This document shows, one piece after another, positions 1 through 53,713 of a stretch of DNA of 53,713 nucleotides; within the stretch, counting starts at the first letter, position 1; the number at the start of each line of letters is the position of its first letter. The position numbers and the translations under genes are program-made. The notes below the pieces were generated by a model that saw nothing but the letters and a program-made list of their open reading frames with translations, was not told the origin of the DNA and did not search any database. The stretch is taken from positions 1 through 53,713 of the IMG/VR virus record IMGVR_UViG_3300012200_000003. One strand, given 5' to 3'. Source of the DNA: a virus.

Positions 1-123
1 AGCCATGATGAAACATATAAGTAATCCACATTCAAGTTGTAACTTGTGCATTATAAACTTTACAACAACTATAATGGTGGCAATTCTTCCTTCTTTATAA
101 GTACGACAAGCACTTTAAAGTTA
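1..123. repeat. Terminal direct repeat, copy 1 (identical to 53591..53713)
   Basis: Base-for-base identity of the first and last 123 nt of the window. This is either a genuine DTR or a circular-assembly overlap. Confidence 0.95.
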
Positions 124-143
124 CTGGCCACTTTCTTAATTTT

Positions 144-326
144 ATGAAATCTGAGATAATTATACGTGCCTGTGAAATAACGGAATTACACTATAAAAAT
201 ATTAATTTACCTCAATTTGCTCACGCATTTAAAATATTTCGTAAAGCAATAATTGTTTTAGAAAAAGAAGATGCAATAAAAGAAGAACAAATACACAATG
301 AAGCATTAGAAGGTTCTCAAGGATAA
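144..326 (+). CDS. Hypothetical small protein (60 aa)
   Basis: ORF in a tightly packed co-directional array; the next ORF starts 2 nt later. Confidence 0.45.
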   Translation: MKSEIIIRACEITELHYKNINLPQFAHAFKIFRKAIIVLEKEDAIKEEQIHNEALEGSQG

Positions 327-328
327 AT

Positions 329-598
329 ATGACAAAACAAGACAAAAGAAATCCATGCTTTGAAGATACATCTTTAATGGTATTTGGAAAATATAAAAAT
401 CAACTATTACAAGATATTCCAGCAAGTTATTTTAGATGGCTTAAAGATATTTTAGAGAAAGAAGGTTATAATTATAATCCTCCAGAAAAATTGTATAATA
501 GTATGAAATCTTTTGAACAAGATAAAGTGAAACTATACAATTACATATGGAATAGTCAAGATGCACTTCAAATGGAACTAGGAAATGATATAGTATGA
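329..598 (+). CDS. DUF3820-like small protein
   Basis: The motif MVFGKYKNQLLQDIPASYFRWL resembles the FGKYKG..L.(D/E)hP..Y..W signature of the DUF3820 / ExoX C-terminal-like family (recalled, not searched). Confidence 0.5.
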   Translation: MTKQDKRNPCFEDTSLMVFGKYKNQLLQDIPASYFRWLKDILEKEGYNYNPPEKLYNSMKSFEQDKVKLYNYIWNSQDALQMELGNDIV

Positions 599-780
599 AT
601 ACTCTAACTATAGATTTTGAATATATAGAAGCAGATAAAAATGATCCTATGTCACACGATGATATTGATATTCATGATGTTAAATTAAATAATGTTAGTA
701 TTCCAGTTCCCAATAGTTCATATTCAGTAATTAAAAGCTTTCTACAACATCAACGTGTTAAGTCAACCACCAAAATTTGA
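595..780 (+). CDS. Hypothetical small protein (61 aa)
   Basis: ATGA start/stop overlap with the upstream ORF. Confidence 0.45.
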   Translation: MNTLTIDFEYIEADKNDPMSHDDIDIHDVKLNNVSIPVPNSSYSVIKSFLQHQRVKSTTKI

Positions 781-2224
781 TTATAACGGGCTAACTATTA
801 TTCTATCAGGCTCGAATAGATTTGAGAAAAGACAACTTTTACAAGGCTCCGGCGCATACTTTTTTAATACTGAATGTTTGATGCCAGAAACAAACATTTA
901 TTGTTGCGATGTAAGATTAATTGATGATAAAAGAAAACTTTTACCTAAGACTAAAATTGTTTTTTTATTAGGACAAAGAGCTTTTCATATATATACAGGT
1001 AGAGTTGAAACATTAGATGAGGCGCGCGGAAGTCCATATATTATAAATGGAATACCATGTATTTCAAGTTTTTCCTATCAAGATGCAATCGATCCACAAA
1101 ATTTTGAAGCAAAATTTAATAAAGAAGAAATTGAAGATGAATATGAAGAAGAACGAGATTCCTATATTGGAGAAAAATCAAGAAATAAAACTTCCCGTGA
1201 AAATTATCGTTTCTGGCTTAAAGCAGACACAAAAAAAGTATTGCGTATCCTCGAAAATAACGGGAATATTCCATTACCTTCTTTCAGTCCAGAGTATCAC
1301 ATTTACCCTCCAAGTAAAACAATTATTGAAACCTTGGAAAAAGAAAAAGGGCAAGATTTATATATCGACATAGAAACAGATATTGAAAGTCTAGACATTA
1401 GATGTTTTGCTTTTAACTTTGGGAATTCAAATAATATATACGTTGTTCCAGTTCTAGATATAGAATATAAACCAGCTTATGAAGAAATTCCTCAAATTTT
1501 TAGAGCTTTATATATGGCCTTCTATGGTAACACTGTTATTGCTCATAACGGTGCTGTGTTCGATTTCTTTATTTTTGCCTATAAATATAAAATATCTATT
1601 GGCAAAAATTGCTTTGATACTCTTATTTCTAATCACCGTATCTTCCCTACTGTTGAAAAATCGCTAGGACATTGTATAAGTTATTGGTTATATCTTCCAT
1701 ATCATAAATCAGAAGCTGCTCATGGTTATAATAATTTAAGTCAAGCAGAGCAACTATGGAAATATTGTAGTAAAGATGTTTACACAATGAGACTAGTCAA
1801 AGAAGCCCAGCTTAAATACGCAAGTAATGATCCTGGTCTTCTATCTAGTATAGATCAAGCTATGAAGTCTATTAGACCATATCTTATAATGTCCTTACTT
1901 GGAATGAAATTTAATGAAGAAAAGCGCCAGCAATGGATAAATGAGTCTGATAGACTTATGATGCAATATATGAGGATTATAAGTATTTTAACAGGACCAA
2001 AGGTAGAAATGTTAATAAGCAATAAAAAATGCACTAAATATTTTCATGATCTTCTTGGTTATCCAATTGTTAAAAGAACAAAAACAGGAGCAAGTAGTTT
2101 AAGTGCAGATGCGCTATTGAAATTAAAACTTAGACATGAGAATCCAGTAATAGACTTCCTTATTAAATATAGAGAAAAACAAAAAGAGACAGGAACGCTT
2201 AATTGGAAAACATGGATACAATAA
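755..2224 (+). CDS. Family-A DNA polymerase, N-terminal fragment (possible degenerate UDG-like domain + 3'-5' exonuclease + thumb)
   Basis: GTG start. Exonuclease motifs: ExoI YIDIETD, ExoII AHNGAVFDF, ExoIII YCSKDVY. The C-terminal part resembles the Pol I thumb (..KRTKTGASSLSADALLKL..IKYREKQKETGT). No polymerase motifs A-C are present in this ORF. Confidence 0.8.
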   Translation: MLSQPPKFDYNGLTIILSGSNRFEKRQLLQGSGAYFFNTECLMPETNIYCCDVRLIDDKRKLLPKTKIVFLLGQRAFHIYTGRVETLDEARGSPYIINGIPCISSFSYQDAIDPQNFEAKFNKEEIEDEYEEERDSYIGEKSRNKTSRENYRFWLKADTKKVLRILENNGNIPLPSFSPEYHIYPPSKTIIETLEKEKGQDLYIDIETDIESLDIRCFAFNFGNSNNIYVVPVLDIEYKPAYEEIPQIFRALYMAFYGNTVIAHNGAVFDFFIFAYKYKISIGKNCFDTLISNHRIFPTVEKSLGHCISYWLYLPYHKSEAAHGYNNLSQAEQLWKYCSKDVYTMRLVKEAQLKYASNDPGLLSSIDQAMKSIRPYLIMSLLGMKFNEEKRQQWINESDRLMMQYMRIISILTGPKVEMLISNKKCTKYFHDLLGYPIVKRTKTGASSLSADALLKLKLRHENPVIDFLIKYREKQKETGTLNWKTWIQ

Positions 2225-2227
2225 ATT

Positions 2228-2440
2228 ATGACAATTACAGAATTAGAAACATTTAAAAATCTTGCCCCATTTAAACCATTTAAAATAAATACAGTAGACG
2301 GAAAATCAACTCAAATTTTTCATCCAGATTTTATTTATTTTATTCCGCCTATAAATAGAGTTATAATCTTAAATCAAGAATTACAACTAATTAAATTTAT
2401 AGATATAAGTTACATAACATCAATAGAACAACAAGTATGA
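2228..2440 (+). CDS. Small beta-rich protein, paralogue family member 1 of 5
   Basis: Shares the pattern PF..F.I...DG....I.H.D.I...P......I........I....IT.IE with the ORFs at 30387, 33739, 49591 and 52635. Confidence 0.6.
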   Translation: MTITELETFKNLAPFKPFKINTVDGKSTQIFHPDFIYFIPPINRVIILNQELQLIKFIDISYITSIEQQV

Positions 2441-2661
2441 CTGATAAACAAATAAAACTAGCAGCAGATATTTATAATTTAGAGCGCCAGAAAGAAATTA
2501 TAGATTCTGAGCTTAAACCAAAACGTGAGGAACTTCTTAATAGTATAAAAGAATATGGAACCTATGAATGTGGGGATCATATAGTAATAAAAAAACATAT
2601 AGAAGAAACTCATGTAAAAGCTTTTGACAGAAGACCATACGACACTTTACAAATAAAATGA
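2437..2661 (+). CDS. Hypothetical protein (74 aa)
   Basis: ATGA-coupled ORF in the array between the two polymerase fragments. Confidence 0.5.
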   Translation: MTDKQIKLAADIYNLERQKEIIDSELKPKREELLNSIKEYGTYECGDHIVIKKHIEETHVKAFDRRPYDTLQIK

Positions 2662-2879
2662 TAATAGTTGAAAATATTACTTTTAAAAATGAGAAAAAGT
2701 ATATACAAGTTCGTATACATACTGCTTGCTGTAAAAGCACTTTTATGGTAGAAGACCAAGGTAAAGATAAATTATGGAATCCAATAACAGAAGAATATAT
2801 TCTCTGGGGAATGGTTAATTCCATTAGATTAGCAGAAGATACATACAATGAGCGAATACTTAAAACCAATAAAATGTAA
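2658..2879 (+). CDS. Hypothetical protein (73 aa)
   Basis: ATGA-coupled ORF. Confidence 0.5.
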   Translation: MIIVENITFKNEKKYIQVRIHTACCKSTFMVEDQGKDKLWNPITEEYILWGMVNSIRLAEDTYNERILKTNKM

Positions 2880-3060
2880 TAGATGTAAAAGTGAACTTAG
2901 TAATTTATTTAAATTTATAGATAAAACTATAAAAGAAGAAAAAATAATTTATCTATGTGATGATTGTGTTAAATACTATTTTACAAAATTATTAATAGAT
3001 CGAAGAATTTTTAATAAAGTATGGAATCTTATAAATGAAAATAGTAAAAAAACAATTTGA
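2848..3060 (+). CDS. Small zinc-ribbon-like protein
   Basis: Two Cys pairs (CNRC ... CDDC). Confidence 0.45.
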   Translation: MSEYLKPIKCNRCKSELSNLFKFIDKTIKEEKIIYLCDDCVKYYFTKLLIDRRIFNKVWNLINENSKKTI

Positions 3061-3214
3061 GTCTTTATATCTTTTTTATGAGTGTAAATTAGGCGTAGAA
3101 TCTATAACACAAGCTTTATCAAATCTAAAATATTTTACAGGTAAAAACAAAGAACTTCTAGATAAAATAAATGAAGCACATAAAATATTAAAAGAAATAG
3201 AATTTGAAAAATGA
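3035..3214 (+). CDS. Hypothetical protein (59 aa, below the ORF-track cutoff)
   Basis: Hand-translated as MKIVKKQFESLYLFYECKLG...EIEFEK. It fills the gap and its stop overlaps the next ATG (ATGA). Confidence 0.35.
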   Translation: MKIVKKQFESLYLFYECKLGVESITQALSNLKYFTGKNKELLDKINEAHKILKEIEFEK

Positions 3215-3372
3215 AACAATTAATAGGTATTGAATATATAGAACCAGATAAAGTTAATATCATAATTACAGAAGGTGGTATTAAAATAAGCATAGAGGGT
3301 AGATGTGTATTTTCTATAATAAAAGCTAAGGAATTTTCTATTAGCGATACAAGAATAAAAAATGCACAATAA
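3211..3372 (+). CDS. Hypothetical protein (53 aa, below the ORF-track cutoff)
   Basis: Hand-translated as MKQLIGIEYIEPDKVNIIITEGG... It overlaps the start of the polymerase C-terminal fragment. Confidence 0.35.
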   Translation: MKQLIGIEYIEPDKVNIIITEGGIKISIEGRCVFSIIKAKEFSISDTRIKNAQ

Positions 3373-4414
3373 ACTAGATAAACCTAGGGATACAAGTCAT
3401 TGGATTGTAAGTGCGACTAATACATTTAGATTAGGAAGTAGAAAGATACTTTCCTCTTTACATGATACAAAATGGATCAATTTCGGTGGCAATAGGCAAA
3501 ATATAGAAGGAGGTATGAGAATAATTTGGGAAGCTGATAAAGGGTATAAATTAGTATCAAAAGATCAGTCTGGTGCTGAAGCTTTAATAGTAGCTTATTT
3601 ATGCAGAGATGGAAATTATAGATCACTTTTTAAAAATAACATAAAACCTCATACTTTTATAGCACTTTATGTTTTTGCTGAACAATTTAAAAAACACTTT
3701 GATGCTGAAAAAATAGATTTAGCTATTAATACAGAAATAAAATATTTAAGAAGTCTACCTTTTTGGAAAGAATTAGATAATCTTATTAGAAGTTCTGATC
3801 ACTGGCCTTCAAAAGAAAGATATTATTTTATTGGTAAGAAAATTGTTCACGCAAGTTCCTATGGTATGCAAGCATTTAAGTTCTGCCTATCCTTACTAGA
3901 GGAATCTGGAGGTTTAATTGCACTCTCTAAAAAAGAAGGCGAACAATATCTTATGATGTTTCATAAGCTCTTTCCAGAAATACATTTATGGCATTCTAAA
4001 ATATATGAGCATATTAGAAAGTATAAAGAACTAAGAAATCTTTTTGGATTTCCTTTTAAATTTACTGGATTCATAGATGATAATATGATTAGGGAAGCAT
4101 ATGCTTTCATTCCACAATCAAGTGTTGGGACAGCAACTAATATAGCAATAACAGAAATACAAGAAATTATAGAAAAAGAAAAACTAGATTACCATATTCT
4201 GAATAATGGACATGATAGTATTTTAGCTGAATGTCCTGATAATGATAAAGATATAGAGTATTGTAGTTTATTATTAAAAAACGGTCTAGAAAGAGAATAT
4301 ATATCACCTACCGATGGAACTAAATTTAGAATGAAAAGTTCTTTAAAATTAGGTTATAACTGGAGTGATTATCACGAAATAAATAATCCAAATGGTCTTA
4401 AAGAAATAGAATAG
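3362..4414 (+). CDS. Family-A DNA polymerase, C-terminal fragment (palm/fingers)
   Basis: Pre-motif A FRLGSRKI..GGNRQNI (cf. TGRLS..PNLQNIP). Motif A DQSGAEALIVAYL, motif B KKIVHASSYGM, motif C NGHDSIL. Confidence 0.85.
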   Translation: MHNKLDKPRDTSHWIVSATNTFRLGSRKILSSLHDTKWINFGGNRQNIEGGMRIIWEADKGYKLVSKDQSGAEALIVAYLCRDGNYRSLFKNNIKPHTFIALYVFAEQFKKHFDAEKIDLAINTEIKYLRSLPFWKELDNLIRSSDHWPSKERYYFIGKKIVHASSYGMQAFKFCLSLLEESGGLIALSKKEGEQYLMMFHKLFPEIHLWHSKIYEHIRKYKELRNLFGFPFKFTGFIDDNMIREAYAFIPQSSVGTATNIAITEIQEIIEKEKLDYHILNNGHDSILAECPDNDKDIEYCSLLLKNGLEREYISPTDGTKFRMKSSLKLGYNWSDYHEINNPNGLKEIE

Positions 4415-4432
4415 TTTAATATTATCTAATCA

Positions 4433-5680
4433 ATGTTTACATCAAACATGGATAGATGGAGATATTATTGCGAGACTATCATTTCACCAGATAGTTATAT
4501 AGATTGGGGTTTGTATTATACTATAGCAGCAGCTCTTCAGAGAAGAATTTGGCGTGGACAAATTGATGGTAAACCATTATTTCCCAATCCTTATATAATT
4601 TTTACTGCTGATCCAGGTGTTGGAAAAGGGCTTGTAATTACAGAAGTTAATAAACTTTTAAGATATTTTAAACTAGAAAAAGAAAAAGATCAAATAGGAG
4701 AAACTAAAACAATAAATTTTAATGAACAGCCTAAACATGGGATGGAAAAACCACTTTTATTTCAAGTTGGCGCTGATGCTTCTACTTATGAAGCACTTGT
4801 TAGAGAAATATCACGTTCTGTAAGAGCCTATTTTTATAAAGAAAATGAAACTAAAAAAGCTTATATACATTCTAGTCTTGCTTTTTGTCTAGAAGAAATA
4901 AGTTCTCTTTTTAGAAAACATACAGAAGATCTTGTTCGCTTTCTTCTTGTAGCTTATGATTGTGGTGATTATAGATATGATACTATATCTAGAGGAAGAG
5001 ATTTTATAAAAAATTGTTGCCTTTCTTTAATAGGAGGAACTACTCCAAAATTTCTAAAAAGAGTATTTTCTGATGAATTATTAAATGAAGGTTTTGCAAG
5101 TAGATGTATATTTGTCTTTGAATTATCTAATAGATTTGATAGATTGAAGCCGCCAGAGTTTTCTAAAGAACAAATGGAGGAATATAGTATAATTTTAGAG
5201 CATATAAAAAAACTCTCGCTTCTTTATGGAGAAGTTGTATTTGAACCAGAAGCTGCAGAATATCTTGAATTATGGAATAAAGTAGAAAAGTATAAAAGAC
5301 CCAATACAAGTCCAAAACTAAACTACTATTATGCAAGAAAACCAGTAACTATACAAAAACTAGCAATGGCAATACATTTCTTAGATAATCTAGATATGAA
5401 AGTAAATATAGAGGAATGCAAAAAAGCAATAGCTCTATTAGACCATACTGAAAGAAGGATGCACATGGCACTATCAAGTGATGTAAAAAATCCTCTCTCT
5501 GATCTAACTGATGAAATAATTAGTTTTATTCAAAAAACTGGACCACAAACCAAAAAAGAATTACTTGTTATTTTTTGGGGAAGCTTACCAAATGGTAAGC
5601 AGAGCTTAGATGAAACCCTTGAATATTTGTTGATGATAAGAAAACTAAAGTTAGAAAATAGTAAATTCCATATTATATGA
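4433..5680 (+). CDS. P-loop NTPase (possible replicative helicase / DUF3987- or VirE-like)
   Basis: Walker A FTADPGVGKGL; Walker-B-like AFCLEEISS. Sits between the DNA polymerase and thyX. Family assignment is uncertain. Confidence 0.5.
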   Translation: MFTSNMDRWRYYCETIISPDSYIDWGLYYTIAAALQRRIWRGQIDGKPLFPNPYIIFTADPGVGKGLVITEVNKLLRYFKLEKEKDQIGETKTINFNEQPKHGMEKPLLFQVGADASTYEALVREISRSVRAYFYKENETKKAYIHSSLAFCLEEISSLFRKHTEDLVRFLLVAYDCGDYRYDTISRGRDFIKNCCLSLIGGTTPKFLKRVFSDELLNEGFASRCIFVFELSNRFDRLKPPEFSKEQMEEYSIILEHIKKLSLLYGEVVFEPEAAEYLELWNKVEKYKRPNTSPKLNYYYARKPVTIQKLAMAIHFLDNLDMKVNIEECKKAIALLDHTERRMHMALSSDVKNPLSDLTDEIISFIQKTGPQTKKELLVIFWGSLPNGKQSLDETLEYLLMIRKLKLENSKFHII

Positions 5681-6381
5681 ATAAAGGTTACGAAATAAAA
5701 GTATTAGATAAAGGTTATGTTCGCTACATAGATCATATGGGTTCCGATGAAAGAATAGTAGAAGCCGCGCGCATATCATATAAAAGTCCCTCTAAAGGTG
5801 AAGAAGCTGATAAAAAATTATTACATTATCTTATTAAAAATAAACATACATCTCCCCTTGAAATGTGTAAAATTACATTTAACATAAAGATGCCAATTTT
5901 TGTAATGAGACAATTTGTGCGCCATAGAATGCAAAACATAAATGAAATATCAGCTAGGTATACAGAACTACCTGATGAATTTTATATACCAGAAAAATGG
6001 AGAAGACAAGATACTAAAAATAAACAAGGAAGTATTGAAGAAAAAGAATTTAGACCTGAAATAACTTTTGAAGAGTTTAGAGATTATGCTGAAATATGTT
6101 TAAATAGAATATATATAAAAATATATGAATTTTATAAATGTTTAATTAAGGAAGGAATAGCAAAAGAAATGGCTAGAATAATATTACCTGTTGGTATTTA
6201 TACAGAAATATATTCTACATGGGACTTGAATAATCTTTTAAAGTATTTTATTCTAAGAGATGATTTACATGCTCAATGGGAACATCAACAATTTGCTAAA
6301 GCTATGAAAGAAATAGTTAAAGAAATATTTCCTTGGACATTAGAAGCTTATGAATTATTTTTAAATCCTAATAAAATATGA
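5677..6381 (+). CDS. thyX: Flavin-dependent thymidylate synthase ThyX
   Basis: The ThyX signature RHR-X7-S is present (VRHRMQNINEISARY). Size of 234 aa fits. Confidence 0.9.
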   Translation: MNKGYEIKVLDKGYVRYIDHMGSDERIVEAARISYKSPSKGEEADKKLLHYLIKNKHTSPLEMCKITFNIKMPIFVMRQFVRHRMQNINEISARYTELPDEFYIPEKWRRQDTKNKQGSIEEKEFRPEITFEEFRDYAEICLNRIYIKIYEFYKCLIKEGIAKEMARIILPVGIYTEIYSTWDLNNLLKYFILRDDLHAQWEHQQFAKAMKEIVKEIFPWTLEAYELFLNPNKI

Positions 6382-6878
6382 TTATGAGTATACAAATATT
6401 AGCACCAATTAGATCTGATAATATTCTAGAATTACAAGAGTGGGTTAGATTCTATGATATTAATGGAAAATATCCAGCAAATATTCTTGAAAGATTTGCA
6501 ATAGGAATATATCAAATTAAAGATGGAATGGAATGGAAAGATACTTTAAATAAAAATGAATCTTGGTGTGCTGCTTTCATTCATTTTTTAACTGTAGCAG
6601 AGAAATTAAACTTACCAATAGAAGATAAAATAAGTTTAAGTCTTCCAGCTTTTGGAGCAATTTTAAATGAAAATTTACTTTTAAATTTATCTAGAGCACA
6701 GCAGGATATATTCTATAAATATAATTCTGGAAAAACACAAAGAAGTTCTAGATATAATTCAGAAAGATTGACAATAAACTTAAGTAAAGTATTATCTATC
6801 TGTTATTGTAAAGTTCCAAAAGAAGAGAGACCAGAAGGATTCTATAATGCAAGTTCTATTATGATAGGAAAATTATGA
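6378..6878 (+). CDS. Hypothetical protein (166 aa)
   Basis: ATGA-coupled to thyX. No motif recognised. Confidence 0.5.
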   Translation: MIMSIQILAPIRSDNILELQEWVRFYDINGKYPANILERFAIGIYQIKDGMEWKDTLNKNESWCAAFIHFLTVAEKLNLPIEDKISLSLPAFGAILNENLLLNLSRAQQDIFYKYNSGKTQRSSRYNSERLTINLSKVLSICYCKVPKEERPEGFYNASSIMIGKL

Positions 6879-7084
6879 GAAAAATAATATGTGATATTTG
6901 CGGAAATGAATATAAAGAAGTATTAGAAGAAATTACAGGACAAATTAATTTACATAGAAAAAATGGAGAAATACTATCTATTGGAATTGTAGAAATAAAA
7001 TTAAATTGTCGTTTTGATACAACAAATATTGATATATGTAGAAGCTGCCTTATTAATGGAATTAAAGCTGCTACTTTAGAGTGA
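6875..7084 (+). CDS. Small Cys-rich protein
   Basis: CDIC ... CRSC pairs. Last gene of the plus arm. Confidence 0.45.
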   Translation: MRKIICDICGNEYKEVLEEITGQINLHRKNGEILSIGIVEIKLNCRFDTTNIDICRSCLINGIKAATLE

Positions 7085-10000
7085 TGGAACTAATTTAGAT
7101 TTCTCTTTATTTACTAAGTTTTGTAAAAGATAATCTTGTAATCTACTTGCGGCAGCCTCTTTTCCTTGTGATTTTTCAAGAAAAGAAATAAACTTCACAA
7201 ATTTAATAGGCATATCTGTAGGAGATGGCATAGTTTGGTAGTTATTCTCCTTTATTTTCTGTAGTTCTTTTTTAAGAACAAAAGGATCAACATTACCAGA
7301 ATTATCTTTAGATTTTTCTAATGCTTTATCAATTAATTCTGGTAATAGTTTTGCTACAATTTCTAGATCAGAACTTTGTTTAAACTCTTTTAATTTTTTT
7401 CCTCCAATTACATTAGGTAATTCTCCAGTTCCCTGTGGAATATCTCCAGAATCTAGTTCTTTAAATATTCTAAGATCGCGAAAAGCTTCTTTTCTTTTAG
7501 CTAATTCTGGATTAACAAAATTTGCATCAACATATCTATAAGTCTGAGAACTTTGTTGCGCAAGAGCTTGAATATAAGAAGCTAGACTTTCTATAGGATC
7601 ATCACCGTCTTGGATAGAATTTACTAAATCACTTGTATTCTTAGCAAGAACATCTGTAGCAAAAGAATAAAGTGGAAAGCTAAGTGGATTATTATATTTA
7701 ATCCCTTTTCCTTGAGCTAGATTAGAGCCAACTTTAGAAAAGTCAGAAATTATTCCAGCAATAGAAGCTAATTGCCACAGACCAATTACTTTAGCTCCTA
7801 CATCTACTGGACTTCCAAATTTTTCTACTTCAGTTATTGTAGGATCAACACTTCTTTTACCAGAAAGTAATTCATTTATTTGTTCTATTGCTGCACCAGT
7901 TAAAATACCACCAAGAGCAGTCCTAAGTAATGGACCATAAGAGCCCTCTTTAATTGGTAAAATTGCATCTTTCCAAATTGTATTTGCTTTCTCTATATTA
8001 AATCTAGAAAGCTGAGTAAAAAAACTTAATCCACCCTCTGATGTCCAAGTAGGAACTCCTTCAGGACCATATGTTCCTCTTACAGCATCAGTAAATCTTT
8101 TTGCTATTGCTTGTATATGTTCATCCTTTACAATAGCATTCTTTTCAAATAGTTTATCTACTCCACCTTCTAGTGTATCTCCAAATCTTCTACTTAGTCT
8201 TACAGCTTCTTTATCTCCATTCTTTGCTGCTGCTAAATTATCTTTTGCAAGTAATTCTCCTAATGTATGTATATACCAACCTTCTAATTTATCAGAAAGA
8301 TTTCTTCCTTGGTATTTCCTCAATATATAAGAACCCTCAGAAAGTCTTCTTATAAAAGGATCAGGACTAGATACAAAATCTCCGGCTGTATCATAATCAG
8401 CAAATGAAGCTCTAATAGAATTATTTTCAAAAGCTCTAGCTGCACTATCATTCATATTACCAAAAGCTTTAAATATAAGTGGAATCTGACCTGGGCGAAC
8501 ATAAGTAGAAATAAAACCTGGAATATTAACTAGATTCCTAATAGGTGTCCCAACACCCATTAAAACATTATTTACAATACGAGATATAGCTAATATCTTA
8601 GGATTTCTAGTTGATCTATCCGCGCCCAAAACAGAAGCTAAAGCATCTTTAGAAACTTTAGCACCACCAATATGTTCTATATCTGGAGCTAAATCAGTTT
8701 TATCTCTATTTCCAAATTGATCTTGTAGATTAAAAGCTTTCCTCATTTTAGGATCATTTTGTAAAAATTTAAAATATCCTAAATCTCTAGCTGCTCTACT
8801 AGCATAACGTGACATTAAATGAGGAAGATTCTTCTCAATTAATTCAAAAGGAAGTCCTAGCCCTTCTGCTTTTCTAATAGCACCAAATTCTACATCAGGA
8901 GATACATGATGTCCTATAGCATCTTTATAATCTTTTAATTGTGCTAAAGCATCTTCTTTAGAAAGACCATTTTTCTCTAGAAAATCAGTATATAATTTAT
9001 CATAAGTTTTAGATTGTTCTGAATCACTTTTCTCACTCCAGTTATAGGCTACATCATTATCCAGCATATTAGGAAAGTAACCATCTTCTTTTATACCTGC
9101 TAAACGGCCAGCAACCTTAAGACCTAATTCTCTCTGTAAAAGTTTAGGTTCTCGAATATTCTCTAAATATTTAGAAACAAAATCTTCTTGTTTAGTATTT
9201 AACTTTACATCAGAATTTCCTTTACTATCCATGTCGTAAAGATATTTTACAAGAGAGCTATGTTCTGCTTCTGTAAAATTAGCATCCTTAAAATTTGCTA
9301 TTTGTTTATTTCCAATTTGTCCGGCTAATTGATCTGTCCATCCCCACCATTTATGTAATTGATTAGATACATAGTTTCCAGTATTATTTTTAAATTGTTC
9401 TGCTATTTTATCAATTCTAGGAGTTAGAAATTTAAGTCCCCAGGGTGTAGAGAAATTCTTTAATTTAGTCTCTTCTTGTTTTGGATTAGACGAAGATTCT
9501 ACAGCTTCTTTTGTTTGGGGAAGCATTCTTAATTTAGGTATTTCTTTCTCTGAATATTTAGGTAATTTAGAACCTTCTTCTTCACTTTGTTTAGTTACAT
9601 CTTCTGGACCCCAGAGTTGTTTTAACTTTTCAATCGCTTTTTTATAATCTTGTTTTAATTTCTCAACTTTAAATTTTGCTGATTGATATTCTGAACTATT
9701 TTTATCAAAACTATCTCTAGTTATTACAACTTTTCTTCCTTCTGTATTTATATTTTTAACAATATGTAACTGATCTAATATTTCTTTATCTATAGGATGT
9801 TTACTTTCTTCTAACTGTTCGACTGGAGTTTTATATTCTTTTTTAGGTAATTTACTACCTTCTTCTTCAGAAAATTTTCCTAAATTCTCTTTCAACTTAT
9901 TTAATTTATCACTATTTTCTACCATCTCTTTATAACTATGTTGTTCCAATTCATTGGGTATTCTATAACCTTTATTTGCTAAAGTAGCCTGAGCAAGTGT

Positions 10001-12391
10001 AGAATCTTTAGGATGACCTGAAATATCTTCTGTTAGATTATAGTTATGAAAGCTTGGTAACATTTCATCACCCTCAAATTTACCAGAATATTTAACAGGA
10101 GCAGTAGGTAACTTATTATATTCTTCTTCGGAATATTTTGGAATAAAGTTACCAGGTCTTTCATTTTGAAGAGTTCTAAATTTATTTAATTGTTCATTTG
10201 CTTCAGCTTTTGTATATCCTTTAACTTTAGTTAAGAATTTCCAATAGGACTGTTCATCTAAACTACTATTTTTAAAATCCATTATAGGTTCTTGTAAGCC
10301 TTCCTGTGTAATTCCAGGAATTCCAGTCTTATCTGGTATTCTATCAAATATTAACTGTTCTTTACTAGGTTGAGTTTCTTCTTCAGATAACCTAGCTTCT
10401 GGAGTTCTAGTTTCTTCTATAGAACTTAAAGGAACTTTAGATTGAACATCTTTTCCAAATGTTTCTTTAAAAGGAGCATCATTTATTAGCTTATTACTCA
10501 TAAGTCTAACAAAATCTTTAGATTCTGGATTTCCATATTTAACCTTAACAGCAGACCAGAAGTCCTTTAAAAATGATTTAAATTTTCCATCTCCATCAGT
10601 TTTTAATACACGTCTAATAGAATCTTCTCCTACATGAGTATTATAATATTCTTCTATAGAAGATTCCTTATTTTCAGCTTTTCTTGCAGATTTCCATTCC
10701 TGATATTCAGGCGAAGCTTCTATAATTCTATCACCTTTAGTAACTATCTTTTTCTCAGAATCATTTCCATGCTTTAATAGATCATCTCTAAATATATGAC
10801 CTAATTCATGTGGCGCAGTTTCTATTGTTCCAGTCTCAGGATTTACTTTAGCAATAGCTTCTTCTAAACCATTTCTTAGGATTGCTTGTCCTTTCACTTC
10901 AGTTCCATCAGACTTGAAAACTCTATCTTTAATTAACTTCATGTTCCTAAGAACACCTAATTTTTGGAACATTCCAAATAGAGCATTAGTAGGTTTTAGA
11001 ATTAAACCTTCTTTTTCTGCACCTTTTACTAAAGGTTCTGTTCTTTTCTGTGCTAACTCAGAAAGTTTAGATTGTTCTTCCTCACTATATATTCCTTCTC
11101 TCTCTTTTAACTTACTTGGACCTTCTACTTGTTTTTCTCCAGTAGCCTCAATTAAATATTTAAGTCTATCATCTTCTTTTTGTTGTTCTATCAATTTTTC
11201 CTCAGCAAATGGAATTTTAGTTTCCTCTGGTTTCAGTTCTTCTTTCTTGCTTACAACAGGTTCTGCAGTAGCTTCTTTTTCTAATTTAGCCTGTTGTAAT
11301 TCATATTTATATCCTTCTCTTAATCTACCTTTTGCTTCATTAGATAAAGGTTGAAAATCTTTTAAATAATCTATTCCAAAATATTCTGCAACATTCTTAT
11401 CTCCAGTTTGATATATTTTTGCTAATCTTTTAGCTTCATTCTGAGATTTACTTTCGGCTGCGGCAACCTTTTTTAATTGTATAGCCTCATTCTTAGCTTT
11501 TATTTCTCGTTGTTTTAATTCACCAATTGCACCACTCTCTGTAGTAGGAACTACTTCTGCTTTTTCATATCCAGGAATAACAGGTTCAGTTTCTAATGGA
11601 GACTTTAGTTTAATTTCTTCTGGAATTTTTTCTGATTCTACATCTATAAAATCAGGTTTTTGTGCTTCTCTAGCTCCTTTGAAAATATCTTCTCTATAAA
11701 CATTTGGATGTAATCCTATAGATTTTGTCCATTTTCTAGGATCATTTAATAAACCACCACCAACAGTTTCCATTCCTAATATAGCTAAAGATTCTGGATC
11801 ACCAGCAAGAGCTTTCTTTCTAAGTTCAGGATCAGTAGCTAATCTAATAGATGGTTGAATTGTAGAACCTAAACCTACATTAAGTAAATTACCTATATCA
11901 GTAGCATGTGGTCTAATACCTGGAGTTATAATATCTCTAATAGCTCTACCAGCACTAGGTAAAGATTTAATACCTGGTCTAAGTGTTGGCAAAGCAGAAG
12001 CTAAAGAACCTATAGTTGTAGCAATTGGATGTTGTTCTACATCTGTTTGTAATTGCTGTGCAAATTCTGGAGATATAGCTTCTATAGCTTTTTGTTGTCC
12101 TTTACCAGCAAGAATAGAAGTAGCTATACCTGCAATTAAACCAACTGGAATTGAAGCTCCACCAGTAAAAGGAGCAGCCGCTAAACTACCTCCTACTAAT
12201 CCAGCAGTTGTTGGTAAAACTCCAGTAGCAAATGATCTAGCAGTAGCACCAAAAGTAGAAGATTTTGGTTTAATAGTTGGAGAACTAATATTTGCAGATT
12301 GTTCTTCTGCATCATCAACAAGTTCTGCACTATCAGGATCAATACCTCTTTTTTTTAATTCTTCTCTTAATTTATATTCAAATACTGGCAT
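7076..12391 (-). CDS. Giant virion protein (1771 aa), probable internal/ejection protein with an HEXXH motif
   Basis: Uninterrupted 5.3-kb ORF. The N-terminus has Gly/Ala-rich hydrophobic segments (GVLPTTAGLVGGSLAAAPFTGGASIPVGLIAGIATSILAG). Contains HELGH, and four [YF/Q]SEEE.x[SN]KLP repeats. Its position resembles the large T7-type core protein. Confidence 0.7.
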   Translation of the reverse strand: MPVFEYKLREELKKRGIDPDSAELVDDAEEQSANISSPTIKPKSSTFGATARSFATGVLPTTAGLVGGSLAAAPFTGGASIPVGLIAGIATSILAGKGQQKAIEAISPEFAQQLQTDVEQHPIATTIGSLASALPTLRPGIKSLPSAGRAIRDIITPGIRPHATDIGNLLNVGLGSTIQPSIRLATDPELRKKALAGDPESLAILGMETVGGGLLNDPRKWTKSIGLHPNVYREDIFKGAREAQKPDFIDVESEKIPEEIKLKSPLETEPVIPGYEKAEVVPTTESGAIGELKQREIKAKNEAIQLKKVAAAESKSQNEAKRLAKIYQTGDKNVAEYFGIDYLKDFQPLSNEAKGRLREGYKYELQQAKLEKEATAEPVVSKKEELKPEETKIPFAEEKLIEQQKEDDRLKYLIEATGEKQVEGPSKLKEREGIYSEEEQSKLSELAQKRTEPLVKGAEKEGLILKPTNALFGMFQKLGVLRNMKLIKDRVFKSDGTEVKGQAILRNGLEEAIAKVNPETGTIETAPHELGHIFRDDLLKHGNDSEKKIVTKGDRIIEASPEYQEWKSARKAENKESSIEEYYNTHVGEDSIRRVLKTDGDGKFKSFLKDFWSAVKVKYGNPESKDFVRLMSNKLINDAPFKETFGKDVQSKVPLSSIEETRTPEARLSEEETQPSKEQLIFDRIPDKTGIPGITQEGLQEPIMDFKNSSLDEQSYWKFLTKVKGYTKAEANEQLNKFRTLQNERPGNFIPKYSEEEYNKLPTAPVKYSGKFEGDEMLPSFHNYNLTEDISGHPKDSTLAQATLANKGYRIPNELEQHSYKEMVENSDKLNKLKENLGKFSEEEGSKLPKKEYKTPVEQLEESKHPIDKEILDQLHIVKNINTEGRKVVITRDSFDKNSSEYQSAKFKVEKLKQDYKKAIEKLKQLWGPEDVTKQSEEEGSKLPKYSEKEIPKLRMLPQTKEAVESSSNPKQEETKLKNFSTPWGLKFLTPRIDKIAEQFKNNTGNYVSNQLHKWWGWTDQLAGQIGNKQIANFKDANFTEAEHSSLVKYLYDMDSKGNSDVKLNTKQEDFVSKYLENIREPKLLQRELGLKVAGRLAGIKEDGYFPNMLDNDVAYNWSEKSDSEQSKTYDKLYTDFLEKNGLSKEDALAQLKDYKDAIGHHVSPDVEFGAIRKAEGLGLPFELIEKNLPHLMSRYASRAARDLGYFKFLQNDPKMRKAFNLQDQFGNRDKTDLAPDIEHIGGAKVSKDALASVLGADRSTRNPKILAISRIVNNVLMGVGTPIRNLVNIPGFISTYVRPGQIPLIFKAFGNMNDSAARAFENNSIRASFADYDTAGDFVSSPDPFIRRLSEGSYILRKYQGRNLSDKLEGWYIHTLGELLAKDNLAAAKNGDKEAVRLSRRFGDTLEGGVDKLFEKNAIVKDEHIQAIAKRFTDAVRGTYGPEGVPTWTSEGGLSFFTQLSRFNIEKANTIWKDAILPIKEGSYGPLLRTALGGILTGAAIEQINELLSGKRSVDPTITEVEKFGSPVDVGAKVIGLWQLASIAGIISDFSKVGSNLAQGKGIKYNNPLSFPLYSFATDVLAKNTSDLVNSIQDGDDPIESLASYIQALAQQSSQTYRYVDANFVNPELAKRKEAFRDLRIFKELDSGDIPQGTGELPNVIGGKKLKEFKQSSDLEIVAKLLPELIDKALEKSKDNSGNVDPFVLKKELQKIKENNYQTMPSPTDMPIKFVKFISFLEKSQGKEAAASRLQDYLLQNLVNKEKSKLVPSL

Positions 12392-13422
12392 TATTTCTTT
12401 TGTTTTGGAACTCTTATTTTTTGACCACCAACAATTATAATATCATAATTAGGATTAGTTGGATCAGAAGAAATTGAACCTTCTGGTTGTTGTGGTTGTG
12501 TAAAATTACCACCAGTAAAAGGTCCACCCAGCTTCGCTTTAATACCAGTTGATTGTTCTGGTAATGTATTCTTTAATAATTGTTCTCCAGTTGTTAAAGG
12601 AGCTTTAAAAGCAATTTTACCAGTTCCAATATCCGCAACAGATTCTTCAGGTCTAAGAGGAAACAATCTTTCTTTTAAATTTTTATAATACTCAGCTTCA
12701 GCCATACCCGGAATTACTTTCATTCTCTGTTTCTGAAGTTCTGGCTGAGCCTCTAAATTACCTTTTGCAGTTATATTTCCTAATTTTGATTGTTGTATTG
12801 CAGTATCTACATCTATAGGTCTAGTTTTTGCTTCTGATTCTATTCCTCTTTCTGCTTCAGCAGTTCCTAATCTAGATTTAGCTATTCCTTCATACCCCTG
12901 TTGTGCAGTTTTTGATAAAGCAATATTAGAAGTAAGATCAAGATGACTTTTTATATTTTCTGGTGTTGGTTGTATACCTTGAGAGGTAAGAAGAGCTATT
13001 ATATGTTGTTGAGTTTCTTTAGCTAAATCTAAAGGATCAAGAGCCTGTCTTTTAGCTACATCAATAGGTATCTCAGCTTGTTTTGTTCTAATACCTCTCT
13101 TAGCAGCCTCTTCTGCAAGAATATTTTCTATATTTGCTTGATTAGCAAGATTAGTCCCTTTTCCTCCAGTAATAGCATCTAAAAATGGATTTGTAGGTCT
13201 AAATTTTCCTTGTGTTCCAATATCTTTAGGCTCTAATTTAGTTTGTATCCTATTTTCTGTTGGTATACTTTTATTTGACCAATCATAAGGAGTTTCTGTA
13301 ACAGAAGATTCAGGTGGAACTTCTGGAACCTGTTCTACTTGATTACCACCTAAAAGAGAACCTAAATCTAATCCACCTTTTCCACCACCAAAATTTCTTG
13401 CTCTAGATCGTTTAGCGGCCAT
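12391..13422 (-). CDS. Virion-associated low-complexity protein (343 aa)
   Basis: G/Q/T/P-rich. The ATG shares one base with the downstream gene. Confidence 0.55.
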   Translation of the reverse strand: MAAKRSRARNFGGGKGGLDLGSLLGGNQVEQVPEVPPESSVTETPYDWSNKSIPTENRIQTKLEPKDIGTQGKFRPTNPFLDAITGGKGTNLANQANIENILAEEAAKRGIRTKQAEIPIDVAKRQALDPLDLAKETQQHIIALLTSQGIQPTPENIKSHLDLTSNIALSKTAQQGYEGIAKSRLGTAEAERGIESEAKTRPIDVDTAIQQSKLGNITAKGNLEAQPELQKQRMKVIPGMAEAEYYKNLKERLFPLRPEESVADIGTGKIAFKAPLTTGEQLLKNTLPEQSTGIKAKLGGPFTGGNFTQPQQPEGSISSDPTNPNYDIIIVGGQKIRVPKQKK

Positions 13423-13427
13423 AAATT

Positions 13428-13868
13428 TTATATTGGTTGACCAAGTTCATTATGATGACTTTCATAAGATATTTCTCTAAGCTCTAAACTAGCATGTCTT
13501 CTTACAGATTGGCCATTAACAATCTCTATACAAGCTAAAATAACTTCATTTGCATTTTGTCTAAGAACATCTGCAAATTGTTTTTTCCATTTTATTTCTG
13601 ATCTTTCAAAATGAATAGAATCCAAATAAGAATTAAAAGCCATTTTAACTAAAGAATGTAAAATAGTATAATTTTGAATATAAAAATGATTAGCATAGAT
13701 AGCCTCTGCATAATCATGACCTTTAATAAAAAACTCAAAATCTGTTTTTTCTCCATCAATCCAATCATCTAACATATGACAATAAACAATATAAGACATA
13801 ATCCAAAGAAGAGCATCTGGATTACTCTGTAAATATTTTGTTAAAAAATCTACAAATTTATTTCTCAT
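13428..13868 (-). CDS. Hypothetical protein (146 aa)
   Basis: ORF in the structural arm. Confidence 0.5.
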   Translation of the reverse strand: MRNKFVDFLTKYLQSNPDALLWIMSYIVYCHMLDDWIDGEKTDFEFFIKGHDYAEAIYANHFYIQNYTILHSLVKMAFNSYLDSIHFERSEIKWKKQFADVLRQNANEVILACIEIVNGQSVRRHASLELREISYESHHNELGQPI

Positions 13869-14683
13869 ACAGAAACAAGGGAACCTATTCCAGTAGTTGT
13901 TTCATTTAATCTATCGAGTAAGTCTCTTCTTTGTGCATTTATATCTTGTTGTTGTCCTACAAGTCCAGCAGTTGTCCCTGTTAAAGAATTTCCAACGCCA
14001 ATAGCTTGATTTTGTGTTCTATTTATACCACCAAATTCAGATAATCCTGTTCCTGTTGGACCTTTACCCAAAGCTATATTAGTACTATTAAAAGATCCAC
14101 TTGAAGGTTGAAGAAAATTAGATGCAATATTTATAGCACTACCAAGTGCATCTCTTCTTTTTTGTAATTCATTTCCAAATGAAAGAGCATTGGATACTGT
14201 TCCAGTTGCAGAAGGAACAGAAGCATTTCCACTTCTAGCATTTTCCTGTGAAATAAGTCTCTCTGCTTCTGGATTAGCATTATTCAAATTAATACTACCA
14301 AGTAAATCTCCAAGTTTACTAGCTTCAGCCGCTCTCGTTTTATAATATTCTGGATTTAAAGTCTTATCTAAAACTTGAGATTCTCTAGCTGCTTGTCCAC
14401 CAGCACCTTGTAAAAGTTCTACATCTGTAGCAGCAGTTCCTTTTCTAGATACAGCTTCAGCTTTAGATCCTGCTTCTGCTAATCTAGGAGCATACTGTTC
14501 GTATAATTTTGTAAGTAATTCTTGATAACCTGGAGATGTAGCTTGTGACGCTGCTAGTTCAGATTCGGCTTGAGGTTTTAATTGTGAATTGACTAAGTTC
14601 ATATACTGTGGTAAATTCTGCATCACAGTATTTATTACATCAGAACTTAGTCCTGTTCCTGATTTGGCTGCTGGATCGCCCAT
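13865..14683 (-). CDS. Virion-associated G/S/A/Q-rich protein (272 aa)
   Basis: Low-complexity composition typical of internal virion proteins. ATGA coupling. Confidence 0.55.
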   Translation of the reverse strand: MGDPAAKSGTGLSSDVINTVMQNLPQYMNLVNSQLKPQAESELAASQATSPGYQELLTKLYEQYAPRLAEAGSKAEAVSRKGTAATDVELLQGAGGQAARESQVLDKTLNPEYYKTRAAEASKLGDLLGSINLNNANPEAERLISQENARSGNASVPSATGTVSNALSFGNELQKRRDALGSAINIASNFLQPSSGSFNSTNIALGKGPTGTGLSEFGGINRTQNQAIGVGNSLTGTTAGLVGQQQDINAQRRDLLDRLNETTTGIGSLVSV

Positions 14684-14691
14684 GTTAGTTT

Positions 14692-15003
14692 TTAAAAGTT
14701 ATAATTCACAAGTTTATTATATCTATATGCTGATATAAAATAACCTGGGTATTTTTGTTTATAGTATTTTATGAAATCTTTTATTCTTTTGTAACCTACA
14801 AGACATTTTACGTGGAGTCTTTTTTCTTCTTTATGATCTTCACCAAAACAAATTCCATTCAACCCCCCATCTTTATTAGTTGTATACACTAGAGTTTTTT
14901 CATTTATAGCCTTAATTATAGCCCATTTGATTTGGTCATCTGTCCAATCTTTCAGGATTTCATGCTTTCTTATAAATTCTACTGCTTGCGTAATGGAAAT
15001 CAT
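14692..15003 (-). CDS. Hypothetical protein (103 aa)
   Basis: ORF in the structural arm. Confidence 0.5.
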   Translation of the reverse strand: MISITQAVEFIRKHEILKDWTDDQIKWAIIKAINEKTLVYTTNKDGGLNGICFGEDHKEEKRLHVKCLVGYKRIKDFIKYYKQKYPGYFISAYRYNKLVNYNF

Positions 15004-15335
15004 ATATCAAGAATTTTAGCGGTTCTTAATTTGATTAATAACTCGTTATATGATGCTTGTAATGCTATAAAAGCATTCTTTAATTCTAGAAAAGAATTTT
15101 TAGTAGGAACTTCCCCTAGGGATACAGAATCTACAATTATATTAAAAGTATCAGAATTTACTAATTCTACAACTTCAAATTCTGTAGCTTCTACCTGTTT
15201 AAATGAACCATAATCATCAGTTGTTCCAACAGGAATTCTTATATTCTCAAAGAATTCTTGAAGATCATTTCTTGTTGCCCAAGCTACAAACTCATCAGAA
15301 AATGAAGTAAAAGATAAAGAAGCTCCTGGAATCAT
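15000..15335 (-). CDS. Hypothetical protein (111 aa)
   Basis: ATGA coupling. Confidence 0.5.
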   Translation of the reverse strand: MIPGASLSFTSFSDEFVAWATRNDLQEFFENIRIPVGTTDDYGSFKQVEATEFEVVELVNSDTFNIIVDSVSLGEVPTKNSFLELKNAFIALQASYNELLIKLRTAKILDI

Positions 15336-15338
15336 AAA

Positions 15339-16982
15339 TTAACCTTGAGTATACAAAGTTGCTTGCTGACCTAAACTAGTTTCATTAGTTATTTCATCAG
15401 CATTTGTTTCTAATAAAAGTAATTTGGCAGAATTTTGCCATCTTAACTCAATCGCAACTTTCCATCCTATTTTAGATAAACGTTCAAAATTAAAATGAAT
15501 ATTATCTGTTACACCAGAAGAGAAATAGGCAATAGGATACATTACTGGAAAAGTAATTCCTGGTGGAGTCTTAGCAAGAGTAGCACTCACTGATTTTCTT
15601 ACTCTATTATTTACTATTTCTGTAGCTATTACCTGAGAGGTAGAATTACTTTCATCAAATACTGCGCGAACATTTTTAAGTTTAATTTCTGGGATTGATT
15701 TACCGGAATTTAATGCTTTAAATCGAACTCGCGCTTCCATATAAGAGACTGATTGGAATAATTTTATAACTTTAGAAGAAGTTATACCATAAAGAGTTGG
15801 ATTTTCTGATTGATCAGCTATTGCAAATTGCTTTATTGGAGCTTCTAGTGTAATAAAAGAATTCCATTTTTGTCTTAAAGTATCATAAATAGCAAGAACA
15901 TTTCCATAAATAGTATTAACCGAAAAAATAGCATAATTATCAAAAACTGTAGCTGCTGTAAGAAAAGATTGTTTTATTTTATTAAATACTTTAGAAATTA
16001 AAAGAGAGAAAATTGAATTTCTTCCTTCATTCATAATAAATTGAACTGCATTAAAAGAACGAAGACCATCAAAATCAATAAAAGCATAATCCCCGAGGAT
16101 ATCAATAAAAGATTCTTGATTAGTTACACCAGCAAATATAGGTTTTCTATTTAAAAATGTAGGCTCTGCAAAAATAGTTTTTTCATAATTAAATTCTACA
16201 GGAAAGCAATTTCTTTCAGTTGCTATTAAAAGCTCACCAGAATTAAGAGATTTAATACACGTAATATCATCATATCCAGTAGCATAAGCAGTAGTTTCTG
16301 CATCTCCTCCTTTATTTCCATTAATATCTACATTAACAACGAAATCTATTGGGCGGCCAGAAACACTTCTATAGATTCTTTTTTTATCAGGAGAAATCCC
16401 AAAAAGAATCCCATTAATAAAACACATATTTCTCATTATAGGACAATAAGAACGATTTTCTAATGTCCATTGAGAATATCTATTTAATCTAGTAGCTACC
16501 GCATCTGGAGAAATAAACCATCCTATAGAAACTCCATCCTGAACTACAAGTCCTGCATTAAGAGTATTTATTTTAAATGGCTGAACTGTAACATTAGTAT
16601 TTACTGAACTTCCGTCAATTTTATTAGGAATCTCTAAAACTTTTTTATAATTAAAAGTTGAAGCAGGAACAGCTTGAGTAAATATATAATCTACTAATGG
16701 ATTTACAAAAATATCCTCAATTTGTGTCCATTCTGTAGCATCAACATTACGATAATAACATAAACCAGCATTAAAAAGAACTAAATATTTATCAAAAGCA
16801 TATATTCCTTGCTTAAAACCAGCAGGAGCTTTGATATCTTCTAAATTTTTATTCAATGGGATCAATGATGAATCTCTATTTACCACATTAAAAGCTAATC
16901 CATAAGAATTTTCATTTAATTTAGTATCATTATTAAATAAATCCATACCGCCAGAGAAATCATTTTGTAATCCAGTAATCAT
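15339..16982 (-). CDS. Tail/virion structural protein (547 aa)
   Basis: Size and position only. Confidence 0.55.
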   Translation of the reverse strand: MITGLQNDFSGGMDLFNNDTKLNENSYGLAFNVVNRDSSLIPLNKNLEDIKAPAGFKQGIYAFDKYLVLFNAGLCYYRNVDATEWTQIEDIFVNPLVDYIFTQAVPASTFNYKKVLEIPNKIDGSSVNTNVTVQPFKINTLNAGLVVQDGVSIGWFISPDAVATRLNRYSQWTLENRSYCPIMRNMCFINGILFGISPDKKRIYRSVSGRPIDFVVNVDINGNKGGDAETTAYATGYDDITCIKSLNSGELLIATERNCFPVEFNYEKTIFAEPTFLNRKPIFAGVTNQESFIDILGDYAFIDFDGLRSFNAVQFIMNEGRNSIFSLLISKVFNKIKQSFLTAATVFDNYAIFSVNTIYGNVLAIYDTLRQKWNSFITLEAPIKQFAIADQSENPTLYGITSSKVIKLFQSVSYMEARVRFKALNSGKSIPEIKLKNVRAVFDESNSTSQVIATEIVNNRVRKSVSATLAKTPPGITFPVMYPIAYFSSGVTDNIHFNFERLSKIGWKVAIELRWQNSAKLLLLETNADEITNETSLGQQATLYTQG

Positions 16983-17492
16983 TTATCCTTTAGATAATAT
17001 TATATTATTTAAAACAGCATACTCACCATGTAATTTTTTAAGTAGCTCATTAGCAGCTTCAGCAGCCATTTCTTCATCAGGAAATCCATACTCCCTATAG
17101 CGTTTTCCATTAAACCTAACTGAAATATCAAAACAATGATTTTTTGTATTTCTAAAAACATTCTTATATTTATTAGAACCTCTACAACCAAGTCTATTCA
17201 TCTGATTTTGGCCTCGCGTTACGATTCTTAAGTTAGATTTTTTATTATTCAAAGGATTTCTATCTATATGATCTCTCTCCATTCCAATTGGACATTCAAT
17301 AAGAATATGAGTTAATGATACATTCTTATTTAATATTCTACTATGACATTGAATATTAGCTACTATATATTTTTGCTTTCTAAATGAAAATTTAAGCCTA
17401 GCATTCCAGTTAGTATTATGTTCTAATACTTTTTGAGTATCTTCATCATCTATTTCGAAAAATAGATTACAATTTGAACACTGTATTTTCAT
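16983..17492 (-). CDS. HNH homing endonuclease with C-terminal AP2 DNA-binding domain
   Basis: HNH core ERDHIDRNPLNNKKSNLRIVTRGQNQMN, followed by the AP2-like segment YKNVFRNTKNHCFDISVRFNGKRYREYGFPDEEMAAEAAN. Free-standing between tail genes. Confidence 0.8.
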   Translation of the reverse strand: MKIQCSNCNLFFEIDDEDTQKVLEHNTNWNARLKFSFRKQKYIVANIQCHSRILNKNVSLTHILIECPIGMERDHIDRNPLNNKKSNLRIVTRGQNQMNRLGCRGSNKYKNVFRNTKNHCFDISVRFNGKRYREYGFPDEEMAAEAANELLKKLHGEYAVLNNIILSKG

Positions 17493-18445
17493 TGATATTT
17501 TCTATATTTACCATATTTAACTACAAGATTCAATAAACCACTTCTACCTACTTTCATTCTTTTTTGAGTAGTAGATAATTTGTCCTCAGTCTTACGTTTT
17601 ATTTGTTCATTAACTTTATTATAAGCTAAAATAGCACGTTGCTCATTTCCAGGTTGATCCTCAGCTATTAATTGTTTAGCTTTAAGAACAATTACATCAT
17701 CAAATCCATCTACAGGAAATTCATCATCATCTCTTTCTAATCTAGGAAGTCTAGGTTTATATAGAACTTCCATTACATAAGTGCCATCAGAACAAGAACT
17801 AAGATTAGGATAAAGACTAACATCGACAATAATATAACGAGATTCTTTTTGATCTGCATAAATAGTTGCCAATTCATTAGAATCGGCATCAAGCAAAGTA
17901 ACATTATAATCTGTTACTTTATTTTTCTTTATTGAAGTAAAATCAATGAAAGAAGCTAACCAAGAATTTGAAGTAGAATTAATTATAACATTTTCAGTCC
18001 ATCTATTTGAATTACTTGTTTCTCCTGTTAGAGTCACTGTTAATGATATATCAGCCACAGGATATGTTATTAAACCTGGAGCCGCATTTGTAATTTCAGT
18101 TTGAAACGCTGAATATCCTTTTATTCTCCAGTTTCTCCATAAATTATTCCAAGCTTCATTTTGATAACGAGGTCTAATATCAAATAATTTCCAATCTCTT
18201 CTATAATCTTCTGATTGTCTAATAGCCCTAAGCTCACCAATAGAAGAAGGAAGTGAAATCTCTTTATTGCTATTCGCACGTAGGTAAAGCTCTTTTAAAC
18301 TTATTGGAAGATCTTTATTTTCATAGACTTCAATAGCTGCCTGGTTTATAATATCAAGAACACGAGCTTTCTGTTCTGGATTTTCTCCTGGAGATGTAAT
18401 TCCAGTCTCAGAACAAACTCTTCTAATTATATACCCTAAGCTCAT
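17489..18445 (-). CDS. Tail/virion structural protein (318 aa)
   Basis: Position; ATGA coupling. Confidence 0.55.
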   Translation of the reverse strand: MSLGYIIRRVCSETGITSPGENPEQKARVLDIINQAAIEVYENKDLPISLKELYLRANSNKEISLPSSIGELRAIRQSEDYRRDWKLFDIRPRYQNEAWNNLWRNWRIKGYSAFQTEITNAAPGLITYPVADISLTVTLTGETSNSNRWTENVIINSTSNSWLASFIDFTSIKKNKVTDYNVTLLDADSNELATIYADQKESRYIIVDVSLYPNLSSCSDGTYVMEVLYKPRLPRLERDDDEFPVDGFDDVIVLKAKQLIAEDQPGNEQRAILAYNKVNEQIKRKTEDKLSTTQKRMKVGRSGLLNLVVKYGKYRKYQ

Positions 18446-19440
18446 GTTTTAATAAGAATTCTACCTACAGCAGATGGCTGACAATTATTATGTGCTGCAT
18501 TTGCCGGCGCAGTAGCATTTGCTACTGTTACACCATCTATAGTAATATTGTATAATAAACTACCTCCACTAGAATATCCAGTTGAATTAACTTCATCACG
18601 TTTTCTATATGCGTGTGTATGAGCAGGTAATCCAGATTCATCAGCAGTAAGTAAATGAGTCTCTTCTCCAAAATTAGTAAGTCCTAAATTTCTAGCTGTT
18701 AATCCAGCTCCAGTTCCCCTACCAACTAAACATCTACCCCTAAAATCTGGAAGTTGAAAAGTTAAAACACCATCACCAGCACCCCAAGTAGTTCCAATTG
18801 CAGCAAACAAACTAGAAAAAATAAGTCTATTTACTAATGAACCATCACAATCTAACCAACCTTGATTTTCTATTATTGAATAAGCAGTAGTTTTACAAGT
18901 ATATTTTAAATCTCCAGCAGACCACATAGAAGCAATTGAACTATTAGTAGCAACTAAACCTGCTGCTGTTGCAGTAGCAGAAACATTAGCTGTATCAGCA
19001 TCAGTCTGTGCATCATCTGCTTTAGTATCTGCTATTGCTGCATTAGCTAAAGCTGTATTCGCAGTTGCTTGAGCAGCAGCACTATTAGTAATAGCTGTAT
19101 TTGCTAAAATTAAAGCTTCTACTCCAGCTTTATCAATTAATGTCCAAAAAAATAAAGTATCATCTTCTGCCTCATTCTCATTCCAAATATAGCATTTTAC
19201 ACTACTATCAAATAAAATTCTTTTCCAAATATATCGTTTCCACCATAAAGGAGTAATTCCAGTATAAGAATTATTAGGATTTGGCACTAAAGGTGTATCT
19301 AAAGCTGTATCTTCTGTCTCTATAATCATCCCTTTATCTGAACCTAACCTACCAGAGTCTACTAATTGCATAAGCTCACTTGCACTTACATTAGTAAGAC
19401 CTGTCAAATCAATACCTTTATCTAAATCTTGTGTTGTCAT
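18442..19440 (-). CDS. Tail fibre protein with C-terminal phage tail-collar domain
   Basis: GWLDCDGSLVNRLIFSSLFAAIGTTWGAGDGVLTFQLPDFRGRCLVG matches the Tail_Collar signature (C.G..........LF..IG..(Y/W)G..DG..TF.LPD.RGR). Ala/Thr-rich coiled stalk. Confidence 0.8.
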   Translation of the reverse strand: MTTQDLDKGIDLTGLTNVSASELMQLVDSGRLGSDKGMIIETEDTALDTPLVPNPNNSYTGITPLWWKRYIWKRILFDSSVKCYIWNENEAEDDTLFFWTLIDKAGVEALILANTAITNSAAAQATANTALANAAIADTKADDAQTDADTANVSATATAAGLVATNSSIASMWSAGDLKYTCKTTAYSIIENQGWLDCDGSLVNRLIFSSLFAAIGTTWGAGDGVLTFQLPDFRGRCLVGRGTGAGLTARNLGLTNFGEETHLLTADESGLPAHTHAYRKRDEVNSTGYSSGGSLLYNITIDGVTVANATAPANAAHNNCQPSAVGRILIKT

Positions 19441-19443
19441 GAT

Positions 19444-20829
19444 TTAATTACTACTTACAGTATTTCCAGCAGCTATTAAAGCATCTCTATCTATAATACC
19501 TTGTCCCGTTGGCGCAGCATTAGTGCCACCATCTAAGAAAATTTGACAATTAATTACACCACTTACTATTGCTCTAGCAAGAATATGGTTAACAGATGCA
19601 ACAGAAAGATCACAAGCATCAAAAGCTAATGTAGTATTATTAGAAAAAATAAAGTTTGGAAAATTGATATTAGTAAGATTTTCACAATTATCAGCGTAAA
19701 AGTTTCCATTTACAATAGTTAGATCTAATAAATTCAATTCTGTCAGCAATGGAGAAGCTTCTATATGAAAATCTCCATTTATAATATGAAGACTAGATAA
19801 ATTTATACTCTCTAATATAAAACTTCCATCTAACCACAATGTCCCAACAACACGTTTAAGATCAGATAAACTTAAACTACTAACTAAAGTTCCATCGTCA
19901 GAACCTAAATCAGAAAAAGCTAAAACTAAATTACTAAAGTTTACAATTCCTACGCCAGGGAATGTTACATTTCTAGTTACAATCTGAATATTAGAAAATT
20001 GACTATAAACCCCATTCTTCTTTGATCTAACTTTATAATACCAAGTAGTATCAGGTGGCATTAAGGATTCATCATTAAAAGTTATAGAAGTCAACTGAGT
20101 ATAAATTAAATTATAATTTATACCATCAATACTTCTATAAATTTCATATAAATCTGGAATACTATCAGGATCATCTATATTAAGTATGATATTATCTATA
20201 GTAGAAAATTCATCTATAGAAATACTAATCGCATCAACTCCAAATGTTTGTTGTGTATCAAGACAAGTATTTATCACAGTATAATAATCTCCAGAAAGAG
20301 GATCAAAGTTAGTTATATCAAAAGACATATCATTACAAGTGTTATACACTGGAGCTAAATCTATCTCACCAGTTTCACAAAGTATAATAGGAAATTTAAA
20401 CTGCGAAATTTTAAGTTGTTTTCCACCTCCCTCAATTAAAGCATTATTAGTTGACCAAATTTCTAAATAAAAATTCTTATTTATTACTTTTCCATTATAA
20501 GGAGGAATATAAAGTAATCCGTCATTTTTATACCACAATTTATATCGAAGCACATTATTATTTTCATCTTTCCAGGAAATACATGGTATATAATTTCCAT
20601 CGGAAGAAAGATCAATGTATTCTAAAATAGAAAAAGATTTTTCAAAAGAATAATAATACTTACGTATGATCTCAGAAGATCCGCGCCAGGTATTTTCAAT
20701 AGAAAAAACTGGAATTGTAAAATAATATGGAAGTTTTGTTACATATCTAGCTGCACTTTTTACCTTACTAGAAGCTTGCCTAGTATAAAGTAATCTTTCT
20801 TCTCGAAATGGTGGTAAAATAATACTCAC
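19444..20829 (-). CDS. Receptor-binding-like protein with an FN3-like domain and C-terminal leucine-rich repeats
   Basis: FN3-like segment YEIYRSIDGINYNLIYTQ...TWYYKVRSKKNGVYSQFS. LRR-like segment LESINLSSLHIINGDFHIEASPLLTELNLLDLTIVNGNFYADNCENLTNINFPNF. Confidence 0.6.
   Translation of the reverse strand: MSIILPPFREERLLYTRQASSKVKSAARYVTKLPYYFTIPVFSIENTWRGSSEIIRKYYYSFEKSFSILEYIDLSSDGNYIPCISWKDENNNVLRYKLWYKNDGLLYIPPYNGKVINKNFYLEIWSTNNALIEGGGKQLKISQFKFPIILCETGEIDLAPVYNTCNDMSFDITNFDPLSGDYYTVINTCLDTQQTFGVDAISISIDEFSTIDNIILNIDDPDSIPDLYEIYRSIDGINYNLIYTQLTSITFNDESLMPPDTTWYYKVRSKKNGVYSQFSNIQIVTRNVTFPGVGIVNFSNLVLAFSDLGSDDGTLVSSLSLSDLKRVVGTLWLDGSFILESINLSSLHIINGDFHIEASPLLTELNLLDLTIVNGNFYADNCENLTNINFPNFIFSNNTTLAFDACDLSVASVNHILARAIVSGVINCQIFLDGGTNAAPTGQGIIDRDALIAAGNTVSSN
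19514..19528 (-). promoter_or_regulatory. Weaker intragenic sigma-54-like site (P8 candidate)
   Basis: Minus strand reads TGGCACTAATGCTGC with correct spacing. It is inside the 3' end of 19444..20829, about 75 nt upstream of the tail-fibre ATG. The -12 flank (CTGCGCC) is unlike the other seven sites. Confidence 0.25.
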
Positions 20830-21008
20830 TGATTTTCTAATATTTTATCTGCAACTGATTTTCTATATCTTTGATAGCGTGCATCATTCATAAACCATCC
20901 ATCTTCTTTTATAATATCACCCTTTTTCACTCTTATTTCCATTTGATCTATTGGTATTATCTTTAAGCTTCTGCAACCTATCAAGTTCATCAAGATCAGA
21001 AGTAGCAT
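20826..21008 (-). CDS. Candidate o-spanin (outer-membrane lipoprotein), overlapping the i-spanin frame
   Basis: From internal Met16 the sequence is MLLLILMNLIGC.., with lipobox LIGC. The ORF starts inside 20917..21162 in another frame, as in the Rz/Rz1 arrangement. Confidence 0.45.
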   Translation of the reverse strand: MLLLILMNLIGCRSLKIIPIDQMEIRVKKGDIIKEDGWFMNDARYQRYRKSVADKILENQ

Positions 21009-21162
21009 TAAGAGTTGCTTGAATTGAATTTTCACTTTTAATATCTTTATCAATTTGTTCTATTCTTTTTTTATGCTGTTCAAGAGGATCATCTAATTTT
21101 CTAGCTTTTCTTTTTAGAAAGAAAAATATGCTATTAAGAAACTGAAAAATCGCTTTTATCAT
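20917..21162 (-). CDS. Candidate i-spanin
   Basis: N-terminal hydrophobic segment IKAIFQFLNSIFFFL followed by KRKARK, then a charged helical region. Confidence 0.45.
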   Translation of the reverse strand: MIKAIFQFLNSIFFFLKRKARKLDDPLEQHKKRIEQIDKDIKSENSIQATLNATSDLDELDRLQKLKDNTNRSNGNKSEKG

Positions 21163-21588
21163 TTAGTATCCTAATGCAATTTTCATCCCATCTCGAATAC
21201 CTTTAGAAGCTGCCATTACATAAATATTATCCTCAATATTTATTTTATCACCAATAGATAAATCAAATAACATAGTAGCATTATCTATTACTATCTTAGC
21301 ATTCTCACTTTTAAGCTCACGAATAGGTAATTTAGATATTATCTCTCTAAGTAAAATACCAGTAACTTTTTTATTATTTACAAGAACATCTAGAGATGAA
21401 TAGGCCAAATTAAAATCATCTTTCCATTCTGGTTTTTGTTTTAAGGCGGCAGAAATTCCTATACTTGATGCCATATAAGAAAGTTTATATACATCATTTG
21501 CTTTTTGAACTTCTGTAGAATCTTTATTTAAAATTGCACAATTAGTTAATAAAACAGCCGCCGCTAATAGAGTTATTTTATTTTTCAT
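21163..21588 (-). CDS. Lipoprotein (141 aa)
   Basis: Signal peptide with lipobox MKNKITLLAAAVLLTNC. Confidence 0.6.
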   Translation of the reverse strand: MKNKITLLAAAVLLTNCAILNKDSTEVQKANDVYKLSYMASSIGISAALKQKPEWKDDFNLAYSSLDVLVNNKKVTGILLREIISKLPIRELKSENAKIVIDNATMLFDLSIGDKINIEDNIYVMAASKGIRDGMKIALGY

Positions 21589-21809
21589 TTTGGAGCTACT
21601 TTAGTTAATTTTCTTCTTAGGATTTTTTCACCAGCATCTTGAATTAAATGTTTTGCTGCAATATAGCCACCGAACCAAAACAAATTTGGATCTGGATGAT
21701 GAATTGAGTTAGGAATTTCTTTTTCTGATACAATAATAACAAGGTGTGGAAAAACTTCTGATAGTTCATTATAAGCATAAACTAAAATCTTTTTTTGCTT
21801 TTCTGTCAT
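21585..21809 (-). CDS. Hypothetical protein (start moved to Met13 of the track ORF 21585..21845)
   Basis: Met13 (MTEKQKK) gives an ATGA overlap with the upstream stop. Confidence 0.45.
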   Translation of the reverse strand: MTEKQKKILVYAYNELSEVFPHLVIIVSEKEIPNSIHHPDPNLFWFGGYIAAKHLIQDAGEKILRRKLTKVAPK

Positions 21810-22126
21810 TTCTTTTGAGACTTTTCTAATTCCTGACGTATCCACTCCGTTTCTGTTCTTTTATTAACCTCTGTTTCATGCTTTTCTAAAGCATCTTTTA
21901 ATCTAGAATAAGACTGATTCATGAAGGCTGCAATATTTATAGCAATGCAACCAATAACGCCAGCAAGTAAAATAGAAAAATCAAAAGAATCTATTCCTGA
22001 AGGTGAATGTGCTTTAATTTGTAAGCCTTTTAAGGATTCCACAATAAAAATAGCAAGATTTCCAAAAACAAAACAACTACCAATTATAATAACAGGAGAT
22101 GTTTTTGGTTTTACTAAATCACTCAT
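21806..22126 (-). CDS. Holin-like membrane protein (2 TM)
   Basis: Two hydrophobic segments (VIIIGSCFVFGNLAIFIV and ILLAGVIGCIAINIAAFM) and a highly charged C-terminus. Adjacent to the spanin candidates. Confidence 0.45.
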   Translation of the reverse strand: MSDLVKPKTSPVIIIGSCFVFGNLAIFIVESLKGLQIKAHSPSGIDSFDFSILLAGVIGCIAINIAAFMNQSYSRLKDALEKHETEVNKRTETEWIRQELEKSQKK

Positions 22127-22323
22127 AAAAAATTTTTAGACCAAATTAAATTAGCTTCATTAGCATCCGAAATTGGAAGTTCTTTTTTCATTGTCATTGC
22201 TATATTTTGATAACCTTTTTTCATTCCATGAACAAATCCAAATTTAAATAACCCTTCAAGTAATATTTTACAATGTTCATCATCAGTAGTTCTAATTAAA
22301 TGTATAATTTCGTCTGCTTTCAC
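22123..22323 (-). CDS. Hypothetical protein (66 aa, GTG start)
   Basis: ORF track; stop overlaps the downstream start. Confidence 0.4.
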   Translation of the reverse strand: MKADEIIHLIRTTDDEHCKILLEGLFKFGFVHGMKKGYQNIAMTMKKELPISDANEANLIWSKNFL

Positions 22324-22326
22324 ATT

Positions 22327-22401
22327 TCATAAAATAGCCATCCAAAACCATACCCAAAAAATTATAAAAAGAATAATTAAACATTTTTTAAACCAACTCA
22401 T
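22327..22401 (-). CDS. Possible 24-aa hydrophobic peptide (MSWFKKCLIILFIIFWVWFWMAIL)
   Basis: Hand-translated. The ATG overlaps the upstream stop (ATGA). Fills an otherwise empty 74-nt gap. Confidence 0.2.
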   Translation of the reverse strand: MSWFKKCLIILFIIFWVWFWMAIL

Positions 22402-23396
22402 TTTTGTCTATTTAATAATGTCTCAAATGGCTGCCAAGCTAAAGTATAATAATTTGTATTTTGAGTAGCAGTAATAGCTCGCCCTAAAGCATAACCACCC
22501 ATTAAATGAGTAGTCATTCCTTCCGGTTGAAATGGAGACATATTTGGAAGATTATTCTGACAAAAAACATAAATAGATGTTGTTAAGTTAGCAGAATTTC
22601 CTGCTACTGCGGCTGAAGTAGCAGTAAGTGAATTATTATGATATTGTTTAACACCATTTGATGAGGCAGAAGTTTTTGTTCCAAGATAAAATCCTGTTCC
22701 ATTTGTGTCAGCACTTATAGCTGCACTTCCATCACTCCAAATCCTAGTAAGTTGTCCTGCTGCACTATGAACAGCATAAATTATTAATTTATCTAGAGTA
22801 GAAGGATTATATACACCTAACTCATCAGCAGACTCAGAAGCACCTCCCATCATATAAACACAAGCATGAACATCACTTTGCCAAGAACTTACATTATTTG
22901 GAATTACTCCTGTATCAAAAGCAACCCAAACATTAGATGTAAGACAACCAAGACCACCACTTGATCCTGTTTCAGTATATTTCCATCTTGCTTGGTAAGC
23001 ATCTACAAGACCAGAATTTACACATATATCTAGTCCATTTCCAGTATCATTAATAAGTGGTATTTGTGGAGAACCTATATTATACTGATTTGGAGCTGTT
23101 GTTCCAGTTCCACATCCACCACCACTTTCATAACTACCGCCACACATTAAATTAGCACGAAGGATATTTCCAGGATAAAGACCAGAAGTTCTAATTCCTC
23201 CCATCCAAACAGAAGAAGCAATTAAAGAAATAGTTTTATTAAATGTCGAACTGCACCTTAATCCAGTAGTTGTAAAAACAATATTATTTGTACTACAACG
23301 ATAATTCCAGTTTACTACTTGAGAATCAAATGCTACCTGAACTGGGCCAGCGGCGCTTAAACTTAAAACTAAAAATAAAGATATTAAGTATTTCAT
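22398..23396 (-). CDS. N/T/G/S-rich protein with a signal-peptide-like N-terminus (332 aa)
   Basis: N-terminus MKYLISLFLVLSLSAAGPV. Coupled to the fibre gene. Confidence 0.55.
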   Translation of the reverse strand: MKYLISLFLVLSLSAAGPVQVAFDSQVVNWNYRCSTNNIVFTTTGLRCSSTFNKTISLIASSVWMGGIRTSGLYPGNILRANLMCGGSYESGGGCGTGTTAPNQYNIGSPQIPLINDTGNGLDICVNSGLVDAYQARWKYTETGSSGGLGCLTSNVWVAFDTGVIPNNVSSWQSDVHACVYMMGGASESADELGVYNPSTLDKLIIYAVHSAAGQLTRIWSDGSAAISADTNGTGFYLGTKTSASSNGVKQYHNNSLTATSAAVAGNSANLTTSIYVFCQNNLPNMSPFQPEGMTTHLMGGYALGRAITATQNTNYYTLAWQPFETLLNRQK

Positions 23397-25204
23397 CTTC
23401 GCAAGTAATTTACAGGTAAAACTGCTACATTACCATTTGTTTGTGGACTATTTATAAGTGTAAAAGTATCCCAAGCATTAGCTGTTGCTGTAAGAGCAAA
23501 TGTTCCATTTACACCAGCAAAAATAGAATTAGTAAAGGTTACTGTCCTACTACCAGTTCCATCTTGTATAATATGTAACTGAAGCCATTGAAAACTATTA
23601 GTATCTGGAACATTGGAACACACAATATCACTAAAGAAAGCATTAGTCGTTAATATTAATTTATAAGCTACATTAGTTTTTGCCCAATCAATTTGGTTCG
23701 CATCTACATTTGTTGTAGTCATTGTTAATGTAATTATTGAACTCCTATAATTGGTTGAGCCAGAAGAACTTCCACCTCCAGATGGAACAGTATATGTTCC
23801 AATTCCATTAAGAAATTTAGTTACATCATTAGTAAGTTTAGGAAGGAATCCATGTTTAGAAGTAGAAGCATCTCCTGTAGTTAAATCAGTTAAATTAAGT
23901 TGATTTTCTACAATATTTGTAGGAAATAAAGTTTGTCCGGTTAAAGTTAATCCAGTTCCTAAAGTAACATTAGTTGCAACTCCAGTAGAAGTAACCATAA
24001 GAACAGAGTTAGATAAAGATAATAGTTGCAAACTATTTGTAATTATAACAGTATTCCCTTTTCCAGAAATAAAGAAAGCATTACTTGTAGTTAATGTATA
24101 TGCAATAGTAAGATTACTATTAACTGTAAGAGTATTAACTGTTAAATTACTATTTATAGTAATATTATTAAAAGTAATATCCTGACTTAAATTAGTTGTA
24201 TAACCAAAATTTCCATTTCCATCATTAGTTAGCATTCCTACACCATTTATTATGTAGCTTTGGCTATTAGTTGTAAGCCAGATTACAAGAGTATTAGCAG
24301 AGCCAGAAGCAGGAATATTAGTTAATACATTTATTCCATCTTTTCTAAGAAATCCAGTAAAATTATTTGTTCCTAGCCATGTATTAGTTTCAGAAAGCAA
24401 AGTTCTATAACCAGTAGCATTTGTAACAACATCAACCCCATTTAACTTAAGACTATTAGTAAAACTACCATTATTAGCATTTAAAGTTCCAAGTCCTCCT
24501 ATATTAGTAGTATATCCAAAATTTCCAGCACCATCATTAGTAAGTATCCCAGAAAGATTAACAATATATGATAAAGAATTACTTGTTAACCATTTAGTTA
24601 ATGTGTTAGTTGAACCTACAGCTGGAATATTAGTAAGAACTTGAACACCATTAAAAAGGAGACTATTAGTAAATCCTCCATTGTTAGCATTTATTGTTCC
24701 TATACCATATAAATTAGTTGATTCATTCCCATCTCCTTTAAAAACACTATTAGTATTTCCACTTAATTTTTGCAAAAATCCATGTTTTGTAGTTGAAGCA
24801 TTATTAGTTATAGTATCTGAAAATAACAATTGTTTTTCTGAAATATTTGTAAAATGTAAATGAACATCTGTAAATGATCCATCTAATGCCCATAGTGCAT
24901 TAGTTGAATCAGCAAAAATTGGATTAATAACTGTTCCGCCAACACCTGGACCGGAAAAATTTATAATTACACTAGTTATTGCATTACTAGGTCCAAAATT
25001 ATTAGTAGAAATTCCTAAAATATTTGTCCCTTGAACTAAAAGTAATTTTCCACTCCCAACACTATTAGTTATAATATTACGAATAATATTAGTTGTTCCT
25101 CTTGGTGAACTAATATTTACATCAGTTACAGCACCAAATAAAGAAGAGATAGCTAGTATAGTACACACTATACTAGCTATTCTCCTATTACAACCTGGGG
25201 TCAT
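23393..25204 (-). CDS. Fibre-like protein with internal ~104-aa repeats (603 aa)
   Basis: Duplicated blocks VLTNIPA(V/S)GS(T/A)NTL..WLT(S/T)NS.SYI(V/I)N..G(I/M)LTNDG.GNFGYTTN and S(T)(T/S)KHGFL.KL. Hydrophobic N-terminus. Confidence 0.65.
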   Translation of the reverse strand: MTPGCNRRIASIVCTILAISSLFGAVTDVNISSPRGTTNIIRNIITNSVGSGKLLLVQGTNILGISTNNFGPSNAITSVIINFSGPGVGGTVINPIFADSTNALWALDGSFTDVHLHFTNISEKQLLFSDTITNNASTTKHGFLQKLSGNTNSVFKGDGNESTNLYGIGTINANNGGFTNSLLFNGVQVLTNIPAVGSTNTLTKWLTSNSLSYIVNLSGILTNDGAGNFGYTTNIGGLGTLNANNGSFTNSLKLNGVDVVTNATGYRTLLSETNTWLGTNNFTGFLRKDGINVLTNIPASGSANTLVIWLTTNSQSYIINGVGMLTNDGNGNFGYTTNLSQDITFNNITINSNLTVNTLTVNSNLTIAYTLTTSNAFFISGKGNTVIITNSLQLLSLSNSVLMVTSTGVATNVTLGTGLTLTGQTLFPTNIVENQLNLTDLTTGDASTSKHGFLPKLTNDVTKFLNGIGTYTVPSGGGSSSGSTNYRSSIITLTMTTTNVDANQIDWAKTNVAYKLILTTNAFFSDIVCSNVPDTNSFQWLQLHIIQDGTGSRTVTFTNSIFAGVNGTFALTATANAWDTFTLINSPQTNGNVAVLPVNYLRR

Positions 25205-25677
25205 TAAGGTTGATGATAATTTAATACCATTGTAACTCCACCTTGGTCATTTGAAACATTTACATATTTTGTAAATATAAGCGGAGTATCAAATGTAAAT
25301 GGTGCCACATTAGCCCCAATATTTAATACCAATATTGGTGTTGTATTATTAGTTGCAGCAGCTACAGCAGCTATAACTGAATATAATACAGTATTAGTAA
25401 AATTATTGGTAATACCATTTACACCAACAAAAGTAGTAATACGATTTGTAGCATATATTGTTACATTTGAATATGCTCCAGTAACATTTGTTATTGCCCC
25501 GTCATAAAAACGAAGAAGAACATTTGTTGTTCCAGTGATTTGTAAACTAGATAATACAATAGCTTCATTAACTACAGTCCTAAGACCTGTTGCCATATTA
25601 TTAGTTACATATATCTCAGCCACTAAACACTCAGTAAAGAGTGCCATTGTAAAGATAAGAGTAAGTAATTTTTTCAT
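25204..25677 (-). CDS. N/T-rich protein with a signal-peptide-like N-terminus (157 aa)
   Basis: N-terminus MKKLLTLIFTMALFTECLVAEI. First gene after the capsid gene. Confidence 0.5.
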   Translation of the reverse strand: MKKLLTLIFTMALFTECLVAEIYVTNNMATGLRTVVNEAIVLSSLQITGTTNVLLRFYDGAITNVTGAYSNVTIYATNRITTFVGVNGITNNFTNTVLYSVIAAVAAATNNTTPILVLNIGANVAPFTFDTPLIFTKYVNVSNDQGGVTMVLNYHQP

Positions 25678-25700
25678 AGATTTTAGATTTTAAATGTTAA

Positions 25701-26978
25701 TTACACTCCGCGCTTTCGTTTATGAACAATAGGAAATATATTCCTACGTTGTTTTGCAACTATTCCTAATGCTACTTGAGCAATAAACCACAGCCACTCA
25801 CCATAAACATTAGTTTCATAAACTGTTAATCCAGTACTGGCATCAATACAAGGAACAAGTTTTTGTTTAGTAGCAATTACTCTACCATTCCATTCCATTT
25901 TAGGAAAGTTATGTGGTGGAGAATCACCAGTAAATGCTGATGGTGGAGGTCCAACTTGAATACTTTCATGTCCTGGAGCACCAATTAAGTAACTAACTTC
26001 ATATGGTGATCCATTTTCATCAATAGTTGCATAAACAGGATTAGGAAGACATTCACCTTCATTTTCTCCATTATCCTGAACTATTTCCGGCTCTGGAAAT
26101 GTAGCATCATTTTTGAAGCGCATAGGAAGATCTTCAAGTTTTGATGTAATCATTCCAAAGATAGAACCTTTGAAACTATCATTCACAACATCAAGATCAC
26201 AATTCTTGTGTTGTTGCAAATAAGGATCAAATGTAAACTGAGAATAAGTTTCATTACTTGTCGATAAGCAATATTTACCATCAAGTATCTTATCCTCTGT
26301 TGGCATATCAGAACCTTTAAAAAATGGAATCCGAAAATCAGTATCCATTTTACTAAAAGCATCATGAAGTGCTGGAAGTGTTAAATGAGAAGTTACATTT
26401 CCTAGTTGTGCTAATAGAAGAGCAGTTGTCTTTCCATCATTTGCTGTGTCAAATGTTCCAACACCAAGCCAAGGTGGAGTATTTACTACAACCATTTTAT
26501 TAGGTTGTGCAAGAAACATAAATGGAGACATATGCCAGATATTAGTACGAATAAAAATATCTTCATATCTTTCTATCTTCTCCATAATATCAGTTGCATT
26601 ATCATCAACATGATCAAGAAAGTCATTAAAAGATGGATAGAAATTAAGTCCATGACTTTCAAACCTCTGTCTATAAACATTAGCTTGAACAGTTCTTTCT
26701 TTAACTCCCATTACATCTTTCTTTGGAACATTCTTAAGCAAGTTTGGATATGCAAACTGTCTCCTATGTGGTGATGGTTCTGTAATAACTCCTTTAAGAG
26801 TATCACCTTCATTTGGAACCCATTTTCGTTTCTTTACAAACTTAGCCCAATGTGTAAAAGTTTTACGCCTTTCTACCATCATTTTAGCAAGATAGAATGG
26901 CATAGAATTATACATTGCTCGATCTACTTCTGTCCAACCAGAACATGCTGGAACATCCAGCAAATTTGGCATATTCAT
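25701..26978 (-). CDS. Probable major capsid protein (425 aa)
   Basis: Synteny portal - small - acidic scaffold - this ORF. Has its own -24/-12 promoter. Visibly higher G+C and codon bias. Confidence 0.6.
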   Translation of the reverse strand: MNMPNLLDVPACSGWTEVDRAMYNSMPFYLAKMMVERRKTFTHWAKFVKKRKWVPNEGDTLKGVITEPSPHRRQFAYPNLLKNVPKKDVMGVKERTVQANVYRQRFESHGLNFYPSFNDFLDHVDDNATDIMEKIERYEDIFIRTNIWHMSPFMFLAQPNKMVVVNTPPWLGVGTFDTANDGKTTALLLAQLGNVTSHLTLPALHDAFSKMDTDFRIPFFKGSDMPTEDKILDGKYCLSTSNETYSQFTFDPYLQQHKNCDLDVVNDSFKGSIFGMITSKLEDLPMRFKNDATFPEPEIVQDNGENEGECLPNPVYATIDENGSPYEVSYLIGAPGHESIQVGPPPSAFTGDSPPHNFPKMEWNGRVIATKQKLVPCIDASTGLTVYETNVYGEWLWFIAQVALGIVAKQRRNIFPIVHKRKRGV

Positions 26979-27070
26979 GTATTTATTCTAATCTTGAAAG
27001 TTAAATCTAAGTTAAAAATGTAACTTAGAACATTTGTGTTAGCTCAAAACACGAAGATAGAAGCTTAATT

Positions 27071-27092
27071 TGCGAGGCTCAGGATTCTCGCA
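27071..27092 (-). promoter_or_regulatory. 5'-leader hairpin of the capsid mRNA
   Basis: TGCGAG-N10-CTCGCA, a 6-bp GC-rich stem just downstream of the expected P5 start site. Confidence 0.4.
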
Positions 27093-27116
27093 GAAGCATT
27101 TAACAAAACCATATAA

Positions 27117-27131
27117 GCAGGTCTTGTGCCA
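27117..27131 (-). promoter_or_regulatory. Sigma-54 (-24/-12) promoter P5, upstream of the capsid gene
   Basis: Minus strand reads aaGTGGCACAAGACCTGCTTATAT. Lies in the 190-nt gap between the scaffold stop and the capsid ATG. Confidence 0.7.
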
Positions 27132-27168
27132 CTTATATTTACTATTAAGAAAACAACCTACTAATAAA

Positions 27169-28233
27169 CTATCCCTGCCTTCTTTTACTATAATCAGAAA
27201 ATTTAATACCACTATCAGCACCCTTATTATTAACAAAATCACCTTTAAGTGGTTGTGCTCCAGCCGCGTCTTTTTTAACACCTTTTATCTTATCTAACTC
27301 ATCTAATGCTTTCTTTAATCTACCCATAAGTATAGCATTGTTAGCCGCTGTCATAGCTAAAAGTTCTGCAACAGGATTATTTCTAAAAGAAGGTGGAAGT
27401 GCCTCAATCACTGCATCTTGAATTTTTCTTGTTGGATGATCTTTCTTATCATATCCTGGAAAATATTTTTCTTTTGCAGCATTCACCACAGTTAAATCAT
27501 TTTCATATGTTTTACCATAAGTATCTATATAAGATTTTAAACCTTTTGATGCTTCAAAATTTTGCTCTCTTGCAAATTGTAATTGATCTCCTATAAAAGC
27601 TTCAGATTCTGCATTAGATTCTTTTGGTTCAGAAAGCATTAATTTTCCTGTTTTAGGATCCATGTCTATATCTTGCCATTTTTCTCCTCTAGAAACTTTA
27701 GCTGCTTGAAGTGACCAATGAGATTTAATTCTCTCTGACAGATTATAATCATTTAAATGTGTTTCATACTCTTTTGTTAACATGAAAGCTTTTGGATGCC
27801 CATGAATAGTAGCAGCTTCTTTTTTTCTAGATTCTTTTAAAGCCTCATTTTCTTGTTTAAGCTGTTTATGTTCTAAATAAAGAGGTTTAAGTTTATTAAA
27901 ACTTTCATTAGACATTGTCTTAAAAAATGGTCTATCTTCTTCAGGAATATCATCTAAAGTTCTTGGGAGAGTCTCTTTCTTAACTTTTACTTCTTTTTTA
28001 GGTTCTACTAAACTTTCATCAATAGTTACCCCACGATTCTTTAGAAAATCAGAGAACCCTATTTCTTTTTCTTCTGTTTTTTCTTTATCTAGATCAGCGG
28101 CCTCAGATTTTTCAACTACTTCTTCTTTTTCTTCTTTAGTTTCTGGCAACACTACCTCAACTTCTTCATTTTGTTCAGTAGTTTCTTTGGCCGTTTCTTG
28201 ATTTTCTACTTTATTTTCATTTTCTTCTGGCAT
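27169..28233 (-). CDS. Probable scaffolding protein (354 aa)
   Basis: Extremely acidic, Glu/Lys-rich N-terminal half. Lies between the portal and capsid genes. Confidence 0.6.
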   Translation of the reverse strand: MPEENENKVENQETAKETTEQNEEVEVVLPETKEEKEEVVEKSEAADLDKEKTEEKEIGFSDFLKNRGVTIDESLVEPKKEVKVKKETLPRTLDDIPEEDRPFFKTMSNESFNKLKPLYLEHKQLKQENEALKESRKKEAATIHGHPKAFMLTKEYETHLNDYNLSERIKSHWSLQAAKVSRGEKWQDIDMDPKTGKLMLSEPKESNAESEAFIGDQLQFAREQNFEASKGLKSYIDTYGKTYENDLTVVNAAKEKYFPGYDKKDHPTRKIQDAVIEALPPSFRNNPVAELLAMTAANNAILMGRLKKALDELDKIKGVKKDAAGAQPLKGDFVNNKGADSGIKFSDYSKRRQG

Positions 28234-28237
28234 AATA

Positions 28238-28540
28238 TTACTCTATATCAATTGGATGTTTATTTGTCGTTAAAAATTCTATTACCTCTCTATATCCCAC
28301 TGCCTTCAGAAGATTTTTTGCAATATTTTCACTTTGTAAATTAGCTTTAGCAGAATTTCTTGCATTATTTAATAAAGTTAATTCTCTTTTACCTAAAAAT
28401 AAAATAAGTTCTTGTGTAAACGGAAGCCTAAGCCATTTCTCAAACTCTTCTTTTTTAAGCTGCTCAGTTAAGTTATCTTCCTTTACTTCAAGTTCTATAT
28501 CTCTTGAAGCACTTTTATTATATGCAGAAGTAAAACTCAT
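28238..28540 (-). CDS. Hypothetical protein (100 aa)
   Basis: ATGA-coupled to the portal gene. Confidence 0.5.
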   Translation of the reverse strand: MSFTSAYNKSASRDIELEVKEDNLTEQLKKEEFEKWLRLPFTQELILFLGKRELTLLNNARNSAKANLQSENIAKNLLKAVGYREVIEFLTTNKHPIDIE

Positions 28541-30381
28541 TTTTGTTGGCCCATTCCTAAATATTGTGTAGCTTGTTGCTCAATCTGTTTTAATTGCATT
28601 ACTTGTTGTGGAGTTAAAGATTTAATATCTTGTTCACTAGCAAAAGCTTTAACTAAAGCAGAAAGAGAGGCAACTAATTGTTTTCCAATATCTCCTTGTT
28701 GTAATATTTTTGTATATTCTTCTGCCTTATCAGGATAAGAAAGTATTAAATAATCTTGAATAAATTTTTGAGCTAGTGCTGTTGTTTGAATTACTGGCCA
28801 ATCAGTTCTCATCTGTTGAAGCTTATTTTGTCTTTCTATTACATCTACATCACCTGCCGGCCTTACTTCGTAGACTTTACTTATGATTTCTGAATCATTT
28901 ATCATTTCCATTTCACTACTAGGAATCATTTCTCCAGTTGGAGATGGAATCATAATAGGAACTTGTTTTTGAAGAAAAGGAATCTTACCTTGTAAAGCTT
29001 GAGATTGAACAATTATCCAAACAAAACTAAATATTGCTCTTAAATCTTCAGAGAAGTCTGCTAATCCGATACTTTCCTGTTGTTTTTCTTCAGTTTCAGC
29101 GAGAGAAAGTTCTTTTGCTGTCTTACGACTATCTTTTCTATTTGACACAGCAAATGAGGTCTTACCTGTACTTTGGGAATTAAGAGTAGCAAGATACTGC
29201 ATCGCTGTTAATACTAACGGGTCTGGGTATTCCGTGTGAAAGAAATTAAGTGGTTTAGAATAAATTCCACCATGAGTTAATTCTACATCTAATTGTTTTA
29301 TATCTGCACTTTCTCCATCATCCGTCGTTGGACTTGCATATACATTTGCAGCTCTAAGTAATCCATTAGTAAAACCACTTACTATTGCAGACTGAGCTTC
29401 TTGCATTGGTAAATCTAAAAATCCTCTTCCAACATGCTCTGTTAAAATTTCTTCTTCGTCATCTTTATATAAGTATTGAAAAATAGGATATAATCCTACA
29501 TCTTTATCTATCCAAATCTTGGATGGTGTGTTTCCTCCTTGTAGCTGTTCAATTTGCAATCCAACACCATCCGGAGATTGTTGTTCTGCTATACCAAGTT
29601 TTAATTTTTCTGGATCTTTAAGCCAACTAGAAATATTAGAATCCCTAGAATACCAACAAACCCATACAGCATTATTATATTTATAATATACTTTATAGAC
29701 TGTAACAGTATCGTCTCTTTTTCTTTTTGCAGTATTAGCAGAAATTATAACATCAATTTGATCAGAAGAAAAACCTTTAGATTTAAATTGTTCTAGCCTA
29801 AGTAAAGTTATATCATATCTACGAATTACATACTCAGAATCTTGTAGATTTGAAGTTTTTTTATTATAAAATAACTTATCAAATCCTATATGTTCAAATC
29901 CAACATGAAGTGGTTTAGTTTCATCAAAAACAACTTCAATAGAATCCCAGCCATGAAGTTGAGAGCCATCTATAAGTTTTTTAAAATCTTTATACCAACC
30001 TTGAAAAGTAAGTCCTTTTGTAAACTCTTTCTCGAGATTATCTGTTTGAATCTCAGGATTAGATATACAAGTAAAAATTGCAAGTCTATTAGATTGTTTA
30101 AGGAAAGCAAGAAATTCTGGAAGTTCTCTAGATATATTAGTATCTATCACTCTCTGTGGAACAAATGTCTCATCTGGTAAAATGTCACCAGATTTTCTTA
30201 AACCTTCTACATCTAAATCTATATATCGTTCATTTCTTCTTTGTTCTGCTTCTTTACATAAAGAACTCCAGCTATCTATTAAATCATTTATCCTTATTTT
30301 AGCTTTATCGTAATCAAAATAATCATCATAAAATAAATCTATAACTTGGTCATCGGCCGGAGCTTTTAATAATTCTGGCAT
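28537..30381 (-). CDS. Probable portal protein (614 aa)
   Basis: Size and position upstream of scaffold/capsid and downstream of terminase. No motif-level proof. Confidence 0.6.
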   Translation of the reverse strand: MPELLKAPADDQVIDLFYDDYFDYDKAKIRINDLIDSWSSLCKEAEQRRNERYIDLDVEGLRKSGDILPDETFVPQRVIDTNISRELPEFLAFLKQSNRLAIFTCISNPEIQTDNLEKEFTKGLTFQGWYKDFKKLIDGSQLHGWDSIEVVFDETKPLHVGFEHIGFDKLFYNKKTSNLQDSEYVIRRYDITLLRLEQFKSKGFSSDQIDVIISANTAKRKRDDTVTVYKVYYKYNNAVWVCWYSRDSNISSWLKDPEKLKLGIAEQQSPDGVGLQIEQLQGGNTPSKIWIDKDVGLYPIFQYLYKDDEEEILTEHVGRGFLDLPMQEAQSAIVSGFTNGLLRAANVYASPTTDDGESADIKQLDVELTHGGIYSKPLNFFHTEYPDPLVLTAMQYLATLNSQSTGKTSFAVSNRKDSRKTAKELSLAETEEKQQESIGLADFSEDLRAIFSFVWIIVQSQALQGKIPFLQKQVPIMIPSPTGEMIPSSEMEMINDSEIISKVYEVRPAGDVDVIERQNKLQQMRTDWPVIQTTALAQKFIQDYLILSYPDKAEEYTKILQQGDIGKQLVASLSALVKAFASEQDIKSLTPQQVMQLKQIEQQATQYLGMGQQK

Positions 30382-30386
30382 AATTT

Positions 30387-30590
30387 TTATTTTACTTCTA
30401 AAGAAGTAATTTTAGTTGTGTCAATTACATTATAGCTATTAGAAGTAAATATAATAGCAACCTCTTGAGTAGGTGATACTGCGATAATATCTGGACTATC
30501 AATTTTAAATTGCTGACCATCACTAATATGAACAATAAAAGATTTAAATGGATATAATCTAATAGATTCCCGAAGAGTAGTTCTATTCAT
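30387..30590 (-). CDS. Small beta-rich protein, paralogue family member 2 of 5
   Basis: YPFKSFIVHISDGQQFKIDSPDIIAVSP...ITSLEV matches the family pattern. Confidence 0.6.
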   Translation of the reverse strand: MNRTTLRESIRLYPFKSFIVHISDGQQFKIDSPDIIAVSPTQEVAIIFTSNSYNVIDTTKITSLEVK

Positions 30591-31165
30591 ATATTAAATT
30601 TTATTGGAATCTTAACTCCATTTCTAATTACAAAACCATTTGTTACTACAAACTCAAAAAGTGTTTTTTCTATTCTAACATCCTCTAAACAATAATCTAT
30701 AACTTCTGCATGTCTATTTTGCTGATATAGTTTTGGCGCCGTAGCTCCATCTAATGTTTTTCTCATCTTTACTGTCTCAAAAGCTACATCATCTAATTTT
30801 ACACCTCCATGTGTAAAACCAACGAATTTATCAGGATTAAGTCCTTTACTTATCCAAATTTCTCGAAGGATATCAAAATCTTTAGAAACTTTAATTTTAT
30901 CTTGTGGTATAGACCAACAAGCTGTAATTACTTTCATATCAAAATTTACAGTATTATATCCTACTATATAATCGTAAGTAAGAAGTATGTCTAGAGCTTC
31001 TAATTTAGAATTATCATCAAATACTCTATATCTACCAGTAAAGTAATCAAATAAGCAAAGACAACTTATACCCATATTGGTGTGGTCACTCCAGCCTTTT
31101 GCCAAAGATTCTATTGGTTGCTTGATTTCCAAATCAAATACAGCAATTTTCTTATTCTCTAGCAT
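30587..31165 (-). CDS. DEDD (DnaQ-like) 3'-5' exonuclease
   Basis: ExoI AVFDLEI, ExoII GYNTVNFDM, ExoIII region HAEVIDYCLEDV. Confidence 0.65.
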   Translation of the reverse strand: MLENKKIAVFDLEIKQPIESLAKGWSDHTNMGISCLCLFDYFTGRYRVFDDNSKLEALDILLTYDYIVGYNTVNFDMKVITACWSIPQDKIKVSKDFDILREIWISKGLNPDKFVGFTHGGVKLDDVAFETVKMRKTLDGATAPKLYQQNRHAEVIDYCLEDVRIEKTLFEFVVTNGFVIRNGVKIPIKFNI

Positions 31166-31170
31166 AAATT

Positions 31171-31431
31171 TTAATAAAATTGTTCTTCAGTCTCATTATC
31201 TTGTGCTACTGGAGTCATCTTTAACGGCTTGAGTTTTCTAGATGGTGGTTCGTAAGTTGATACTGGCTGTCCAGGCTCTTTATTAGATTTCTCAGGTTTA
31301 TCTAGATTTTCCTGCGCACGCGCATGATCTAATCTTATACCAACCATATCTCGAATATATTCAAGGAGTTTACGGTCGTTTATTTGCATTATTCGAGATT
31401 GCCACATTTGGTGCTGAGAATTTTTAGCCAT
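31171..31431 (-). CDS. Hypothetical protein (86 aa)
   Basis: ORF in the array. Confidence 0.5.
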   Translation of the reverse strand: MAKNSQHQMWQSRIMQINDRKLLEYIRDMVGIRLDHARAQENLDKPEKSNKEPGQPVSTYEPPSRKLKPLKMTPVAQDNETEEQFY

Positions 31432-31481
31432 ATTTATTTACCTTTCCAATCATAACACTAAGAGACATTCAATTTCAATAT

Positions 31482-32027
31482 TCATAAAGAAGCTCCAAAA
31501 AGATTTAAAGCTAGTAAAGCATTACTTTCACAATTATCACAACGTTTATTTCTAGATTGCTCTTTTACCGTAGCCCATCTAATATTTAACTTCCAGTTAT
31601 TTTCTTTACACTCATCACATTGGCCACAAGAATAATTTCCGTTTACTAAAATTCTATCAAGAGATTTATCTTTAGGCTTTTCTCCTAAAATAGAAATAAA
31701 ATTTAAGACAGAACCCTTTAAAAATTTACATACTTGAATTCCACGGCCTCCATAATTTTTATAGTATAAACTATTTGAATTCTTACATCTATCTTTCATA
31801 TTAGACCAACAACTCCAAGTTGGAGTTCCATAAAATCCATGAACTTCATTCCTAGGATTAAAGCATCCACATGACTTAGTTTTACCTGCCCTTAAACTAA
31901 GACCTCGTATAATTTTAACATTACCACAATCACACTTACATTTCCATAACCTCCCATAAATATCTCTTCCAGATTTACCAATAACTAATAACTTCCCATA
32001 TCTATTACCAATCTCATTCTTATACAT
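31482..32027 (-). CDS. Cys-rich HNH-related (LDRI..NGNY...RWAT..EQ..N type) homing-endonuclease-like protein, paralogue of 35204..35836
   Basis: Start moved to Met22 (MYKNEIGNRYGKLLVIG), which overlaps the terminase stop by 8 nt. Motifs: WKCKCDCG, SCGC, YKNYGGRGIQVC, SLDRILVNGNY..NIRWATVKEQSRNKR. Confidence 0.6.
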   Translation of the reverse strand: MYKNEIGNRYGKLLVIGKSGRDIYGRLWKCKCDCGNVKIIRGLSLRAGKTKSCGCFNPRNEVHGFYGTPTWSCWSNMKDRCKNSNSLYYKNYGGRGIQVCKFLKGSVLNFISILGEKPKDKSLDRILVNGNYSCGQCDECKENNWKLNIRWATVKEQSRNKRCDNCESNALLALNLFGASL

Positions 32028-33738
32028 AATTATATTTACTATTCTTTTTTGTTTTATGTCCAGTAATAATACTAAGTGAACCATGAGCATTTGTTTTCTT
32101 CCTTCTCTGTAATTTCATTCCATTCCAAGTTATTTGTTCTTCTATTTCTTCCGGAGTCATTTTAGTAGAGTCTTTTTCTACTTTAACAGATTCATCTTCT
32201 ATAAACTGATCTAAAAAATCTGATACTTTAATATTAGAAAATGCTAAAACAGCAGCATCAGCCCTATCAGGAGAATTTATTCCTTCAGCTATCATTTCAA
32301 GTTTGCTTTGTAAACAAAGCTTATCTATTCCTGCTGTGCTTTCTTTATACTTTCTACTTGCAAGTTGAGAATATAGTTTATCATCATCTAGAAGAATTAT
32401 TACTCCTTCTTCTACTAAACGAGAAAACTTACTCCATATTTCTGCACCTCTATTCCGAAATTGTTTTTTATTCTTAGCGGCGGACTGATTTAATACTCTA
32501 TTTATCATCCACTTCTTTTTACGTAAAATATCTATTACAGCTCTCCCCACGCCACCATCATCACCATATATGTATGGATGATCTTTAGGAATCTTAGCTT
32601 CAGATAGTTCTTTATCTATGAAATCAGCTAATAAAGTTGCATCTTTTATTCTACAAGTTTTTTGTTTAATTTGTTTATTTCCCTTAAAAATACTTACTAC
32701 AGACTCATCACCATTTGTAGAAAGAGCTATATCAATACCAATTCTTATTTCATTACCAAAAGATTTAATGAAATTTAGTTTAACTTTATTTCTTAATTTC
32801 TCAAGCCGTTCATGGGATAAAACATATTTCCCATCTATAAAAGTAAAAAGTGCGAGCCATTTACTTCTAAAGTGTGGATTAAATTCTCCAAGCTCTTTTA
32901 AATCTTCATCAAACTCATCTCTACTTTGATGAGGGCAATCAAAAAATGTTACACGTTTTTTATTTGGCCAATTGATAAAAGACTTATAAAAATCTCCAAT
33001 AGGGGCACCAGGAGTTGATACATTAATCCAATAATTAAAACCAGTACATCTACGTAAAGCTCTAAAGATTTCAGGAGCTACAGATTTTGCTTCATTCACA
33101 ATTATCGCCATTTCACTATTAGGTTCGAGTGGATGATAGCCTTCTGCTTTTCCTTCTTCATCTGTAGCAAATAGAATAATCTCAGAACCAGACAAATTAC
33201 AAACTATATGCCTTTTATTTACTTTTAAAATAAAAGCACCTAGATTGGCAAGAGACCAATTATTTATTCTTTCCGCAAGACCACTTATGTAAGCTTCTGT
33301 TTGATTTGTAAGTTGAACTCCCGAACTTGAAGTTATAATAACACGACTACGTATTTTTGTAAGAATAAACCAAAGAGAAAAGGGAGCAATAATAAAAGCA
33401 TCTTTACCAGAGCCATTTGCTGCACAAAGAGCAAATTTATGTGGATGTAAACTTGTAGATTTAACTCTACATAAAGATTCTCCTGTATCTATTTGCCAGG
33501 GATGAAGAATTACAGTTCCATTATTTATTTGTGGGTCAAAGAAAGCAAGAAGTTCTATTGATGTATCAAAACCTTCAAGGCGCTGCCAATTTTCATAGAT
33601 TCTTTCTGGTTTTTCATCATTAAAATACTCAGAATCTTTTTTATTTTCTCTGGCACTTTCCTTTTTAAAAGATTCATCTGCAGAGAGAGGAATTACTACT
33701 CTTTTGGCTTCAATTAAATCTGGATTTTCTAGTAACAT
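32020..33738 (-). CDS. Terminase large subunit
   Basis: Walker A-like CAANGSGKDAF; Walker B-like MAIIVNEAK. C-terminal nuclease-like acidic motifs (GIDIALSTNGDES, DDGGVG). Size and position fit. Confidence 0.75.
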   Translation of the reverse strand: MLLENPDLIEAKRVVIPLSADESFKKESARENKKDSEYFNDEKPERIYENWQRLEGFDTSIELLAFFDPQINNGTVILHPWQIDTGESLCRVKSTSLHPHKFALCAANGSGKDAFIIAPFSLWFILTKIRSRVIITSSSGVQLTNQTEAYISGLAERINNWSLANLGAFILKVNKRHIVCNLSGSEIILFATDEEGKAEGYHPLEPNSEMAIIVNEAKSVAPEIFRALRRCTGFNYWINVSTPGAPIGDFYKSFINWPNKKRVTFFDCPHQSRDEFDEDLKELGEFNPHFRSKWLALFTFIDGKYVLSHERLEKLRNKVKLNFIKSFGNEIRIGIDIALSTNGDESVVSIFKGNKQIKQKTCRIKDATLLADFIDKELSEAKIPKDHPYIYGDDGGVGRAVIDILRKKKWMINRVLNQSAAKNKKQFRNRGAEIWSKFSRLVEEGVIILLDDDKLYSQLASRKYKESTAGIDKLCLQSKLEMIAEGINSPDRADAAVLAFSNIKVSDFLDQFIEDESVKVEKDSTKMTPEEIEEQITWNGMKLQRRKKTNAHGSLSIITGHKTKKNSKYNYV

Positions 33739-33945
33739 TTATTTATTAATTGAATTCTTTTCTGTAATCTCCACAATATGTTCCGCATCAATAGTTCTAA
33801 CTATATTATCCGAGTCAATTACAACTAAAATTCCAATACCAATTGCTACAAAATCCATATGGGGAATCTCAATCTTATCTCCATTTGACAGCTTCAATGT
33901 AAAAGCTTTATTAGATTCTCTATGTCTAAACTGATTTAAATTCAT
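33739..33945 (-). CDS. Small beta-rich protein, paralogue family member 3 of 5
   Basis: AFTLKLSNGDKIEIPHMDFVAI...IVEITE matches the family pattern. The stop abuts the terminase start. Confidence 0.6.
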   Translation of the reverse strand: MNLNQFRHRESNKAFTLKLSNGDKIEIPHMDFVAIGIGILVVIDSDNIVRTIDAEHIVEITEKNSINK

Positions 33946-33950
33946 AAAAA

Positions 33951-34301
33951 TTACTCTAAAAATTCTTTTAATCCATCAACGATAGAAATAAAAAGAACAT
34001 CCTTTACTCTCTGCAATTCTGGCAATCTATCATATGGAACCATATTTGGATGCTCTTTCTTTTCTACATTTTTAATAGAACTATATTTCCATCCAGCTTG
34101 GAGTCTAATTTTTAACCATTCTGAATGATTTTCTTCTGCCGTCCCATGAGTATTTTTAAGACGAAATTTTACACCTGCTATAACATAATCTTTTTGCCAG
34201 TCTGGAGATTGTGACCAAAGAAACTGTGAAAAATCTCCTAAACTTTCACAATAAGCTTTATTAGCTTCGTGCGCAATTCTAGCTATGTCCTCTATTTTCA
34301 T
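33951..34301 (-). CDS. RyR-domain protein
   Basis: HSEWLKIRLQAGWKYSSIKNVEKKEHPNMVPYDRLPELQRVKD matches the bacterial/phage RyR-domain signature (W......GW.YG......K.HP.LVPY.ELPE..K..D), as recalled. Confidence 0.6.
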   Translation of the reverse strand: MKIEDIARIAHEANKAYCESLGDFSQFLWSQSPDWQKDYVIAGVKFRLKNTHGTAEENHSEWLKIRLQAGWKYSSIKNVEKKEHPNMVPYDRLPELQRVKDVLFISIVDGLKEFLE

Positions 34302-34744
34302 TCTGATTTTACAAGTTTTCTTCCACCATTTACATCATCTACTATTGAAGCACCGGGAACAAAACATAAAGCTTCACTTATATTTAATCCTTGTTGTGTT
34401 GTTACTTGAATAACACAGCCAACCCCATTTATTTGATATGCTTTAGTAGATTTCATCCAGTTTTCACTTTTAGAAGATGCTTTACATAGTAATTGAAAGC
34501 TATCACAATTACCAAACATCACAACATCAGTTACTTTAGTTGAAGAAACATCAATATTAGATACTATTTTAGGAGTTTCTACTGCTTTAACTGGTTCTAC
34601 TGGAATTTCTACTTTAGAAATTTCTTTTACTACCGGCGTCAGAACTTTAATAGGTTCTATTGGAATTACTACTTTAGTAATTGGAGCTTCCGTTTTAATT
34701 ATCGGAGCCGTTACTGGAATAATTACTGGAGTAGTTTCTTTCAT
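34298..34744 (-). CDS. Protein with a Pro/Val/Ile-rich repeat N-terminus (148 aa)
   Basis: PVIIPVTAPIIKTEAPITKVVIPIEPIKVLTPVVKEISKVEIPVEPVKAVETPK. First gene after the structured non-coding block. Confidence 0.55.
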   Translation of the reverse strand: MKETTPVIIPVTAPIIKTEAPITKVVIPIEPIKVLTPVVKEISKVEIPVEPVKAVETPKIVSNIDVSSTKVTDVVMFGNCDSFQLLCKASSKSENWMKSTKAYQINGVGCVIQVTTQQGLNISEALCFVPGASIVDDVNGGRKLVKSE

Positions 34745-34848
34745 AAAAAGTTTTTAGTCTCCATTACTTATCACAAGATAAGAATTAAAAATGCACTCAA
34801 CTCCTCCTGGGAATTTTTATTTTCAATCATCTGGAGACTAAATTAATA

Positions 34849-34859
34849 TTCTGTCATAG
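34849..34859 (-). repeat. 11-mer CTATGACAGAA, copy a (inverted on the plus strand)
   Basis: Plus strand reads TTCTGTCATAG. Flank conservation extends to about 17 nt (..AATATTCTGTCATAG). Confidence 0.8.
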
Positions 34860-34960
34860 TTTTCTACACAAGTAAAAATCAAACCTGAAACAGACGCCAA
34901 AAATTCTAGGAAAAGCGAAACATAAAACTAGAATTATTTAGTATTTTCAGTCTATTTGAC

Positions 34961-34971
34961 CTATGACAGAA
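34961..34971 (+). repeat. 11-mer CTATGACAGAA, copy b
   Basis: Exact 11-mer followed by ATTAA. Confidence 0.8.
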
Positions 34972-35168
34972 ATTAAAGTGAGTATGATACTTTATCATGG
35001 AGGTATTTACAACCATAAGATAAGTATTTTATCTAATTAAACATACTCACTAATTGAGGAACTCTATAAAGTCACCGCGAGAGACTGTGAATCAGGTCGC
35101 TTGTGAGAACCTTAATTTAATCCCTTTATCGCTATCTATAGAGTTCCAAATTATTATTTCCAATTAAG

Positions 35169-35179
35169 CTCGCGCGCAG
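35169..35179. repeat. GC-rich inverted repeat arm CTCGCGCGCAG
   Basis: Its reverse complement CTGCGCGCGAG matches 36305..36315 (CCGCGCGCGAG) at 10 of 11 positions. The two arms bracket the two-gene cassette 35204..36258. Confidence 0.6.
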
Positions 35180-35203
35180 AAATTTTAATAATAAATTCTT
35201 CAT

Positions 35204-35836
35204 TTATAATATAAAGACCGGGTTTTCTAGTATATCCTTGTGTTTTAATGCAAGATCATAGGTAGATATATCTACACCCAGAATTTCTATTCTTGTCGGT
35301 CTTCTATTATTAGCTTGATTTTTCCAAGTATCCCATTTAATATTTAATTCCCATCCATTTTTTAAACATTCTTCACATTTACCACAAGTGTAACCTTTAT
35401 CATTGTTAATTCTTTCTATACTATATTTTTTAGATGGCCTATATCCAATAACAGAAGTAAAATTATCAGGTGATTGTGCTATAAATTGGCAAACATTAAT
35501 TCCTCTTCTTCCATAATTTTTATACTGTTCATTATTTTCATTTTGACATCTACCTACCATTGAATTCCATACATTATACTCAGGAAAATAACTCATCCCA
35601 TGAATTTCCTTAAATCCACACCTACAACCACAAGATTCTGAACCTCCATTTAATAATGAACGTTCTCTTATGGAAGATTCTTTACCACAAGAACATTTGC
35701 ATAACCAATAATATACAGATAAATATCTCCAATCTATAAAATCTGAACGCCAGATTTTTTCTTTAACAATCTTATCCAATTTAATGACAATAAGATTACC
35801 AAAAATACGTCCTGTTAAATCTATTTTCTTTTTCAT
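35204..35836 (-). CDS. Cys-rich HNH-related homing-endonuclease-like protein, paralogue of 31482..32027
   Basis: Shares WLCKCSCG, SCGC, YKNYGRRGINVC and SIERINNDKGY..NIKWDTWKNQANNRR with the paralogue. Confidence 0.6.
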   Translation of the reverse strand: MKKKIDLTGRIFGNLIVIKLDKIVKEKIWRSDFIDWRYLSVYYWLCKCSCGKESSIRERSLLNGGSESCGCRCGFKEIHGMSYFPEYNVWNSMVGRCQNENNEQYKNYGRRGINVCQFIAQSPDNFTSVIGYRPSKKYSIERINNDKGYTCGKCEECLKNGWELNIKWDTWKNQANNRRPTRIEILGVDISTYDLALKHKDILENPVFIL

Positions 35837-36258
35837 TCACTTAAGTGTTTTACTTCTGTTGGGATATCAATTATCTTATTTTTACCTTGCTCTATAGCCT
35901 TCTTGGCAGCTAACATTTGATCGTTAATAAGATTCACATTAATATTCAACATTTTTAATGATTGAGTATTATTCCTTCCCAAATTCTCGTAAAGAATAAA
36001 TTTAGCAGCTTTATAGCTTACATTGTCTTTTTCAGACCAAACTAAACTAGACATTCTAGCCTTGGCCATAGCAAATTCATCATCTGTAAAAAGAGATGGA
36101 TTCTTTTTAGAATCTTTTCTAAATTTGCTACTAGAACTTATTAAAACCATCTTAACCGACTCCTCTTCAAGTCCAAGAGCTTCCGCAATCTGAATAGGCT
36201 CCATATCAGACTGTTCGTATAATTCTGTTATCTGCGCATTTAACATTTCTTTATTCAT
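35833..36258 (-). CDS. HTH-containing protein (possible small terminase subunit or regulator)
   Basis: N-terminal HTH-like segment EPIQIAEALGLEEESVKMVL. First gene of the leftward arm, downstream of promoter P7. Confidence 0.45.
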   Translation of the reverse strand: MNKEMLNAQITELYEQSDMEPIQIAEALGLEEESVKMVLISSSSKFRKDSKKNPSLFTDDEFAMAKARMSSLVWSEKDNVSYKAAKFILYENLGRNNTQSLKMLNINVNLINDQMLAAKKAIEQGKNKIIDIPTEVKHLSE

Positions 36259-36259
36259 G

Positions 36260-36270
36260 CTATGACAGAA
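36260..36270 (+). repeat. 11-mer CTATGACAGAA, copy c (abuts the start codon of 35833..36258 on the minus strand)
   Basis: Exact 11-mer followed by TTAAT. Confidence 0.8.
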
Positions 36271-36304
36271 TTAATTCCATCATCTTACTTCGTAATACTA
36301 TATT

Positions 36305-36315
36305 CCGCGCGCGAG
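36305..36315. repeat. GC-rich inverted repeat arm CCGCGCGCGAG
   Basis: Partner of 35169..35179. GCGCGCG is very rare in this AT-rich genome. Confidence 0.6.
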
Positions 36316-36374
36316 AACTTAGTTTATCTATTAAATTTTTCACTCTAATTCTCTATAGAAAACAAGTAATAGTA

Positions 36375-36389
36375 GCAGATTCTGTGCCA
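36375..36389 (-). promoter_or_regulatory. Sigma-54 (-24/-12) promoter P7, head of the leftward arm
   Basis: Minus strand reads aaCTGGCACAGAATCTGCTACTAT. 117 nt upstream of the ATG at 36258. Confidence 0.7.
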
Positions 36390-36558
36390 GTTATTTAAAC
36401 TTTTATGTTTTAGAAAATGTTATACTGGAGTAAGGATTTTTTAATAGGGAAATTGTGAGAATAGCAGTAGTCGGTTTTCATTTTATTTCGTATTCGATTT
36501 CCAATGTTATATGAAACTAACATTCTTAGTCTCAACTAATAATCTTAGATGAAACTAT

Positions 36559-36615
36559 AGTTAGTAAGTACTCACTTACTTTCCTGGGCACTAAGTTAGT
36601 AAGTACTCACTTACT
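36559..36615. repeat. Two 22-bp direct repeats AGTTAGTAAGTACTCACTTACT (period 35 bp), each internally palindromic
   Basis: Copies at 36559..36580 and 36594..36615. Each has inner arms AGTAAGT / ACTTACT. Confidence 0.85.
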
Positions 36616-36622
36616 ATATAGA

Positions 36623-36670
36623 TAGTCAACTACTAATGACCAGGCTTTAATAGTTAACTAGTCAACTACT
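36623..36670. repeat. Two 12-bp direct repeats TAGTCAACTACT (period 36 bp)
   Basis: Copies at 36623..36634 and 36659..36670. Confidence 0.8.
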
Positions 36671-36827
36671 GTCCATGTCCTAAATCTGGACTGTCTCAAA
36701 ACTGGAATAAAACTAGACACTCAATGTATTGCATTTGCAGTGCGTTTGCATTACATTTCACTGGGTGAATATACCAAATACACCACCTGTAGTAGCATAG
36801 CAGGTCTATGTATACCATATATTGTGT

Positions 36828-36842
36828 TGGCACGCGAATTGC
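36828..36842 (+). promoter_or_regulatory. Sigma-54 (-24/-12) promoter P1
   Basis: tgTTGGCACGCGAATTGCATATAG, with GG-N10-GC spacing exact. 202 nt upstream of the ATG at 37044. Confidence 0.75.
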
Positions 36843-37043
36843 ATATAGTAACTTGGAGTTCGTCAGTGTGAACTAAGGAGCACACTCCAACGTCCTCTTG
36901 TTAACTTGGACTACATAGTGTCCAAGGTGCCACAGTCCAGAATGCGTGTGTTATTTTGGATTGGCGAAGCGTAAATTTGCTTATGTAGTGCCAAGTTGAA
37001 TCCTCAAAGCAAAGGACGAAAGTCCACAACCTAGAAGGAAACA

Positions 37044-37589
37044 ATGGAAACCCTACAAGTAGAGCAGAAGGAAAGTAACATCTATGAAACTTTCCGTGAT
37101 GCTATCAAAGCAACCGTTTATGCAACTGTTGTGAAAGTCCGTAATACTTCAACGTCATTTAATTGGAGTGTCGGCAAAGTAATAAGTGCTTGTGCGGAAG
37201 CGTGCAATCTTCCTATTACAAACACGCCAGCGGACTTTAAGCGAATAGTCAAATTTGAGTTTGACAAGCTTAAACACAACATTGCCCAAAACAGTAGCTA
37301 TGAACTCAAGCGTTCACGAGAAGACTTCATATTGAGTGATGGAACAATGCTTGGCCGTTTAACAAACGTGCATACTAAGTTCATTGAGCTTGAAACTCAA
37401 CTTCTTGAAGCATCCAAGATGTATTCACGTCTTGGAGTTAAGATGACTGATGAAACTCTATCCTCTGAGAAACGTTCAGCAATACGCAAACGTATGAATA
37501 AGCTTGTGGTTGTTCAAGACCACGTAAGAGCTGAAATCGCACGTCAAGCAGTATTAGTTGCTGAAGCTAATCAGACTGCCACAAGTTAA
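37044..37589 (+). CDS. Hypothetical protein (181 aa), probably highly expressed, monocistronic
   Basis: Preceded by promoter P1 plus a 200-nt leader and followed by a strong terminator. Markedly higher G+C than its neighbours. Confidence 0.65.
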   Translation: METLQVEQKESNIYETFRDAIKATVYATVVKVRNTSTSFNWSVGKVISACAEACNLPITNTPADFKRIVKFEFDKLKHNIAQNSSYELKRSREDFILSDGTMLGRLTNVHTKFIELETQLLEASKMYSRLGVKMTDETLSSEKRSAIRKRMNKLVVVQDHVRAEIARQAVLVAEANQTATS

Positions 37590-37599
37590 CAAAAGCAAG

Positions 37600-37635
37600 T
37601 CCTCTGGATTATTATATTCAGAGGATTTTGTTTTG
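37600..37635 (+). terminator. Rho-independent terminator after 37044..37589
   Basis: TCCTCTG-N12-CAGAGGA followed by TTTTGTTTTG. Confidence 0.75.
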
Positions 37636-37661
37636 TTAATTCGCGTTAGATAGTAAAGACC

Positions 37662-37679
37662 TTAAGAATCTATTCTTAA
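37662..37679. promoter_or_regulatory. 18-bp palindrome TTAAGAAT-CT-ATTCTTAA (candidate operator)
   Basis: Perfect 8-bp arms. A third TTAAGAAT half-site lies at 37751..37758. Confidence 0.4.
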
Positions 37680-37937
37680 ATGTCTAATCAGAATTATCAT
37701 TCCATAGCTTAAATGTATAAATCTAGCGCGCGTGTGTCGTCTAGTTTCATTTAAGAATTAGTTTGTTTATTGGTAAGAAAGCAAACTTATGCCTAAACAA
37801 ATCTTATCTCTTTTCGTAATGAGCGAGGCTAAGATAACAGTTTCTGAAGGAATAAACAAAATTCCGTCTAAAAATCTAGACGATAAACACAATCCAGGAT
37901 GAAATGTTATAGAGTAGCATCCAAGATAATAAAATCT

Positions 37938-37952
37938 TGGCACGTTTCTTGC
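37938..37952 (+). promoter_or_regulatory. Sigma-54 (-24/-12) promoter P2
   Basis: tcTTGGCACGTTTCTTGCTCCACT. 30 nt upstream of the ATG at 37982. Confidence 0.75.
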
Positions 37953-37981
37953 TCCACTTAGTAATCCTGGACATTTAATTT

Positions 37982-38176
37982 ATGACAAAAGAACAAAAAC
38001 TAACAGAACAGTTTAATACTTTAACAGAATCTATTAAAGATTTTATTAAAGCATGTCCAGAATTTCCTGAAGGATTTGAATTAGTTAAAAGAATTGGAAT
38101 CAACGTAGCTAATGTAGAAACTACCCTTCACTGGGAATTTAATTGTTTAGAATTAGGAGTTTTTTTTTCAAAATAA
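37982..38176 (+). CDS. Hypothetical protein (64 aa)
   Basis: 30 nt downstream of promoter P2. Confidence 0.5.
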   Translation: MTKEQKLTEQFNTLTESIKDFIKACPEFPEGFELVKRIGINVANVETTLHWEFNCLELGVFFSK

Positions 38177-38273
38177 AAAGGAGAGTTTGTGTTTCAATTT
38201 TTAATGTTTAATGAATTTATGAAGGATTTCTAATATTTTCTATGCTTGTTACCTTCATATACATGAATATACT

Positions 38274-38300
38274 TATATATATATATATATATATATATAT
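38274..38300. repeat. (TA)n microsatellite, about 13 units
   Basis: Uninterrupted TATATA... run of 27 nt. Confidence 0.95.
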
Positions 38301-38346
38301 AAGACAAAAAAAGAGCATTCCCCCTTTCCAATATAAGGAGTAATAA

Positions 38347-38396
38347 GAAAACAAACAAAAGTAATTGAAAACAAACAAAAGTAATAAGAAAACAAG
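38347..38396. repeat. Tandem ~20-bp repeat GAAAACAAACAAAAGTAAT, two full copies plus a partial third copy (iteron-like)
   Basis: Copies at 38347..38365 and 38367..38385, plus a partial copy at 38388..38396. Confidence 0.85.
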
Positions 38397-38629
38397 AATT
38401 TTCTTAGAAAATATAATTAAAGAAATAAAAAAGACAAAAATTCTACCTTTGATAAATCTAGCTAACAGCGGAAAAGAACAAATTAAGTTGAGGTCACAAT
38501 ATGGTCTAACTCAAGATCGGGTGTCTTTAATCAAATATTAACTTAGAAAGTTCCTATCAGTGATATTCTAAATCTAATATTTACAACTTTACTGTTTAAC
38601 CCAATCACCTAATTACAAATAACCTATAA

Positions 38630-38644
38630 GCATTTTTCGTGCCA
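38630..38644 (-). promoter_or_regulatory. Sigma-54 (-24/-12) promoter P6 (orphan; fires into a non-coding region)
   Basis: Minus strand reads gcTTGGCACGAAAAATGCTTATAG. No ORF of 60 aa or more lies downstream on that strand. Confidence 0.6.
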
Positions 38645-38659
38645 AGCTAAAATAAACAT

Positions 38660-38893
38660 ATGACTCTATTTACATTCATTAGACTTTACGCAGTTAGAAA
38701 ATCAGGTCCATTTCTTCCAAGAGAAGTAAATATGGAAGGAAATTTTATAAAATATATGCTTAAAGAAGGGCATATAGAAAGTAATGGAATGGGTTACTAT
38801 AGTGTTACAGAACGATGTGCAAAGAATCTAGAAGCAGTAAAACAAACAATGATAAAATTAGATGGAAACAGAGGATGGAAGGAGATAAAATGA
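38660..38893 (+). CDS. Hypothetical protein (77 aa)
   Basis: First ORF of a coupled array. Confidence 0.5.
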   Translation: MTLFTFIRLYAVRKSGPFLPREVNMEGNFIKYMLKEGHIESNGMGYYSVTERCAKNLEAVKQTMIKLDGNRGWKEIK

Positions 38894-39090
38894 ATCTAAG
38901 AGAACTTAAACGTAGTTTACAGGAGAAAACATTCACTTGTAATAACAATGAACAACTAAAATTTGAAATACTAGCAACAATTTTAACAGAAAATAACAAT
39001 ATTATTAAAGGAAGGTTGCAAAATATAAATGTAAGCAAAGAGAATAAGAGTATTACTCTTCACTTTTTTGAATGTTTTCCAAGAACATGA
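38890..39090 (+). CDS. Hypothetical protein (66 aa; start moved to Met26 of the track ORF 38815..39090)
   Basis: ATGA overlap with the upstream stop. Confidence 0.5.
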   Translation: MNLRELKRSLQEKTFTCNNNEQLKFEILATILTENNNIIKGRLQNINVSKENKSITLHFFECFPRT

Positions 39091-39112
39091 AAAATAAATC
39101 AATTAAAACACA

Positions 39113-39322
39113 ATGAAAATACACATATACATAGTCTGGGTTAATATTAACGATCAATTTAATTTCTTTGAAGCATTTTCTTGCTTAAGAGATGCTGATT
39201 CACTTAAAGAAAAACTAGGATATCAAGGAATACCCTCTAAAACAACATTACATATATTAGAAATTAAAGAAAATTATCTTGAAACAGTTAGTGGAGACTA
39301 TATTAAAAATCTAAAAGTATGA
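39113..39322 (+). CDS. Hypothetical protein (69 aa)
   Basis: ORF in a coupled array. Confidence 0.5.
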   Translation: MKIHIYIVWVNINDQFNFFEAFSCLRDADSLKEKLGYQGIPSKTTLHILEIKENYLETVSGDYIKNLKV

Positions 39323-39588
39323 AAACAATAAGATATGGTCTAACAAAAGGAGCAAGAGTTTGGAAAGGAAAAGAAGAAATTCATATAAATATTCTTCAGC
39401 TAGAATATTATTTTATAGACTTATTAGAACCTATGGAAGAAGGAAGTTGTCGACAAATAAAAATTAATTTATTTTGCCCTGATGGAACAATAGTAAAGAA
39501 TGTTACTGTTGTTGGTTTTTGTATTAAACTAGTAAATAAAGATTCACTTTTTGATGGAAGATTCAACTCAACACAAGATAAATTATGA
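39319..39588 (+). CDS. Hypothetical protein (89 aa)
   Basis: ATGA coupling. Confidence 0.5.
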   Translation: MKTIRYGLTKGARVWKGKEEIHINILQLEYYFIDLLEPMEEGSCRQIKINLFCPDGTIVKNVTVVGFCIKLVNKDSLFDGRFNSTQDKL

Positions 39589-39842
39589 CAATACAAAGTA
39601 TAATAGAACAATTACCTCATTCTCTTAGAAAAAGCTATCTTAAAGCTTCTTTCAAACAAGCAGCAAATAAAATGAAAGAACCTGAAAGAACAATTTTACT
39701 TACCTGTGGTATCTCAGGAAAATATAAATTAGAAACTAAAATTTTAGAAAAATTTAGAAAAAATCAAGTAAAAATACTATTTTCTATGCTAGAAGACTGG
39801 AAAGCAGAAATAAAAGAACATAAACAGTTACCAATGATATGA
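39585..39842 (+). CDS. Hypothetical protein (85 aa)
   Basis: ATGA coupling. Confidence 0.5.
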   Translation: MTIQSIIEQLPHSLRKSYLKASFKQAANKMKEPERTILLTCGISGKYKLETKILEKFRKNQVKILFSMLEDWKAEIKEHKQLPMI

Positions 39843-39976
39843 CAAAATTCTATCAATTAGAGGAAGAAAATATTAGAAATTTTGGTATCACAGTATCTAA
39901 AGTAGATAAGCTTTGGTTTTTCAGATTGTATTTATGGAAAATTAGAATTTGTTTTACAAATAAAAAAACCAAATGA
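39839..39976 (+). CDS. Possible small protein (45 aa)
   Basis: Hand-translated as MTKFYQLEEENIRNFG... ATGA coupling on both sides. Confidence 0.3.
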   Translation: MTKFYQLEEENIRNFGITVSKVDKLWFFRLYLWKIRICFTNKKTK

Positions 39977-40095
39977 AATCTCTAAAAAATAAACAAGATA
40001 AAATACTAAACAAATTAAACCAAAACCCAACAAGAAAAACATATTGGAAAATTTTACACAAAATAGAAAAAGAAATAAAAAAGAAAAGATTATAA
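39973..40095 (+). CDS. Possible small basic protein (40 aa)
   Basis: Hand-translated as MKSLKNKQDKILNKLNQNPTRKTYWKILHK... Confidence 0.3.
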   Translation: MKSLKNKQDKILNKLNQNPTRKTYWKILHKIEKEIKKKRL

Positions 40096-40238
40096 CAAAA
40101 GAAAAAAATCTATAAAAAACTAAAAAAGAGTAAAAATATATTATGCCAACTTCTAGTTTTAGAAATAAAAATTTTAGATGCTTAAATAAAAGATAAATAA
40201 ACTATTAAAAAATAATATTTCTTAATCTAAGTCATAGT

Positions 40239-40253
40239 TGGCACACTTCTTGC
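40239..40253 (+). promoter_or_regulatory. Sigma-54 (-24/-12) promoter P3
   Basis: agTTGGCACACTTCTTGCTATCTC. 33 nt upstream of the ATG at 40286. Confidence 0.7.
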
Positions 40254-40285
40254 TATCTCAACAATATCAATTTGCATCTCAATTT

Positions 40286-40432
40286 ATGAAAAGATATTTA
40301 ATAATTTATGTTTTTGATGGAGAATTTATGATTGAATTAATAAAAGCAGATAGCATATATAAAGCTCTAGAAGAATTTGAAAATTCAGAAATAAGATTTC
40401 ATGAAATTCATTCCATAATACAAATAAAATGA
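40286..40432 (+). CDS. 48-aa protein, paralogue of 40706..40855 (start moved from the TTG at 40238)
   Basis: MKRYLIIYVFDGEFMIELIKADSIYKALEEFENS... aligns with MKRYLIIFISKDQFCASEIKAKSINKALIKFEKS... The track start at 40238 lies inside promoter P3. Confidence 0.45.
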   Translation: MKRYLIIYVFDGEFMIELIKADSIYKALEEFENSEIRFHEIHSIIQIK

Positions 40433-40650
40433 AAATATACCAAGTATTTGATAATAATAAGCCAGCACAATTTCCATTCCATAAAGTTCATCCAAGCTGG
40501 AAAAGAAGTAAATTTAATTCTTTCATAAAAGCCTTTAATTATGCAAAACATTGGTTAGGAGTTTATAAAAATTCAGTCCAGCTAAAATTAAATACTCCTT
40601 CTGATTACACAGGATATGGAGATTTAATTGAAATAAGAAGAATTTCCTAA
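40429..40650 (+). CDS. Hypothetical protein (73 aa)
   Basis: ATGA coupling. Confidence 0.5.
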   Translation: MKIYQVFDNNKPAQFPFHKVHPSWKRSKFNSFIKAFNYAKHWLGVYKNSVQLKLNTPSDYTGYGDLIEIRRIS

Positions 40651-40705
40651 AATTAGGAAATAAAATATTAAATTAGGCTACCGCAAATTAATACAAAACA
40701 AACAA

Positions 40706-40855
40706 ATGAAAAGATACTTAATTATATTTATATCAAAAGATCAATTCTGTGCAAGTGAAATAAAAGCAAAAAGTATAAATAAAGCTTTAATTAAATTTGA
40801 AAAATCAGGTATGAGTTATGAAGAAATCTATGCAATTAATAGAATAATTTCTTAA
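40706..40855 (+). CDS. 49-aa protein, paralogue of 40286..40432 (below the track cutoff)
   Basis: Hand-translated. Shares the MKRYLII start and the KAL..FE core. Confidence 0.45.
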   Translation: MKRYLIIFISKDQFCASEIKAKSINKALIKFEKSGMSYEEIYAINRIIS

Positions 40856-40961
40856 AATAATCTCAAAAAGAGACAGAAATAGTATAAATTGACAGCGCGA
40901 ACTATTTATATTACTTCTGCAATAAAACTAATAACAATTCGCGCAAAAGAAAGAACAGCAT

Positions 40962-41627
40962 ATGAAGGAATTCGTAATAGATGTGGAGAAAGTAGAGAAA
41001 GTAGAAAAGAAAAACAATGGACAGGTTGTTAAAGATGAAAAAGGACAACCAGTAATTGAGGAACTTAAAACAACAATTAAAGTTCCAATTATTCCAGTAA
41101 AAATTCAAAAAGGAAGGGGACAAGGAAGTGAATATCTTGCTCCAAAAGATCTAAGCACGATGAGCTTGAATGATTTGCTTAAGATTTTTCCTTCTGATGA
41201 TCTCTGGAATAAACTAATCAAACCAAAGATTAAGCAATTCTGTGCAACAATAACCACAGAAGCAAGTATTGAAGCAGGACGAGTTACTGCTGCAATGATT
41301 AACAGTAAGCAAAACAAAAAGAAGAGGAAATATACTGAAGAGAAACCAATTCAAGATGAAGAGAAATTCTATGAAGCCTTTTCTCGAATGTTTCAGACAT
41401 TATCTGCAAGGGGAGAATCTCTTGCTGGACTTACACGACAACAGAATGAACTTCTAATGGAATTGCTATCTCTTGATAGTAAGAAGCCAGATTACGGAGT
41501 TCGTTCAGTTGCCCTTCTAGACGAGATACGCAAGGTGCGTGAAGCAATTGATGATAAGAAAGCTGATGATTCTGAAGAATCAGGAGAAGATGAAGGAGAA
41601 GATAAGCCAGAAGCAGTTGCTGCTTAA
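40962..41627 (+). CDS. Hypothetical protein with an acidic C-terminal tail (221 aa), probably highly expressed
   Basis: Higher G+C than its surroundings. C-terminus DDSEESGEDEGEDKPEAVAA. Followed by a terminator. Confidence 0.65.
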   Translation: MKEFVIDVEKVEKVEKKNNGQVVKDEKGQPVIEELKTTIKVPIIPVKIQKGRGQGSEYLAPKDLSTMSLNDLLKIFPSDDLWNKLIKPKIKQFCATITTEASIEAGRVTAAMINSKQNKKKRKYTEEKPIQDEEKFYEAFSRMFQTLSARGESLAGLTRQQNELLMELLSLDSKKPDYGVRSVALLDEIRKVREAIDDKKADDSEESGEDEGEDKPEAVAA

Positions 41628-41636
41628 TTAAAACAA

Positions 41637-41681
41637 AAAGGTAGTAGATAAATATTTTTATTTACTACCTTTCTTTCTTTT
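41637..41681 (+). terminator. Rho-independent terminator after 40962..41627
   Basis: AAAGGTAGTA...TACTACCTTT hairpin followed by the T-rich run CTTTCTTTT. Confidence 0.7.
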
Positions 41682-41879
41682 ATGAAAATCAAAGAACTTA
41701 TAGAAAATCTATCTAAATTTAACCCAAATACTGAAATAATAATACTTAACGAGATTCAAGATTTTGCTGAGCTTACTTCTATAATACAAAAAGATGTAAT
41801 AAAGGAAGAAGTAGCGTGGAACGATGAATTAGATGAAGAGGAACTAGATGAAGAAATCAACATAATTATATTATCATGA
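41682..41879 (+). CDS. Hypothetical acidic protein (65 aa)
   Basis: ORF directly after the terminator. Confidence 0.5.
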   Translation: MKIKELIENLSKFNPNTEIIILNEIQDFAELTSIIQKDVIKEEVAWNDELDEEELDEEINIIILS

Positions 41880-42013
41880 TAATTAAAACAAAACGTGGAT
41901 TTAAAGTAGTAAGCAAAGAAGGAAAGAATCTATCCAAAGATAATCTTACAAAAGAAGAAGCCGAGAAACGTTTACGTCAAGTTGAATTCTTCAAATATAA
42001 AAGAAAGAAATGA
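41876..42013 (+). CDS. Possible small basic protein (45 aa)
   Basis: Hand-translated as MIIKTKRGFKVVSKEGKNLSKDNLTKEEAEKRLRQVEFFKYKRKK. ATGA coupling on both sides. Confidence 0.35.
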   Translation: MIIKTKRGFKVVSKEGKNLSKDNLTKEEAEKRLRQVEFFKYKRKK

Positions 42014-42186
42014 AAACTACAATAACTATATGCACTTTCAAAAGAAAAAAGAATTCTAAAATAGAAAAAGGAATAGCAATTGGAGAAGTTGATATTATCA
42101 TAGATAAGAATCTTAAAATAGTGAAGAATATTGTATGGAATTATTCTTTACATTGGGCTGAAGGAACATTACCTATAGAATTATGA
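42010..42186 (+). CDS. Possible small protein (58 aa)
   Basis: Hand-translated. ATGA coupling on both sides. Confidence 0.35.
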   Translation: MKTTITICTFKRKKNSKIEKGIAIGEVDIIIDKNLKIVKNIVWNYSLHWAEGTLPIEL

Positions 42187-42632
42187 ATTCTCCCCTTCTA
42201 ACATTGCCAATTCTAGCTAAATTTGTAGATCTAATTATAGGCTATCAAGATTTCAAACAAATAGATGATAACAATTTATTAGAACTTATTAAGCTAGTAG
42301 ATAATGAGGAAAAACTATATCATGTAGAAAATAATATACTTTGGTATAAGAAAGCTTGGTTAAAAGATATTGATAATATAGCTAGAAAAAAGAGAGAGTC
42401 GGAAATAGTAAATTCTATAGTCGATGAAAGAAAAAGGGCAATAAAAGAACTTCAATTTAAGTTAGCAGAATTATCTGGACTCGAGGAAGATAAGTTATTA
42501 AATATGGCACTTTCTATTTTACATAAAAGAAAAGTAGATACGGCGAAGCTTTTTAATGTTGATATTGAGAATATTCCAGATTGTCCTGTAAATTATATAG
42601 TTATAGACGGCTCTACTGAGTATAAATTATAA
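42183..42632 (+). CDS. Hypothetical protein (149 aa)
   Basis: ORF track. Confidence 0.55.
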   Translation: MNSPLLTLPILAKFVDLIIGYQDFKQIDDNNLLELIKLVDNEEKLYHVENNILWYKKAWLKDIDNIARKKRESEIVNSIVDERKRAIKELQFKLAELSGLEEDKLLNMALSILHKRKVDTAKLFNVDIENIPDCPVNYIVIDGSTEYKL

Positions 42633-42656
42633 AACCATTAGAACAAGAAATTAAAT

Positions 42657-42827
42657 ATGAACACTATAAAATTAACTAAATTAATAAATGAAACAGTAGA
42701 AGCAGCAGGTGAACAAGAATTATATGAATTAGGTTTACATATTCTTAAAAATTGTAATAGACCTTCTTGTACACATTGTCAAGAGATTCTTAAGGCTATT
42801 TTAGAAGATAATGAAAAACCTAATTAA
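42657..42827 (+). CDS. Possible small protein (56 aa)
   Basis: Hand-translated as MNTIKLTKLINETVEAAGEQ...CNRPSCTHC... Fills a gap. Confidence 0.3.
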   Translation: MNTIKLTKLINETVEAAGEQELYELGLHILKNCNRPSCTHCQEILKAILEDNEKPN

Positions 42828-43161
42828 ATTAATAGAACTTTATCAAAAGATGGCAGATTTAACTTTACTAAAATGTAAACAATGTAGAGTTCCTCTTAGT
42901 TGTTGTTCGATAGAATATTGTGAAATAGCATCTAATTATGCTAAAGAAATTTACAATATAAATTTACAGCCAACAGAAAATAAAAAATTACCATTTATGA
43001 GTTCACATGGATGTATAGTAGAACCATATTTAAGACCAATGTGCACACTACATGTTTGTTCTATTAATTCTATTGGTTGTGATATTAAAGATCCAAAATG
43101 GACAAAAATATATTTTGAGCTTAGAGAACAAATAGATATTTTAGAATATGAAGAAAGCTAA
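42811..43161 (+). CDS. Cys-rich protein, YkgJ/CxxCxxCC-like putative metal-binding domain
   Basis: CKQCRVPLSCC plus further conserved Cys residues (HGC, MCTLHVC). Confidence 0.45.
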   Translation: MKNLIKLIELYQKMADLTLLKCKQCRVPLSCCSIEYCEIASNYAKEIYNINLQPTENKKLPFMSSHGCIVEPYLRPMCTLHVCSINSIGCDIKDPKWTKIYFELREQIDILEYEES

Positions 43162-45235
43162 GGAAATCACATTAGAACAAGAACTAAAAAATTTAGATAA
43201 ATGTTTTCAATTAGCTAAATCACGTTACTCATTTAATAAAGAAGATCGTTTTTTATCTAATATAGCTTTACTTTTTGGTGTAAAAATAACAGAAAATAAA
43301 CCAATAGAATTTTCAGATATTTCAATCTTCTATAATCAGTTAGTAATCATAACAAAGGATAAATATGCTAGTAGAAAATTTATTGAAGAAGAAATTAAAG
43401 ATATTAAGATATGTGATGAAGAGAAAAAAATATTGGGCGAAGATATTAAAGAACAAGAAAAGGGAAGATCAGAAATTAGTTCAGTCTTTATTTCGAAATT
43501 CCCAGATCAAATAGCTACATTACTTCATCAGAAAGATGGTTGTGAACAAGAAGAATGCGCAAGACATATATTTAATAAAATTTGGGTAGATGAAGAAAAA
43601 GGTCATCTTTTAAGTGCACAAACAGGAGCCGGTAAAACATATATTCTAGCTTCTATTATCAAGAATCTACTCCATAATAAATTTCTACAAAAATGTAATT
43701 GTATTTCTCCATTACCTATCGTCTATGTAACTAAAGCATCAGTAGTAGAACAAACAGAAAAGGTATTTAAAGATGAATTTAATATAGATACAGTTAATAC
43801 TGTAGTTGTGGTTAATATAGAACTTTTACGTAGTAAATTTGGTAAACTATTTGTAAAAGAACAGGTTAATGTAGTTTCTGGAGTAGAACATATTGAATAT
43901 GTATGGAATGAAAATATATTTCCTTGTCTATTTATTTGGGACGAATGTCAAATATTAGCTAGAGAGGAATCCATTCAATCTAAGATAGCACAAGGAGTTA
44001 ATAGAATAACATCTAGACCAGTATATCAAATATTTGCATCTGCTACTCCATTTTCTAGAGTATATGAAGCTAGGTGTTTTGCTGTATCTACAAGAAGCAC
44101 TTTTAATTTAGGTATTGGTAAAGTAGAATTAACTGATAGAAATTGGAAACAATTTGCAGCTCAAATAGCAGGTTCAGGTGACCCAATGGATTACAATGAA
44201 GCAGCTATAAAAAGACTTGTTTCTCATCTTGATCCTTACATAACAAGAATTAAAAACATTCGTCCAAAACATAAAGCTTTTAATGGAGTTCAGAAAATAC
44301 ATTTTCAAACAAAAGAAGAAAGAGAAGAATATGAGACAGCTTGGGAACGTTATGAGAAAGAAAAAGCAAGACTAGAAGAAGAACAAGAAAAAACAGGAGA
44401 AAATAGTTTTTTCCAAGTATTAGCACAACTTACCATAATGAGAAAAGCAGCAGAAAAATGCAAGCGTTATCATTATGCTGAATTTATGGATAAGACATGG
44501 AAAGCAGGTAAAGCACCAGTTCTTGCATGTTCTTTCAAAGGAACAATTACTTCCACATACAAAATTTTAGTTGAAGACTACAATTGGAAAAGAGAAGATG
44601 TTTCTATTATTTGGGGTGGAAGTATTGAGACTATGAATCTTAAGAAAAAAGTAGCTCTTAAAATGAAAAATAATAAAGAATTTCAAGAATTAACAAAAGC
44701 AGCAGGGATTGATTTACAAGAACTTGGATTTAATCTAGAAAATTTAGAGGAAAAAACAGAAGAACAGCTTGCTTTTGAAAAGTTACATAATCTTCTTACA
44801 CAGAAACCAGAAGAAAGAGAAAAAGAGAAGATGCGCTTTCAAAAACAATTGTCTAAGGCATGTTTCTTTACATTTAAATCAGGTGGAGTGGGACTCTCTT
44901 TACATCATCAATATCAAAAAGCTAGGCCGCGAGAAACTTTATTAACTCCAGTTTATAGTGAAAAGGAATTAGTGCAAGGTTTAGGTAGATGTCCTAGAAT
45001 TACAAGCTTAAGTGACACATATCAATATATGGTATATTACGTAGGTACAGTAGAAGAATCTGTTGCGGCACGTGTAGTTATGAAATTAAGAAATTTAAAA
45101 CATGTTGTAAAGATGAGAGAATCTTGGGAGGACATATTTGTTGGTAAGAAATATAAAGAAACAGAGGGACAAAAAGAATTAATGGATGAGATAGAGGAAG
45201 GTAATACAATGTTAGATTATATTGAGGAGAAATGA
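43148..45235 (+). CDS. SF2 (SNF2-like) helicase
   Basis: Motif I SAQTGAGKTY, motif II FIWDECQ, motif III ASATP, motif V-like SGGVGLSLH, motif VI QGLGRCPR. Confidence 0.75.
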   Translation: MKKAKEITLEQELKNLDKCFQLAKSRYSFNKEDRFLSNIALLFGVKITENKPIEFSDISIFYNQLVIITKDKYASRKFIEEEIKDIKICDEEKKILGEDIKEQEKGRSEISSVFISKFPDQIATLLHQKDGCEQEECARHIFNKIWVDEEKGHLLSAQTGAGKTYILASIIKNLLHNKFLQKCNCISPLPIVYVTKASVVEQTEKVFKDEFNIDTVNTVVVVNIELLRSKFGKLFVKEQVNVVSGVEHIEYVWNENIFPCLFIWDECQILAREESIQSKIAQGVNRITSRPVYQIFASATPFSRVYEARCFAVSTRSTFNLGIGKVELTDRNWKQFAAQIAGSGDPMDYNEAAIKRLVSHLDPYITRIKNIRPKHKAFNGVQKIHFQTKEEREEYETAWERYEKEKARLEEEQEKTGENSFFQVLAQLTIMRKAAEKCKRYHYAEFMDKTWKAGKAPVLACSFKGTITSTYKILVEDYNWKREDVSIIWGGSIETMNLKKKVALKMKNNKEFQELTKAAGIDLQELGFNLENLEEKTEEQLAFEKLHNLLTQKPEEREKEKMRFQKQLSKACFFTFKSGGVGLSLHHQYQKARPRETLLTPVYSEKELVQGLGRCPRITSLSDTYQYMVYYVGTVEESVAARVVMKLRNLKHVVKMRESWEDIFVGKKYKETEGQKELMDEIEEGNTMLDYIEEK

Positions 45236-45426
45236 AAACACTATACAGACTTAAACCAATTTGTGTTGGTAATAATGGAACTATATTTTATAAAATTCAA
45301 ATAAATAAGAAATCTATATTTAAGAAAATTAAATGGATTGATTTTGATAGTGAACTTCTTAGATTAGTAGAAGCAAATAAAGCATTAGAAGAACTTAAAA
45401 ACTTTGAAAAAGAAAATGAAAATTGA
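45232..45426 (+). CDS. Hypothetical protein (64 aa)
   Basis: ATGA coupling. Confidence 0.45.
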   Translation: MKTLYRLKPICVGNNGTIFYKIQINKKSIFKKIKWIDFDSELLRLVEANKALEELKNFEKENEN

Positions 45427-45574
45427 AAAACAATTACAAATAGAAAAAGAATTTTATAAAACTTATATAGATATAAAAAAATATTTAGAAAAAAGATCAC
45501 TAGAAGAACACAGAATAGAAATAAGAACTAAATTATATCTTTTAAGAAATAAAATTCTTTTTAAAATTCTATGA
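45416..45574 (+). CDS. Possible small protein (52 aa)
   Basis: Hand-translated as MKIEKQLQIEKEFYKTYIDIKKY... The stop overlaps the ligase ATG. Confidence 0.3.
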   Translation: MKIEKQLQIEKEFYKTYIDIKKYLEKRSLEEHRIEIRTKLYLLRNKILFKIL

Positions 45575-46467
45575 ATAAACTATTTCGTCCTATGTTGGCA
45601 GCAACTTTAGAAGAATCTGATTTAAAAAACTTAACTTATCCATTAATTCTACAACCCAAATTAGACGGTATTAGATGTGTAATTGTAGAGGGAAAAGTAT
45701 TAAGTAGAAAATTAAAACCAATTCCTAATAGATACATTAGAGCTTCTTTAGAAAGGTTTGAGTTTCTTAAAAAAAATCCAGTTTTAATAGATGGTGAACT
45801 AATTATAGAAGGAGATAATTTTAATGAAATTCAATCTTCTGTTATGTCAGAAGAAGGTATTCCACCATTTACTTATAAAGTATTTGATTGTTTACTTGAA
45901 TGGAATTCTCAACCATATGAACAAAGAATGACACATAATTTATCTTATTTATATCATCCTAATATAGAATTTTTAAATTCAGCTATAGTTCATAATCTAG
46001 AAGAACTTCTAGAGTGGGAAACTTATATACTAAAAGATAATTATGAAGGAATAATTATTAGATCATTAGATGCACCATATAAGTTTGGAAGATCTACATT
46101 AAGAGAACAAGGATTAATGAAATTTAAAAGATTTCAAGATAGTGAGGCTGTTATACTTAGTTCTAACGCTTTTCTAAGTAATGCTAACCCAAATGAATTA
46201 GATAATTTAGGTTTAACTAAACATAGCTCAGCGAAAGCTAATTTAATACCTGAAAATAAGTTAGGATCTTTTATAGTTAGAGATTGTAATAAAGATTCTC
46301 CTTTCTATCAAATAATATTTGCTTTAGGGACTGGTTTCACTGAAGAACAAAGAAAGAAATTTTGGTTTCAAAATATGAAAGGAAAAATAATTAAATACAA
46401 ATATCAAAAATTTGGTAGTAAGAATGCTCCGCGCATTCCTGTTTTTATTGGATTTAGAGAGGATTAA
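45571..46467 (+). CDS. ATP-dependent DNA ligase
   Basis: Adenylation motif I KLDGIR, motif IV EGIIIR, motif V LMKFKRF. Size is T7-ligase-like. Confidence 0.85.
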   Translation: MNKLFRPMLAATLEESDLKNLTYPLILQPKLDGIRCVIVEGKVLSRKLKPIPNRYIRASLERFEFLKKNPVLIDGELIIEGDNFNEIQSSVMSEEGIPPFTYKVFDCLLEWNSQPYEQRMTHNLSYLYHPNIEFLNSAIVHNLEELLEWETYILKDNYEGIIIRSLDAPYKFGRSTLREQGLMKFKRFQDSEAVILSSNAFLSNANPNELDNLGLTKHSSAKANLIPENKLGSFIVRDCNKDSPFYQIIFALGTGFTEEQRKKFWFQNMKGKIIKYKYQKFGSKNAPRIPVFIGFRED

Positions 46468-46470
46468 TAT

Positions 46471-46704
46471 ATGAGTGAATTAACACAATGTAATTATTGT
46501 AGTCTAGAAGATACAAAATACCAAGCAAGAAAAAGTAAAATGAAAATTACTATGTTACCTTCTACAAGATCAGAAGGTTTGGAAGGAATAGATATTTATA
46601 TTCATCCAAAAGAAGTTAGATTAAAAAATCCTATTTCAGAGGGAGACCATAAAAAATATTTCAAATCTTGGATGTGGGAAATAACAGATCATTGTGTATG
46701 TTAA
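46471..46704 (+). CDS. Hypothetical protein (77 aa)
   Basis: ORF track. Confidence 0.5.
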   Translation: MSELTQCNYCSLEDTKYQARKSKMKITMLPSTRSEGLEGIDIYIHPKEVRLKNPISEGDHKKYFKSWMWEITDHCVC

Positions 46705-46913
46705 AAGCTGAAGATATATTATTTAATAGTTTATGTGAGTTGTTTGAATGGCAAGAAGGAATTACTCTAGGAGGCAGATATTGGTGTTGCGATGATAAGA
46801 TAATACATTCAAAAGAGGAACTATGTGAATATTTATTTAATGAAATAAGAATTATTAAACAAAAAAAAATAGAACTCCAAAAAGAATTAATTTTATTAAA
46901 ATATGGCAAATAA
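46668..46913 (+). CDS. Hypothetical protein (81 aa)
   Basis: ORF track; overlaps its neighbours. Confidence 0.4.
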   Translation: MDVGNNRSLCMLKAEDILFNSLCELFEWQEGITLGGRYWCCDDKIIHSKEELCEYLFNEIRIIKQKKIELQKELILLKYGK

Positions 46914-47745
46914 TAATGAAAGTCTAAAAGCTCTAGCATCACAAGCTAAGCTTGATCCAGCATTCAGAAAAATGCTTATAGAATCTGGTAATGAATCTCT
47001 AGTAAGAGACTTAGATGAAGTTTCAGATAAAACAAATACAGAAGTTTGGTTAAATAAGTTTATTACAAACAATTCTAAAATGATAGAATTAAAAGAACAT
47101 GTTAGAAAATTAGCCCCATTAAATGATCCAATTTTGATATTTGGTGAGACTGGAACAGGAAAAGAATTACTTGCTCATGCTCTTCACGGCGAACGTAAAG
47201 GAAAATTTATAGCAATTAATTGTGCTGGTTTACCAGAACATCTTGTAGAATCTGAATTATTTGGGCATGATAAGAATTCTTTTACTGGTGCTCTTAAAGA
47301 TAAAACTGGATTAATGGAAGAAGCACAAGATGGAACTATTTTTCTGGATGAAATAGGTGATCTAGCTATGCCAATGCAAGCTAAATTATTAAGAGCAATA
47401 CAGGAGAAGAAAATAAGAAAAGTAGGTTCTAATGAAGAGCGTCTTATAAACTGTAGAGTTGTAAGTGCTACACATAGAGATTTAGAATTTTGGGTTCAGC
47501 TTGATAAATTTAGAGAAGACCTTTTCTATCGGATTTCTACTTTTATACTTAAGCCATCAAGTTTAAAACAAAGAAGTGGCGACATAAGTAAAATTATAGA
47601 ATCTTTAGATAAAGAAGAACAAGAAATTGAAGATTATGAAGAGTTTTCATCTTTAATTGATCCTAGTAAATTGAGTGGCAATGTTAGAAGTCTCCAGCAA
47701 ATCTATAGAAGATATATAATCTTAGGAACAAAACCACACGAATAG
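46903..47745 (+). CDS. Sigma-54-dependent transcriptional activator homologue (bEBP AAA+ core only; no receiver domain, no C-terminal HTH)
   Basis: Walker A GETGTGKE; GAFTGA-loop region ESELFGHDKNSFTGA; Walker B TIFLDEIGD; QAKLLRAIQEKKIRKVGS; RVVSATHRDL; FREDLFYRIS; sensor II GNVRSLQQ. The protein ends 16 aa after sensor II. Confidence 0.85.
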   Translation: MANNNESLKALASQAKLDPAFRKMLIESGNESLVRDLDEVSDKTNTEVWLNKFITNNSKMIELKEHVRKLAPLNDPILIFGETGTGKELLAHALHGERKGKFIAINCAGLPEHLVESELFGHDKNSFTGALKDKTGLMEEAQDGTIFLDEIGDLAMPMQAKLLRAIQEKKIRKVGSNEERLINCRVVSATHRDLEFWVQLDKFREDLFYRISTFILKPSSLKQRSGDISKIIESLDKEEQEIEDYEEFSSLIDPSKLSGNVRSLQQIYRRYIILGTKPHE

Positions 47746-47748
47746 AAT

Positions 47749-47934
47749 ATGAAAACACGTGAAGAAATATTAAAAATATTCGATACAGTAGAAAAGCATT
47801 TTACAAAAACTTTATTTGATATAGAAAAATATTTAGATGATAAGAATATTCCAGTTGAAAATTATAAAAAAGATATTACAGAAAAGTTAAATAAATTAGG
47901 AAATGATCTCTTAGAAAGTTTAATAAAATTGTAA
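47749..47934 (+). CDS. Hypothetical protein (61 aa)
   Basis: ORF track. Confidence 0.5.
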   Translation: MKTREEILKIFDTVEKHFTKTLFDIEKYLDDKNIPVENYKKDITEKLNKLGNDLLESLIKL

Positions 47935-47955
47935 TTTTTTAATATTAAAATAGGT

Positions 47956-47970
47956 TGGCACGAATCTTGC
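47956..47970 (+). promoter_or_regulatory. Sigma-54 (-24/-12) promoter P4
   Basis: ggTTGGCACGAATCTTGCTTATAT. 53 nt upstream of the ATG at 48023. Confidence 0.75.
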
Positions 47971-48022
47971 TTATATTATTTTGTCAATTTGCGCTTTTCA
48001 CTAGCTATACAATAGTATAATT

Positions 48023-48670
48023 ATGTCTGAAGAACCAATAAACAATGCAAGTAATGAACAATTAAAATGTGTTATTGAAGGCTTTAAAGATTTAATCAAA
48101 GCAAATCCAAAACTACAAAAAAAGATTTTGAAATCTACTGAAGAACGAAGTAGTGGAAACTATTATAATAAAGGAGACGCAGAAAAGTTAAAACCATTTC
48201 TAGATGAAATGATAATTGATGGTGAACCAAGAGAGTTTCGTTTTTCTGATTATCCACAATGGAGTCCTAACACAGTTTGGCTTAAAATAAACCAAGCTAT
48301 AAAATATATAGTAGATAATCTAGATGATAATGAGAAGAAATATGCTTTCTTCAGAAACAAACTAAAAATTTGTAAAACAGAAACAGGAGTATTACTTAAG
48401 ATAGTAGATTCTCCTACTATAAATGGTTGGATCGCGCATAAGGTTTCTAATCTAGAAAATTCAAAAGTATTAGAAACTTACAAAGATCAAGTATTTCATT
48501 TTATGGAAACAAGTTCTGAGGGAGAAGAACTAGATATAAAGGATTTAAATATAGATGAAGAAGAAGTGAGTAAAATGAAAACTCTATTAGATCCAAGTCC
48601 AATTTTCGCAGCTTTTGTTTCACAAAATAGAATTAAAGTAGTTCATTTAGCTAAAGATCAAATAGAATGA
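48023..48670 (+). CDS. Hypothetical protein (215 aa)
   Basis: 53 nt downstream of promoter P4. Confidence 0.55.
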   Translation: MSEEPINNASNEQLKCVIEGFKDLIKANPKLQKKILKSTEERSSGNYYNKGDAEKLKPFLDEMIIDGEPREFRFSDYPQWSPNTVWLKINQAIKYIVDNLDDNEKKYAFFRNKLKICKTETGVLLKIVDSPTINGWIAHKVSNLENSKVLETYKDQVFHFMETSSEGEELDIKDLNIDEEEVSKMKTLLDPSPIFAAFVSQNRIKVVHLAKDQIE

Positions 48671-48810
48671 AAACATTAGATGAATTAAAAGAAGATTTTG
48701 CTATTGCAATGGATTATGGAGATTTTTACGTAGCTTCAGAAATAGTAGAAGAAATAAAACGACTAGAAGAACAAGAAATAAATGAAAACATCAAAAGAAA
48801 AATTCATTAA
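48667..48810 (+). CDS. Possible small acidic protein (47 aa)
   Basis: Hand-translated as MKTLDELKEDFAIAMDYGDFYVASEIVEEIKRLEEQ... ATGA coupling upstream. Confidence 0.3.
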   Translation: MKTLDELKEDFAIAMDYGDFYVASEIVEEIKRLEEQEINENIKRKIH

Positions 48811-49102
48811 ATGGGTAGAAGGTTTACCAGAAGATATAAAAATAAATTATTCAGATAATTTTAATTGTGTTATTTGTCAGTTTATGAAAGATACTACAGG
48901 AATAACAGAAATTAGTGCTGGACGTTCTTATTATAGAACACCATTAGATTCCCATGAAAGAATTCCAGTAGATCAGCAAATACTTAACATTCTGTATTTA
49001 TCTAAAGTAAAAGATGAGAATAATAATTTTTTATTTTCTAATATAATTACAAAACCTAGATTATTGAATGCTATAAAACAAAATGAAAATACAAATCCTT
49101 AA
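48782..49102 (+). CDS. Hypothetical protein (106 aa)
   Basis: ORF track. Confidence 0.5.
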   Translation: MKTSKEKFIKWVEGLPEDIKINYSDNFNCVICQFMKDTTGITEISAGRSYYRTPLDSHERIPVDQQILNILYLSKVKDENNNFLFSNIITKPRLLNAIKQNENTNP

Positions 49103-49373
49103 GTATTGGAGAGTTGGTGAAGATAAAAAATCATTAATTCTTCTTCCATCTAAAGTAGGACTAGAAATTATAAAAAAAGTTTTAGATGATAAGAAAATAT
49201 CTTATATAGAAGGAATTGAAAAAATAGATAAAGCAAGTCTAATCTGTCTTGTAATAAAATTAAACTCACCTATTAAATTTATAGAATATAGAATTAATAT
49301 TGTTGGAGTTTCCTTATACACTTATATGGAAAATGAAGAAAAATTCTATCTAAGATTTCCTTTTGAAATATGA
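49083..49373 (+). CDS. Hypothetical protein (96 aa)
   Basis: ORF track. Confidence 0.5.
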   Translation: MKIQILKYWRVGEDKKSLILLPSKVGLEIIKKVLDDKKISYIEGIEKIDKASLICLVIKLNSPIKFIEYRINIVGVSLYTYMENEEKFYLRFPFEI

Positions 49374-49594
49374 CCATAGAACAATTATTAGAGTGCTCAG
49401 CAGAAAAATTAGAAGCTATGTCTGATTCAGAATTAAATTCTTATTTATCACCATATTTTAATATAACTCGTCCTGAACTACAAGTTAAAACTGAGCATAC
49501 TATTAAAGGATCAAAGCAAGCTAATATGGAATTAAATATAAAATTAAATCAAGCTCGCGCAATTGCTAAGAGCTTTGGGATTGAGTTACCATGA
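49370..49594 (+). CDS. Hypothetical protein (74 aa)
   Basis: ATGA coupling. Confidence 0.5.
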   Translation: MTIEQLLECSAEKLEAMSDSELNSYLSPYFNITRPELQVKTEHTIKGSKQANMELNIKLNQARAIAKSFGIELP

Positions 49595-49800
49595 CAACAG
49601 AAACAATAAAAGCTTATCTAGTAGATACAAAGTGTCCTATATTAATTTGTCTTTCAGATGGAAGAAAATTTATCGTAGCACATCAAGATTTTTTAATATT
49701 TCATCCAGTGGGTGATGGTATATTTCTCTTTCAATCAACTGGATATTATATAGTCTTAAATAAAAATCATATAACTTCTTTAGAAAAATCTTATGTCTGA
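49591..49800 (+). CDS. Small beta-rich protein, paralogue family member 4 of 5
   Basis: CPILICLSDGRKFIVAHQDFLIFHP...ITSLE matches the family pattern. Confidence 0.6.
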   Translation: MTTETIKAYLVDTKCPILICLSDGRKFIVAHQDFLIFHPVGDGIFLFQSTGYYIVLNKNHITSLEKSYV

Positions 49801-50848
49801 TAAATTACTTCTAATGTTAGATGCTTCTGCTTTTTCTAATTCTTCTTGTATTCTTAGATTATTTAATACTGTTGTAGAAGGCTATAAACAAAAATTAGAA
49901 AATAATGATATCTGTTTCGGTACTGCATTCCATATCTTCAGAAAAATATTTAGAGAAAAGGGAGAACAAGGAGTTGCAGAAGGAATAAATAAAGCAAAAG
50001 AATATTTTATAAATACTCCGATGATAGAGAAGTATAATAAAAAATATCTTACCCCAGTTTTCTTAATGAGAATATGTATAGAGTATGCAGAAAAATATGC
50101 AAAAGATTCTTTTAAGCCTATTAGAATAAAAATTAAGAAAAAAATAAAAAATTTAACCAAAGAACAATTAGAAAGTCTTAATGAAGCTACTAAAACATAC
50201 TTACTTTGTTCCGATAATTCAGAACATGAAGTTGAAATAGAAGAATCTCTATTAGAAATCAAAGGCGCTTTTCCATATTATGTAGATGATGATATGGAAA
50301 TCTTAATGGCATTTACTATGGATGAAATAGGAAAACAAGAAAACGGAATAGTATCTATAATGGATGCAAAAACTACATCTATGTGGGATATAAAATCTTA
50401 TTTTCAATCTTTTGAATTATCTCCACAATTACGATTTTATAAATGGAGCTTATTTAAATATGCAGAAGCTTATCCAGAATCTTTTATTGGAAAACTATGT
50501 GAAGATATAATAGGTTGTCAAATAGATGGAATATTCTATAAAGGAGCAGATAAAGAAGTAGAATATAAACGATCTGAAGTTATGTTATTTTCTGATGATC
50601 CTAAAATGGAAGAATTTGATAAATTAGTAGAAAGAAAAGTATTTAAATTAATAGATTCAATTAAATTATGGAGATCTAGTAATAGACTTCCATTGCGCGA
50701 AGGAATTTTAAATGGCTCATGCGAAACTAAGTATGGAAAATGTGATTTTTCTCAATCATGCGCAGCAGTAGATGAAACTACAAGGAATGTAATATTAGAC
50801 TATAATTTTATTAAAAAACACTATAATCCACTTGAATTCAATTCTTGA
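49793..50848 (+). CDS. PD-(D/E)XK nuclease with a Cys cluster (Cas4/RecB-like exonuclease)
   Basis: IVSIMDAKTT (D-x-K core). One N-terminal Cys plus the C-terminal cluster C-x6-C-x5-C (GSCETKYGKCDFSQSC). Confidence 0.55.
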   Translation: MSDKLLLMLDASAFSNSSCILRLFNTVVEGYKQKLENNDICFGTAFHIFRKIFREKGEQGVAEGINKAKEYFINTPMIEKYNKKYLTPVFLMRICIEYAEKYAKDSFKPIRIKIKKKIKNLTKEQLESLNEATKTYLLCSDNSEHEVEIEESLLEIKGAFPYYVDDDMEILMAFTMDEIGKQENGIVSIMDAKTTSMWDIKSYFQSFELSPQLRFYKWSLFKYAEAYPESFIGKLCEDIIGCQIDGIFYKGADKEVEYKRSEVMLFSDDPKMEEFDKLVERKVFKLIDSIKLWRSSNRLPLREGILNGSCETKYGKCDFSQSCAAVDETTRNVILDYNFIKKHYNPLEFNS

Positions 50849-50876
50849 CAGAAGAGGTAAGATTAAAAGAATAATT

Positions 50877-51062
50877 ATGTCAGAGATAAAAAATAATCCA
50901 GAAAAACTGGAATATTTTTATATAAATAGAGAAGGAATTAAAATAAAAGTTTTTCCACTTTTTGGAATTTTAGATAATATTTTCATCTATTGTTTAGATT
51001 TAACGAAAGGTGGTAATATAACAATTCATAGAAGTAAACTAGAATGGGAAAATAAAAAATGA
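50877..51062 (+). CDS. Hypothetical protein (61 aa; start moved to the ATG, since the track used a TTG at 50832)
   Basis: An AGAGG-like RBS lies upstream of the ATG. Confidence 0.45.
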   Translation: MSEIKNNPEKLEYFYINREGIKIKVFPLFGILDNIFIYCLDLTKGGNITIHRSKLEWENKK

Positions 51063-51298
51063 AGCTTTTAACTCTAACACAAGCAAGGATTGAGAATGAG
51101 AGTGAGCCTAAAGTAATTTCTGTTGCTGAGATTGCAATTAACATAGAAGATATTGTTATTATTCATCCAGTAATGGATAGATATGATTGTCTTATAAAAA
51201 ATGTTACTGGAATAAAATTAAGACAAGGTGATGGATTCTATATAATTGGTTCTTTTAAGGAAACAATGGAAGTAATAGAACAAAATATAGTTATATGA
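51059..51298 (+). CDS. Hypothetical protein (79 aa)
   Basis: ATGA coupling. Confidence 0.5.
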   Translation: MKLLTLTQARIENESEPKVISVAEIAINIEDIVIIHPVMDRYDCLIKNVTGIKLRQGDGFYIIGSFKETMEVIEQNIVI

Positions 51299-51459
51299 TA
51301 ATAGTTGTATCAAATCAATGGAAATTCCCAATAACTGATTTTGATTTATTTAGTTTTGGAATAAGTTATTTTGGTAGATATGATTACCTTAAAATATATT
51401 GGTCTATACATTTAATAATTTTTGGATTTATTTTAATAATAAAGAAAACTCTAAAATAA
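51295..51459 (+). CDS. Possible small membrane protein (54 aa)
   Basis: Hand-translated as MIIVVSNQWKFPITDFDLFSFGISYFGRYDYLKIYWSIHLIIFGFILIIKKTLK. ATGA coupling upstream. Confidence 0.3.
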   Translation: MIIVVSNQWKFPITDFDLFSFGISYFGRYDYLKIYWSIHLIIFGFILIIKKTLK

Positions 51460-51460
51460 T

Positions 51461-52243
51461 ATGCACATTCCTGAGAAATCACTTAATTTAAAAGATACTC
51501 TAATGGGTCAAATTAGACTTGGACTTTGTGGCGAGCCTGCTACTGGAAAAACAACATCTGCTCTAACTTTTCCAAATGTTATAGTTGCAGACTTTGATGG
51601 TGGTCTTACTAGATTTTCGGGAGAAAATATTATTTTTATTCCATTTTATGACGAAGAATGGGTATGTAATTTTGGATTTAAACCAACTAAACCTAGAGCT
51701 ACAGCTAATAGAAGAGATGCTTTTCTTAAATTTCTAGAAGAAGATGTTCTTAAAATGAGTAATGAACAAACACTACTTCTTGATAGTTGGACAGCACTGC
51801 AAAATGCTTTTGATTTACAGCAAGATACTGATCCACCTAAAGTAACAAAGGAAGGTAAAACAGACGACTATTATTTTTGGCAGAAAAAAATAGAATACTG
51901 CGAAAAAATAGTTGTTCGTCTTAAAGCATGTAAATGTCATGTTGTAGTAACATTCCATGAGGATAAAGTAAGAGATAAAAACACAGGACAACTTTTAGAT
52001 AAGATAGCACCACTTATGCAAGGGAAGTTCGTAGCTCAACTTAAGTCTCATTTTACTGATTTTTTCCATATGATTTGTGAAGAAGAAAAAAATAAAGATG
52101 GAATAGTAACAAAATGTTCTTATTGGTGGCAAGTAGCCAGTAATAATAGAGTAGATATTAAAACAAGATTAAAATTTCCAGAAGGAACATTTAAAATAGA
52201 GCCACATTTTAAGATATTTGAACAATACAAAAATAAAATATGA
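51461..52243 (+). CDS. Sak4-like (AAA_24) RecA-fold ATPase
   Basis: IRLGLCGEPATGKTTSALTFPNVIVADFDGG and LLLDSWTAL are typical of this family. Confidence 0.55.
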   Translation: MHIPEKSLNLKDTLMGQIRLGLCGEPATGKTTSALTFPNVIVADFDGGLTRFSGENIIFIPFYDEEWVCNFGFKPTKPRATANRRDAFLKFLEEDVLKMSNEQTLLLDSWTALQNAFDLQQDTDPPKVTKEGKTDDYYFWQKKIEYCEKIVVRLKACKCHVVVTFHEDKVRDKNTGQLLDKIAPLMQGKFVAQLKSHFTDFFHMICEEEKNKDGIVTKCSYWWQVASNNRVDIKTRLKFPEGTFKIEPHFKIFEQYKNKI

Positions 52244-52638
52244 AAAATATAAAACCCTCAAAACTAATAGAATTAGCTTTAAAAGATTTAGAAACTGTAG
52301 AAAGTATGCCAGAAATTTATGAAATTTCTATGAATGTGTTTCATGAAAATCATAATAAAAAATGTTTTATTTGCTTAGCTGGTGCTGTTATGGCAATTAC
52401 ATTACATGCAGATAAAAATAAAACATTAAATACAGGATATTTTCCAGAGCAGCAGCATTTACTTCGTGCTCTTAATATGTTTAGAGTAGGTGCTATAGAA
52501 AGTGGATTTCTAGAAATGGGAATACCACTTAATAATTTAAAATCTTCTTTATATGTAACACCTTATCATATAAATCCTATACAATTTAAAATAGATATGA
52601 AAAATATGACATTCTATTTAAAAGAAAATAATTTATGA
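52240..52638 (+). CDS. Hypothetical protein (132 aa)
   Basis: ATGA coupling. Confidence 0.5.
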   Translation: MKNIKPSKLIELALKDLETVESMPEIYEISMNVFHENHNKKCFICLAGAVMAITLHADKNKTLNTGYFPEQQHLLRALNMFRVGAIESGFLEMGIPLNNLKSSLYVTPYHINPIQFKIDMKNMTFYLKENNL

Positions 52639-52844
52639 AAATAGGAGAGTTAAAAGATCAAATAAAAGATTTTAAACCATTCACAATTTATATGACAGAC
52701 GGATTTCAGATTCATATTCCCCATATAGATTACATTTATTTTCCACCAATAGGAAGAAGTTTTGTTGTTATTGGCCCTAATGGTGGGGTTCATGTTCTAG
52801 CTTCTGAACATGTAACAAGAACAGATCATGGAAATATAGAATAA
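52635..52844 (+). CDS. Small beta-rich protein, paralogue family member 5 of 5
   Basis: FKPFTIYMTDGFQIHIPHIDYIYFPP matches the family pattern. Confidence 0.6.
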   Translation: MKIGELKDQIKDFKPFTIYMTDGFQIHIPHIDYIYFPPIGRSFVVIGPNGGVHVLASEHVTRTDHGNIE

Positions 52845-52906
52845 ACAATTTCTCTCTTATAAAAATAGAGAGGAAAACAAAACAAAAAAACTAAAACCAA
52901 AAACAT

Positions 52907-53461
52907 ATGTTAACTAAATCAAATAAACCTAAATTAGCTGTCCCACCTGCGTTCAAGAATCGTTGTGTAATTCGCTGCACAGATGTTAAATTTGGGCCTA
53001 ATTCTAATGATGCTCCAATGATAACAGCAAATTGGGAACTTTTAGGTATCCCAAATAGCACTGGGAGTATTGATACTAAAATGGAAAGAAACGGCCAGGA
53101 ATATCAACTTGCTGGATTGAGACTTAAAACTACTTATTTCACCCTAACACAAAAAGCAGTAGATGGCTTTTATGCTGAGTTTTGGACTAAAGCAAATGGA
53201 GAGGAATTCAAAGGAGTAGATGAAACAAATCCAGATATTAAGTTCTTTGATTCTTTATGTATGGAAGCTATAGTTCAAGGTTTAACTATAGTAGAGAGAA
53301 AACAATTAACAGAAGAAGAAAAAGAAGAAAAGATTGCTAAGGGTGAACAACCTATTGGTGATCCAATCACTGATAGTGATGGTGAAGAAATAACTAGGAC
53401 TATGTTAACTCAAACTATGTGGCTAAAGAGATATACTGGTGAAGTTCCGCATCCATTCTAA
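52907..53461 (+). CDS. Possible T7 gp2.5-like single-stranded DNA-binding protein
   Basis: Acidic C-terminal region ending in an aromatic residue (..GEVPHPF). Higher G+C. Located beside the Sak4-like ATPase and the nuclease. No motif-level proof. Confidence 0.4.
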   Translation: MLTKSNKPKLAVPPAFKNRCVIRCTDVKFGPNSNDAPMITANWELLGIPNSTGSIDTKMERNGQEYQLAGLRLKTTYFTLTQKAVDGFYAEFWTKANGEEFKGVDETNPDIKFFDSLCMEAIVQGLTIVERKQLTEEEKEEKIAKGEQPIGDPITDSDGEEITRTMLTQTMWLKRYTGEVPHPF

Positions 53462-53551
53462 ATAATTCCGCACTAGTCCGGTTAAATAGGCTAGCAACAT
53501 GCTAAATGGTGGATTTAATATCCACAAGACCTAATAATAGGTCCAAAAATC

Positions 53552-53583
53552 CTGGTTGCTGAAATAATGCAACCAGACATTTT
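53552..53583 (+). terminator. Hairpin / possible terminator after the SSB-like gene
   Basis: CTGGTTGC-N9-GCAACCAG followed by ACATTTT (short T run). Confidence 0.35.
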
Positions 53584-53590
53584 GGAAGAT

Positions 53591-53713
53591 AGCCATGATG
53601 AAACATATAAGTAATCCACATTCAAGTTGTAACTTGTGCATTATAAACTTTACAACAACTATAATGGTGGCAATTCTTCCTTCTTTATAAGTACGACAAG
53701 CACTTTAAAGTTA
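53591..53713. repeat. Terminal direct repeat, copy 2 (identical to 1..123)
   Basis: Same 123-nt string as 1..123. Confidence 0.95.

Follow-up and report, generated by a model that had tools for sequence, protein, structure and literature searches.

Predicted sigma-54-type promoters and an encoded sigma-54 activator ATPase in the genome of an uncultivated tailed phage

Several phages switch on their late genes with proteins of their own, including gp55 and gp33 of T4, which act with the gp45 sliding clamp, the SPO1 sigma factors gp28 and gp33/34, and the late-gene activators Q of lambda, Ogr of P2 and C of Mu. In all these cases, the phage supplies a new sigma factor, an antiterminator or a sigma-70-dependent activator. 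As outlined previously (PMC2988020), a phage-made factor redirects the RNA polymerase of the host to phage promoters that are not active in the early phase of infection, which gives gene expression its temporal order. In the genome described here, the corresponding factor appears instead to be an ATPase that would unlock an alternative sigma factor of the host, the promoter type of which fronts the phage genes.

The closest precedent is the Pseudomonas phage YuA, the development of which is described as dependent on host sigma-54 (PMC5053324; 10.1101/2023.10.13.562163). The likeness lies in a lytic phage that employs the host sigma-54 holoenzyme for part of its programme. However, YuA is reported to have one sigma-54-like promoter (P015), with most of its promoters carrying a different, phage-specific motif, whereas the present genome contains seven sites and encodes an activator. 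No YuA-type record was found among the tblastn matches of this activator in 50,697 GenBank phage records. For the sigma-54 dependence of YuA, both papers cite Ceyssens et al. 2008. We found no description in the literature of sigma-54 as the main channel of a phage gene programme.

Sigma-54 activators without a DNA-binding domain are known from bacteria, namely, FlgR of Helicobacter pylori, CtcC of Chlamydia and FleT of Rhodobacter, and the truncated PspF(1-275) used in vitro likewise lacks this domain. Activators without a helix-turn-helix (HTH) act on the sigma-54 holoenzyme from solution, which makes every -24/-12 promoter of the cell a possible target. The phage activator resembles all four in combining an AAA+ domain and a GAFTGA-type loop with the lack of a C-terminal HTH. 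However, FlgR and CtcC keep a receiver domain, and PspF is controlled in trans by PspA, whereas the phage protein has only a helical N-terminus of ~50 aa; furthermore, unlike the cellular examples, it is a viral gene product, predicted to act on the transcription units of that same virus.

A sigma-54 activator reduced to its AAA+ core

The stretch of DNA analyzed here (hereinafter, the window; 53,713 nt, IMG/VR record IMGVR_UViG_3300012200_000003) represents an entire phage genome, assembled as a circle of about 53.6 kb. The product of its activator gene matches the Sigma54_activat family (PF00158) over residues 54-215 of 280 (E=6.3e-60) and contains the Walker A (GETGTGKE), L1 loop (NSFTGA), Walker B (FLDEIG) and sensor II (GNVRSLQ) motifs. 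In the family alignment, Walker A, Walker B, the FTGA loop and sensor II are all kept, with G81, G84, G86, K87, D149, E150 and R262 being invariant; within the loop, F127 never varies, and conservation of T128, G129 and A130 is 90% or higher, with GAFTGA or GSFTGA in most relatives rather than the NSFTGA of the window protein. The best PDB matches are FleQ, NifA, NtrC, NtrC1 and ZraR, and residues 52-274 align with AAA+ domains only (FleQ, NtrC1, ZraR, PspF). Judged by these features, the protein possesses both the AAA+ sigma-54 interaction domain and the GAFTGA-type loop that characterize sigma-54 activators.

Identity to NtrC/FleQ-type proteins amounts to about 40-49% over the AAA+ domain, but unlike these, the phage protein contains no receiver, GAF or PAS domain and no Fis-type HTH, and consists of 280 aa compared with the typical 450-530 aa. 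Pfam yielded no match to a C-terminal HTH (PF02954, HTH_8) or to a receiver domain, and neither PF02954 nor PF00072 is listed for any of the 120 best homologues (mostly 253-307 aa). The chain ends 18 residues past sensor II (about 20 across the family), and no C-terminal domain is present in the AF2 model (pLDDT 92.6). The N-terminus comprises ~50 poorly conserved residues, in which no signal-sensing domain (receiver, GAF, PAS, V4R) was found and which are modelled as four short helices that could bind DNA. The first-pass annotation had labelled this protein a bEBP; the part of the label that denotes a sigma-54 activator ATPase stands (PF00158), whereas "enhancer-binding protein" is a misnomer, because the activator has no DNA-binding domain and belongs to the class lacking it, not to the strict enhancer binders. 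Nor is its gene free-standing; it comes last but one in the block that P3 heads. Among the phage ORFs scanned, none gave a match to a sigma-54 or RNA polymerase domain.

Seven predicted -24/-12 sites and the units they head

The seven sites reported in the first-pass annotation (P1 to P7; Table 1) are all present, at the coordinates and on the strands given there, and each has the exact GG-N10-GC spacing of the sigma-54 consensus TGGCAC-N5-TTGCW. The estimate of about 16 TGGCAC hexamers, made by eye, was close to the actual count of 17 (6.4 expected), and the claim that well under one full match should arise by chance held up: TGGCAC-N6-TGC is expected 0.09 times and was observed eight times, a count reached in none of 100 shuffles, with seven of the eight matches being the intergenic sites. 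The -12 element reads TTGC in P1 to P4, CTGC in P5 and P7, and ATGC in P6. In the matrix scan against shuffled and coding sequence that had been proposed as a check, using an independent weight matrix derived from 41 unique sites located 3' of the activator gene in relatives only, P1 to P7 are the top seven scores of the window. Six of them exceed the 95th percentile of the best scores in block shuffles (15.7; mean 10.9, maximum 18.3), and P7, inside the shuffle range, is marginal on score alone. The eighth match is intragenic, also scores within the shuffle range and was judged to be a chance occurrence outside the system.

Table 1. Predicted regulatory sites, associated elements and genes in the window
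Feature	Position	Strand	Sequence	Score	Description
P1	36828..36842	+	TGGCACGCGAATTGC	18.3	predicted -24/-12 site
P2	37938..37952	+	TGGCACGTTTCTTGC	24.5	predicted -24/-12 site
P3	40239..40253	+	TGGCACACTTCTTGC	28.7	predicted -24/-12 site
P4	47956..47970	+	TGGCACGAATCTTGC	31.1	predicted -24/-12 site
P5	27117..27131	-	TGGCACAAGACCTGC	21.4	predicted -24/-12 site
P6	38630..38644	-	TGGCACGAAAAATGC	19.8	predicted -24/-12 site
P7	36375..36389	-	TGGCACAGAATCTGC	13.1	predicted -24/-12 site, marginal
Eighth regex match	19514..19528	-		10.3	inside ORF 19444-20829; noise level
Sigma-54 activator gene	46903..47745	+			280 aa; AAA+ core only; PF00158 (Sigma54_activat)
Major capsid protein gene	25701..26978	-			P5 target; HK97 fold by structure model
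P1 transcript 5' leader	36853..37043	+			conserved and structured; fold z-score -3.35
Two identical palindromes	36563..36615	.	AGTAAGT-N4-ACTTACT		35 nt apart, midway between P7 and P1
Intrinsic-terminator-like hairpin	37597..37628	+			closes P1 unit; 13-bp stem then T tract
Terminator-like hairpin	41637..41672	+			inside P3 block; 16-bp stem; after gene 40962-41627

As originally described, all seven sites are intergenic when credible genes are considered; P2, P3 and P5 are overlapped by short ORFs with GTG or TTG starts, which public gene calls leave out in the right arm (P2, P3). Six of the seven point at the opening gene of a co-directional block, with the next start codon 30-202 nt away. 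Specifically, P3 heads the block 40286-47934, which includes the helicase, ligase and activator genes, and P4, 211 nt past the activator gene, heads the replication block that runs from 48023 through the circular junction to 7084. On the opposite strand, P7 is located 117 nt 5' of the gene that opens the structural arm (36258 down to 7076), and P5, 139 nt 5' of the major capsid gene. The P1 unit is monocistronic, consisting of a 190-nt leader, the gene 37044-37589 and a terminator, and P2 is found 30 nt 5' of a gene encoding 64 aa (37982-38176). The stretch downstream of P6 (38177-38629; ~450 nt) contains no credible ORF. Overall, the units of the seven sites account for roughly 90% of the genome, and the only block without a sigma-54 site of its own is the small-gene cluster 38660-40095, directly 5' of P3.

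The earlier identification of the P5 target as a capsid gene is confirmed by the HK97 fold predicted for its product: a Foldseek search of the PDB with the AF2 model (pLDDT 75.7) retrieved the capsid proteins of Moo19, LME-1, N4 and DEV (E=4e-9 to 4e-8, probability 1.00, TM-score 0.39-0.55). PHROGs and Pfam produced no match for the capsid protein, portal-size protein, terminase or tail proteins, the terminase being recognized by tblastn alone; Rfam produced none in the window or the regulatory region, and no tRNAs were found in the window. N4-like phages carry a virion RNA polymerase, and given the N4-like capsid fold, the 1771-aa protein was considered for this role; it was rejected, having no PDB, PHROG or Pfam match and no DxDxD motif.

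The regulatory DNA contains several further elements. The P1 leader is conserved far above the rest of the divergent region and includes a block of ~36 identical nucleotides as well as three compensatory pairs, which derive from two sequences only; no further copies were found in IMG/VR. The palindromes between P7 and P1, exact copies of which occur at this position only and to which a similar element corresponds in the relative L100, are a candidate operator or enhancer. The hairpin inside the P3 block may attenuate the transcription that reaches the activator gene. A k-mer search for an enhancer motif shared by the regions 5' of the seven sites returned AT-rich k-mers only, and the DNA 5' of P4, P5 and P6 is coding, both of which fit an activator that does not bind DNA. 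The motif TCAATTTGC is found 3' of P3, P4 and both of their equivalents in the nearest relative; as a general feature, it was rejected, being present at 10 of 140 sites, equal to the control. Neither the sigma-70 consensus (50 matches vs 62.8 expected) nor the Bacteroidota -33/-7 pattern (3 vs 3.5 expected) is enriched, and no early promoter was identified by either scan.

Conservation of the sites in related phages

Relatives of the activator were found in at least 325 IMG/VR contigs, and 80 loci with GC contents of 33-59% were fetched. These loci contain 137 matches to the motif compared with 17.3 +/- 3.1 in shuffles, an 8-fold enrichment; the matches are co-directional with the genes at a ratio of 122:15, and 76% are intergenic, while intergenic sequence makes up 12% of the DNA. 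An equivalent of P4, on the same strand and <=800 nt (mostly 25-80 nt) 3' of the activator gene, is present in 63 of 79 loci, and an equivalent of P5, 126-295 nt (about 170) 5' of the start of the capsid match, in 14 of 15 capsid-anchored IMG/VR loci. Equivalents of P3 are same-strand sites 5-7 kb 5' of the activator gene, and sites on the structural-arm strand lie near the divergent junction, 5' of the terminase gene. Thus, the syntenic conservation in homologous phages for which the first-pass annotation had suggested looking was found, at 40-70% protein identity: sites are kept 3' of the activator gene, 5-7 kb 5' of it, 5' of the capsid gene and at the divergent junction.

Counterparts of P1, P7, P5, P3 and P4 are present in the nearest relative, but there is none of P6 (L102). 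L100 retains both P1 and its leader (site at 565, minus strand, score 19.4), and the P5 equivalent is found there at 9833; P2 has a possible equivalent at L102:1538 (score 18.0), and P3 is 88% identical over 43 nt to the site at L102:3003. Stronger sites than P7 head the same structural arm in relatives (L100:946 scores 19.6), and a site at the head of this arm is also present in L043/L046, L070 and the L050-L065 group. The extended consensus from about 140 sites in relatives is TTGGCAYG-N4-TTGCT, and the positions left free by the search pattern also tend towards that of sigma-54 promoters, TGGCAY being followed by G in 62% and TTGC by T in 88%. All seven sites have the spacing of sigma-54-type promoters, all but P6 the placement and orientation, and P1, P3, P4, P5 and P7 the syntenic conservation, and the sigma-54 interpretation offered originally is supported on every point that can be addressed from sequence (geometry, consensus, encoded activator ATPase and synteny).

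All relatives were recovered through alignments. Megablast of the promoter region against GenBank phages gave no match, no relatives came up in locus searches that started from one protein at a time (the activator, the P1 gene product or the product of the gene heading the structural arm), and a scan of GTDB genomes with the capsid profile yielded one MAG contig only. The GenBank "phage" matches to the activator that were inspected or annotated turned out to be host DNA in mislabelled records, among them L104, which encodes a GAF-AAA-HTH protein and has 61% GC; in the one plausible phage record, MT121960 (L103), Walker A is degenerate and there are no sites. L100 encodes a stand-alone receiver-domain protein with no counterpart in the window.

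A proposed circuit and its alternatives

We consider it quite likely that the middle and late genes of this phage are transcribed by the host sigma-54 holoenzyme, opened by the phage activator. The holoenzyme would bind the -24/-12 sites of the phage as closed complexes, which, as established biochemically for sigma-54, cannot open unaided. Made by the phage without a sensory or DNA-binding domain, the 280-aa AAA+ activator would accumulate, oligomerize and contact sigma-54 from solution through its (N/G)(A/S)FTGA loop and, driven by ATP, would open every sigma-54 promoter of the phage. P3 would then serve the block with the helicase, ligase and activator genes, P4 the replication block, P7 and P5 the arm that encodes packaging, capsid and tail functions, and P1, P2 and P6 three small units. 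Because the activator gene is inside the P3 block, such a circuit would be a positive-feedback switch, the first activator molecules of which probably come from read-through from upstream, where the cluster 38660-40095 directly adjoins P3. Several observations count against this circuit, namely, the NSFTGA form of the loop, the score of P7, the lack of both a downstream gene and a counterpart in the nearest relative for P6, the hairpin between P3 and the activator gene, the failure to identify an early promoter, and the N-terminal helices that could bind DNA together with the palindromes between P7 and P1.

Host activators might instead be the main agents that open these sites, as genuine sigma-54 promoters, with the phage AAA+ protein being a reprogrammer of host regulons, an auxiliary gene product or only an amplifier. 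Such an arrangement, which we regard as unlikely, would be compatible with the location of the activator gene 3' of a sigma-54 site, because of which something else must start the circuit, and with the dyad-symmetric repeat pair ~200-240 nt from P7 and P1, a typical position for the site of a DNA-binding activator. YuA also depends on host sigma-54 (PMC5053324), and YuA-type records are absent among the tblastn matches of the activator. However, the fetched relatives carry the activator gene and the sites together, and given the diversity of hosts implied by their GC range of 33-59%, one shared cognate DNA-binding host activator is not expected; moreover, 5 of the 7 sites have no repeat or shared motif upstream, and most relatives have a site directly 3' of the activator gene.

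It is very improbable, in our view, that the motif is the site of another factor, such as a phage polymerase, sigma factor or repressor, and resembles a sigma-54 promoter by coincidence. Most of the phage proteins belong to no recognizable family, the 1771-aa protein is uncharacterized, and the capsid protein resembles those of N4-like phages, all of which leave room for such a factor; nevertheless, about 140 independent sites match the sigma-54 consensus at every informative position with the exact GG-N10-GC spacing, each fetched relative encodes a protein for which sigma-54 activation is the only known role, and no polymerase motifs or families were detected. Chance occurrence in AT-rich intergenic DNA, compatible with the scores of P7 (13.1) and the intragenic eighth match (10.3), has a negligible probability and, P7 alone excepted, is refuted for the site set as a whole by the shuffles, in none of which the observed count was reached and the 95th percentile of whose maxima six sites exceed, and by the retention of sites at syntenic positions in relatives.

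Returning to transcription by host sigma-54 under the control of the phage activator, the promoters and the activator recur at matching genome positions in many distant relatives, and therefore, the family appears to run most of its genes via host sigma-54. With somewhat less than even confidence, we tentatively extend this to the proposal that a large, widespread, uncultivated family of ~50-kb tailed phages uses host sigma-54 as its main transcription channel. If so, a viral activator with neither a sensor nor a DNA-binding domain would, as a master switch, alone turn on the replication, packaging and virion genes and, given that sigma-54 promoters are absolutely silent without an activator, would act as a leak-proof timer with positive feedback, leaving the phage free to shut down sigma-70 transcription. 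The known timing switches of phages involve a sigma factor, an RNA polymerase, an antiterminator or a sigma-70 activator; an ATPase that is the key to the enhancer-dependent sigma factor of the host would be a new entry among them, and the regulation of an entire uncultivated phage family would be explained. The proposal predicts that rpoN is a determinant of host range and resistance for these phages, and the naturally minimal, enhancer-independent activator with its graded, compact promoters could provide orthogonal parts for synthetic biology. Under the same proposal, P6 may fire into AT-rich repeats, activating a replication origin; on the P6 side, the stretch 38177-38629 contains 2.8 copies of a 20-nt repeat along with (TA)14.

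Sigma-54-type sites in the window and in related phages

The seven −24/−12 sites (P1–P7; see table) that the first-pass annotation had read as intergenic sigma-54 promoters hold up as real: TGGCAC-N6-TGC occurs eight times in the window versus 0.09 expected (17 versus 6.4 for TGGCAC alone), and seven of the eight matches are these sites. To avoid circularity, the window was scanned with a weight matrix drawn only from other phages, built from 41 distinct sites located 3' of the gene for the phage sigma-54 activator ATPase (the activator). P1–P7 were the seven best matches, with scores from 31.1 to 13.1; the maxima in shuffled sequence averaged 10.9 (95th percentile 15.7). Six sites clearly exceed chance expectation, and P7, marginal by score, rests on its position and on the relatives. 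All seven lie in real gaps between genes, as had been claimed; the eighth match is intragenic and scores 10.3.

A profile search identified at least 325 IMG/VR contigs encoding activator relatives, and 80 loci were fetched (contigs mostly 45–56 kb; GC content 33–59%; activator identity 39–66%). Across these 1.27 Mb, the relaxed pattern TGG[CT]A[CT]-N5-[TC]TGC was found 137 times versus 17.3 ± 3.1 in dinucleotide shuffles, with 122 matches on the strand of the activator gene and 15 on the opposite one; by crude gene calls, 76% of the matches fall within the 12% of the DNA that is intergenic, with a median distance of 69 nt to the following start codon. The free positions of the pattern drift towards the textbook sigma-54 consensus, TTGGCAYG-N4-TTGCT.

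The positions of P4, P3, P5, and P7 are conserved in relatives as well. As for P4, a site is present no more than 800 nt 3' of the activator gene in 63 of 79 loci, usually at 25–80 nt; as for P3, most loci carry at least one same-strand site 5' of that gene, commonly 4–8 kb off. A site corresponding to P5 was observed 126–295 nt ahead of the point at which the capsid profile match begins in 14 of 15 loci. Several relatives with the divergent junction in reach have a site near it on the structural-arm strand, and in one (L046), the junction site lies upstream of the terminase gene, like P7 in the window. In the nearest relative, represented by Logan contigs of about 54.6 kb (identity 70% in the activator and 67% in the capsid protein), P1, P3, P4, P5, and P7 have equivalents and P2 may have one; an equivalent of P6 is absent from it.

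P6 (score 19.8) faces an AT-rich, ORF-free stretch of 450 nt that contains 2.8 tandem copies of a 20-nt unit, a 7-nt repeat, and (TA)14; speculatively, this site could drive a non-coding RNA or serve to switch on a replication origin. At a comparable place, the nearest relative carries six to seven copies of TTCACACCACTRGAA over two intergenic gaps (L102:555-1115), and both regions are possible origins or iteron regions. Separately, TCAATTTGC is found 13–17 nt past the −12 elements of both P3 and P4, as well as after three sites of the nearest relative; as a general element of the family it was rejected, being present at 10 of 140 sites, equal to the control.

Coordinates of the sites and other features, with scores of equivalent sites in the nearest relative
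Feature	Position (strand)	Content or unit downstream	Equivalent (score)
P1	36828 (+)	190-nt leader, 181-aa gene, strong terminator	19.4
P2	37938 (+)	64-aa gene	possible, 18.0
P3	40239 (+)	block 40286 to 47934; activator gene penultimate	29.1
P4	47956 (+)	replication block, over circular junction to 7084	27.6
P5	27131 (−)	capsid gene and genes downstream	13.3
P6	38644 (−)	ORF-free stretch 38177–38629	absent
P7	36389 (−)	head of packaging and structural arm	19.6
Activator gene	46903–47745 (+)		
P1 leader	36853–37043 (+)	P1 to gene 37044	
Palindromes	36563–36580, 36598–36615	AGTAAGT-N4-ACTTACT	
Small-gene cluster	38660–40095	no site of its own	
Conserved upstream region	40851–40996	upstream of 221-aa gene	
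Hairpin	41637–41672		
TCAATTTGC	40266–40276, 47982–47990	past P3 and P4	
ORF-free gap	34745–35203 (−)	459 nt, directly 3' of third HNH gene	
HNH endonuclease genes	16983–17492, 31482–32090, 35204–35836 (−)		
DNA polymerase ORFs	755–2224, 3362–4414	plus arm; exonuclease and start of polymerase domain; polymerase C-terminal part	
1771-aa protein	7076–12391 (−)	terminal in structural arm	
Terminal repeat	6–126, 53593–53713	roughly 121 nt	

The activator and the proposed circuit

The activator has 280 residues and carries a Sigma54_activat domain (E=6e-60), and no further domain type was detected in a Pfam scan. In an alignment of 34 relatives (263–307 aa), the Walker A motif, FTGA loop, Walker B motif, and sensor II are kept, conservation is poor over the first 50 residues, and the proteins stop about 20 residues past sensor II. 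The PDB matches (FleQ, NifA, NtrC, NtrC1, ZraR, and PspF) are covered in their AAA+ domains only, the structural model (pLDDT 92.6) begins with four short helices and ends with the AAA+ fold, and neither HTH_8 nor a receiver domain is listed for any of the best 120 database homologues. On the combined basis of domain scan, alignment, PDB matches, model, and homologues, the protein is predicted to be a sigma-54 activator that lacks both a sensor and a DNA-binding domain. An unannotated PHROGs family, phrog_7998, matches it (E=2e-45); such genes are therefore already present, uninterpreted, in data from phages or prophages. Among the ORFs scanned, none was found to encode a sigma-54 or an RNA polymerase.

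The sigma-54 holoenzyme forms a closed complex on −24/−12 promoters, the opening of which requires an AAA+ activator and ATP, and activators lacking a DNA-binding domain act from solution. No upstream motif common to the phage sites was found, and three sites have coding DNA directly upstream, which fits an activator of this kind. Counted by co-directional block, roughly 90% of the genome is situated downstream of one of the sites. The only cluster without its own site, that of small genes, adjoins P3 upstream with no predicted terminator between; hence, read-through from this cluster, or from P2, is the route that we favour, by inference, for making the first activator molecules, after which P3 would exert positive feedback on the activator. 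Scans for sigma-70 and Bacteroidota −33/−7 patterns identified no early promoter. The hairpin within the P3 block may attenuate the path to the activator gene.

Genome content, host, and precedent

The genome (30% GC) is complete and circularly assembled, about 53.6 kb. The terminal repeat is an artefact, namely the k=141 overlap left by circular assembly, given that the public version of the contig (53,732 nt) is a MEGAHIT k141 product. Two gene arms diverge at 36.3–37.0 kb and converge near 7.08 kb. The plus arm encodes a helicase, ATP-dependent ligase, exonuclease, AAA_24 ATPase, DUF3987 protein, ThyX, and a family A DNA polymerase split over two ORFs separated by 1.1 kb of small ORFs; the two-ORF state is kept in relatives, with a shorter gap in several. 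The minus arm encodes the terminase large subunit (about 31% identity to Akkermansia phage terminases), a tail-collar protein, and a 425-aa capsid protein, whose AlphaFold model matches the HK97-fold capsids of Moo19, LME-1, N4, and DEV. The 1771-aa protein, with a hydrophobic, glycine- and alanine-rich N-terminus and repeated SEEEGSKLPK segments, matched no known family and no PDB entry; it may be an internal protein of the virion that is ejected. Two of the three HNH genes match one PHROG family (phrog_374). One of the three overlaps the terminase gene at the latter's end.

Promoter-region megablast against GenBank phages yielded no close cultured phage at the DNA level. Shine-Dalgarno motifs barely exceed background (15% versus 10%, all gene starts in the window), a sequence feature that points to a host with leader-independent or Shine-Dalgarno-poor initiation, such as Bacteroidota. 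A protein identical to the activator carries the NCBI source label of a Blattabacteriaceae MAG, and this label together with the 30% GC hints weakly at a Bacteroidota host; sigma-54 is active in Bacteroidota (PMC12316311). The wide GC range of the relatives (33–59%) suggests that the phage family infects several kinds of host.

Pseudomonas phage YuA provides a precedent for phage use of host sigma-54: PMC5053324 describes its strict dependence on this factor and terms such use 'rare', and Cappable-seq in YuA detected one sigma-54-like promoter (10.1101/2023.10.13.562163). No YuA-type record was among the tblastn matches to the activator in GenBank phage records. Within an incomplete coverage of the literature, no work linking a phage-encoded sigma-54 activator to phage promoters was found. 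Of the GenBank 'phage' records matched by the activator, most of those with sigma-54 activators appear to be host DNA under phage names; for instance, MT835853 (61% GC) encodes a full GAF-AAA-HTH regulator, and other such records are annotated with ordinary bacterial regulators.

Other candidate regulatory or mobile elements

The P1 leader has a GC content above that of the genome and is far better kept in the nearest relative (L100) than the flanking DNA, with one block of about 36 nt being identical. Its fold (z = −3.35) includes three compensatory pairs between two sequences only, and it has no Rfam match; a structured leader and a small RNA are its candidate identities. Two identical palindromes, 35 nt apart and absent elsewhere in the genome, sit halfway between the divergent P7 and P1, with two more direct-repeat pairs nearby (spacing 36–38 nt); the divergent gap of L046 contains a 21-nt pair at 34-nt spacing. 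The palindrome pair may act as an operator, as an enhancer, or as an element of an origin.

The ORF-free gap next to the HNH gene has a very stable fold (z = −5.7), includes the inverted repeat TTCTGTCATAG...CTATGACAGAA, and has no Rfam match; L100 lacks both this gap and the HNH gene. The gap may represent an insertion, intron-like or mobile. The region upstream of the 221-aa gene, the product of which has an acidic C-terminal tail, contains no sigma-54 site and is 68% identical to its counterpart in L102; within it, the inverted repeat GCGCGAAC...(about 45 nt)...GTTCGCGC is conserved, and the region may be a further regulatory element. Finally, GCGCG, often as GCGCGCG, occurs 28 times across the window versus 1.8 expected at 30% GC (e.g., at 1022, 5766, 35171, 36306, 37726, 40895, and 40940), with several copies being intergenic.

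Follow-up and report, generated by a model that had tools for sequence, protein, structure and literature searches.

Small structured RNAs that lie head to tail and come from one precursor are known from the tRNA region of phage T4, with its species 1 and 2 RNAs, and pairing between the distant ends of a transcribed unit is known from the RNase III stems of rRNA operons, where leader pairs with trailer, and from the early intercistronic stems of T7. The locus described here has features of both. It is a gap of 459 bases (34745-35203) in the genome of a phage known from metagenome assemblies only; the window, as we call the whole stretch of DNA analysed (53,713 nucleotides), was assembled as a circle of ~53.6 kb, its ends overlapping by 123 nt, and another assembly starts at a different point, the assemblies being circularly permuted. 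As in T4, small structured RNAs follow one another across short spacers in a variable accessory region and are predicted to share one precursor, and in one relative the same array holds a real tRNA. Unlike the tRNA clusters of phages, the window has no tRNA among its four modules, and each module pairs its own leader with its own trailer over 10-13 bp, a pairing that tRNA clusters lack. The resemblance to RNase III stems lies in the long-range pairing of unit ends between the cistrons of a polycistronic transcript; the differences are that here four units follow one another without a gene between them, that they contain three-way junctions and conserved loops, and that their cleavage is putative. 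The closest parallel to how the array would work is a cluster of phage tRNA genes to which further stable RNAs and leader-trailer stems of the rRNA-operon type have been added.

Two further kinds of phage RNA invite comparison. The pRNA of phi29 recalls the locus in being a phage RNA of ~120 nt with paired termini, a three-way junction and a position near packaging genes, but there is no match to the Rfam pRNA model, and the phage studied here has a classical large terminase, which needs no pRNA. GOLLD and ROOL are likewise structured non-coding RNAs of phages, often found beside tRNAs; they are single RNAs of 500-800 nt, whereas the gap contains independent modules that occur in different combinations in different phages and match nothing in Rfam. 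A literature search found no paper describing such an array of closed modules, and neither the RNA families nor their closed-module tiling seems to have been described before.

The gap holds only two mechanical open reading frames (36 and 37 aa) and belongs to an arm of minus-strand genes running from ~36258 down to 7076. A sequence-only reading of the window had placed it upstream of the packaging and structural operon. It lies instead inside the operon, among accessory genes that come before the packaging genes, since two genes of the same strand precede it: a 141-aa gene (35833-36258), the first of the operon, and an HNH endonuclease gene (35204-35836; phrog_374, E = 2.5e-33), which overlaps the 141-aa gene by 4 nt, as an ordinary operon member, and stands directly upstream of the array. 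The best homologue of this HNH protein is 37-44% identical and none is close. On the other side, the gene starting at 34744 had been taken for the first of the structural arm; it encodes a 148-aa homologue of the Lockin anti-defence sponges (34298-34744; PF26760 recorded for its product), and its ATG stands 8 nt past the end of the last module. Lockin proteins are anti-Thoeris sponges with which phages sequester the Thoeris signal 3'cADPR (bioRxiv 10.1101/2025.07.12.664507). The homologue in the window has a 58-aa N-terminal extension of proline- and valine-rich repeats, at the DNA level three copies of a unit of ~54-60 nt, which the ~97-aa Lockin homologues of other phages lack. There follow, all on the minus strand, an RyR-domain gene (33951-34301), a 68-aa gene (33739-33945), the large terminase gene (32020-33738; product 25-32% identical to annotated terminases) and a second HNH gene (31482-32090, also phrog_374), which overlaps the 3' end of the terminase gene; the two paralogous HNH genes thus bracket the accessory-to-terminase region.

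All four perfect inverted repeats that had been reported for the gap are present. In module A (repeat I7), 34753-63 pairs with 34832-42 (11 bp enclosing 68 nt); in B (I1 and I7-type), 34849-59 with 34961-71 (11 bp, 101 nt); in C (I11), 34977-86 with 35042-51 (10 bp, 55 nt); and in D (I8), 35058-68 with 35137-47 (11 bp, 68 nt). Together they tile 34753-35147, with linkers of 6, 5 and 6 nt. An AT-rich sequence of 54 kb yields isolated 10-bp repeats by chance, and the window contains 40 repeat domains against 17.9 +/- 4.0 in 200 block shuffles, but tiled chains of three or more are absent from the shuffles: the longest chain is four in the window, and the shuffles reached two in 12 of 200 cases and never three, which bears out the earlier judgement that the gap does not look like random sequence. 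Folding of both strands, proposed in the same reading as a check, put the gap well below its shuffled controls, with -121 kcal/mol for the minus strand (z = -5.7) and -99.8 kcal/mol for the plus strand (z = -4.5), and the single modules on the minus strand gave z = -4.0 (D), -4.8 (C), -4.4 (B) and -4.6 (A). Evaluating the fold of one strand in mirror image on the other gave unusable energies, with non-standard pairs scored leniently. As predicted by these folds, the gap is a set of four independently folding RNA modules on the minus, or gene, strand, and the structured RNA that had been suspected on the transcribed strand is real.

Module B (34849..34971, minus strand, 123 nt) is predicted to form a three-way junction with an 11-bp P1, a long P2 hairpin that ends in a pyrimidine-rich apical loop (~34910-34927), and a P3 hairpin with a C-UUGU-G loop (34862-34877), followed by J3/1. 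Module A (34753..34842, minus strand, 90 nt) is a shortened paralogue of B without the upper part of P2; its P1 again has 11 bp, its apical region includes AGGAGGAG, and its P3, CUUAUC-UUGU-GAUAAG (34767-34782), is followed by a J3/1 of UAA. A covariance model, R1, was seeded with B (110.7 bits) and with copies from two relatives (L006 4224-4357; L023 776-903). It picks up a copy in a third relative (L013 795-928, E = 6e-12), with hits on the gene strand only, and it matches A at E = 9e-5 or 1.5e-5 (39.3 bits); a further model, R3, gives A 70.5 bits, a score by construction, A being one of its seeds. In the small alignment of five B and A sequences from related phages, which was fitted to the model, standard pairs fill 94% of the cells against 36-54% when the partners are slid, and 24 of the 32 pairs have changes on both sides, values reached by none of 500 shuffles. 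P1 can be read directly, the sequences differing at most positions and always being complementary, and all five have a G.U pair at the base of P2. The conserved unpaired parts in R1 are the linker aaUUu, GG(A/U)CU, GGUUUUCU...UUUCC, CUUGUG and UAAC, and the conserved apical loop is a pyrimidine-rich single strand of 18-26 nt. Defined by its P1 closing stem, a P2 with the GGUUUUCU...UUUCC loop, a P3 with C-UUGU-G and a J3/1 of UAAC, the B type includes both B and A of the window, on the gene strand upstream of the terminase gene. By inspection only, L014 4253-4392 (B') and L004 5876-6004 (B'') are more distant kin with the same type of apical loop and a different P3, the L004 copy lying directly upstream of the terminase gene. 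From these alignments we conclude that B and A belong to one three-way-junction RNA family, which three related phages share with the window.

Module D (35058..35147, minus strand, 90 nt; 88.7 bits with model R2) has an 11-bp closing stem around an inner hairpin, with a conserved AUAGCGA(Y)AAAGG on its 5' side and CUCGCGGUGACUU on its 3' side. R2 finds homologues at L014 4166-4249, L003 4992-5083 and L110 1110-1192, and no further member beyond these four; AUAGCGAYAAAGG and CUCGCGGUGACUU recur in L014 (4169-4246) and, more loosely, in L003 (4995-5080) and L110 (1113-1189). The four members score 55-89 bits on the forward strand against 24-29 bits on the reverse. The window copy has all the features by which we define the D type (a P1 of 11-13 bp, AUAGC(G/U)A, the inner hairpin and G(U/A)GA(A)CUU); it is one of the four seeds of R2 and matches by construction, and the independent support comes from its P1, where compensatory changes affect 6 of the 9 pairs in register and no pair is broken. 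Covariation between the window and L014 is seen in the inner helix as well. Three of the four modules, B, A and D, thus show the covariation that had been proposed as a check on the stems. Module C (34977..35051, minus strand, 75 nt), with a 10-bp closing stem and an inner hairpin with ...UACCUCCAUGA..., is an orphan, for which blastn and nhmmer found no homologue in any fetched locus and whose backing is its own thermodynamics. Searches of the same loci with the whole gap returned one match of 29 nt, a similarity of C to L020 that we reject as chance, antisense within a 569-aa reading frame. Compared as DNA, the four modules show no mutual alignment beyond the kinship of B and A.

The linkers, written as minus-strand RNA, are UAUUAA between B and A (34843..34848), UUAAU (34972-34976) and UCAAUU (35052-35057); they are AU-rich, and linkers of the same kind occur in relatives (UAUUAA in L006, UUAAUU in L014). 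From the HNH stop codon to D there is a 56-nt spacer (35148..35203) with a weak AU hairpin around UUCUGCGCGCGAG, no stabler than its shuffles (z = +0.5). A separate GC-rich inverted repeat of 13 nt (35171-35183 / 36303-36315; CTCGCGCGCAGAA / TTCCGCGCGCGAG) exactly brackets the 141-aa and HNH genes and, as minus-strand RNA, would form 12 Watson-Crick pairs and one G.U pair across 1.1 kb. The repeat shows no conservation among relatives. GCGCGC has a third site at 37726, and by our own estimate ~0.6 occurrences of GCGCGC would be expected in this genome of 30% GC, which has five.

This bracketing of two upstream genes, the length and perfection of the closing stems, and the place of the array between cistrons of a single operon would all suit simple intercistronic processing or decay barriers, that is, substrates for a double-strand-specific nuclease or blocks to exonucleases that make the stability of the downstream mRNA independent of that of the upstream one (141-aa and HNH genes), in the manner of T7 RNase III sites and REP elements, with RNAs that have no function of their own. 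We regard this as unlikely. Four different modules in a row exceed what a barrier needs, and in the alignments it is loops and junctions (GGUUUUCU...UUUCC, C-UUGU-G, UAAC, AUAGCGA and GGUGACUU) that are conserved across phages while the stems vary, which points to specific recognition of the loops.

The strand on which conservation operates bears on another proposal, that the repeats mark a DNA-level site such as pac, cos or a replication origin, or a small mobile DNA with terminal inverted repeats. The perfect arms are symmetrical between strands, as such a site would have them, and the array adjoins an HNH endonuclease gene and has the terminase gene ~1 kb away, as is known for HNH-dependent cos phages. 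Conservation is nevertheless strand-specific: the invariant G.U pair would be a C.A mismatch on the other strand, the minus-strand fold contains 16 G.U pairs against 5 in the plus-strand fold, and the models score 2-4 times higher on the gene strand. Moreover, close relatives whose terminases are of the same family either have none of these sequences or bear a different set of modules, no extra copies were found elsewhere in the genome, and a better candidate for an origin, with iteron-like repeats, is available at 36259-37043. A role of the gap as pac, cos or origin, which the sequence-only reading had listed among its options, is for these reasons very improbable.

The same reading had also credited the phage with almost no other intergenic space, which overlooks large non-coding stretches at 36259-37043, 37590-37981 and 38177-38659. 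The first, 785 nt long, separates divergent genes, is higher in GC and contains iteron-like direct repeats, namely two copies of GTTAGTAAGTACTCACTTACT (near 36560 and 36595) and two of AGTCAACTACT; these features make it a candidate for an origin or for a regulatory role. Non-coding sequence is strongly structured in a second place, 37590-38060 (z = -6.6 for the plus and -5.6 for the minus strand), where two tiled closed hairpins (37672-37758 and 37762-37860) have a terminator-like hairpin on one side (37597-37628) and a match to the sigma-54 promoter on the other (37938); none of the models R1-R3 matches this block. At 38270-38400, in a non-coding stretch of 483 nt, a (TA)n run precedes a series of AAACAAACAAAAGTAAT repeats.

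Metagenomes contain hundreds of relatives of the terminase, many of them on contigs of ~54 kb, and a set of loci around such relatives was fetched. Tiled closed hairpins, in chains of two or three, occur at 9 distinct loci, against 0-1 in shuffles (593 kb). L006, with a terminase 73% identical, carries three tiled modules on the terminase strand, closed by stems of 10, 11 and 11 bp. They sit in a gap of 389 nt that is flanked by genes for DUF5662 and receiver-domain proteins and precedes the terminase gene by ~360 nt. The middle one encloses a true tRNA (Rfam, 55.7 bits; also called by ARAGORN), whose acceptor stem is extended by leader-trailer pairing out to the 11-bp closing stem, in a slot equivalent to those of the window's modules. 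This tRNA (L006 4118-4190) has an unusual anticodon loop of 8 nt, CAUUCAGA, for which ARAGORN gives the anticodon 'ttca', and it is a candidate suppressor of opal codons or of frameshifts. L033 is a more distant relative whose array is on the opposite strand, ~4.7 kb ahead of the terminase gene. It has two adjacent tRNA-like RNAs (64-324, minus strand) with standard D and T arms and closing stems of 12 and 14 bp, in which a long hairpin replaces the anticodon arm; ARAGORN calls neither. One of these closed modules reaches 34.6 bits with the tRNA model, which passes the Rfam threshold; its acceptor stem is extended to 12 bp and its anticodon arm has a 46-nt insert. The presence of tRNA and tRNA-like RNAs inside closed modules suggests that in these phages the closing stem is a packaging device for small RNA genes.

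Read in the direction of transcription, the arrays are D-C-B-A in the window, D-B' in L014, E-tRNA-B in L006 and E-D in both L003 and L110; L013 has two other closed hairpins and then B, L023 has B alone, then a terminator-like hairpin with a U tract and then a gene, and L004 has B'' only. E is a third candidate family, found in L003, L110 and L006, absent from the window and recognised by eye only; MAFFT alignments of the E-type modules and of the second module of L014 were poor. Wherever E, D and B co-occur they are colinear, and in the relatives that carry them the arrays share the strand of the terminase gene, precede it by 0.1-1.5 kb and fall between called genes. A single RNA of ~400 nt, as had been envisaged, does not fit modules that occur in such different combinations among relatives, and the arrangement looks like an array that is inherited, eroding and growing, unlike either one RNA or a set of freely shuffled cassettes. 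When IMG/VR was scanned for the D and B motifs, the patterns matched only the known contig or, by chance, coding and GC-rich DNA, and a scan of GTDB genomes with the terminase alignment yielded two distant loci, with modules in neither.

That no promoter stands beside the array, and that it is reached by read-through, had already been argued; this holds for the gap, and the source of transcription needs revising. The gap has no sigma-54-type site and no match to a Bacteroidota-type promoter, and its sigma-70-like matches are weak (9/12) and no commoner than in shuffled sequence. About 115 nt ahead of the 141-aa gene, however, stands TGGCACAGAATCTGCT (36374..36389, minus strand, read from 36389 to 36374), with one mismatch to the sigma-54 consensus TGGCAC-N5-TTGCW. 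The site is kept in relatives, six of which have TGGCAY-N5-WTGCT ahead of their homologue of the 141-aa gene (TTGCT in four, ATGCT in two), and a similar match (YTGCT) precedes a late gene of ~430 aa in five. Throughout the window the consensus has four perfect matches and several with one mismatch, and at two mismatches or fewer it occurs 31 times against 12.7 +/- 3.4 in shuffles; perfect or near-perfect matches (36828, 37938, 40239 and 47956 on the plus strand; 36389-36374, 27131-27116 and 38644-38629 on the minus strand) precede several operons. The phage also encodes the AAA+ domain of a sigma-54 activator (46903-47745, plus strand; PF00158, E = 6e-60). These matches suggest that its gene expression depends on host sigma-54. 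With no sigma-54-type site in the gap, one ahead of the 141-aa gene, and no promoter-like or terminator-like site splitting the array, we infer that the array is most likely transcribed as part of the operon transcript from the sigma-54-type promoter.

Comparison with described elements gave no identification. ARAGORN called no tRNA gene in the window, and a search over 34600-35350 gave none at E values up to 10. Rfam 15, whose models cover riboswitches, ribozymes, pRNA, group I introns, HEARO, GOLLD and ROOL among others, matches nothing in the whole window at gathering thresholds, and at E values up to 10 the gap shows noise only (best 22 bits against a cut-off of 76), in keeping with the earlier failure to match it to any RNA family. 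The INPHARED phage collection contains no similar DNA by blastn, and a scan of 33500-38500 for intrinsic terminators found none within 34745-35203. A group I intron with its homing endonuclease was rejected: there is no intron model match, the HNH gene is an ordinary operon member, and the 141-aa and Lockin genes that flank the array are separate genes in relatives. A mobile unit of HNH gene plus RNA was set aside, the HNH gene having no close homologue, as was repeated mobile DNA of the MITE or REP kind, since R1-R3 find no further copy in the 53.7-kb window, and as was an RNA leader tied to Lockin, since Lockin homologues in IMG/VR have no such gap upstream. For antisense action of the loops, the phage genome offers no target of 14 nt or more, only AT-rich matches of 10-13 nt.

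The same searches bear on the idea that at least one module is a self-cleaving ribozyme of an undescribed class that cuts the polycistronic transcript. The modules would suit this, being compact junction RNAs that have conserved unpaired nucleotides and are tiled along a phage operon, and mixed tandem ribozymes are known from phage-like regions; yet no Rfam ribozyme matches even at E values up to 10, and inspection of B and A by eye revealed no hammerhead-type core in either. We consider it a long shot.

The reading that we prefer, to which we give a probability of roughly 0.5, is a co-transcribed tandem array of small RNAs that are released from the operon transcript and have an accessory role in trans. 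Modules D, C, B and A would be transcribed with the operon, from the 141-aa gene through the terminase and structural genes, and the long pairing of 5' and 3' ends would close each module and insulate its fold from its neighbours. Cuts in the short, AU-rich, single-stranded linkers (UAUUAA, UUAAU, UCAAUU) would then free each module as a blunt-ended, exonuclease-resistant RNA of ~75-125 nt, and the released RNAs would act in trans, in host takeover, counter-defence or the control of expression. The families of fixed order (E, D and B) would have been inherited in the phage clade, with gains in single lineages, such as C and the duplicate of B here and the tRNA in a relative. The analysis shows the closed structures, their strand, the homology and covariation of B, A and D, the conserved place upstream of the terminase gene and the equivalence of the slot with one that holds a tRNA; transcription from the sigma-54-type promoter, cleavage in the linkers and accessory action in trans are proposals.

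Counted against this reading is the position of the B family, and it is here that the main rival enters, namely that the RNAs, and above all those of the B family, are a leader acting in cis: a processive antitermination RNA, a stabiliser of the 5' end left by processing, or a platform for translation initiation, which would gate or boost expression of the accessory and packaging genes that follow. For the B family, the processing or antitermination platform suggested in the sequence-only reading lives on in this rival. Modules of the B type invariably come last among the RNAs, before protein-coding genes, and lie upstream of the terminase gene in every case, and in the window, where A is the last, as in L006, the module ends 8 nt before the next ATG, which fits a role in cis at least as well. 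The conserved pyrimidine-rich loop offers a single strand of 18-26 nt, and in L023 the B module is directly followed by an intrinsic-terminator-like hairpin with a U tract and then by a gene. The processive antitermination RNAs put, of HK022, and EAR are comparable in this respect, being of ~70-130 nt, with covarying stems and a position ahead of long late operons; they differ in that neither sequence nor models match, in that the array lies 1.1-1.6 kb downstream of its promoter and not next to it, and in that tRNA-type neighbours would not be expected of them. A leader leaves unexplained why equivalent closed slots hold tRNA and tRNA-like RNAs, perfect closing stems of 11 bp make poor switches, the window's array is followed by no terminator, and L003 and L110 carry D and E without B. 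We hold a role in cis to be rather unlikely, though likelier than any other rival.

Returning to the release of small RNAs from the array, its neighbourhood allows a guess at what they do. The genes for Lockin, RyR-domain, receiver-domain and DUF5662 proteins that accompany the arrays, together with an AcrVA2-like Pfam hit in L109, make host takeover or counter-defence a reasonable guess by association; the gene with the AcrVA2-like hit is at the far end of the L109 locus and on the opposite strand. Taken further, the array could be an RNA accessory arsenal, several RNA classes outside Rfam carried on protective closing stems beside protein counter-defence genes, with at least one of them a decoy or mimic for a host nuclease or immune sensor, or a new self-cleaving ribozyme. 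This extended version is speculative and, as a whole, rather improbable.

This study has identified at least two covariation-supported RNA families (B/A and D) outside Rfam, in an uncultured clade of phages of ~54 kb. The manner in which their small RNAs are packed is unusual, each with its own long leader-trailer stem and tiled with linkers of 5-6 nt. A slot able to hold a tRNA links the array to the tRNA biology of phages, and its position beside a known counter-defence gene raises the possibility that phages of this clade may carry counter-defence factors made of RNA.

Follow-up and report, generated by a model that had tools for sequence, protein, structure and literature searches.

A pared-down activator gene and conserved -24/-12 promoters suggest that a clade of uncultured phages uses host sigma-54 RNA polymerase

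The combination of a stripped-down activator with conserved sigma-54 promoters ahead of replication and capsid genes suggests that a clade of uncultured phages expresses its genes through the host's alternative sigma-54 RNA polymerase. In the genome characterized here, we consider it probable that the activator, a bacterial enhancer-binding protein (bEBP) reduced to its AAA+ core, drives the phage -24/-12 promoters by way of the host enzyme. A first-pass annotation of the same DNA had proposed that the phage redirects the host RpoN holoenzyme with an activator of its own, and our computational analysis, which draws on sequence comparison and structural models, supports that reading, each of its predictions that could be computed having held. 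The annotation also did not regard this as an established phage strategy. We likewise found no description of a phage-encoded bEBP or of a sigma-54-dependent phage programme in a literature search that covered subscription journals thinly.

Results

A complete phage genome

The window, by which we mean the whole stretch of 53,713 nucleotides that was analysed (IMG/VR record IMGVR_UViG_3300012200_000003), is the complete 53.6-kb genome of an uncultured phage, and it closes on itself via a 123-nt terminal direct repeat. It encodes a phage-type replication module and a gene for a predicted capsid protein:

25701..26978, minus strand: major capsid protein gene, 425 aa, HK97 fold according to the model; predicted target of the promoter at 27117

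The capsid protein has no match in Pfam or PHROG. Its AF2 model (pLDDT 79.9) matches the capsid proteins of N4, LME-1, Moo19 and HK97 with a Foldseek probability of 1.00. The modelled HK97-fold capsid, together with the closed genome, places the window among the tailed dsDNA phages (Caudoviricetes). Domain and family searches of the ORFs identified neither a terminase nor a portal in the window, and no protein of the leftward (virion) block matched Pfam or PHROG. No tRNA genes and no Rfam families were found in the window.

An activator reduced to its AAA+ core

The activator gene is the penultimate gene of a helicase-ligase-...-activator operon, and is followed by a 61-aa ORF (47749-47934) and then by the next promoter. 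The 280-aa ORF and the motifs quoted for it in the first-pass annotation are exactly as described there:

46903..47745, plus strand: gene for a bEBP that lacks DNA-binding and sensory domains (AAA+ sigma-54 activator core), 280 aa, ATG start
46903..47058, plus strand: N-terminal ~52 aa, four short helices (DSSP of the model), pLDDT 59-89
47143..47166, plus strand: Walker A GETGTGKE, aa 81-88; G81, G84, G86, K87 and E88 invariant in a 40-member alignment
47275..47292, plus strand: L1 loop NSFTGA, aa 125-130, a GAFTGA variant; F127 invariant, T128, G129 and A130 at least 90% conserved
47341..47358, plus strand: Walker B FLDEIG (within IFLDEIGD); D149 and E150 invariant
47509..47532, plus strand: FREDLFYR, arginine-finger region (R204, R210); R204, D206 and R210 invariant
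47677..47697, plus strand: sensor II GNVRSLQ; R262 invariant

The protein matches the Pfam profile Sigma54_activat (PF00158) over aa 54-215 and profile positions 2-166 of 168, with E=6.3e-60 and 202 bits against a cutoff of 20.2, a score that dwarfs its generic AAA matches in Pfam. The core begins at about aa 54, the protein stops 16 aa past sensor II, and the model closes with the lid helix. Even at E<=1, Pfam gave no match in the activator to HTH_8 or any other HTH, or to a receiver, GAF or PAS domain. An N-terminal sensory domain (receiver, GAF, PAS or V4R) is absent, and the ~52 residues ahead of the core have no Pfam match. The profile search proposed in the annotation thus returned the sigma-54 activation domain strongly and HTH_8 not at all. 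The annotation's description of a protein with no receiver, GAF or PAS domain and no C-terminal HTH also agrees with the Pfam results and with ends that are short family-wide.

Structural comparison, which had likewise been suggested, gave the expected AAA+ fold. The AF2 model (pLDDT 92.8) superposes on the AAA+ domains of FleQ, NtrC1, FlrC and PspF with an rmsd of 2-3 Å over ~233 residues, and the top 50 Foldseek matches are bEBP AAA+ domains without exception. The target-normalised TM score is ~0.8 to isolated AAA+ domains and ~0.45-0.55 to full-length chains. As modelled, the protein has the bEBP-type arrangement of an alpha/beta subdomain bearing L1 and pre-sensor-I insertions, together with a helical lid. 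Phmmer matches in the PDB comprise FleQ, NifA, NtrC1, ZraR and PspF, at 1e-40 to 1e-51.

The AAA+ catalytic set is complete (G81-E88, N106 as the Glu-switch, D149/E150, T190 as sensor I, R204, R210 and R262), with every position invariant or at least 90% conserved among 40 homologues. We take R204 and R210 to be the equivalents of PspF R162 and R168. At the level of sequence, invariant catalytic residues are the mark of purifying selection on a working ATPase, not of a decaying fragment. The L1 loop is of the bEBP type and is predicted to contact sigma-54. The N at its first position is common to the nearest relatives (P0002 and P0003), and in the family GSFTGA and GAFTGA each occur 47 times. 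The N-terminal ~52 aa show low conservation and many indels across the family alignment. This segment could be a regulatory or tethering module, in which case the term "constitutive" may be wrong for this protein.

In PHROG, the activator matches phrog_7998 (E=1.8e-45) and, weakly, a clamp loader family (E=2e-7). Viral homologues of the window protein had thus been clustered previously, under the label "unknown function" and with no link to sigma-54 promoters or a transcription strategy recorded. The same protein, identical, is present in NCBI under a MAG labelled "Blattabacteriaceae bacterium". Shine-Dalgarno usage is absent from the translation signals of the window and leaders are A-rich, and these features, with the NCBI label, point weakly to a Bacteroidota host. 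Among the matches listed in a scan of genome contigs, carried out as a host search, there were only ordinary cellular bEBPs, with 37-45% identity.

A widespread family of short homologues

Equally short homologues are spread over more than 100 protein clusters, and relatives are encoded on at least 340 IMG/VR contigs. The contigs were recovered by an alignment-based scan; a scan of IMG/VR with the single protein returned none. The relatives sit on viral contigs of 47-56 kb, and on 25 contigs the activator and capsid genes are found together. Among 120 homologues the median length is 285 aa, with a median of 16 aa beyond sensor II, and no C-terminal HTH is seen across the family alignment. For the analysis of promoters we defined a clade set of 74 non-redundant loci, with a GC content of 0.30-0.59 and an activator identity of 40-70%.

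Megablast with 6 kb of the window found no close deposited relatives in INPHARED, and the tblastn matches there were mostly bacterial contigs deposited as "phage". One candidate, MT835853, was rejected as a phage relative, being really a full-length GAF-AAA+-HTH bEBP with 62% GC. Another, MT121960, was set aside as a separate case from a gut phage: its Walker A is degenerate and it has no sites.

Predicted sigma-54 promoters in the window

The family of -24/-12 promoters reported in the first-pass annotation stands far above chance expectation. TGGCAC-N5-TTGC with at most one mismatch occurs at eight sites, against 0.97 expected, a number reached in 0 of 100 shuffles. A position weight matrix (PWM) at a threshold of at least 20 bits finds seven sites against 0.0 expected, and all seven are intergenic, in a genome that is 5.9% intergenic. 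Six of the seven are co-directional with downstream genes, which begin 30-202 nt away, and the sites are placed at the heads of the leftward and rightward blocks, ahead of the capsid gene and just past the activator operon. By sequence, all seven have the GG and GC doublets 10 nt apart within yTGGCACG-N4-TTGCW that mark a sigma-54 promoter:

47956..47970, plus strand: predicted promoter TGGCACGAATCTTGC, 27.2 bits, the best in the window; 53 nt upstream of ORF 48023-48670
40239..40253, plus strand: predicted promoter TGGCACACTTCTTGC, 25.8 bits, intergenic; 34 nt upstream of a small ORF starting at 40287
37938..37952, plus strand: predicted promoter TGGCACGTTTCTTGC, 23.7 bits, intergenic; 30 nt upstream of ORF 37982-38176
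36828..36842, plus strand: predicted promoter TGGCACGCGAATTGC, 21.4 bits; head of the rightward block, before ORF 37044-37589
36375..36389, minus strand: predicted promoter TGGCACAGAATCTGC, 20.2 bits, intergenic; head of the leftward (virion) block, divergent from the promoter at 36828
27117..27131, minus strand: predicted promoter TGGCACAAGACCTGC, 21.3 bits; 139 nt upstream of the major capsid gene
38630..38644, minus strand: site TGGCACGAAAAATGC, 25.0 bits, intergenic; pointing leftward inside the rightward block

The promoter at 47956 is predicted to drive the recombination/replication module, comprising Sak4, a split DNA polymerase A, a primase and thymidylate synthase, which runs on over the contig junction to 6878. 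The site at 40239 is the nearest sigma-54 site upstream of the activator gene, at a distance of 6.7 kb, and its core is identical at the equivalent place in one related locus (L001). The promoter at 36828 has a structured leader of ~190 nt (fold z=-3.35), and the one at 36375 lies 117 nt upstream of ORF 35833-36258. No upstream, enhancer-like motif shared among the seven promoters was found, in keeping with an activator that lacks a DNA-binding domain.

The site at 38630 faces an (AT)n palindrome (38255-38304), with no convincing ORF downstream; a role in producing an ncRNA or antisense transcript, or in origin activation, is possible. The eighth match to the pattern, at 19514 on the minus strand, scores 14.7 bits, lies inside an ORF and is probably due to chance.

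Other transcription machinery and signals

The first-pass annotation recognised no phage RNA polymerase, and Pfam, PHROG and PDB searches of the window's ORFs of ~140 aa or more concur, yielding neither an RNA polymerase nor a sigma factor. A phage-encoded sigma-54 was rejected as well, given that no RpoN box occurs in the six frames of the window and that there is no Pfam match. An ORF of 1771 aa was considered as a virion RNA polymerase and was rejected on negative evidence alone (no DxDxD, and nothing matched in Pfam, PHROG or PDB). It contains HELGH, and its composition, of a kind typical for internal or tape-measure proteins, makes it look like an internal virion protein.

Sites of the sigma-70 type, as defined by the E. 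coli consensus, are not enriched in the window (56 against 72 expected). The Bacteroidota-type motifs TAnnTTTG and TTTG-N-TAnnTTTG are neither enriched nor intergenic in the window. Scans for the two types of motif identified no promoter for the initial expression of the activator.

Conservation of promoter position across relatives

Of the 146 strong sites in the 74 loci, 134 share the strand of the activator gene. Sixty-six strong same-strand sites fall within 1 kb downstream of the activator gene, and no strong site lies inside the helicase-ligase-activator operon. Sites of the clade also cluster 5-11 kb upstream of the activator gene, and in the relatives twelve minus-strand sites precede the stop of the activator gene by 5.8-10 kb. 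Of 60 non-redundant capsid-gene loci, in which capsid identity goes down to 28%, 48 have a site positioned 84-277 nt ahead of the gene, and 48 of the 51 matches in capsid loci share a single 500-nt bin.

Loci of cellular bEBPs, used as a control, have a downstream site in only 7 of 73 cases and a site density about 7-fold lower, and the Flavobacterium phages 11b and FCL-2 have 1 and 0 matches. The same PWM also detects sites adjoining cellular bEBP genes. At positions outside the search pattern, the 164 clade sites have T at -1 in 63%, G after TGGCAC in 66% and T after TTGC in 91% of cases. These positions, which the search did not impose, follow the canonical yTGGCACG-N4-TTGCW and thus provide an independent sigma-54 promoter signature. 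The co-occurrence of the gene with -24/-12 sites in relatives, which the annotation had named as a check, is therefore positive, with conserved positions and clean controls.

Discussion

In the model that we favor, the activator would be made from the helicase-ligase-activator operon after infection and would assemble as a hexameric ring. Because it has no DNA-binding domain, it would meet the host sigma-54 RNA polymerase from solution, with the polymerase already parked as closed complexes on the phage -24/-12 promoters. ATP hydrolysis and the L1 (NSFTGA) loop would then remodel sigma-54 and open the promoters, as the mechanism of the family suggests. The promoter just past the activator operon would turn on the recombination/replication module, and virion genes would be turned on from the promoters that head the leftward block and precede the capsid gene. 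Because there is no sensory domain, activity would mainly follow the abundance of the activator, which could act as a timer. The host is presumed to carry rpoN. We infer that the protein hydrolyses ATP, forms hexamers and interacts with host sigma-54, and likewise the order in time in which genes are expressed; constitutive activity is predicted from the architecture, with DctD250, the CtcC ATPase domain and PspF as analogues.

Several points count against this model, among them the weaker activation from solution seen with DctD250 (below) and the possibly regulatory N-terminal segment. The first position of the L1 loop is N and not the highly conserved G, though the closest relatives keep the N. 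In addition, sigma-54-type sites at 36828, 37938 and 40239 precede the activator's own operon and no sigma-70-type promoter was found, which leaves the model without an account of how the activator is first synthesised. The first molecules could be produced through a host bEBP acting from solution, by basal initiation or from an unrecognised host-specific promoter, or the protein could be delivered with the virion. A bolder version, which we offer tentatively and to which we give a minority chance, is that early, replication and virion genes all depend on host sigma-54, with no sigma-70 promoters and a single activator that is enhancer-independent, self-feeding and ATP-gated. The trigger would then be a host bEBP acting from solution, basal initiation or activator brought in by the virion.

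The activity predicted for the phage protein has been engineered in cellular bEBPs. DctD250, an AAA+-only fragment of Sinorhizobium meliloti DctD, is constitutive, enhancer-free and promiscuous, with activation from solution ~10-fold weaker than enhancer-directed activation (PMC3844500). A construct of the Chlamydia trachomatis CtcC ATPase domain is likewise constitutive and promiscuous, and acts from solution without an enhancer (PMC7482065). Like these, the phage protein consists of the central sigma-54-activation AAA+ domain alone. In contrast to these laboratory truncations of cellular response regulators, it is the product of a natural, conserved gene, and it has its own ~52-aa N-terminal extension and dedicated predicted promoters on the viral genome.

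Natural bEBPs without a DNA-binding domain include FlgR of Helicobacter pylori and FleT of Rhodobacter sphaeroides, the latter being essentially a central domain only. Chlamydia CtcC is a further example (PMC7482065). The phage protein resembles these three in having no C-terminal HTH and, as predicted, in activating sigma-54 independently of enhancers. Unlike the phage gene, however, they are chromosomal regulators of cellular programmes (development, flagella), and CtcC and FlgR retain a phosphorylatable receiver domain that the phage protein does not have. To our knowledge, none of the three is encoded by a virus. PspF and HrpR/HrpS, of which PspF is controlled by PspA and HrpR/HrpS by HrpV, are similar in that they have no cis-acting regulatory domain, their activity being set through expression level or trans-acting partners. 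They are 34-35% identical to the phage AAA+ core, which superposes on them as modelled, but they keep a C-terminal HTH and bind specific enhancers.

Redirection of host RNA polymerase by phages is well established for T4 (gp55/gp33/gp45 and MotA/AsiA), SPO1 (gp28 and gp33/34), lambda (Q) and P2 (Ogr). As in those systems, a phage-encoded factor would here retarget the host polymerase and, as we propose, set up a temporal cascade; T4 late transcription is even enhancer-like and coupled to a ring that is loaded in an ATP-dependent manner. The known systems, though, replace or modify factors of the sigma-70 family, whereas this phage appears to supply an ATPase activator only and to borrow the host's sigma-54, which belongs to a separate sigma family whose promoter opening is obligatorily ATP-dependent.

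Other roles for the activator have to be weighed against the favored model. It might be an auxiliary gene product that induces the host sigma-54 regulon indiscriminately, so that nitrogen and carbon assimilation, motility and envelope functions come to benefit the phage and the phage sites are secondary. Such a role, which is compatible with the favored model, would suit an activator that lacks a DNA-binding domain and is thus promiscuous by nature; its sequence holds no restriction to phage promoters, and DctD250 induced 16 of 20 predicted sigma-54 operons in Salmonella (PMC3844500). Host promoters are indeed likely to be affected as well, yet this cannot account for the pattern of phage sites, which are too numerous, too canonical and too conserved in position, even where capsid identity falls to 28%, to be incidental, and we regard this explanation as unlikely. 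An inhibitor or decoy, poisoning host bEBP hexamers or sequestering sigma-54 so as to silence host sigma-54 transcription, seems very improbable to us. The first GAFTGA residue is changed in the window phage, and truncated bEBPs can join mixed oligomers. Nevertheless, Walker A and B, the Glu-switch Asn, the arginine fingers, sensor II and the F-T-G of L1 show no or almost no variation among 40 divergent homologues, and most relatives have the canonical GAFTGA or GSFTGA; this conservation argues for selection for a working ATPase and for sigma-54 contact. Inhibition would also leave the conserved phage sigma-54 promoters unaccounted for.

It is conceivable, if improbable, that the sites are read by an unrecognised phage polymerase or sigma-54-like factor, or by another phage protein, and that the AAA+ protein serves this machinery or a non-transcriptional process. 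The leftward-block proteins, with no Pfam or PHROG matches, could hide divergent functions, and the weak clamp loader match of the activator also speaks for this reading. However, there is no RpoN box in any frame and no RNA polymerase or sigma domain among the ORFs of ~140 aa or more, the sole very large ORF has neither DxDxD nor PDB relatives, the sites fit the cellular sigma-54 consensus even at unconstrained positions, and the PF00158 match is far above the generic AAA matches. We give hardly any credence to the explanation that the window is a piece of bacterial DNA or a contig that was mis-binned, with the ORF as the pseudogene of a truncated cellular bEBP. The identical NCBI protein from the "Blattabacteriaceae bacterium" MAG would favor it, but it is contradicted by the terminal repeat, the predicted HK97-fold capsid protein and the phage-type replication module, as well as by relatives that are IMG/VR viral contigs of 47-56 kb and by the conservation of the short form of the protein in more than 100 clusters.

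If host sigma-54 is indeed used in this way, the consequences are of several kinds. As far as we know, phages take over transcription with a polymerase of their own or by replacing or modifying factors of the sigma-70 family, and a phage that supplies an AAA+ activator alone and borrows sigma-54 would represent a new takeover strategy. It would give the virus a very tight, non-leaky and energy-gated gene switch, since sigma-54 closed complexes stay silent until the ATPase acts. Across an abundant uncultured environmental clade (the at least 340 IMG/VR contigs), rpoN would be predicted to determine both host range and phage resistance. Were all phage genes to run on sigma-54, the phage could not do without this host factor, which would also help to determine host range, and the sigma-54 family would for the first time be the basis of a viral transcription strategy. 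A natural, compact, enhancer-independent activator with matched promoters could also serve as a set of orthogonal expression parts. For phrog_7998, it would supply a functional annotation at once.

The activator protein

The open reading frame at 46903-47745 (+) encodes the 280-aa protein quoted in the first-pass annotation, and a Pfam profile search upheld its proposed sigma-54 interaction domain: Sigma54_activat (PF00158) matches at 202 bits (E=6.3e-60), far above the generic AAA families, and aligns residues 54-215 with profile positions 2-166 of 168. The protein had also been described as lacking HTH_8, receiver, GAF and PAS domains, and no Pfam match resembling these was found at E<=1. 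Its closest PDB sequences are the AAA+ domains of FleQ, NifA, NtrC1/4, ZraR, FlrC, LuxO and PspF (1e-40 to 1e-51). An AlphaFold2 model, for which 40 homologues were the input, has a mean pLDDT of 92.8, and its 50 top Foldseek matches are AAA+ domains of bacterial enhancer-binding proteins (bEBPs) only, at 2-3 Å rmsd over ~233 residues, bearing out the predicted fold. Residues 1-52 are modeled as four short helices at lower confidence, and the C-terminus is a lid helix, 16 residues past the sensor II motif. The activator itself is an ordinary member of the known bEBP family.

Identical proteins were found on contigs from several samples, and more than 100 homologue clusters (47-85% identity; 253-307 aa apart from one of 396 aa) have PF00158 as their sole domain, many of the contigs being 51-56 kb long. 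Across a 40-member alignment, Walker A, N106, F127/T128/G129/A130, D149/E150, T190, R204, R210 and R262 are invariant or nearly so, and all 40 homologues terminate shortly past sensor II. The L1 variant NSFTGA is common to the activator and its closest relatives; GAFTGA or GSFTGA is found in most of the family. At least 340 IMG/VR viral contigs encode a relative by an alignment-based scan, and 80 loci were retrieved. Gene order among relatives is conserved, running helicase, ligase, small ORFs, activator, gap, ~200-240-aa gene, Sak4 and DNA polymerase. PHROGs already clusters the homologues as phrog_7998, labeled 'unknown function'.

Sigma-54-type promoters in the phage genome

The proposed family of -24/-12 promoters is present: 8 sites match TGGCAC-N5-TTGC when one mismatch is allowed, versus 0.97 expected. 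A PWM trained on sites from related loci gives scores of 20-27 bits to seven sites in the window (from shuffles, 0.0 expected), and all seven are intergenic, in a genome that is 5.9% intergenic. The remaining pattern match, at 19514, lies within an ORF and reaches 14.7 bits; chance probably accounts for it.

Sigma-54-type sites, and two genes of the leftward block
36375 (-), sigma-54-type site, head of the leftward block, back-to-back with 36828
36828 (+), sigma-54-type site, head of the rightward block
27117 (-), sigma-54-type site, capsid gene 139 nt downstream
37938 (+), sigma-54-type site, early region
40239 (+), sigma-54-type site, early region
47956 (+), sigma-54-type site, in the gap 3´ of the activator operon, next gene 53 nt on
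38630-38644 (-), sigma-54-type site, antisense to the rightward genes around it, 25 bits
25701-26978 (-), capsid protein gene, 425 aa, model pLDDT 79.9
7076-12391 (-), 1771-aa ORF, no database relatives

Among 164 distinct sites from the clade of environmental relatives encoding short activator homologues, the positions left unconstrained favor T before TGG (63%), G after TGGCAC (66%), and T then A/T after TTGC (91%). These preferences match the canonical sigma-54 consensus and are thus independent evidence for sigma-54 promoters rather than another repeated element. No common upstream motif was found among the seven window promoters, as expected of an activator lacking a DNA-binding domain.

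The octamer CAATTTGC, possibly a start-site element or a downstream promoter element, is common to P40239 and P47956 (40269-40276 and 47983-47990), ~12-16 nt past the -12 GC, and recurs in the homologue of P40239 in a related locus (L001, ~3032). The site at 38630-38644 (-) faces an (AT)n palindrome (38255-38304) with no credible ORF downstream, and some relatives carry such minus-strand sites (12 in all, at 5.8-10 kb before the stop codon of the activator gene). It could give rise to an antisense RNA, an ncRNA, or transcriptional activation of a replication origin.

Pairing of activator and promoters across the clade

Co-occurrence of the gene with TGGCAC-N5-TTGC in related phages, a check proposed in the first-pass annotation, is seen both downstream of the activator gene and upstream of the capsid gene. 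The best same-strand site within 500 nt past the activator stop codon has 0 mismatches in 30 of 84 loci, 1 in 30 and 2 in 14, and mostly lies 10-50 nt past the stop. In 74 non-redundant loci (GC 0.30-0.59), 134 of 146 strong PWM matches are on the gene strand, 66 of these within the first kilobase past the activator gene and 59 at 5-11 kb upstream, with none inside the 5 kb holding the helicase-ligase-activator operon. In the capsid-upstream region, which was outside the PWM training set, a coding-strand site lies 84-277 nt from the capsid gene in 48 of 60 non-redundant loci, at capsid identities as low as 28%; the single 500-nt bin spanning this interval holds 48 of the 51 matches in these loci (~9 kb each). 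Activator and capsid genes occur together on at least 25 contigs. As controls, cellular bEBP loci from among the matches listed (ORF median 476 aa) have a downstream site in 7 of 73 cases and an overall site density ~7-fold below that of the clade, and two Flavobacterium phages of equal GC content have 1 and 0 PWM matches.

Proposed mechanism and host

No RNA polymerase or sigma-factor domain was found in ORFs of at least ~140 aa, in agreement with the earlier statement that no polymerase is recognizable. The RpoN box is absent in every frame of the window, E. coli-type sigma-70 matches are under expectation (56 vs 72 expected), and Bacteroidota-type promoter motifs show neither enrichment nor intergenic placement. 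The 1771-aa ORF was rejected as a polymerase because it lacks a DxDxD motif and matched nothing in the PDB. Its HExxH metallopeptidase motif (HELGH, around aa 529), lack of cysteines, hydrophobic Gly/Ala-rich N-terminus and Lys/Glu/Leu-rich body resemble those of an internal virion or tape-measure-type protein, and a role inside the virion, in ejection or as a tape-measure-type protein is probable.

We consider it likely that the activator turns on the phage sigma-54 promoters via host sigma-54. The model of the first-pass annotation, in which an enhancer-independent, sensor-less bEBP acts with the host sigma-54 holoenzyme on phage promoters, is the best-supported one. Experimental precedent for this architecture comes from DctD250, an AAA+-only construct of Sinorhizobium meliloti DctD, which needs no enhancer to activate sigma-54 promoters that ordinarily depend on 11 different bEBPs, albeit with an efficiency ~10-fold below that of an activator bound to its enhancer (PMC3844500), and from the ATPase domain of Chlamydia trachomatis CtcC, which behaves like DctD250, native CtcC having no DNA-binding domain (PMC7482065). 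In the phage, the activator would be produced from one of the last genes of the early operon and would open closed complexes of host sigma-54 holoenzyme at phage promoters; the promoter 3´ of its operon would next fire the replication and recombination module, and leftward promoters, that of the capsid gene included, would fire the virion genes. Such a cascade is suggested by gene order. Three of the sigma-54-type sites on the activator strand (36828, 37938 and 40239) are upstream of its gene, and a search of the window for promoters of another type yielded none for it; its first synthesis could reflect a positive-feedback loop started by a host bEBP, basal initiation, an unrecognized promoter or virion-delivered protein.

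Leaders poor in Shine-Dalgarno sequences and rich in A are the translation-initiation pattern of Bacteroidota. Across the window, sequences just 5´ of start codons are A-rich and G-poor, and Shine-Dalgarno sequences are hardly used at all, a core preceding 9 of 86 genes (background, 7.8%). This signature and the NCBI MAG label on an identical contig, a Flavobacteriales family, are the sole hints to the host. The GC span of the clade (0.30-0.59) suggests several host groups, and we infer that clade hosts possess rpoN.

The first-pass annotation knew of no such established phage strategy, and we found neither a phage-encoded bEBP nor a sigma-54-dependent phage programme in the full-text literature, with most subscription journals outside coverage. 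The proposed mechanism follows the known bEBP/sigma-54 scheme; the novelty lies in its viral owner, in a minimal architecture that occurs naturally and is conserved, and in the pairing with a genome-wide promoter set. An unrelated human-gut phage (L232, MT121960.1) has a short bEBP-like ORF (5761-6684 of the locus) with GAFTGA intact, Walker A degenerate (GETGTDKE) and no -24/-12 sites within the 12-kb stretch examined, and may represent a second, different phage acquisition of a bEBP core. INPHARED 'phage' matches (OR851144, CAKLQH02..., AGRM01..., MT835853) were set aside as database contamination, many such records being contigs of clearly bacterial origin that encode full-length response-regulator bEBPs (e.g. 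prpR, atoC, glnG); MT835853 is a GAF-AAA+-HTH gene with 62% GC. Such contamination matters for counts of 'phage' bEBPs.

Genome organization and virion block

The first and last 123 nt of the window are identical, indicating a closed genome of 53,590 bp, with a GC content of about 30%. No close relative was found among deposited phage genomes. The rightward block, from ~36.8 kb through the contig junction up to 6.9 kb, encodes helicase, ATP-dependent ligase, activator, Sak4, split family-A DNA polymerase, primase and thymidylate synthase. The leftward block runs from 36.3 kb down to 7.1 kb. Its large proteins have no Pfam or PHROG matches, and neither terminase nor portal was identified by these searches in the virion block (7076-36258, -); the exception is an RNase_H_2/3´-5´ exonuclease-like ORF (30587-31165, E=3e-6), oddly located among leftward genes. 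Judged by its model, which matches the HK97-fold capsid proteins of N4, LME-1, Moo19 and HK97 with probability 1.00, ORF 25701-26978 (-) encodes a capsid protein despite having no Pfam or PHROG match. An HK97-fold capsid alongside otherwise unmatched leftward proteins identifies this as a tailed phage whose virion module is very divergent.

An 81-nt stretch (73% identical) is common to ORFs 31482-32090 and 35204-35836, which may be paralogues. Small paralogous pairs occur at 40287-40432/40706-40855 and 45404-45574/47749-47934 (78% identity over 49 nt). The genes of one pair start MKRYLII..., and in the other pair the 61-aa ORF directly 3´ of the activator is similar to a 56-aa ORF 5´ of the ligase gene.

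Control regions and leaders

Between the back-to-back promoters, the divergent region 36540-36680 contains two copies of the 22-mer AGTTAGTAAGTACTCACTTACT, with the palindromic core GTAAGT-actc-ACTTAC, and two copies of AGTCAACTACT; by sequence, these repeats resemble operators or iterons to which a DNA-binding protein would bind. An HTH-like stretch is encoded by the gene that opens the leftward block (35833-36258, 141 aa). The ~190-nt leader at 36853-37043, from P36828 to ORF 37044-37589, has GC above its surroundings and is much more stably folded than shuffled sequence (-59.9 kcal/mol, z=-3.35). No Rfam family matches this leader, possibly a structured 5´ UTR or a small RNA. The capsid-gene leader (26979-27116) is also long, with a hairpin TGCGAG...CTCGCA and a fold z of -2.3. 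Across clade loci L167-L231, the 84-277 nt spacing of the capsid promoter likewise makes for long leaders, which may allow post-transcriptional control of capsid synthesis.
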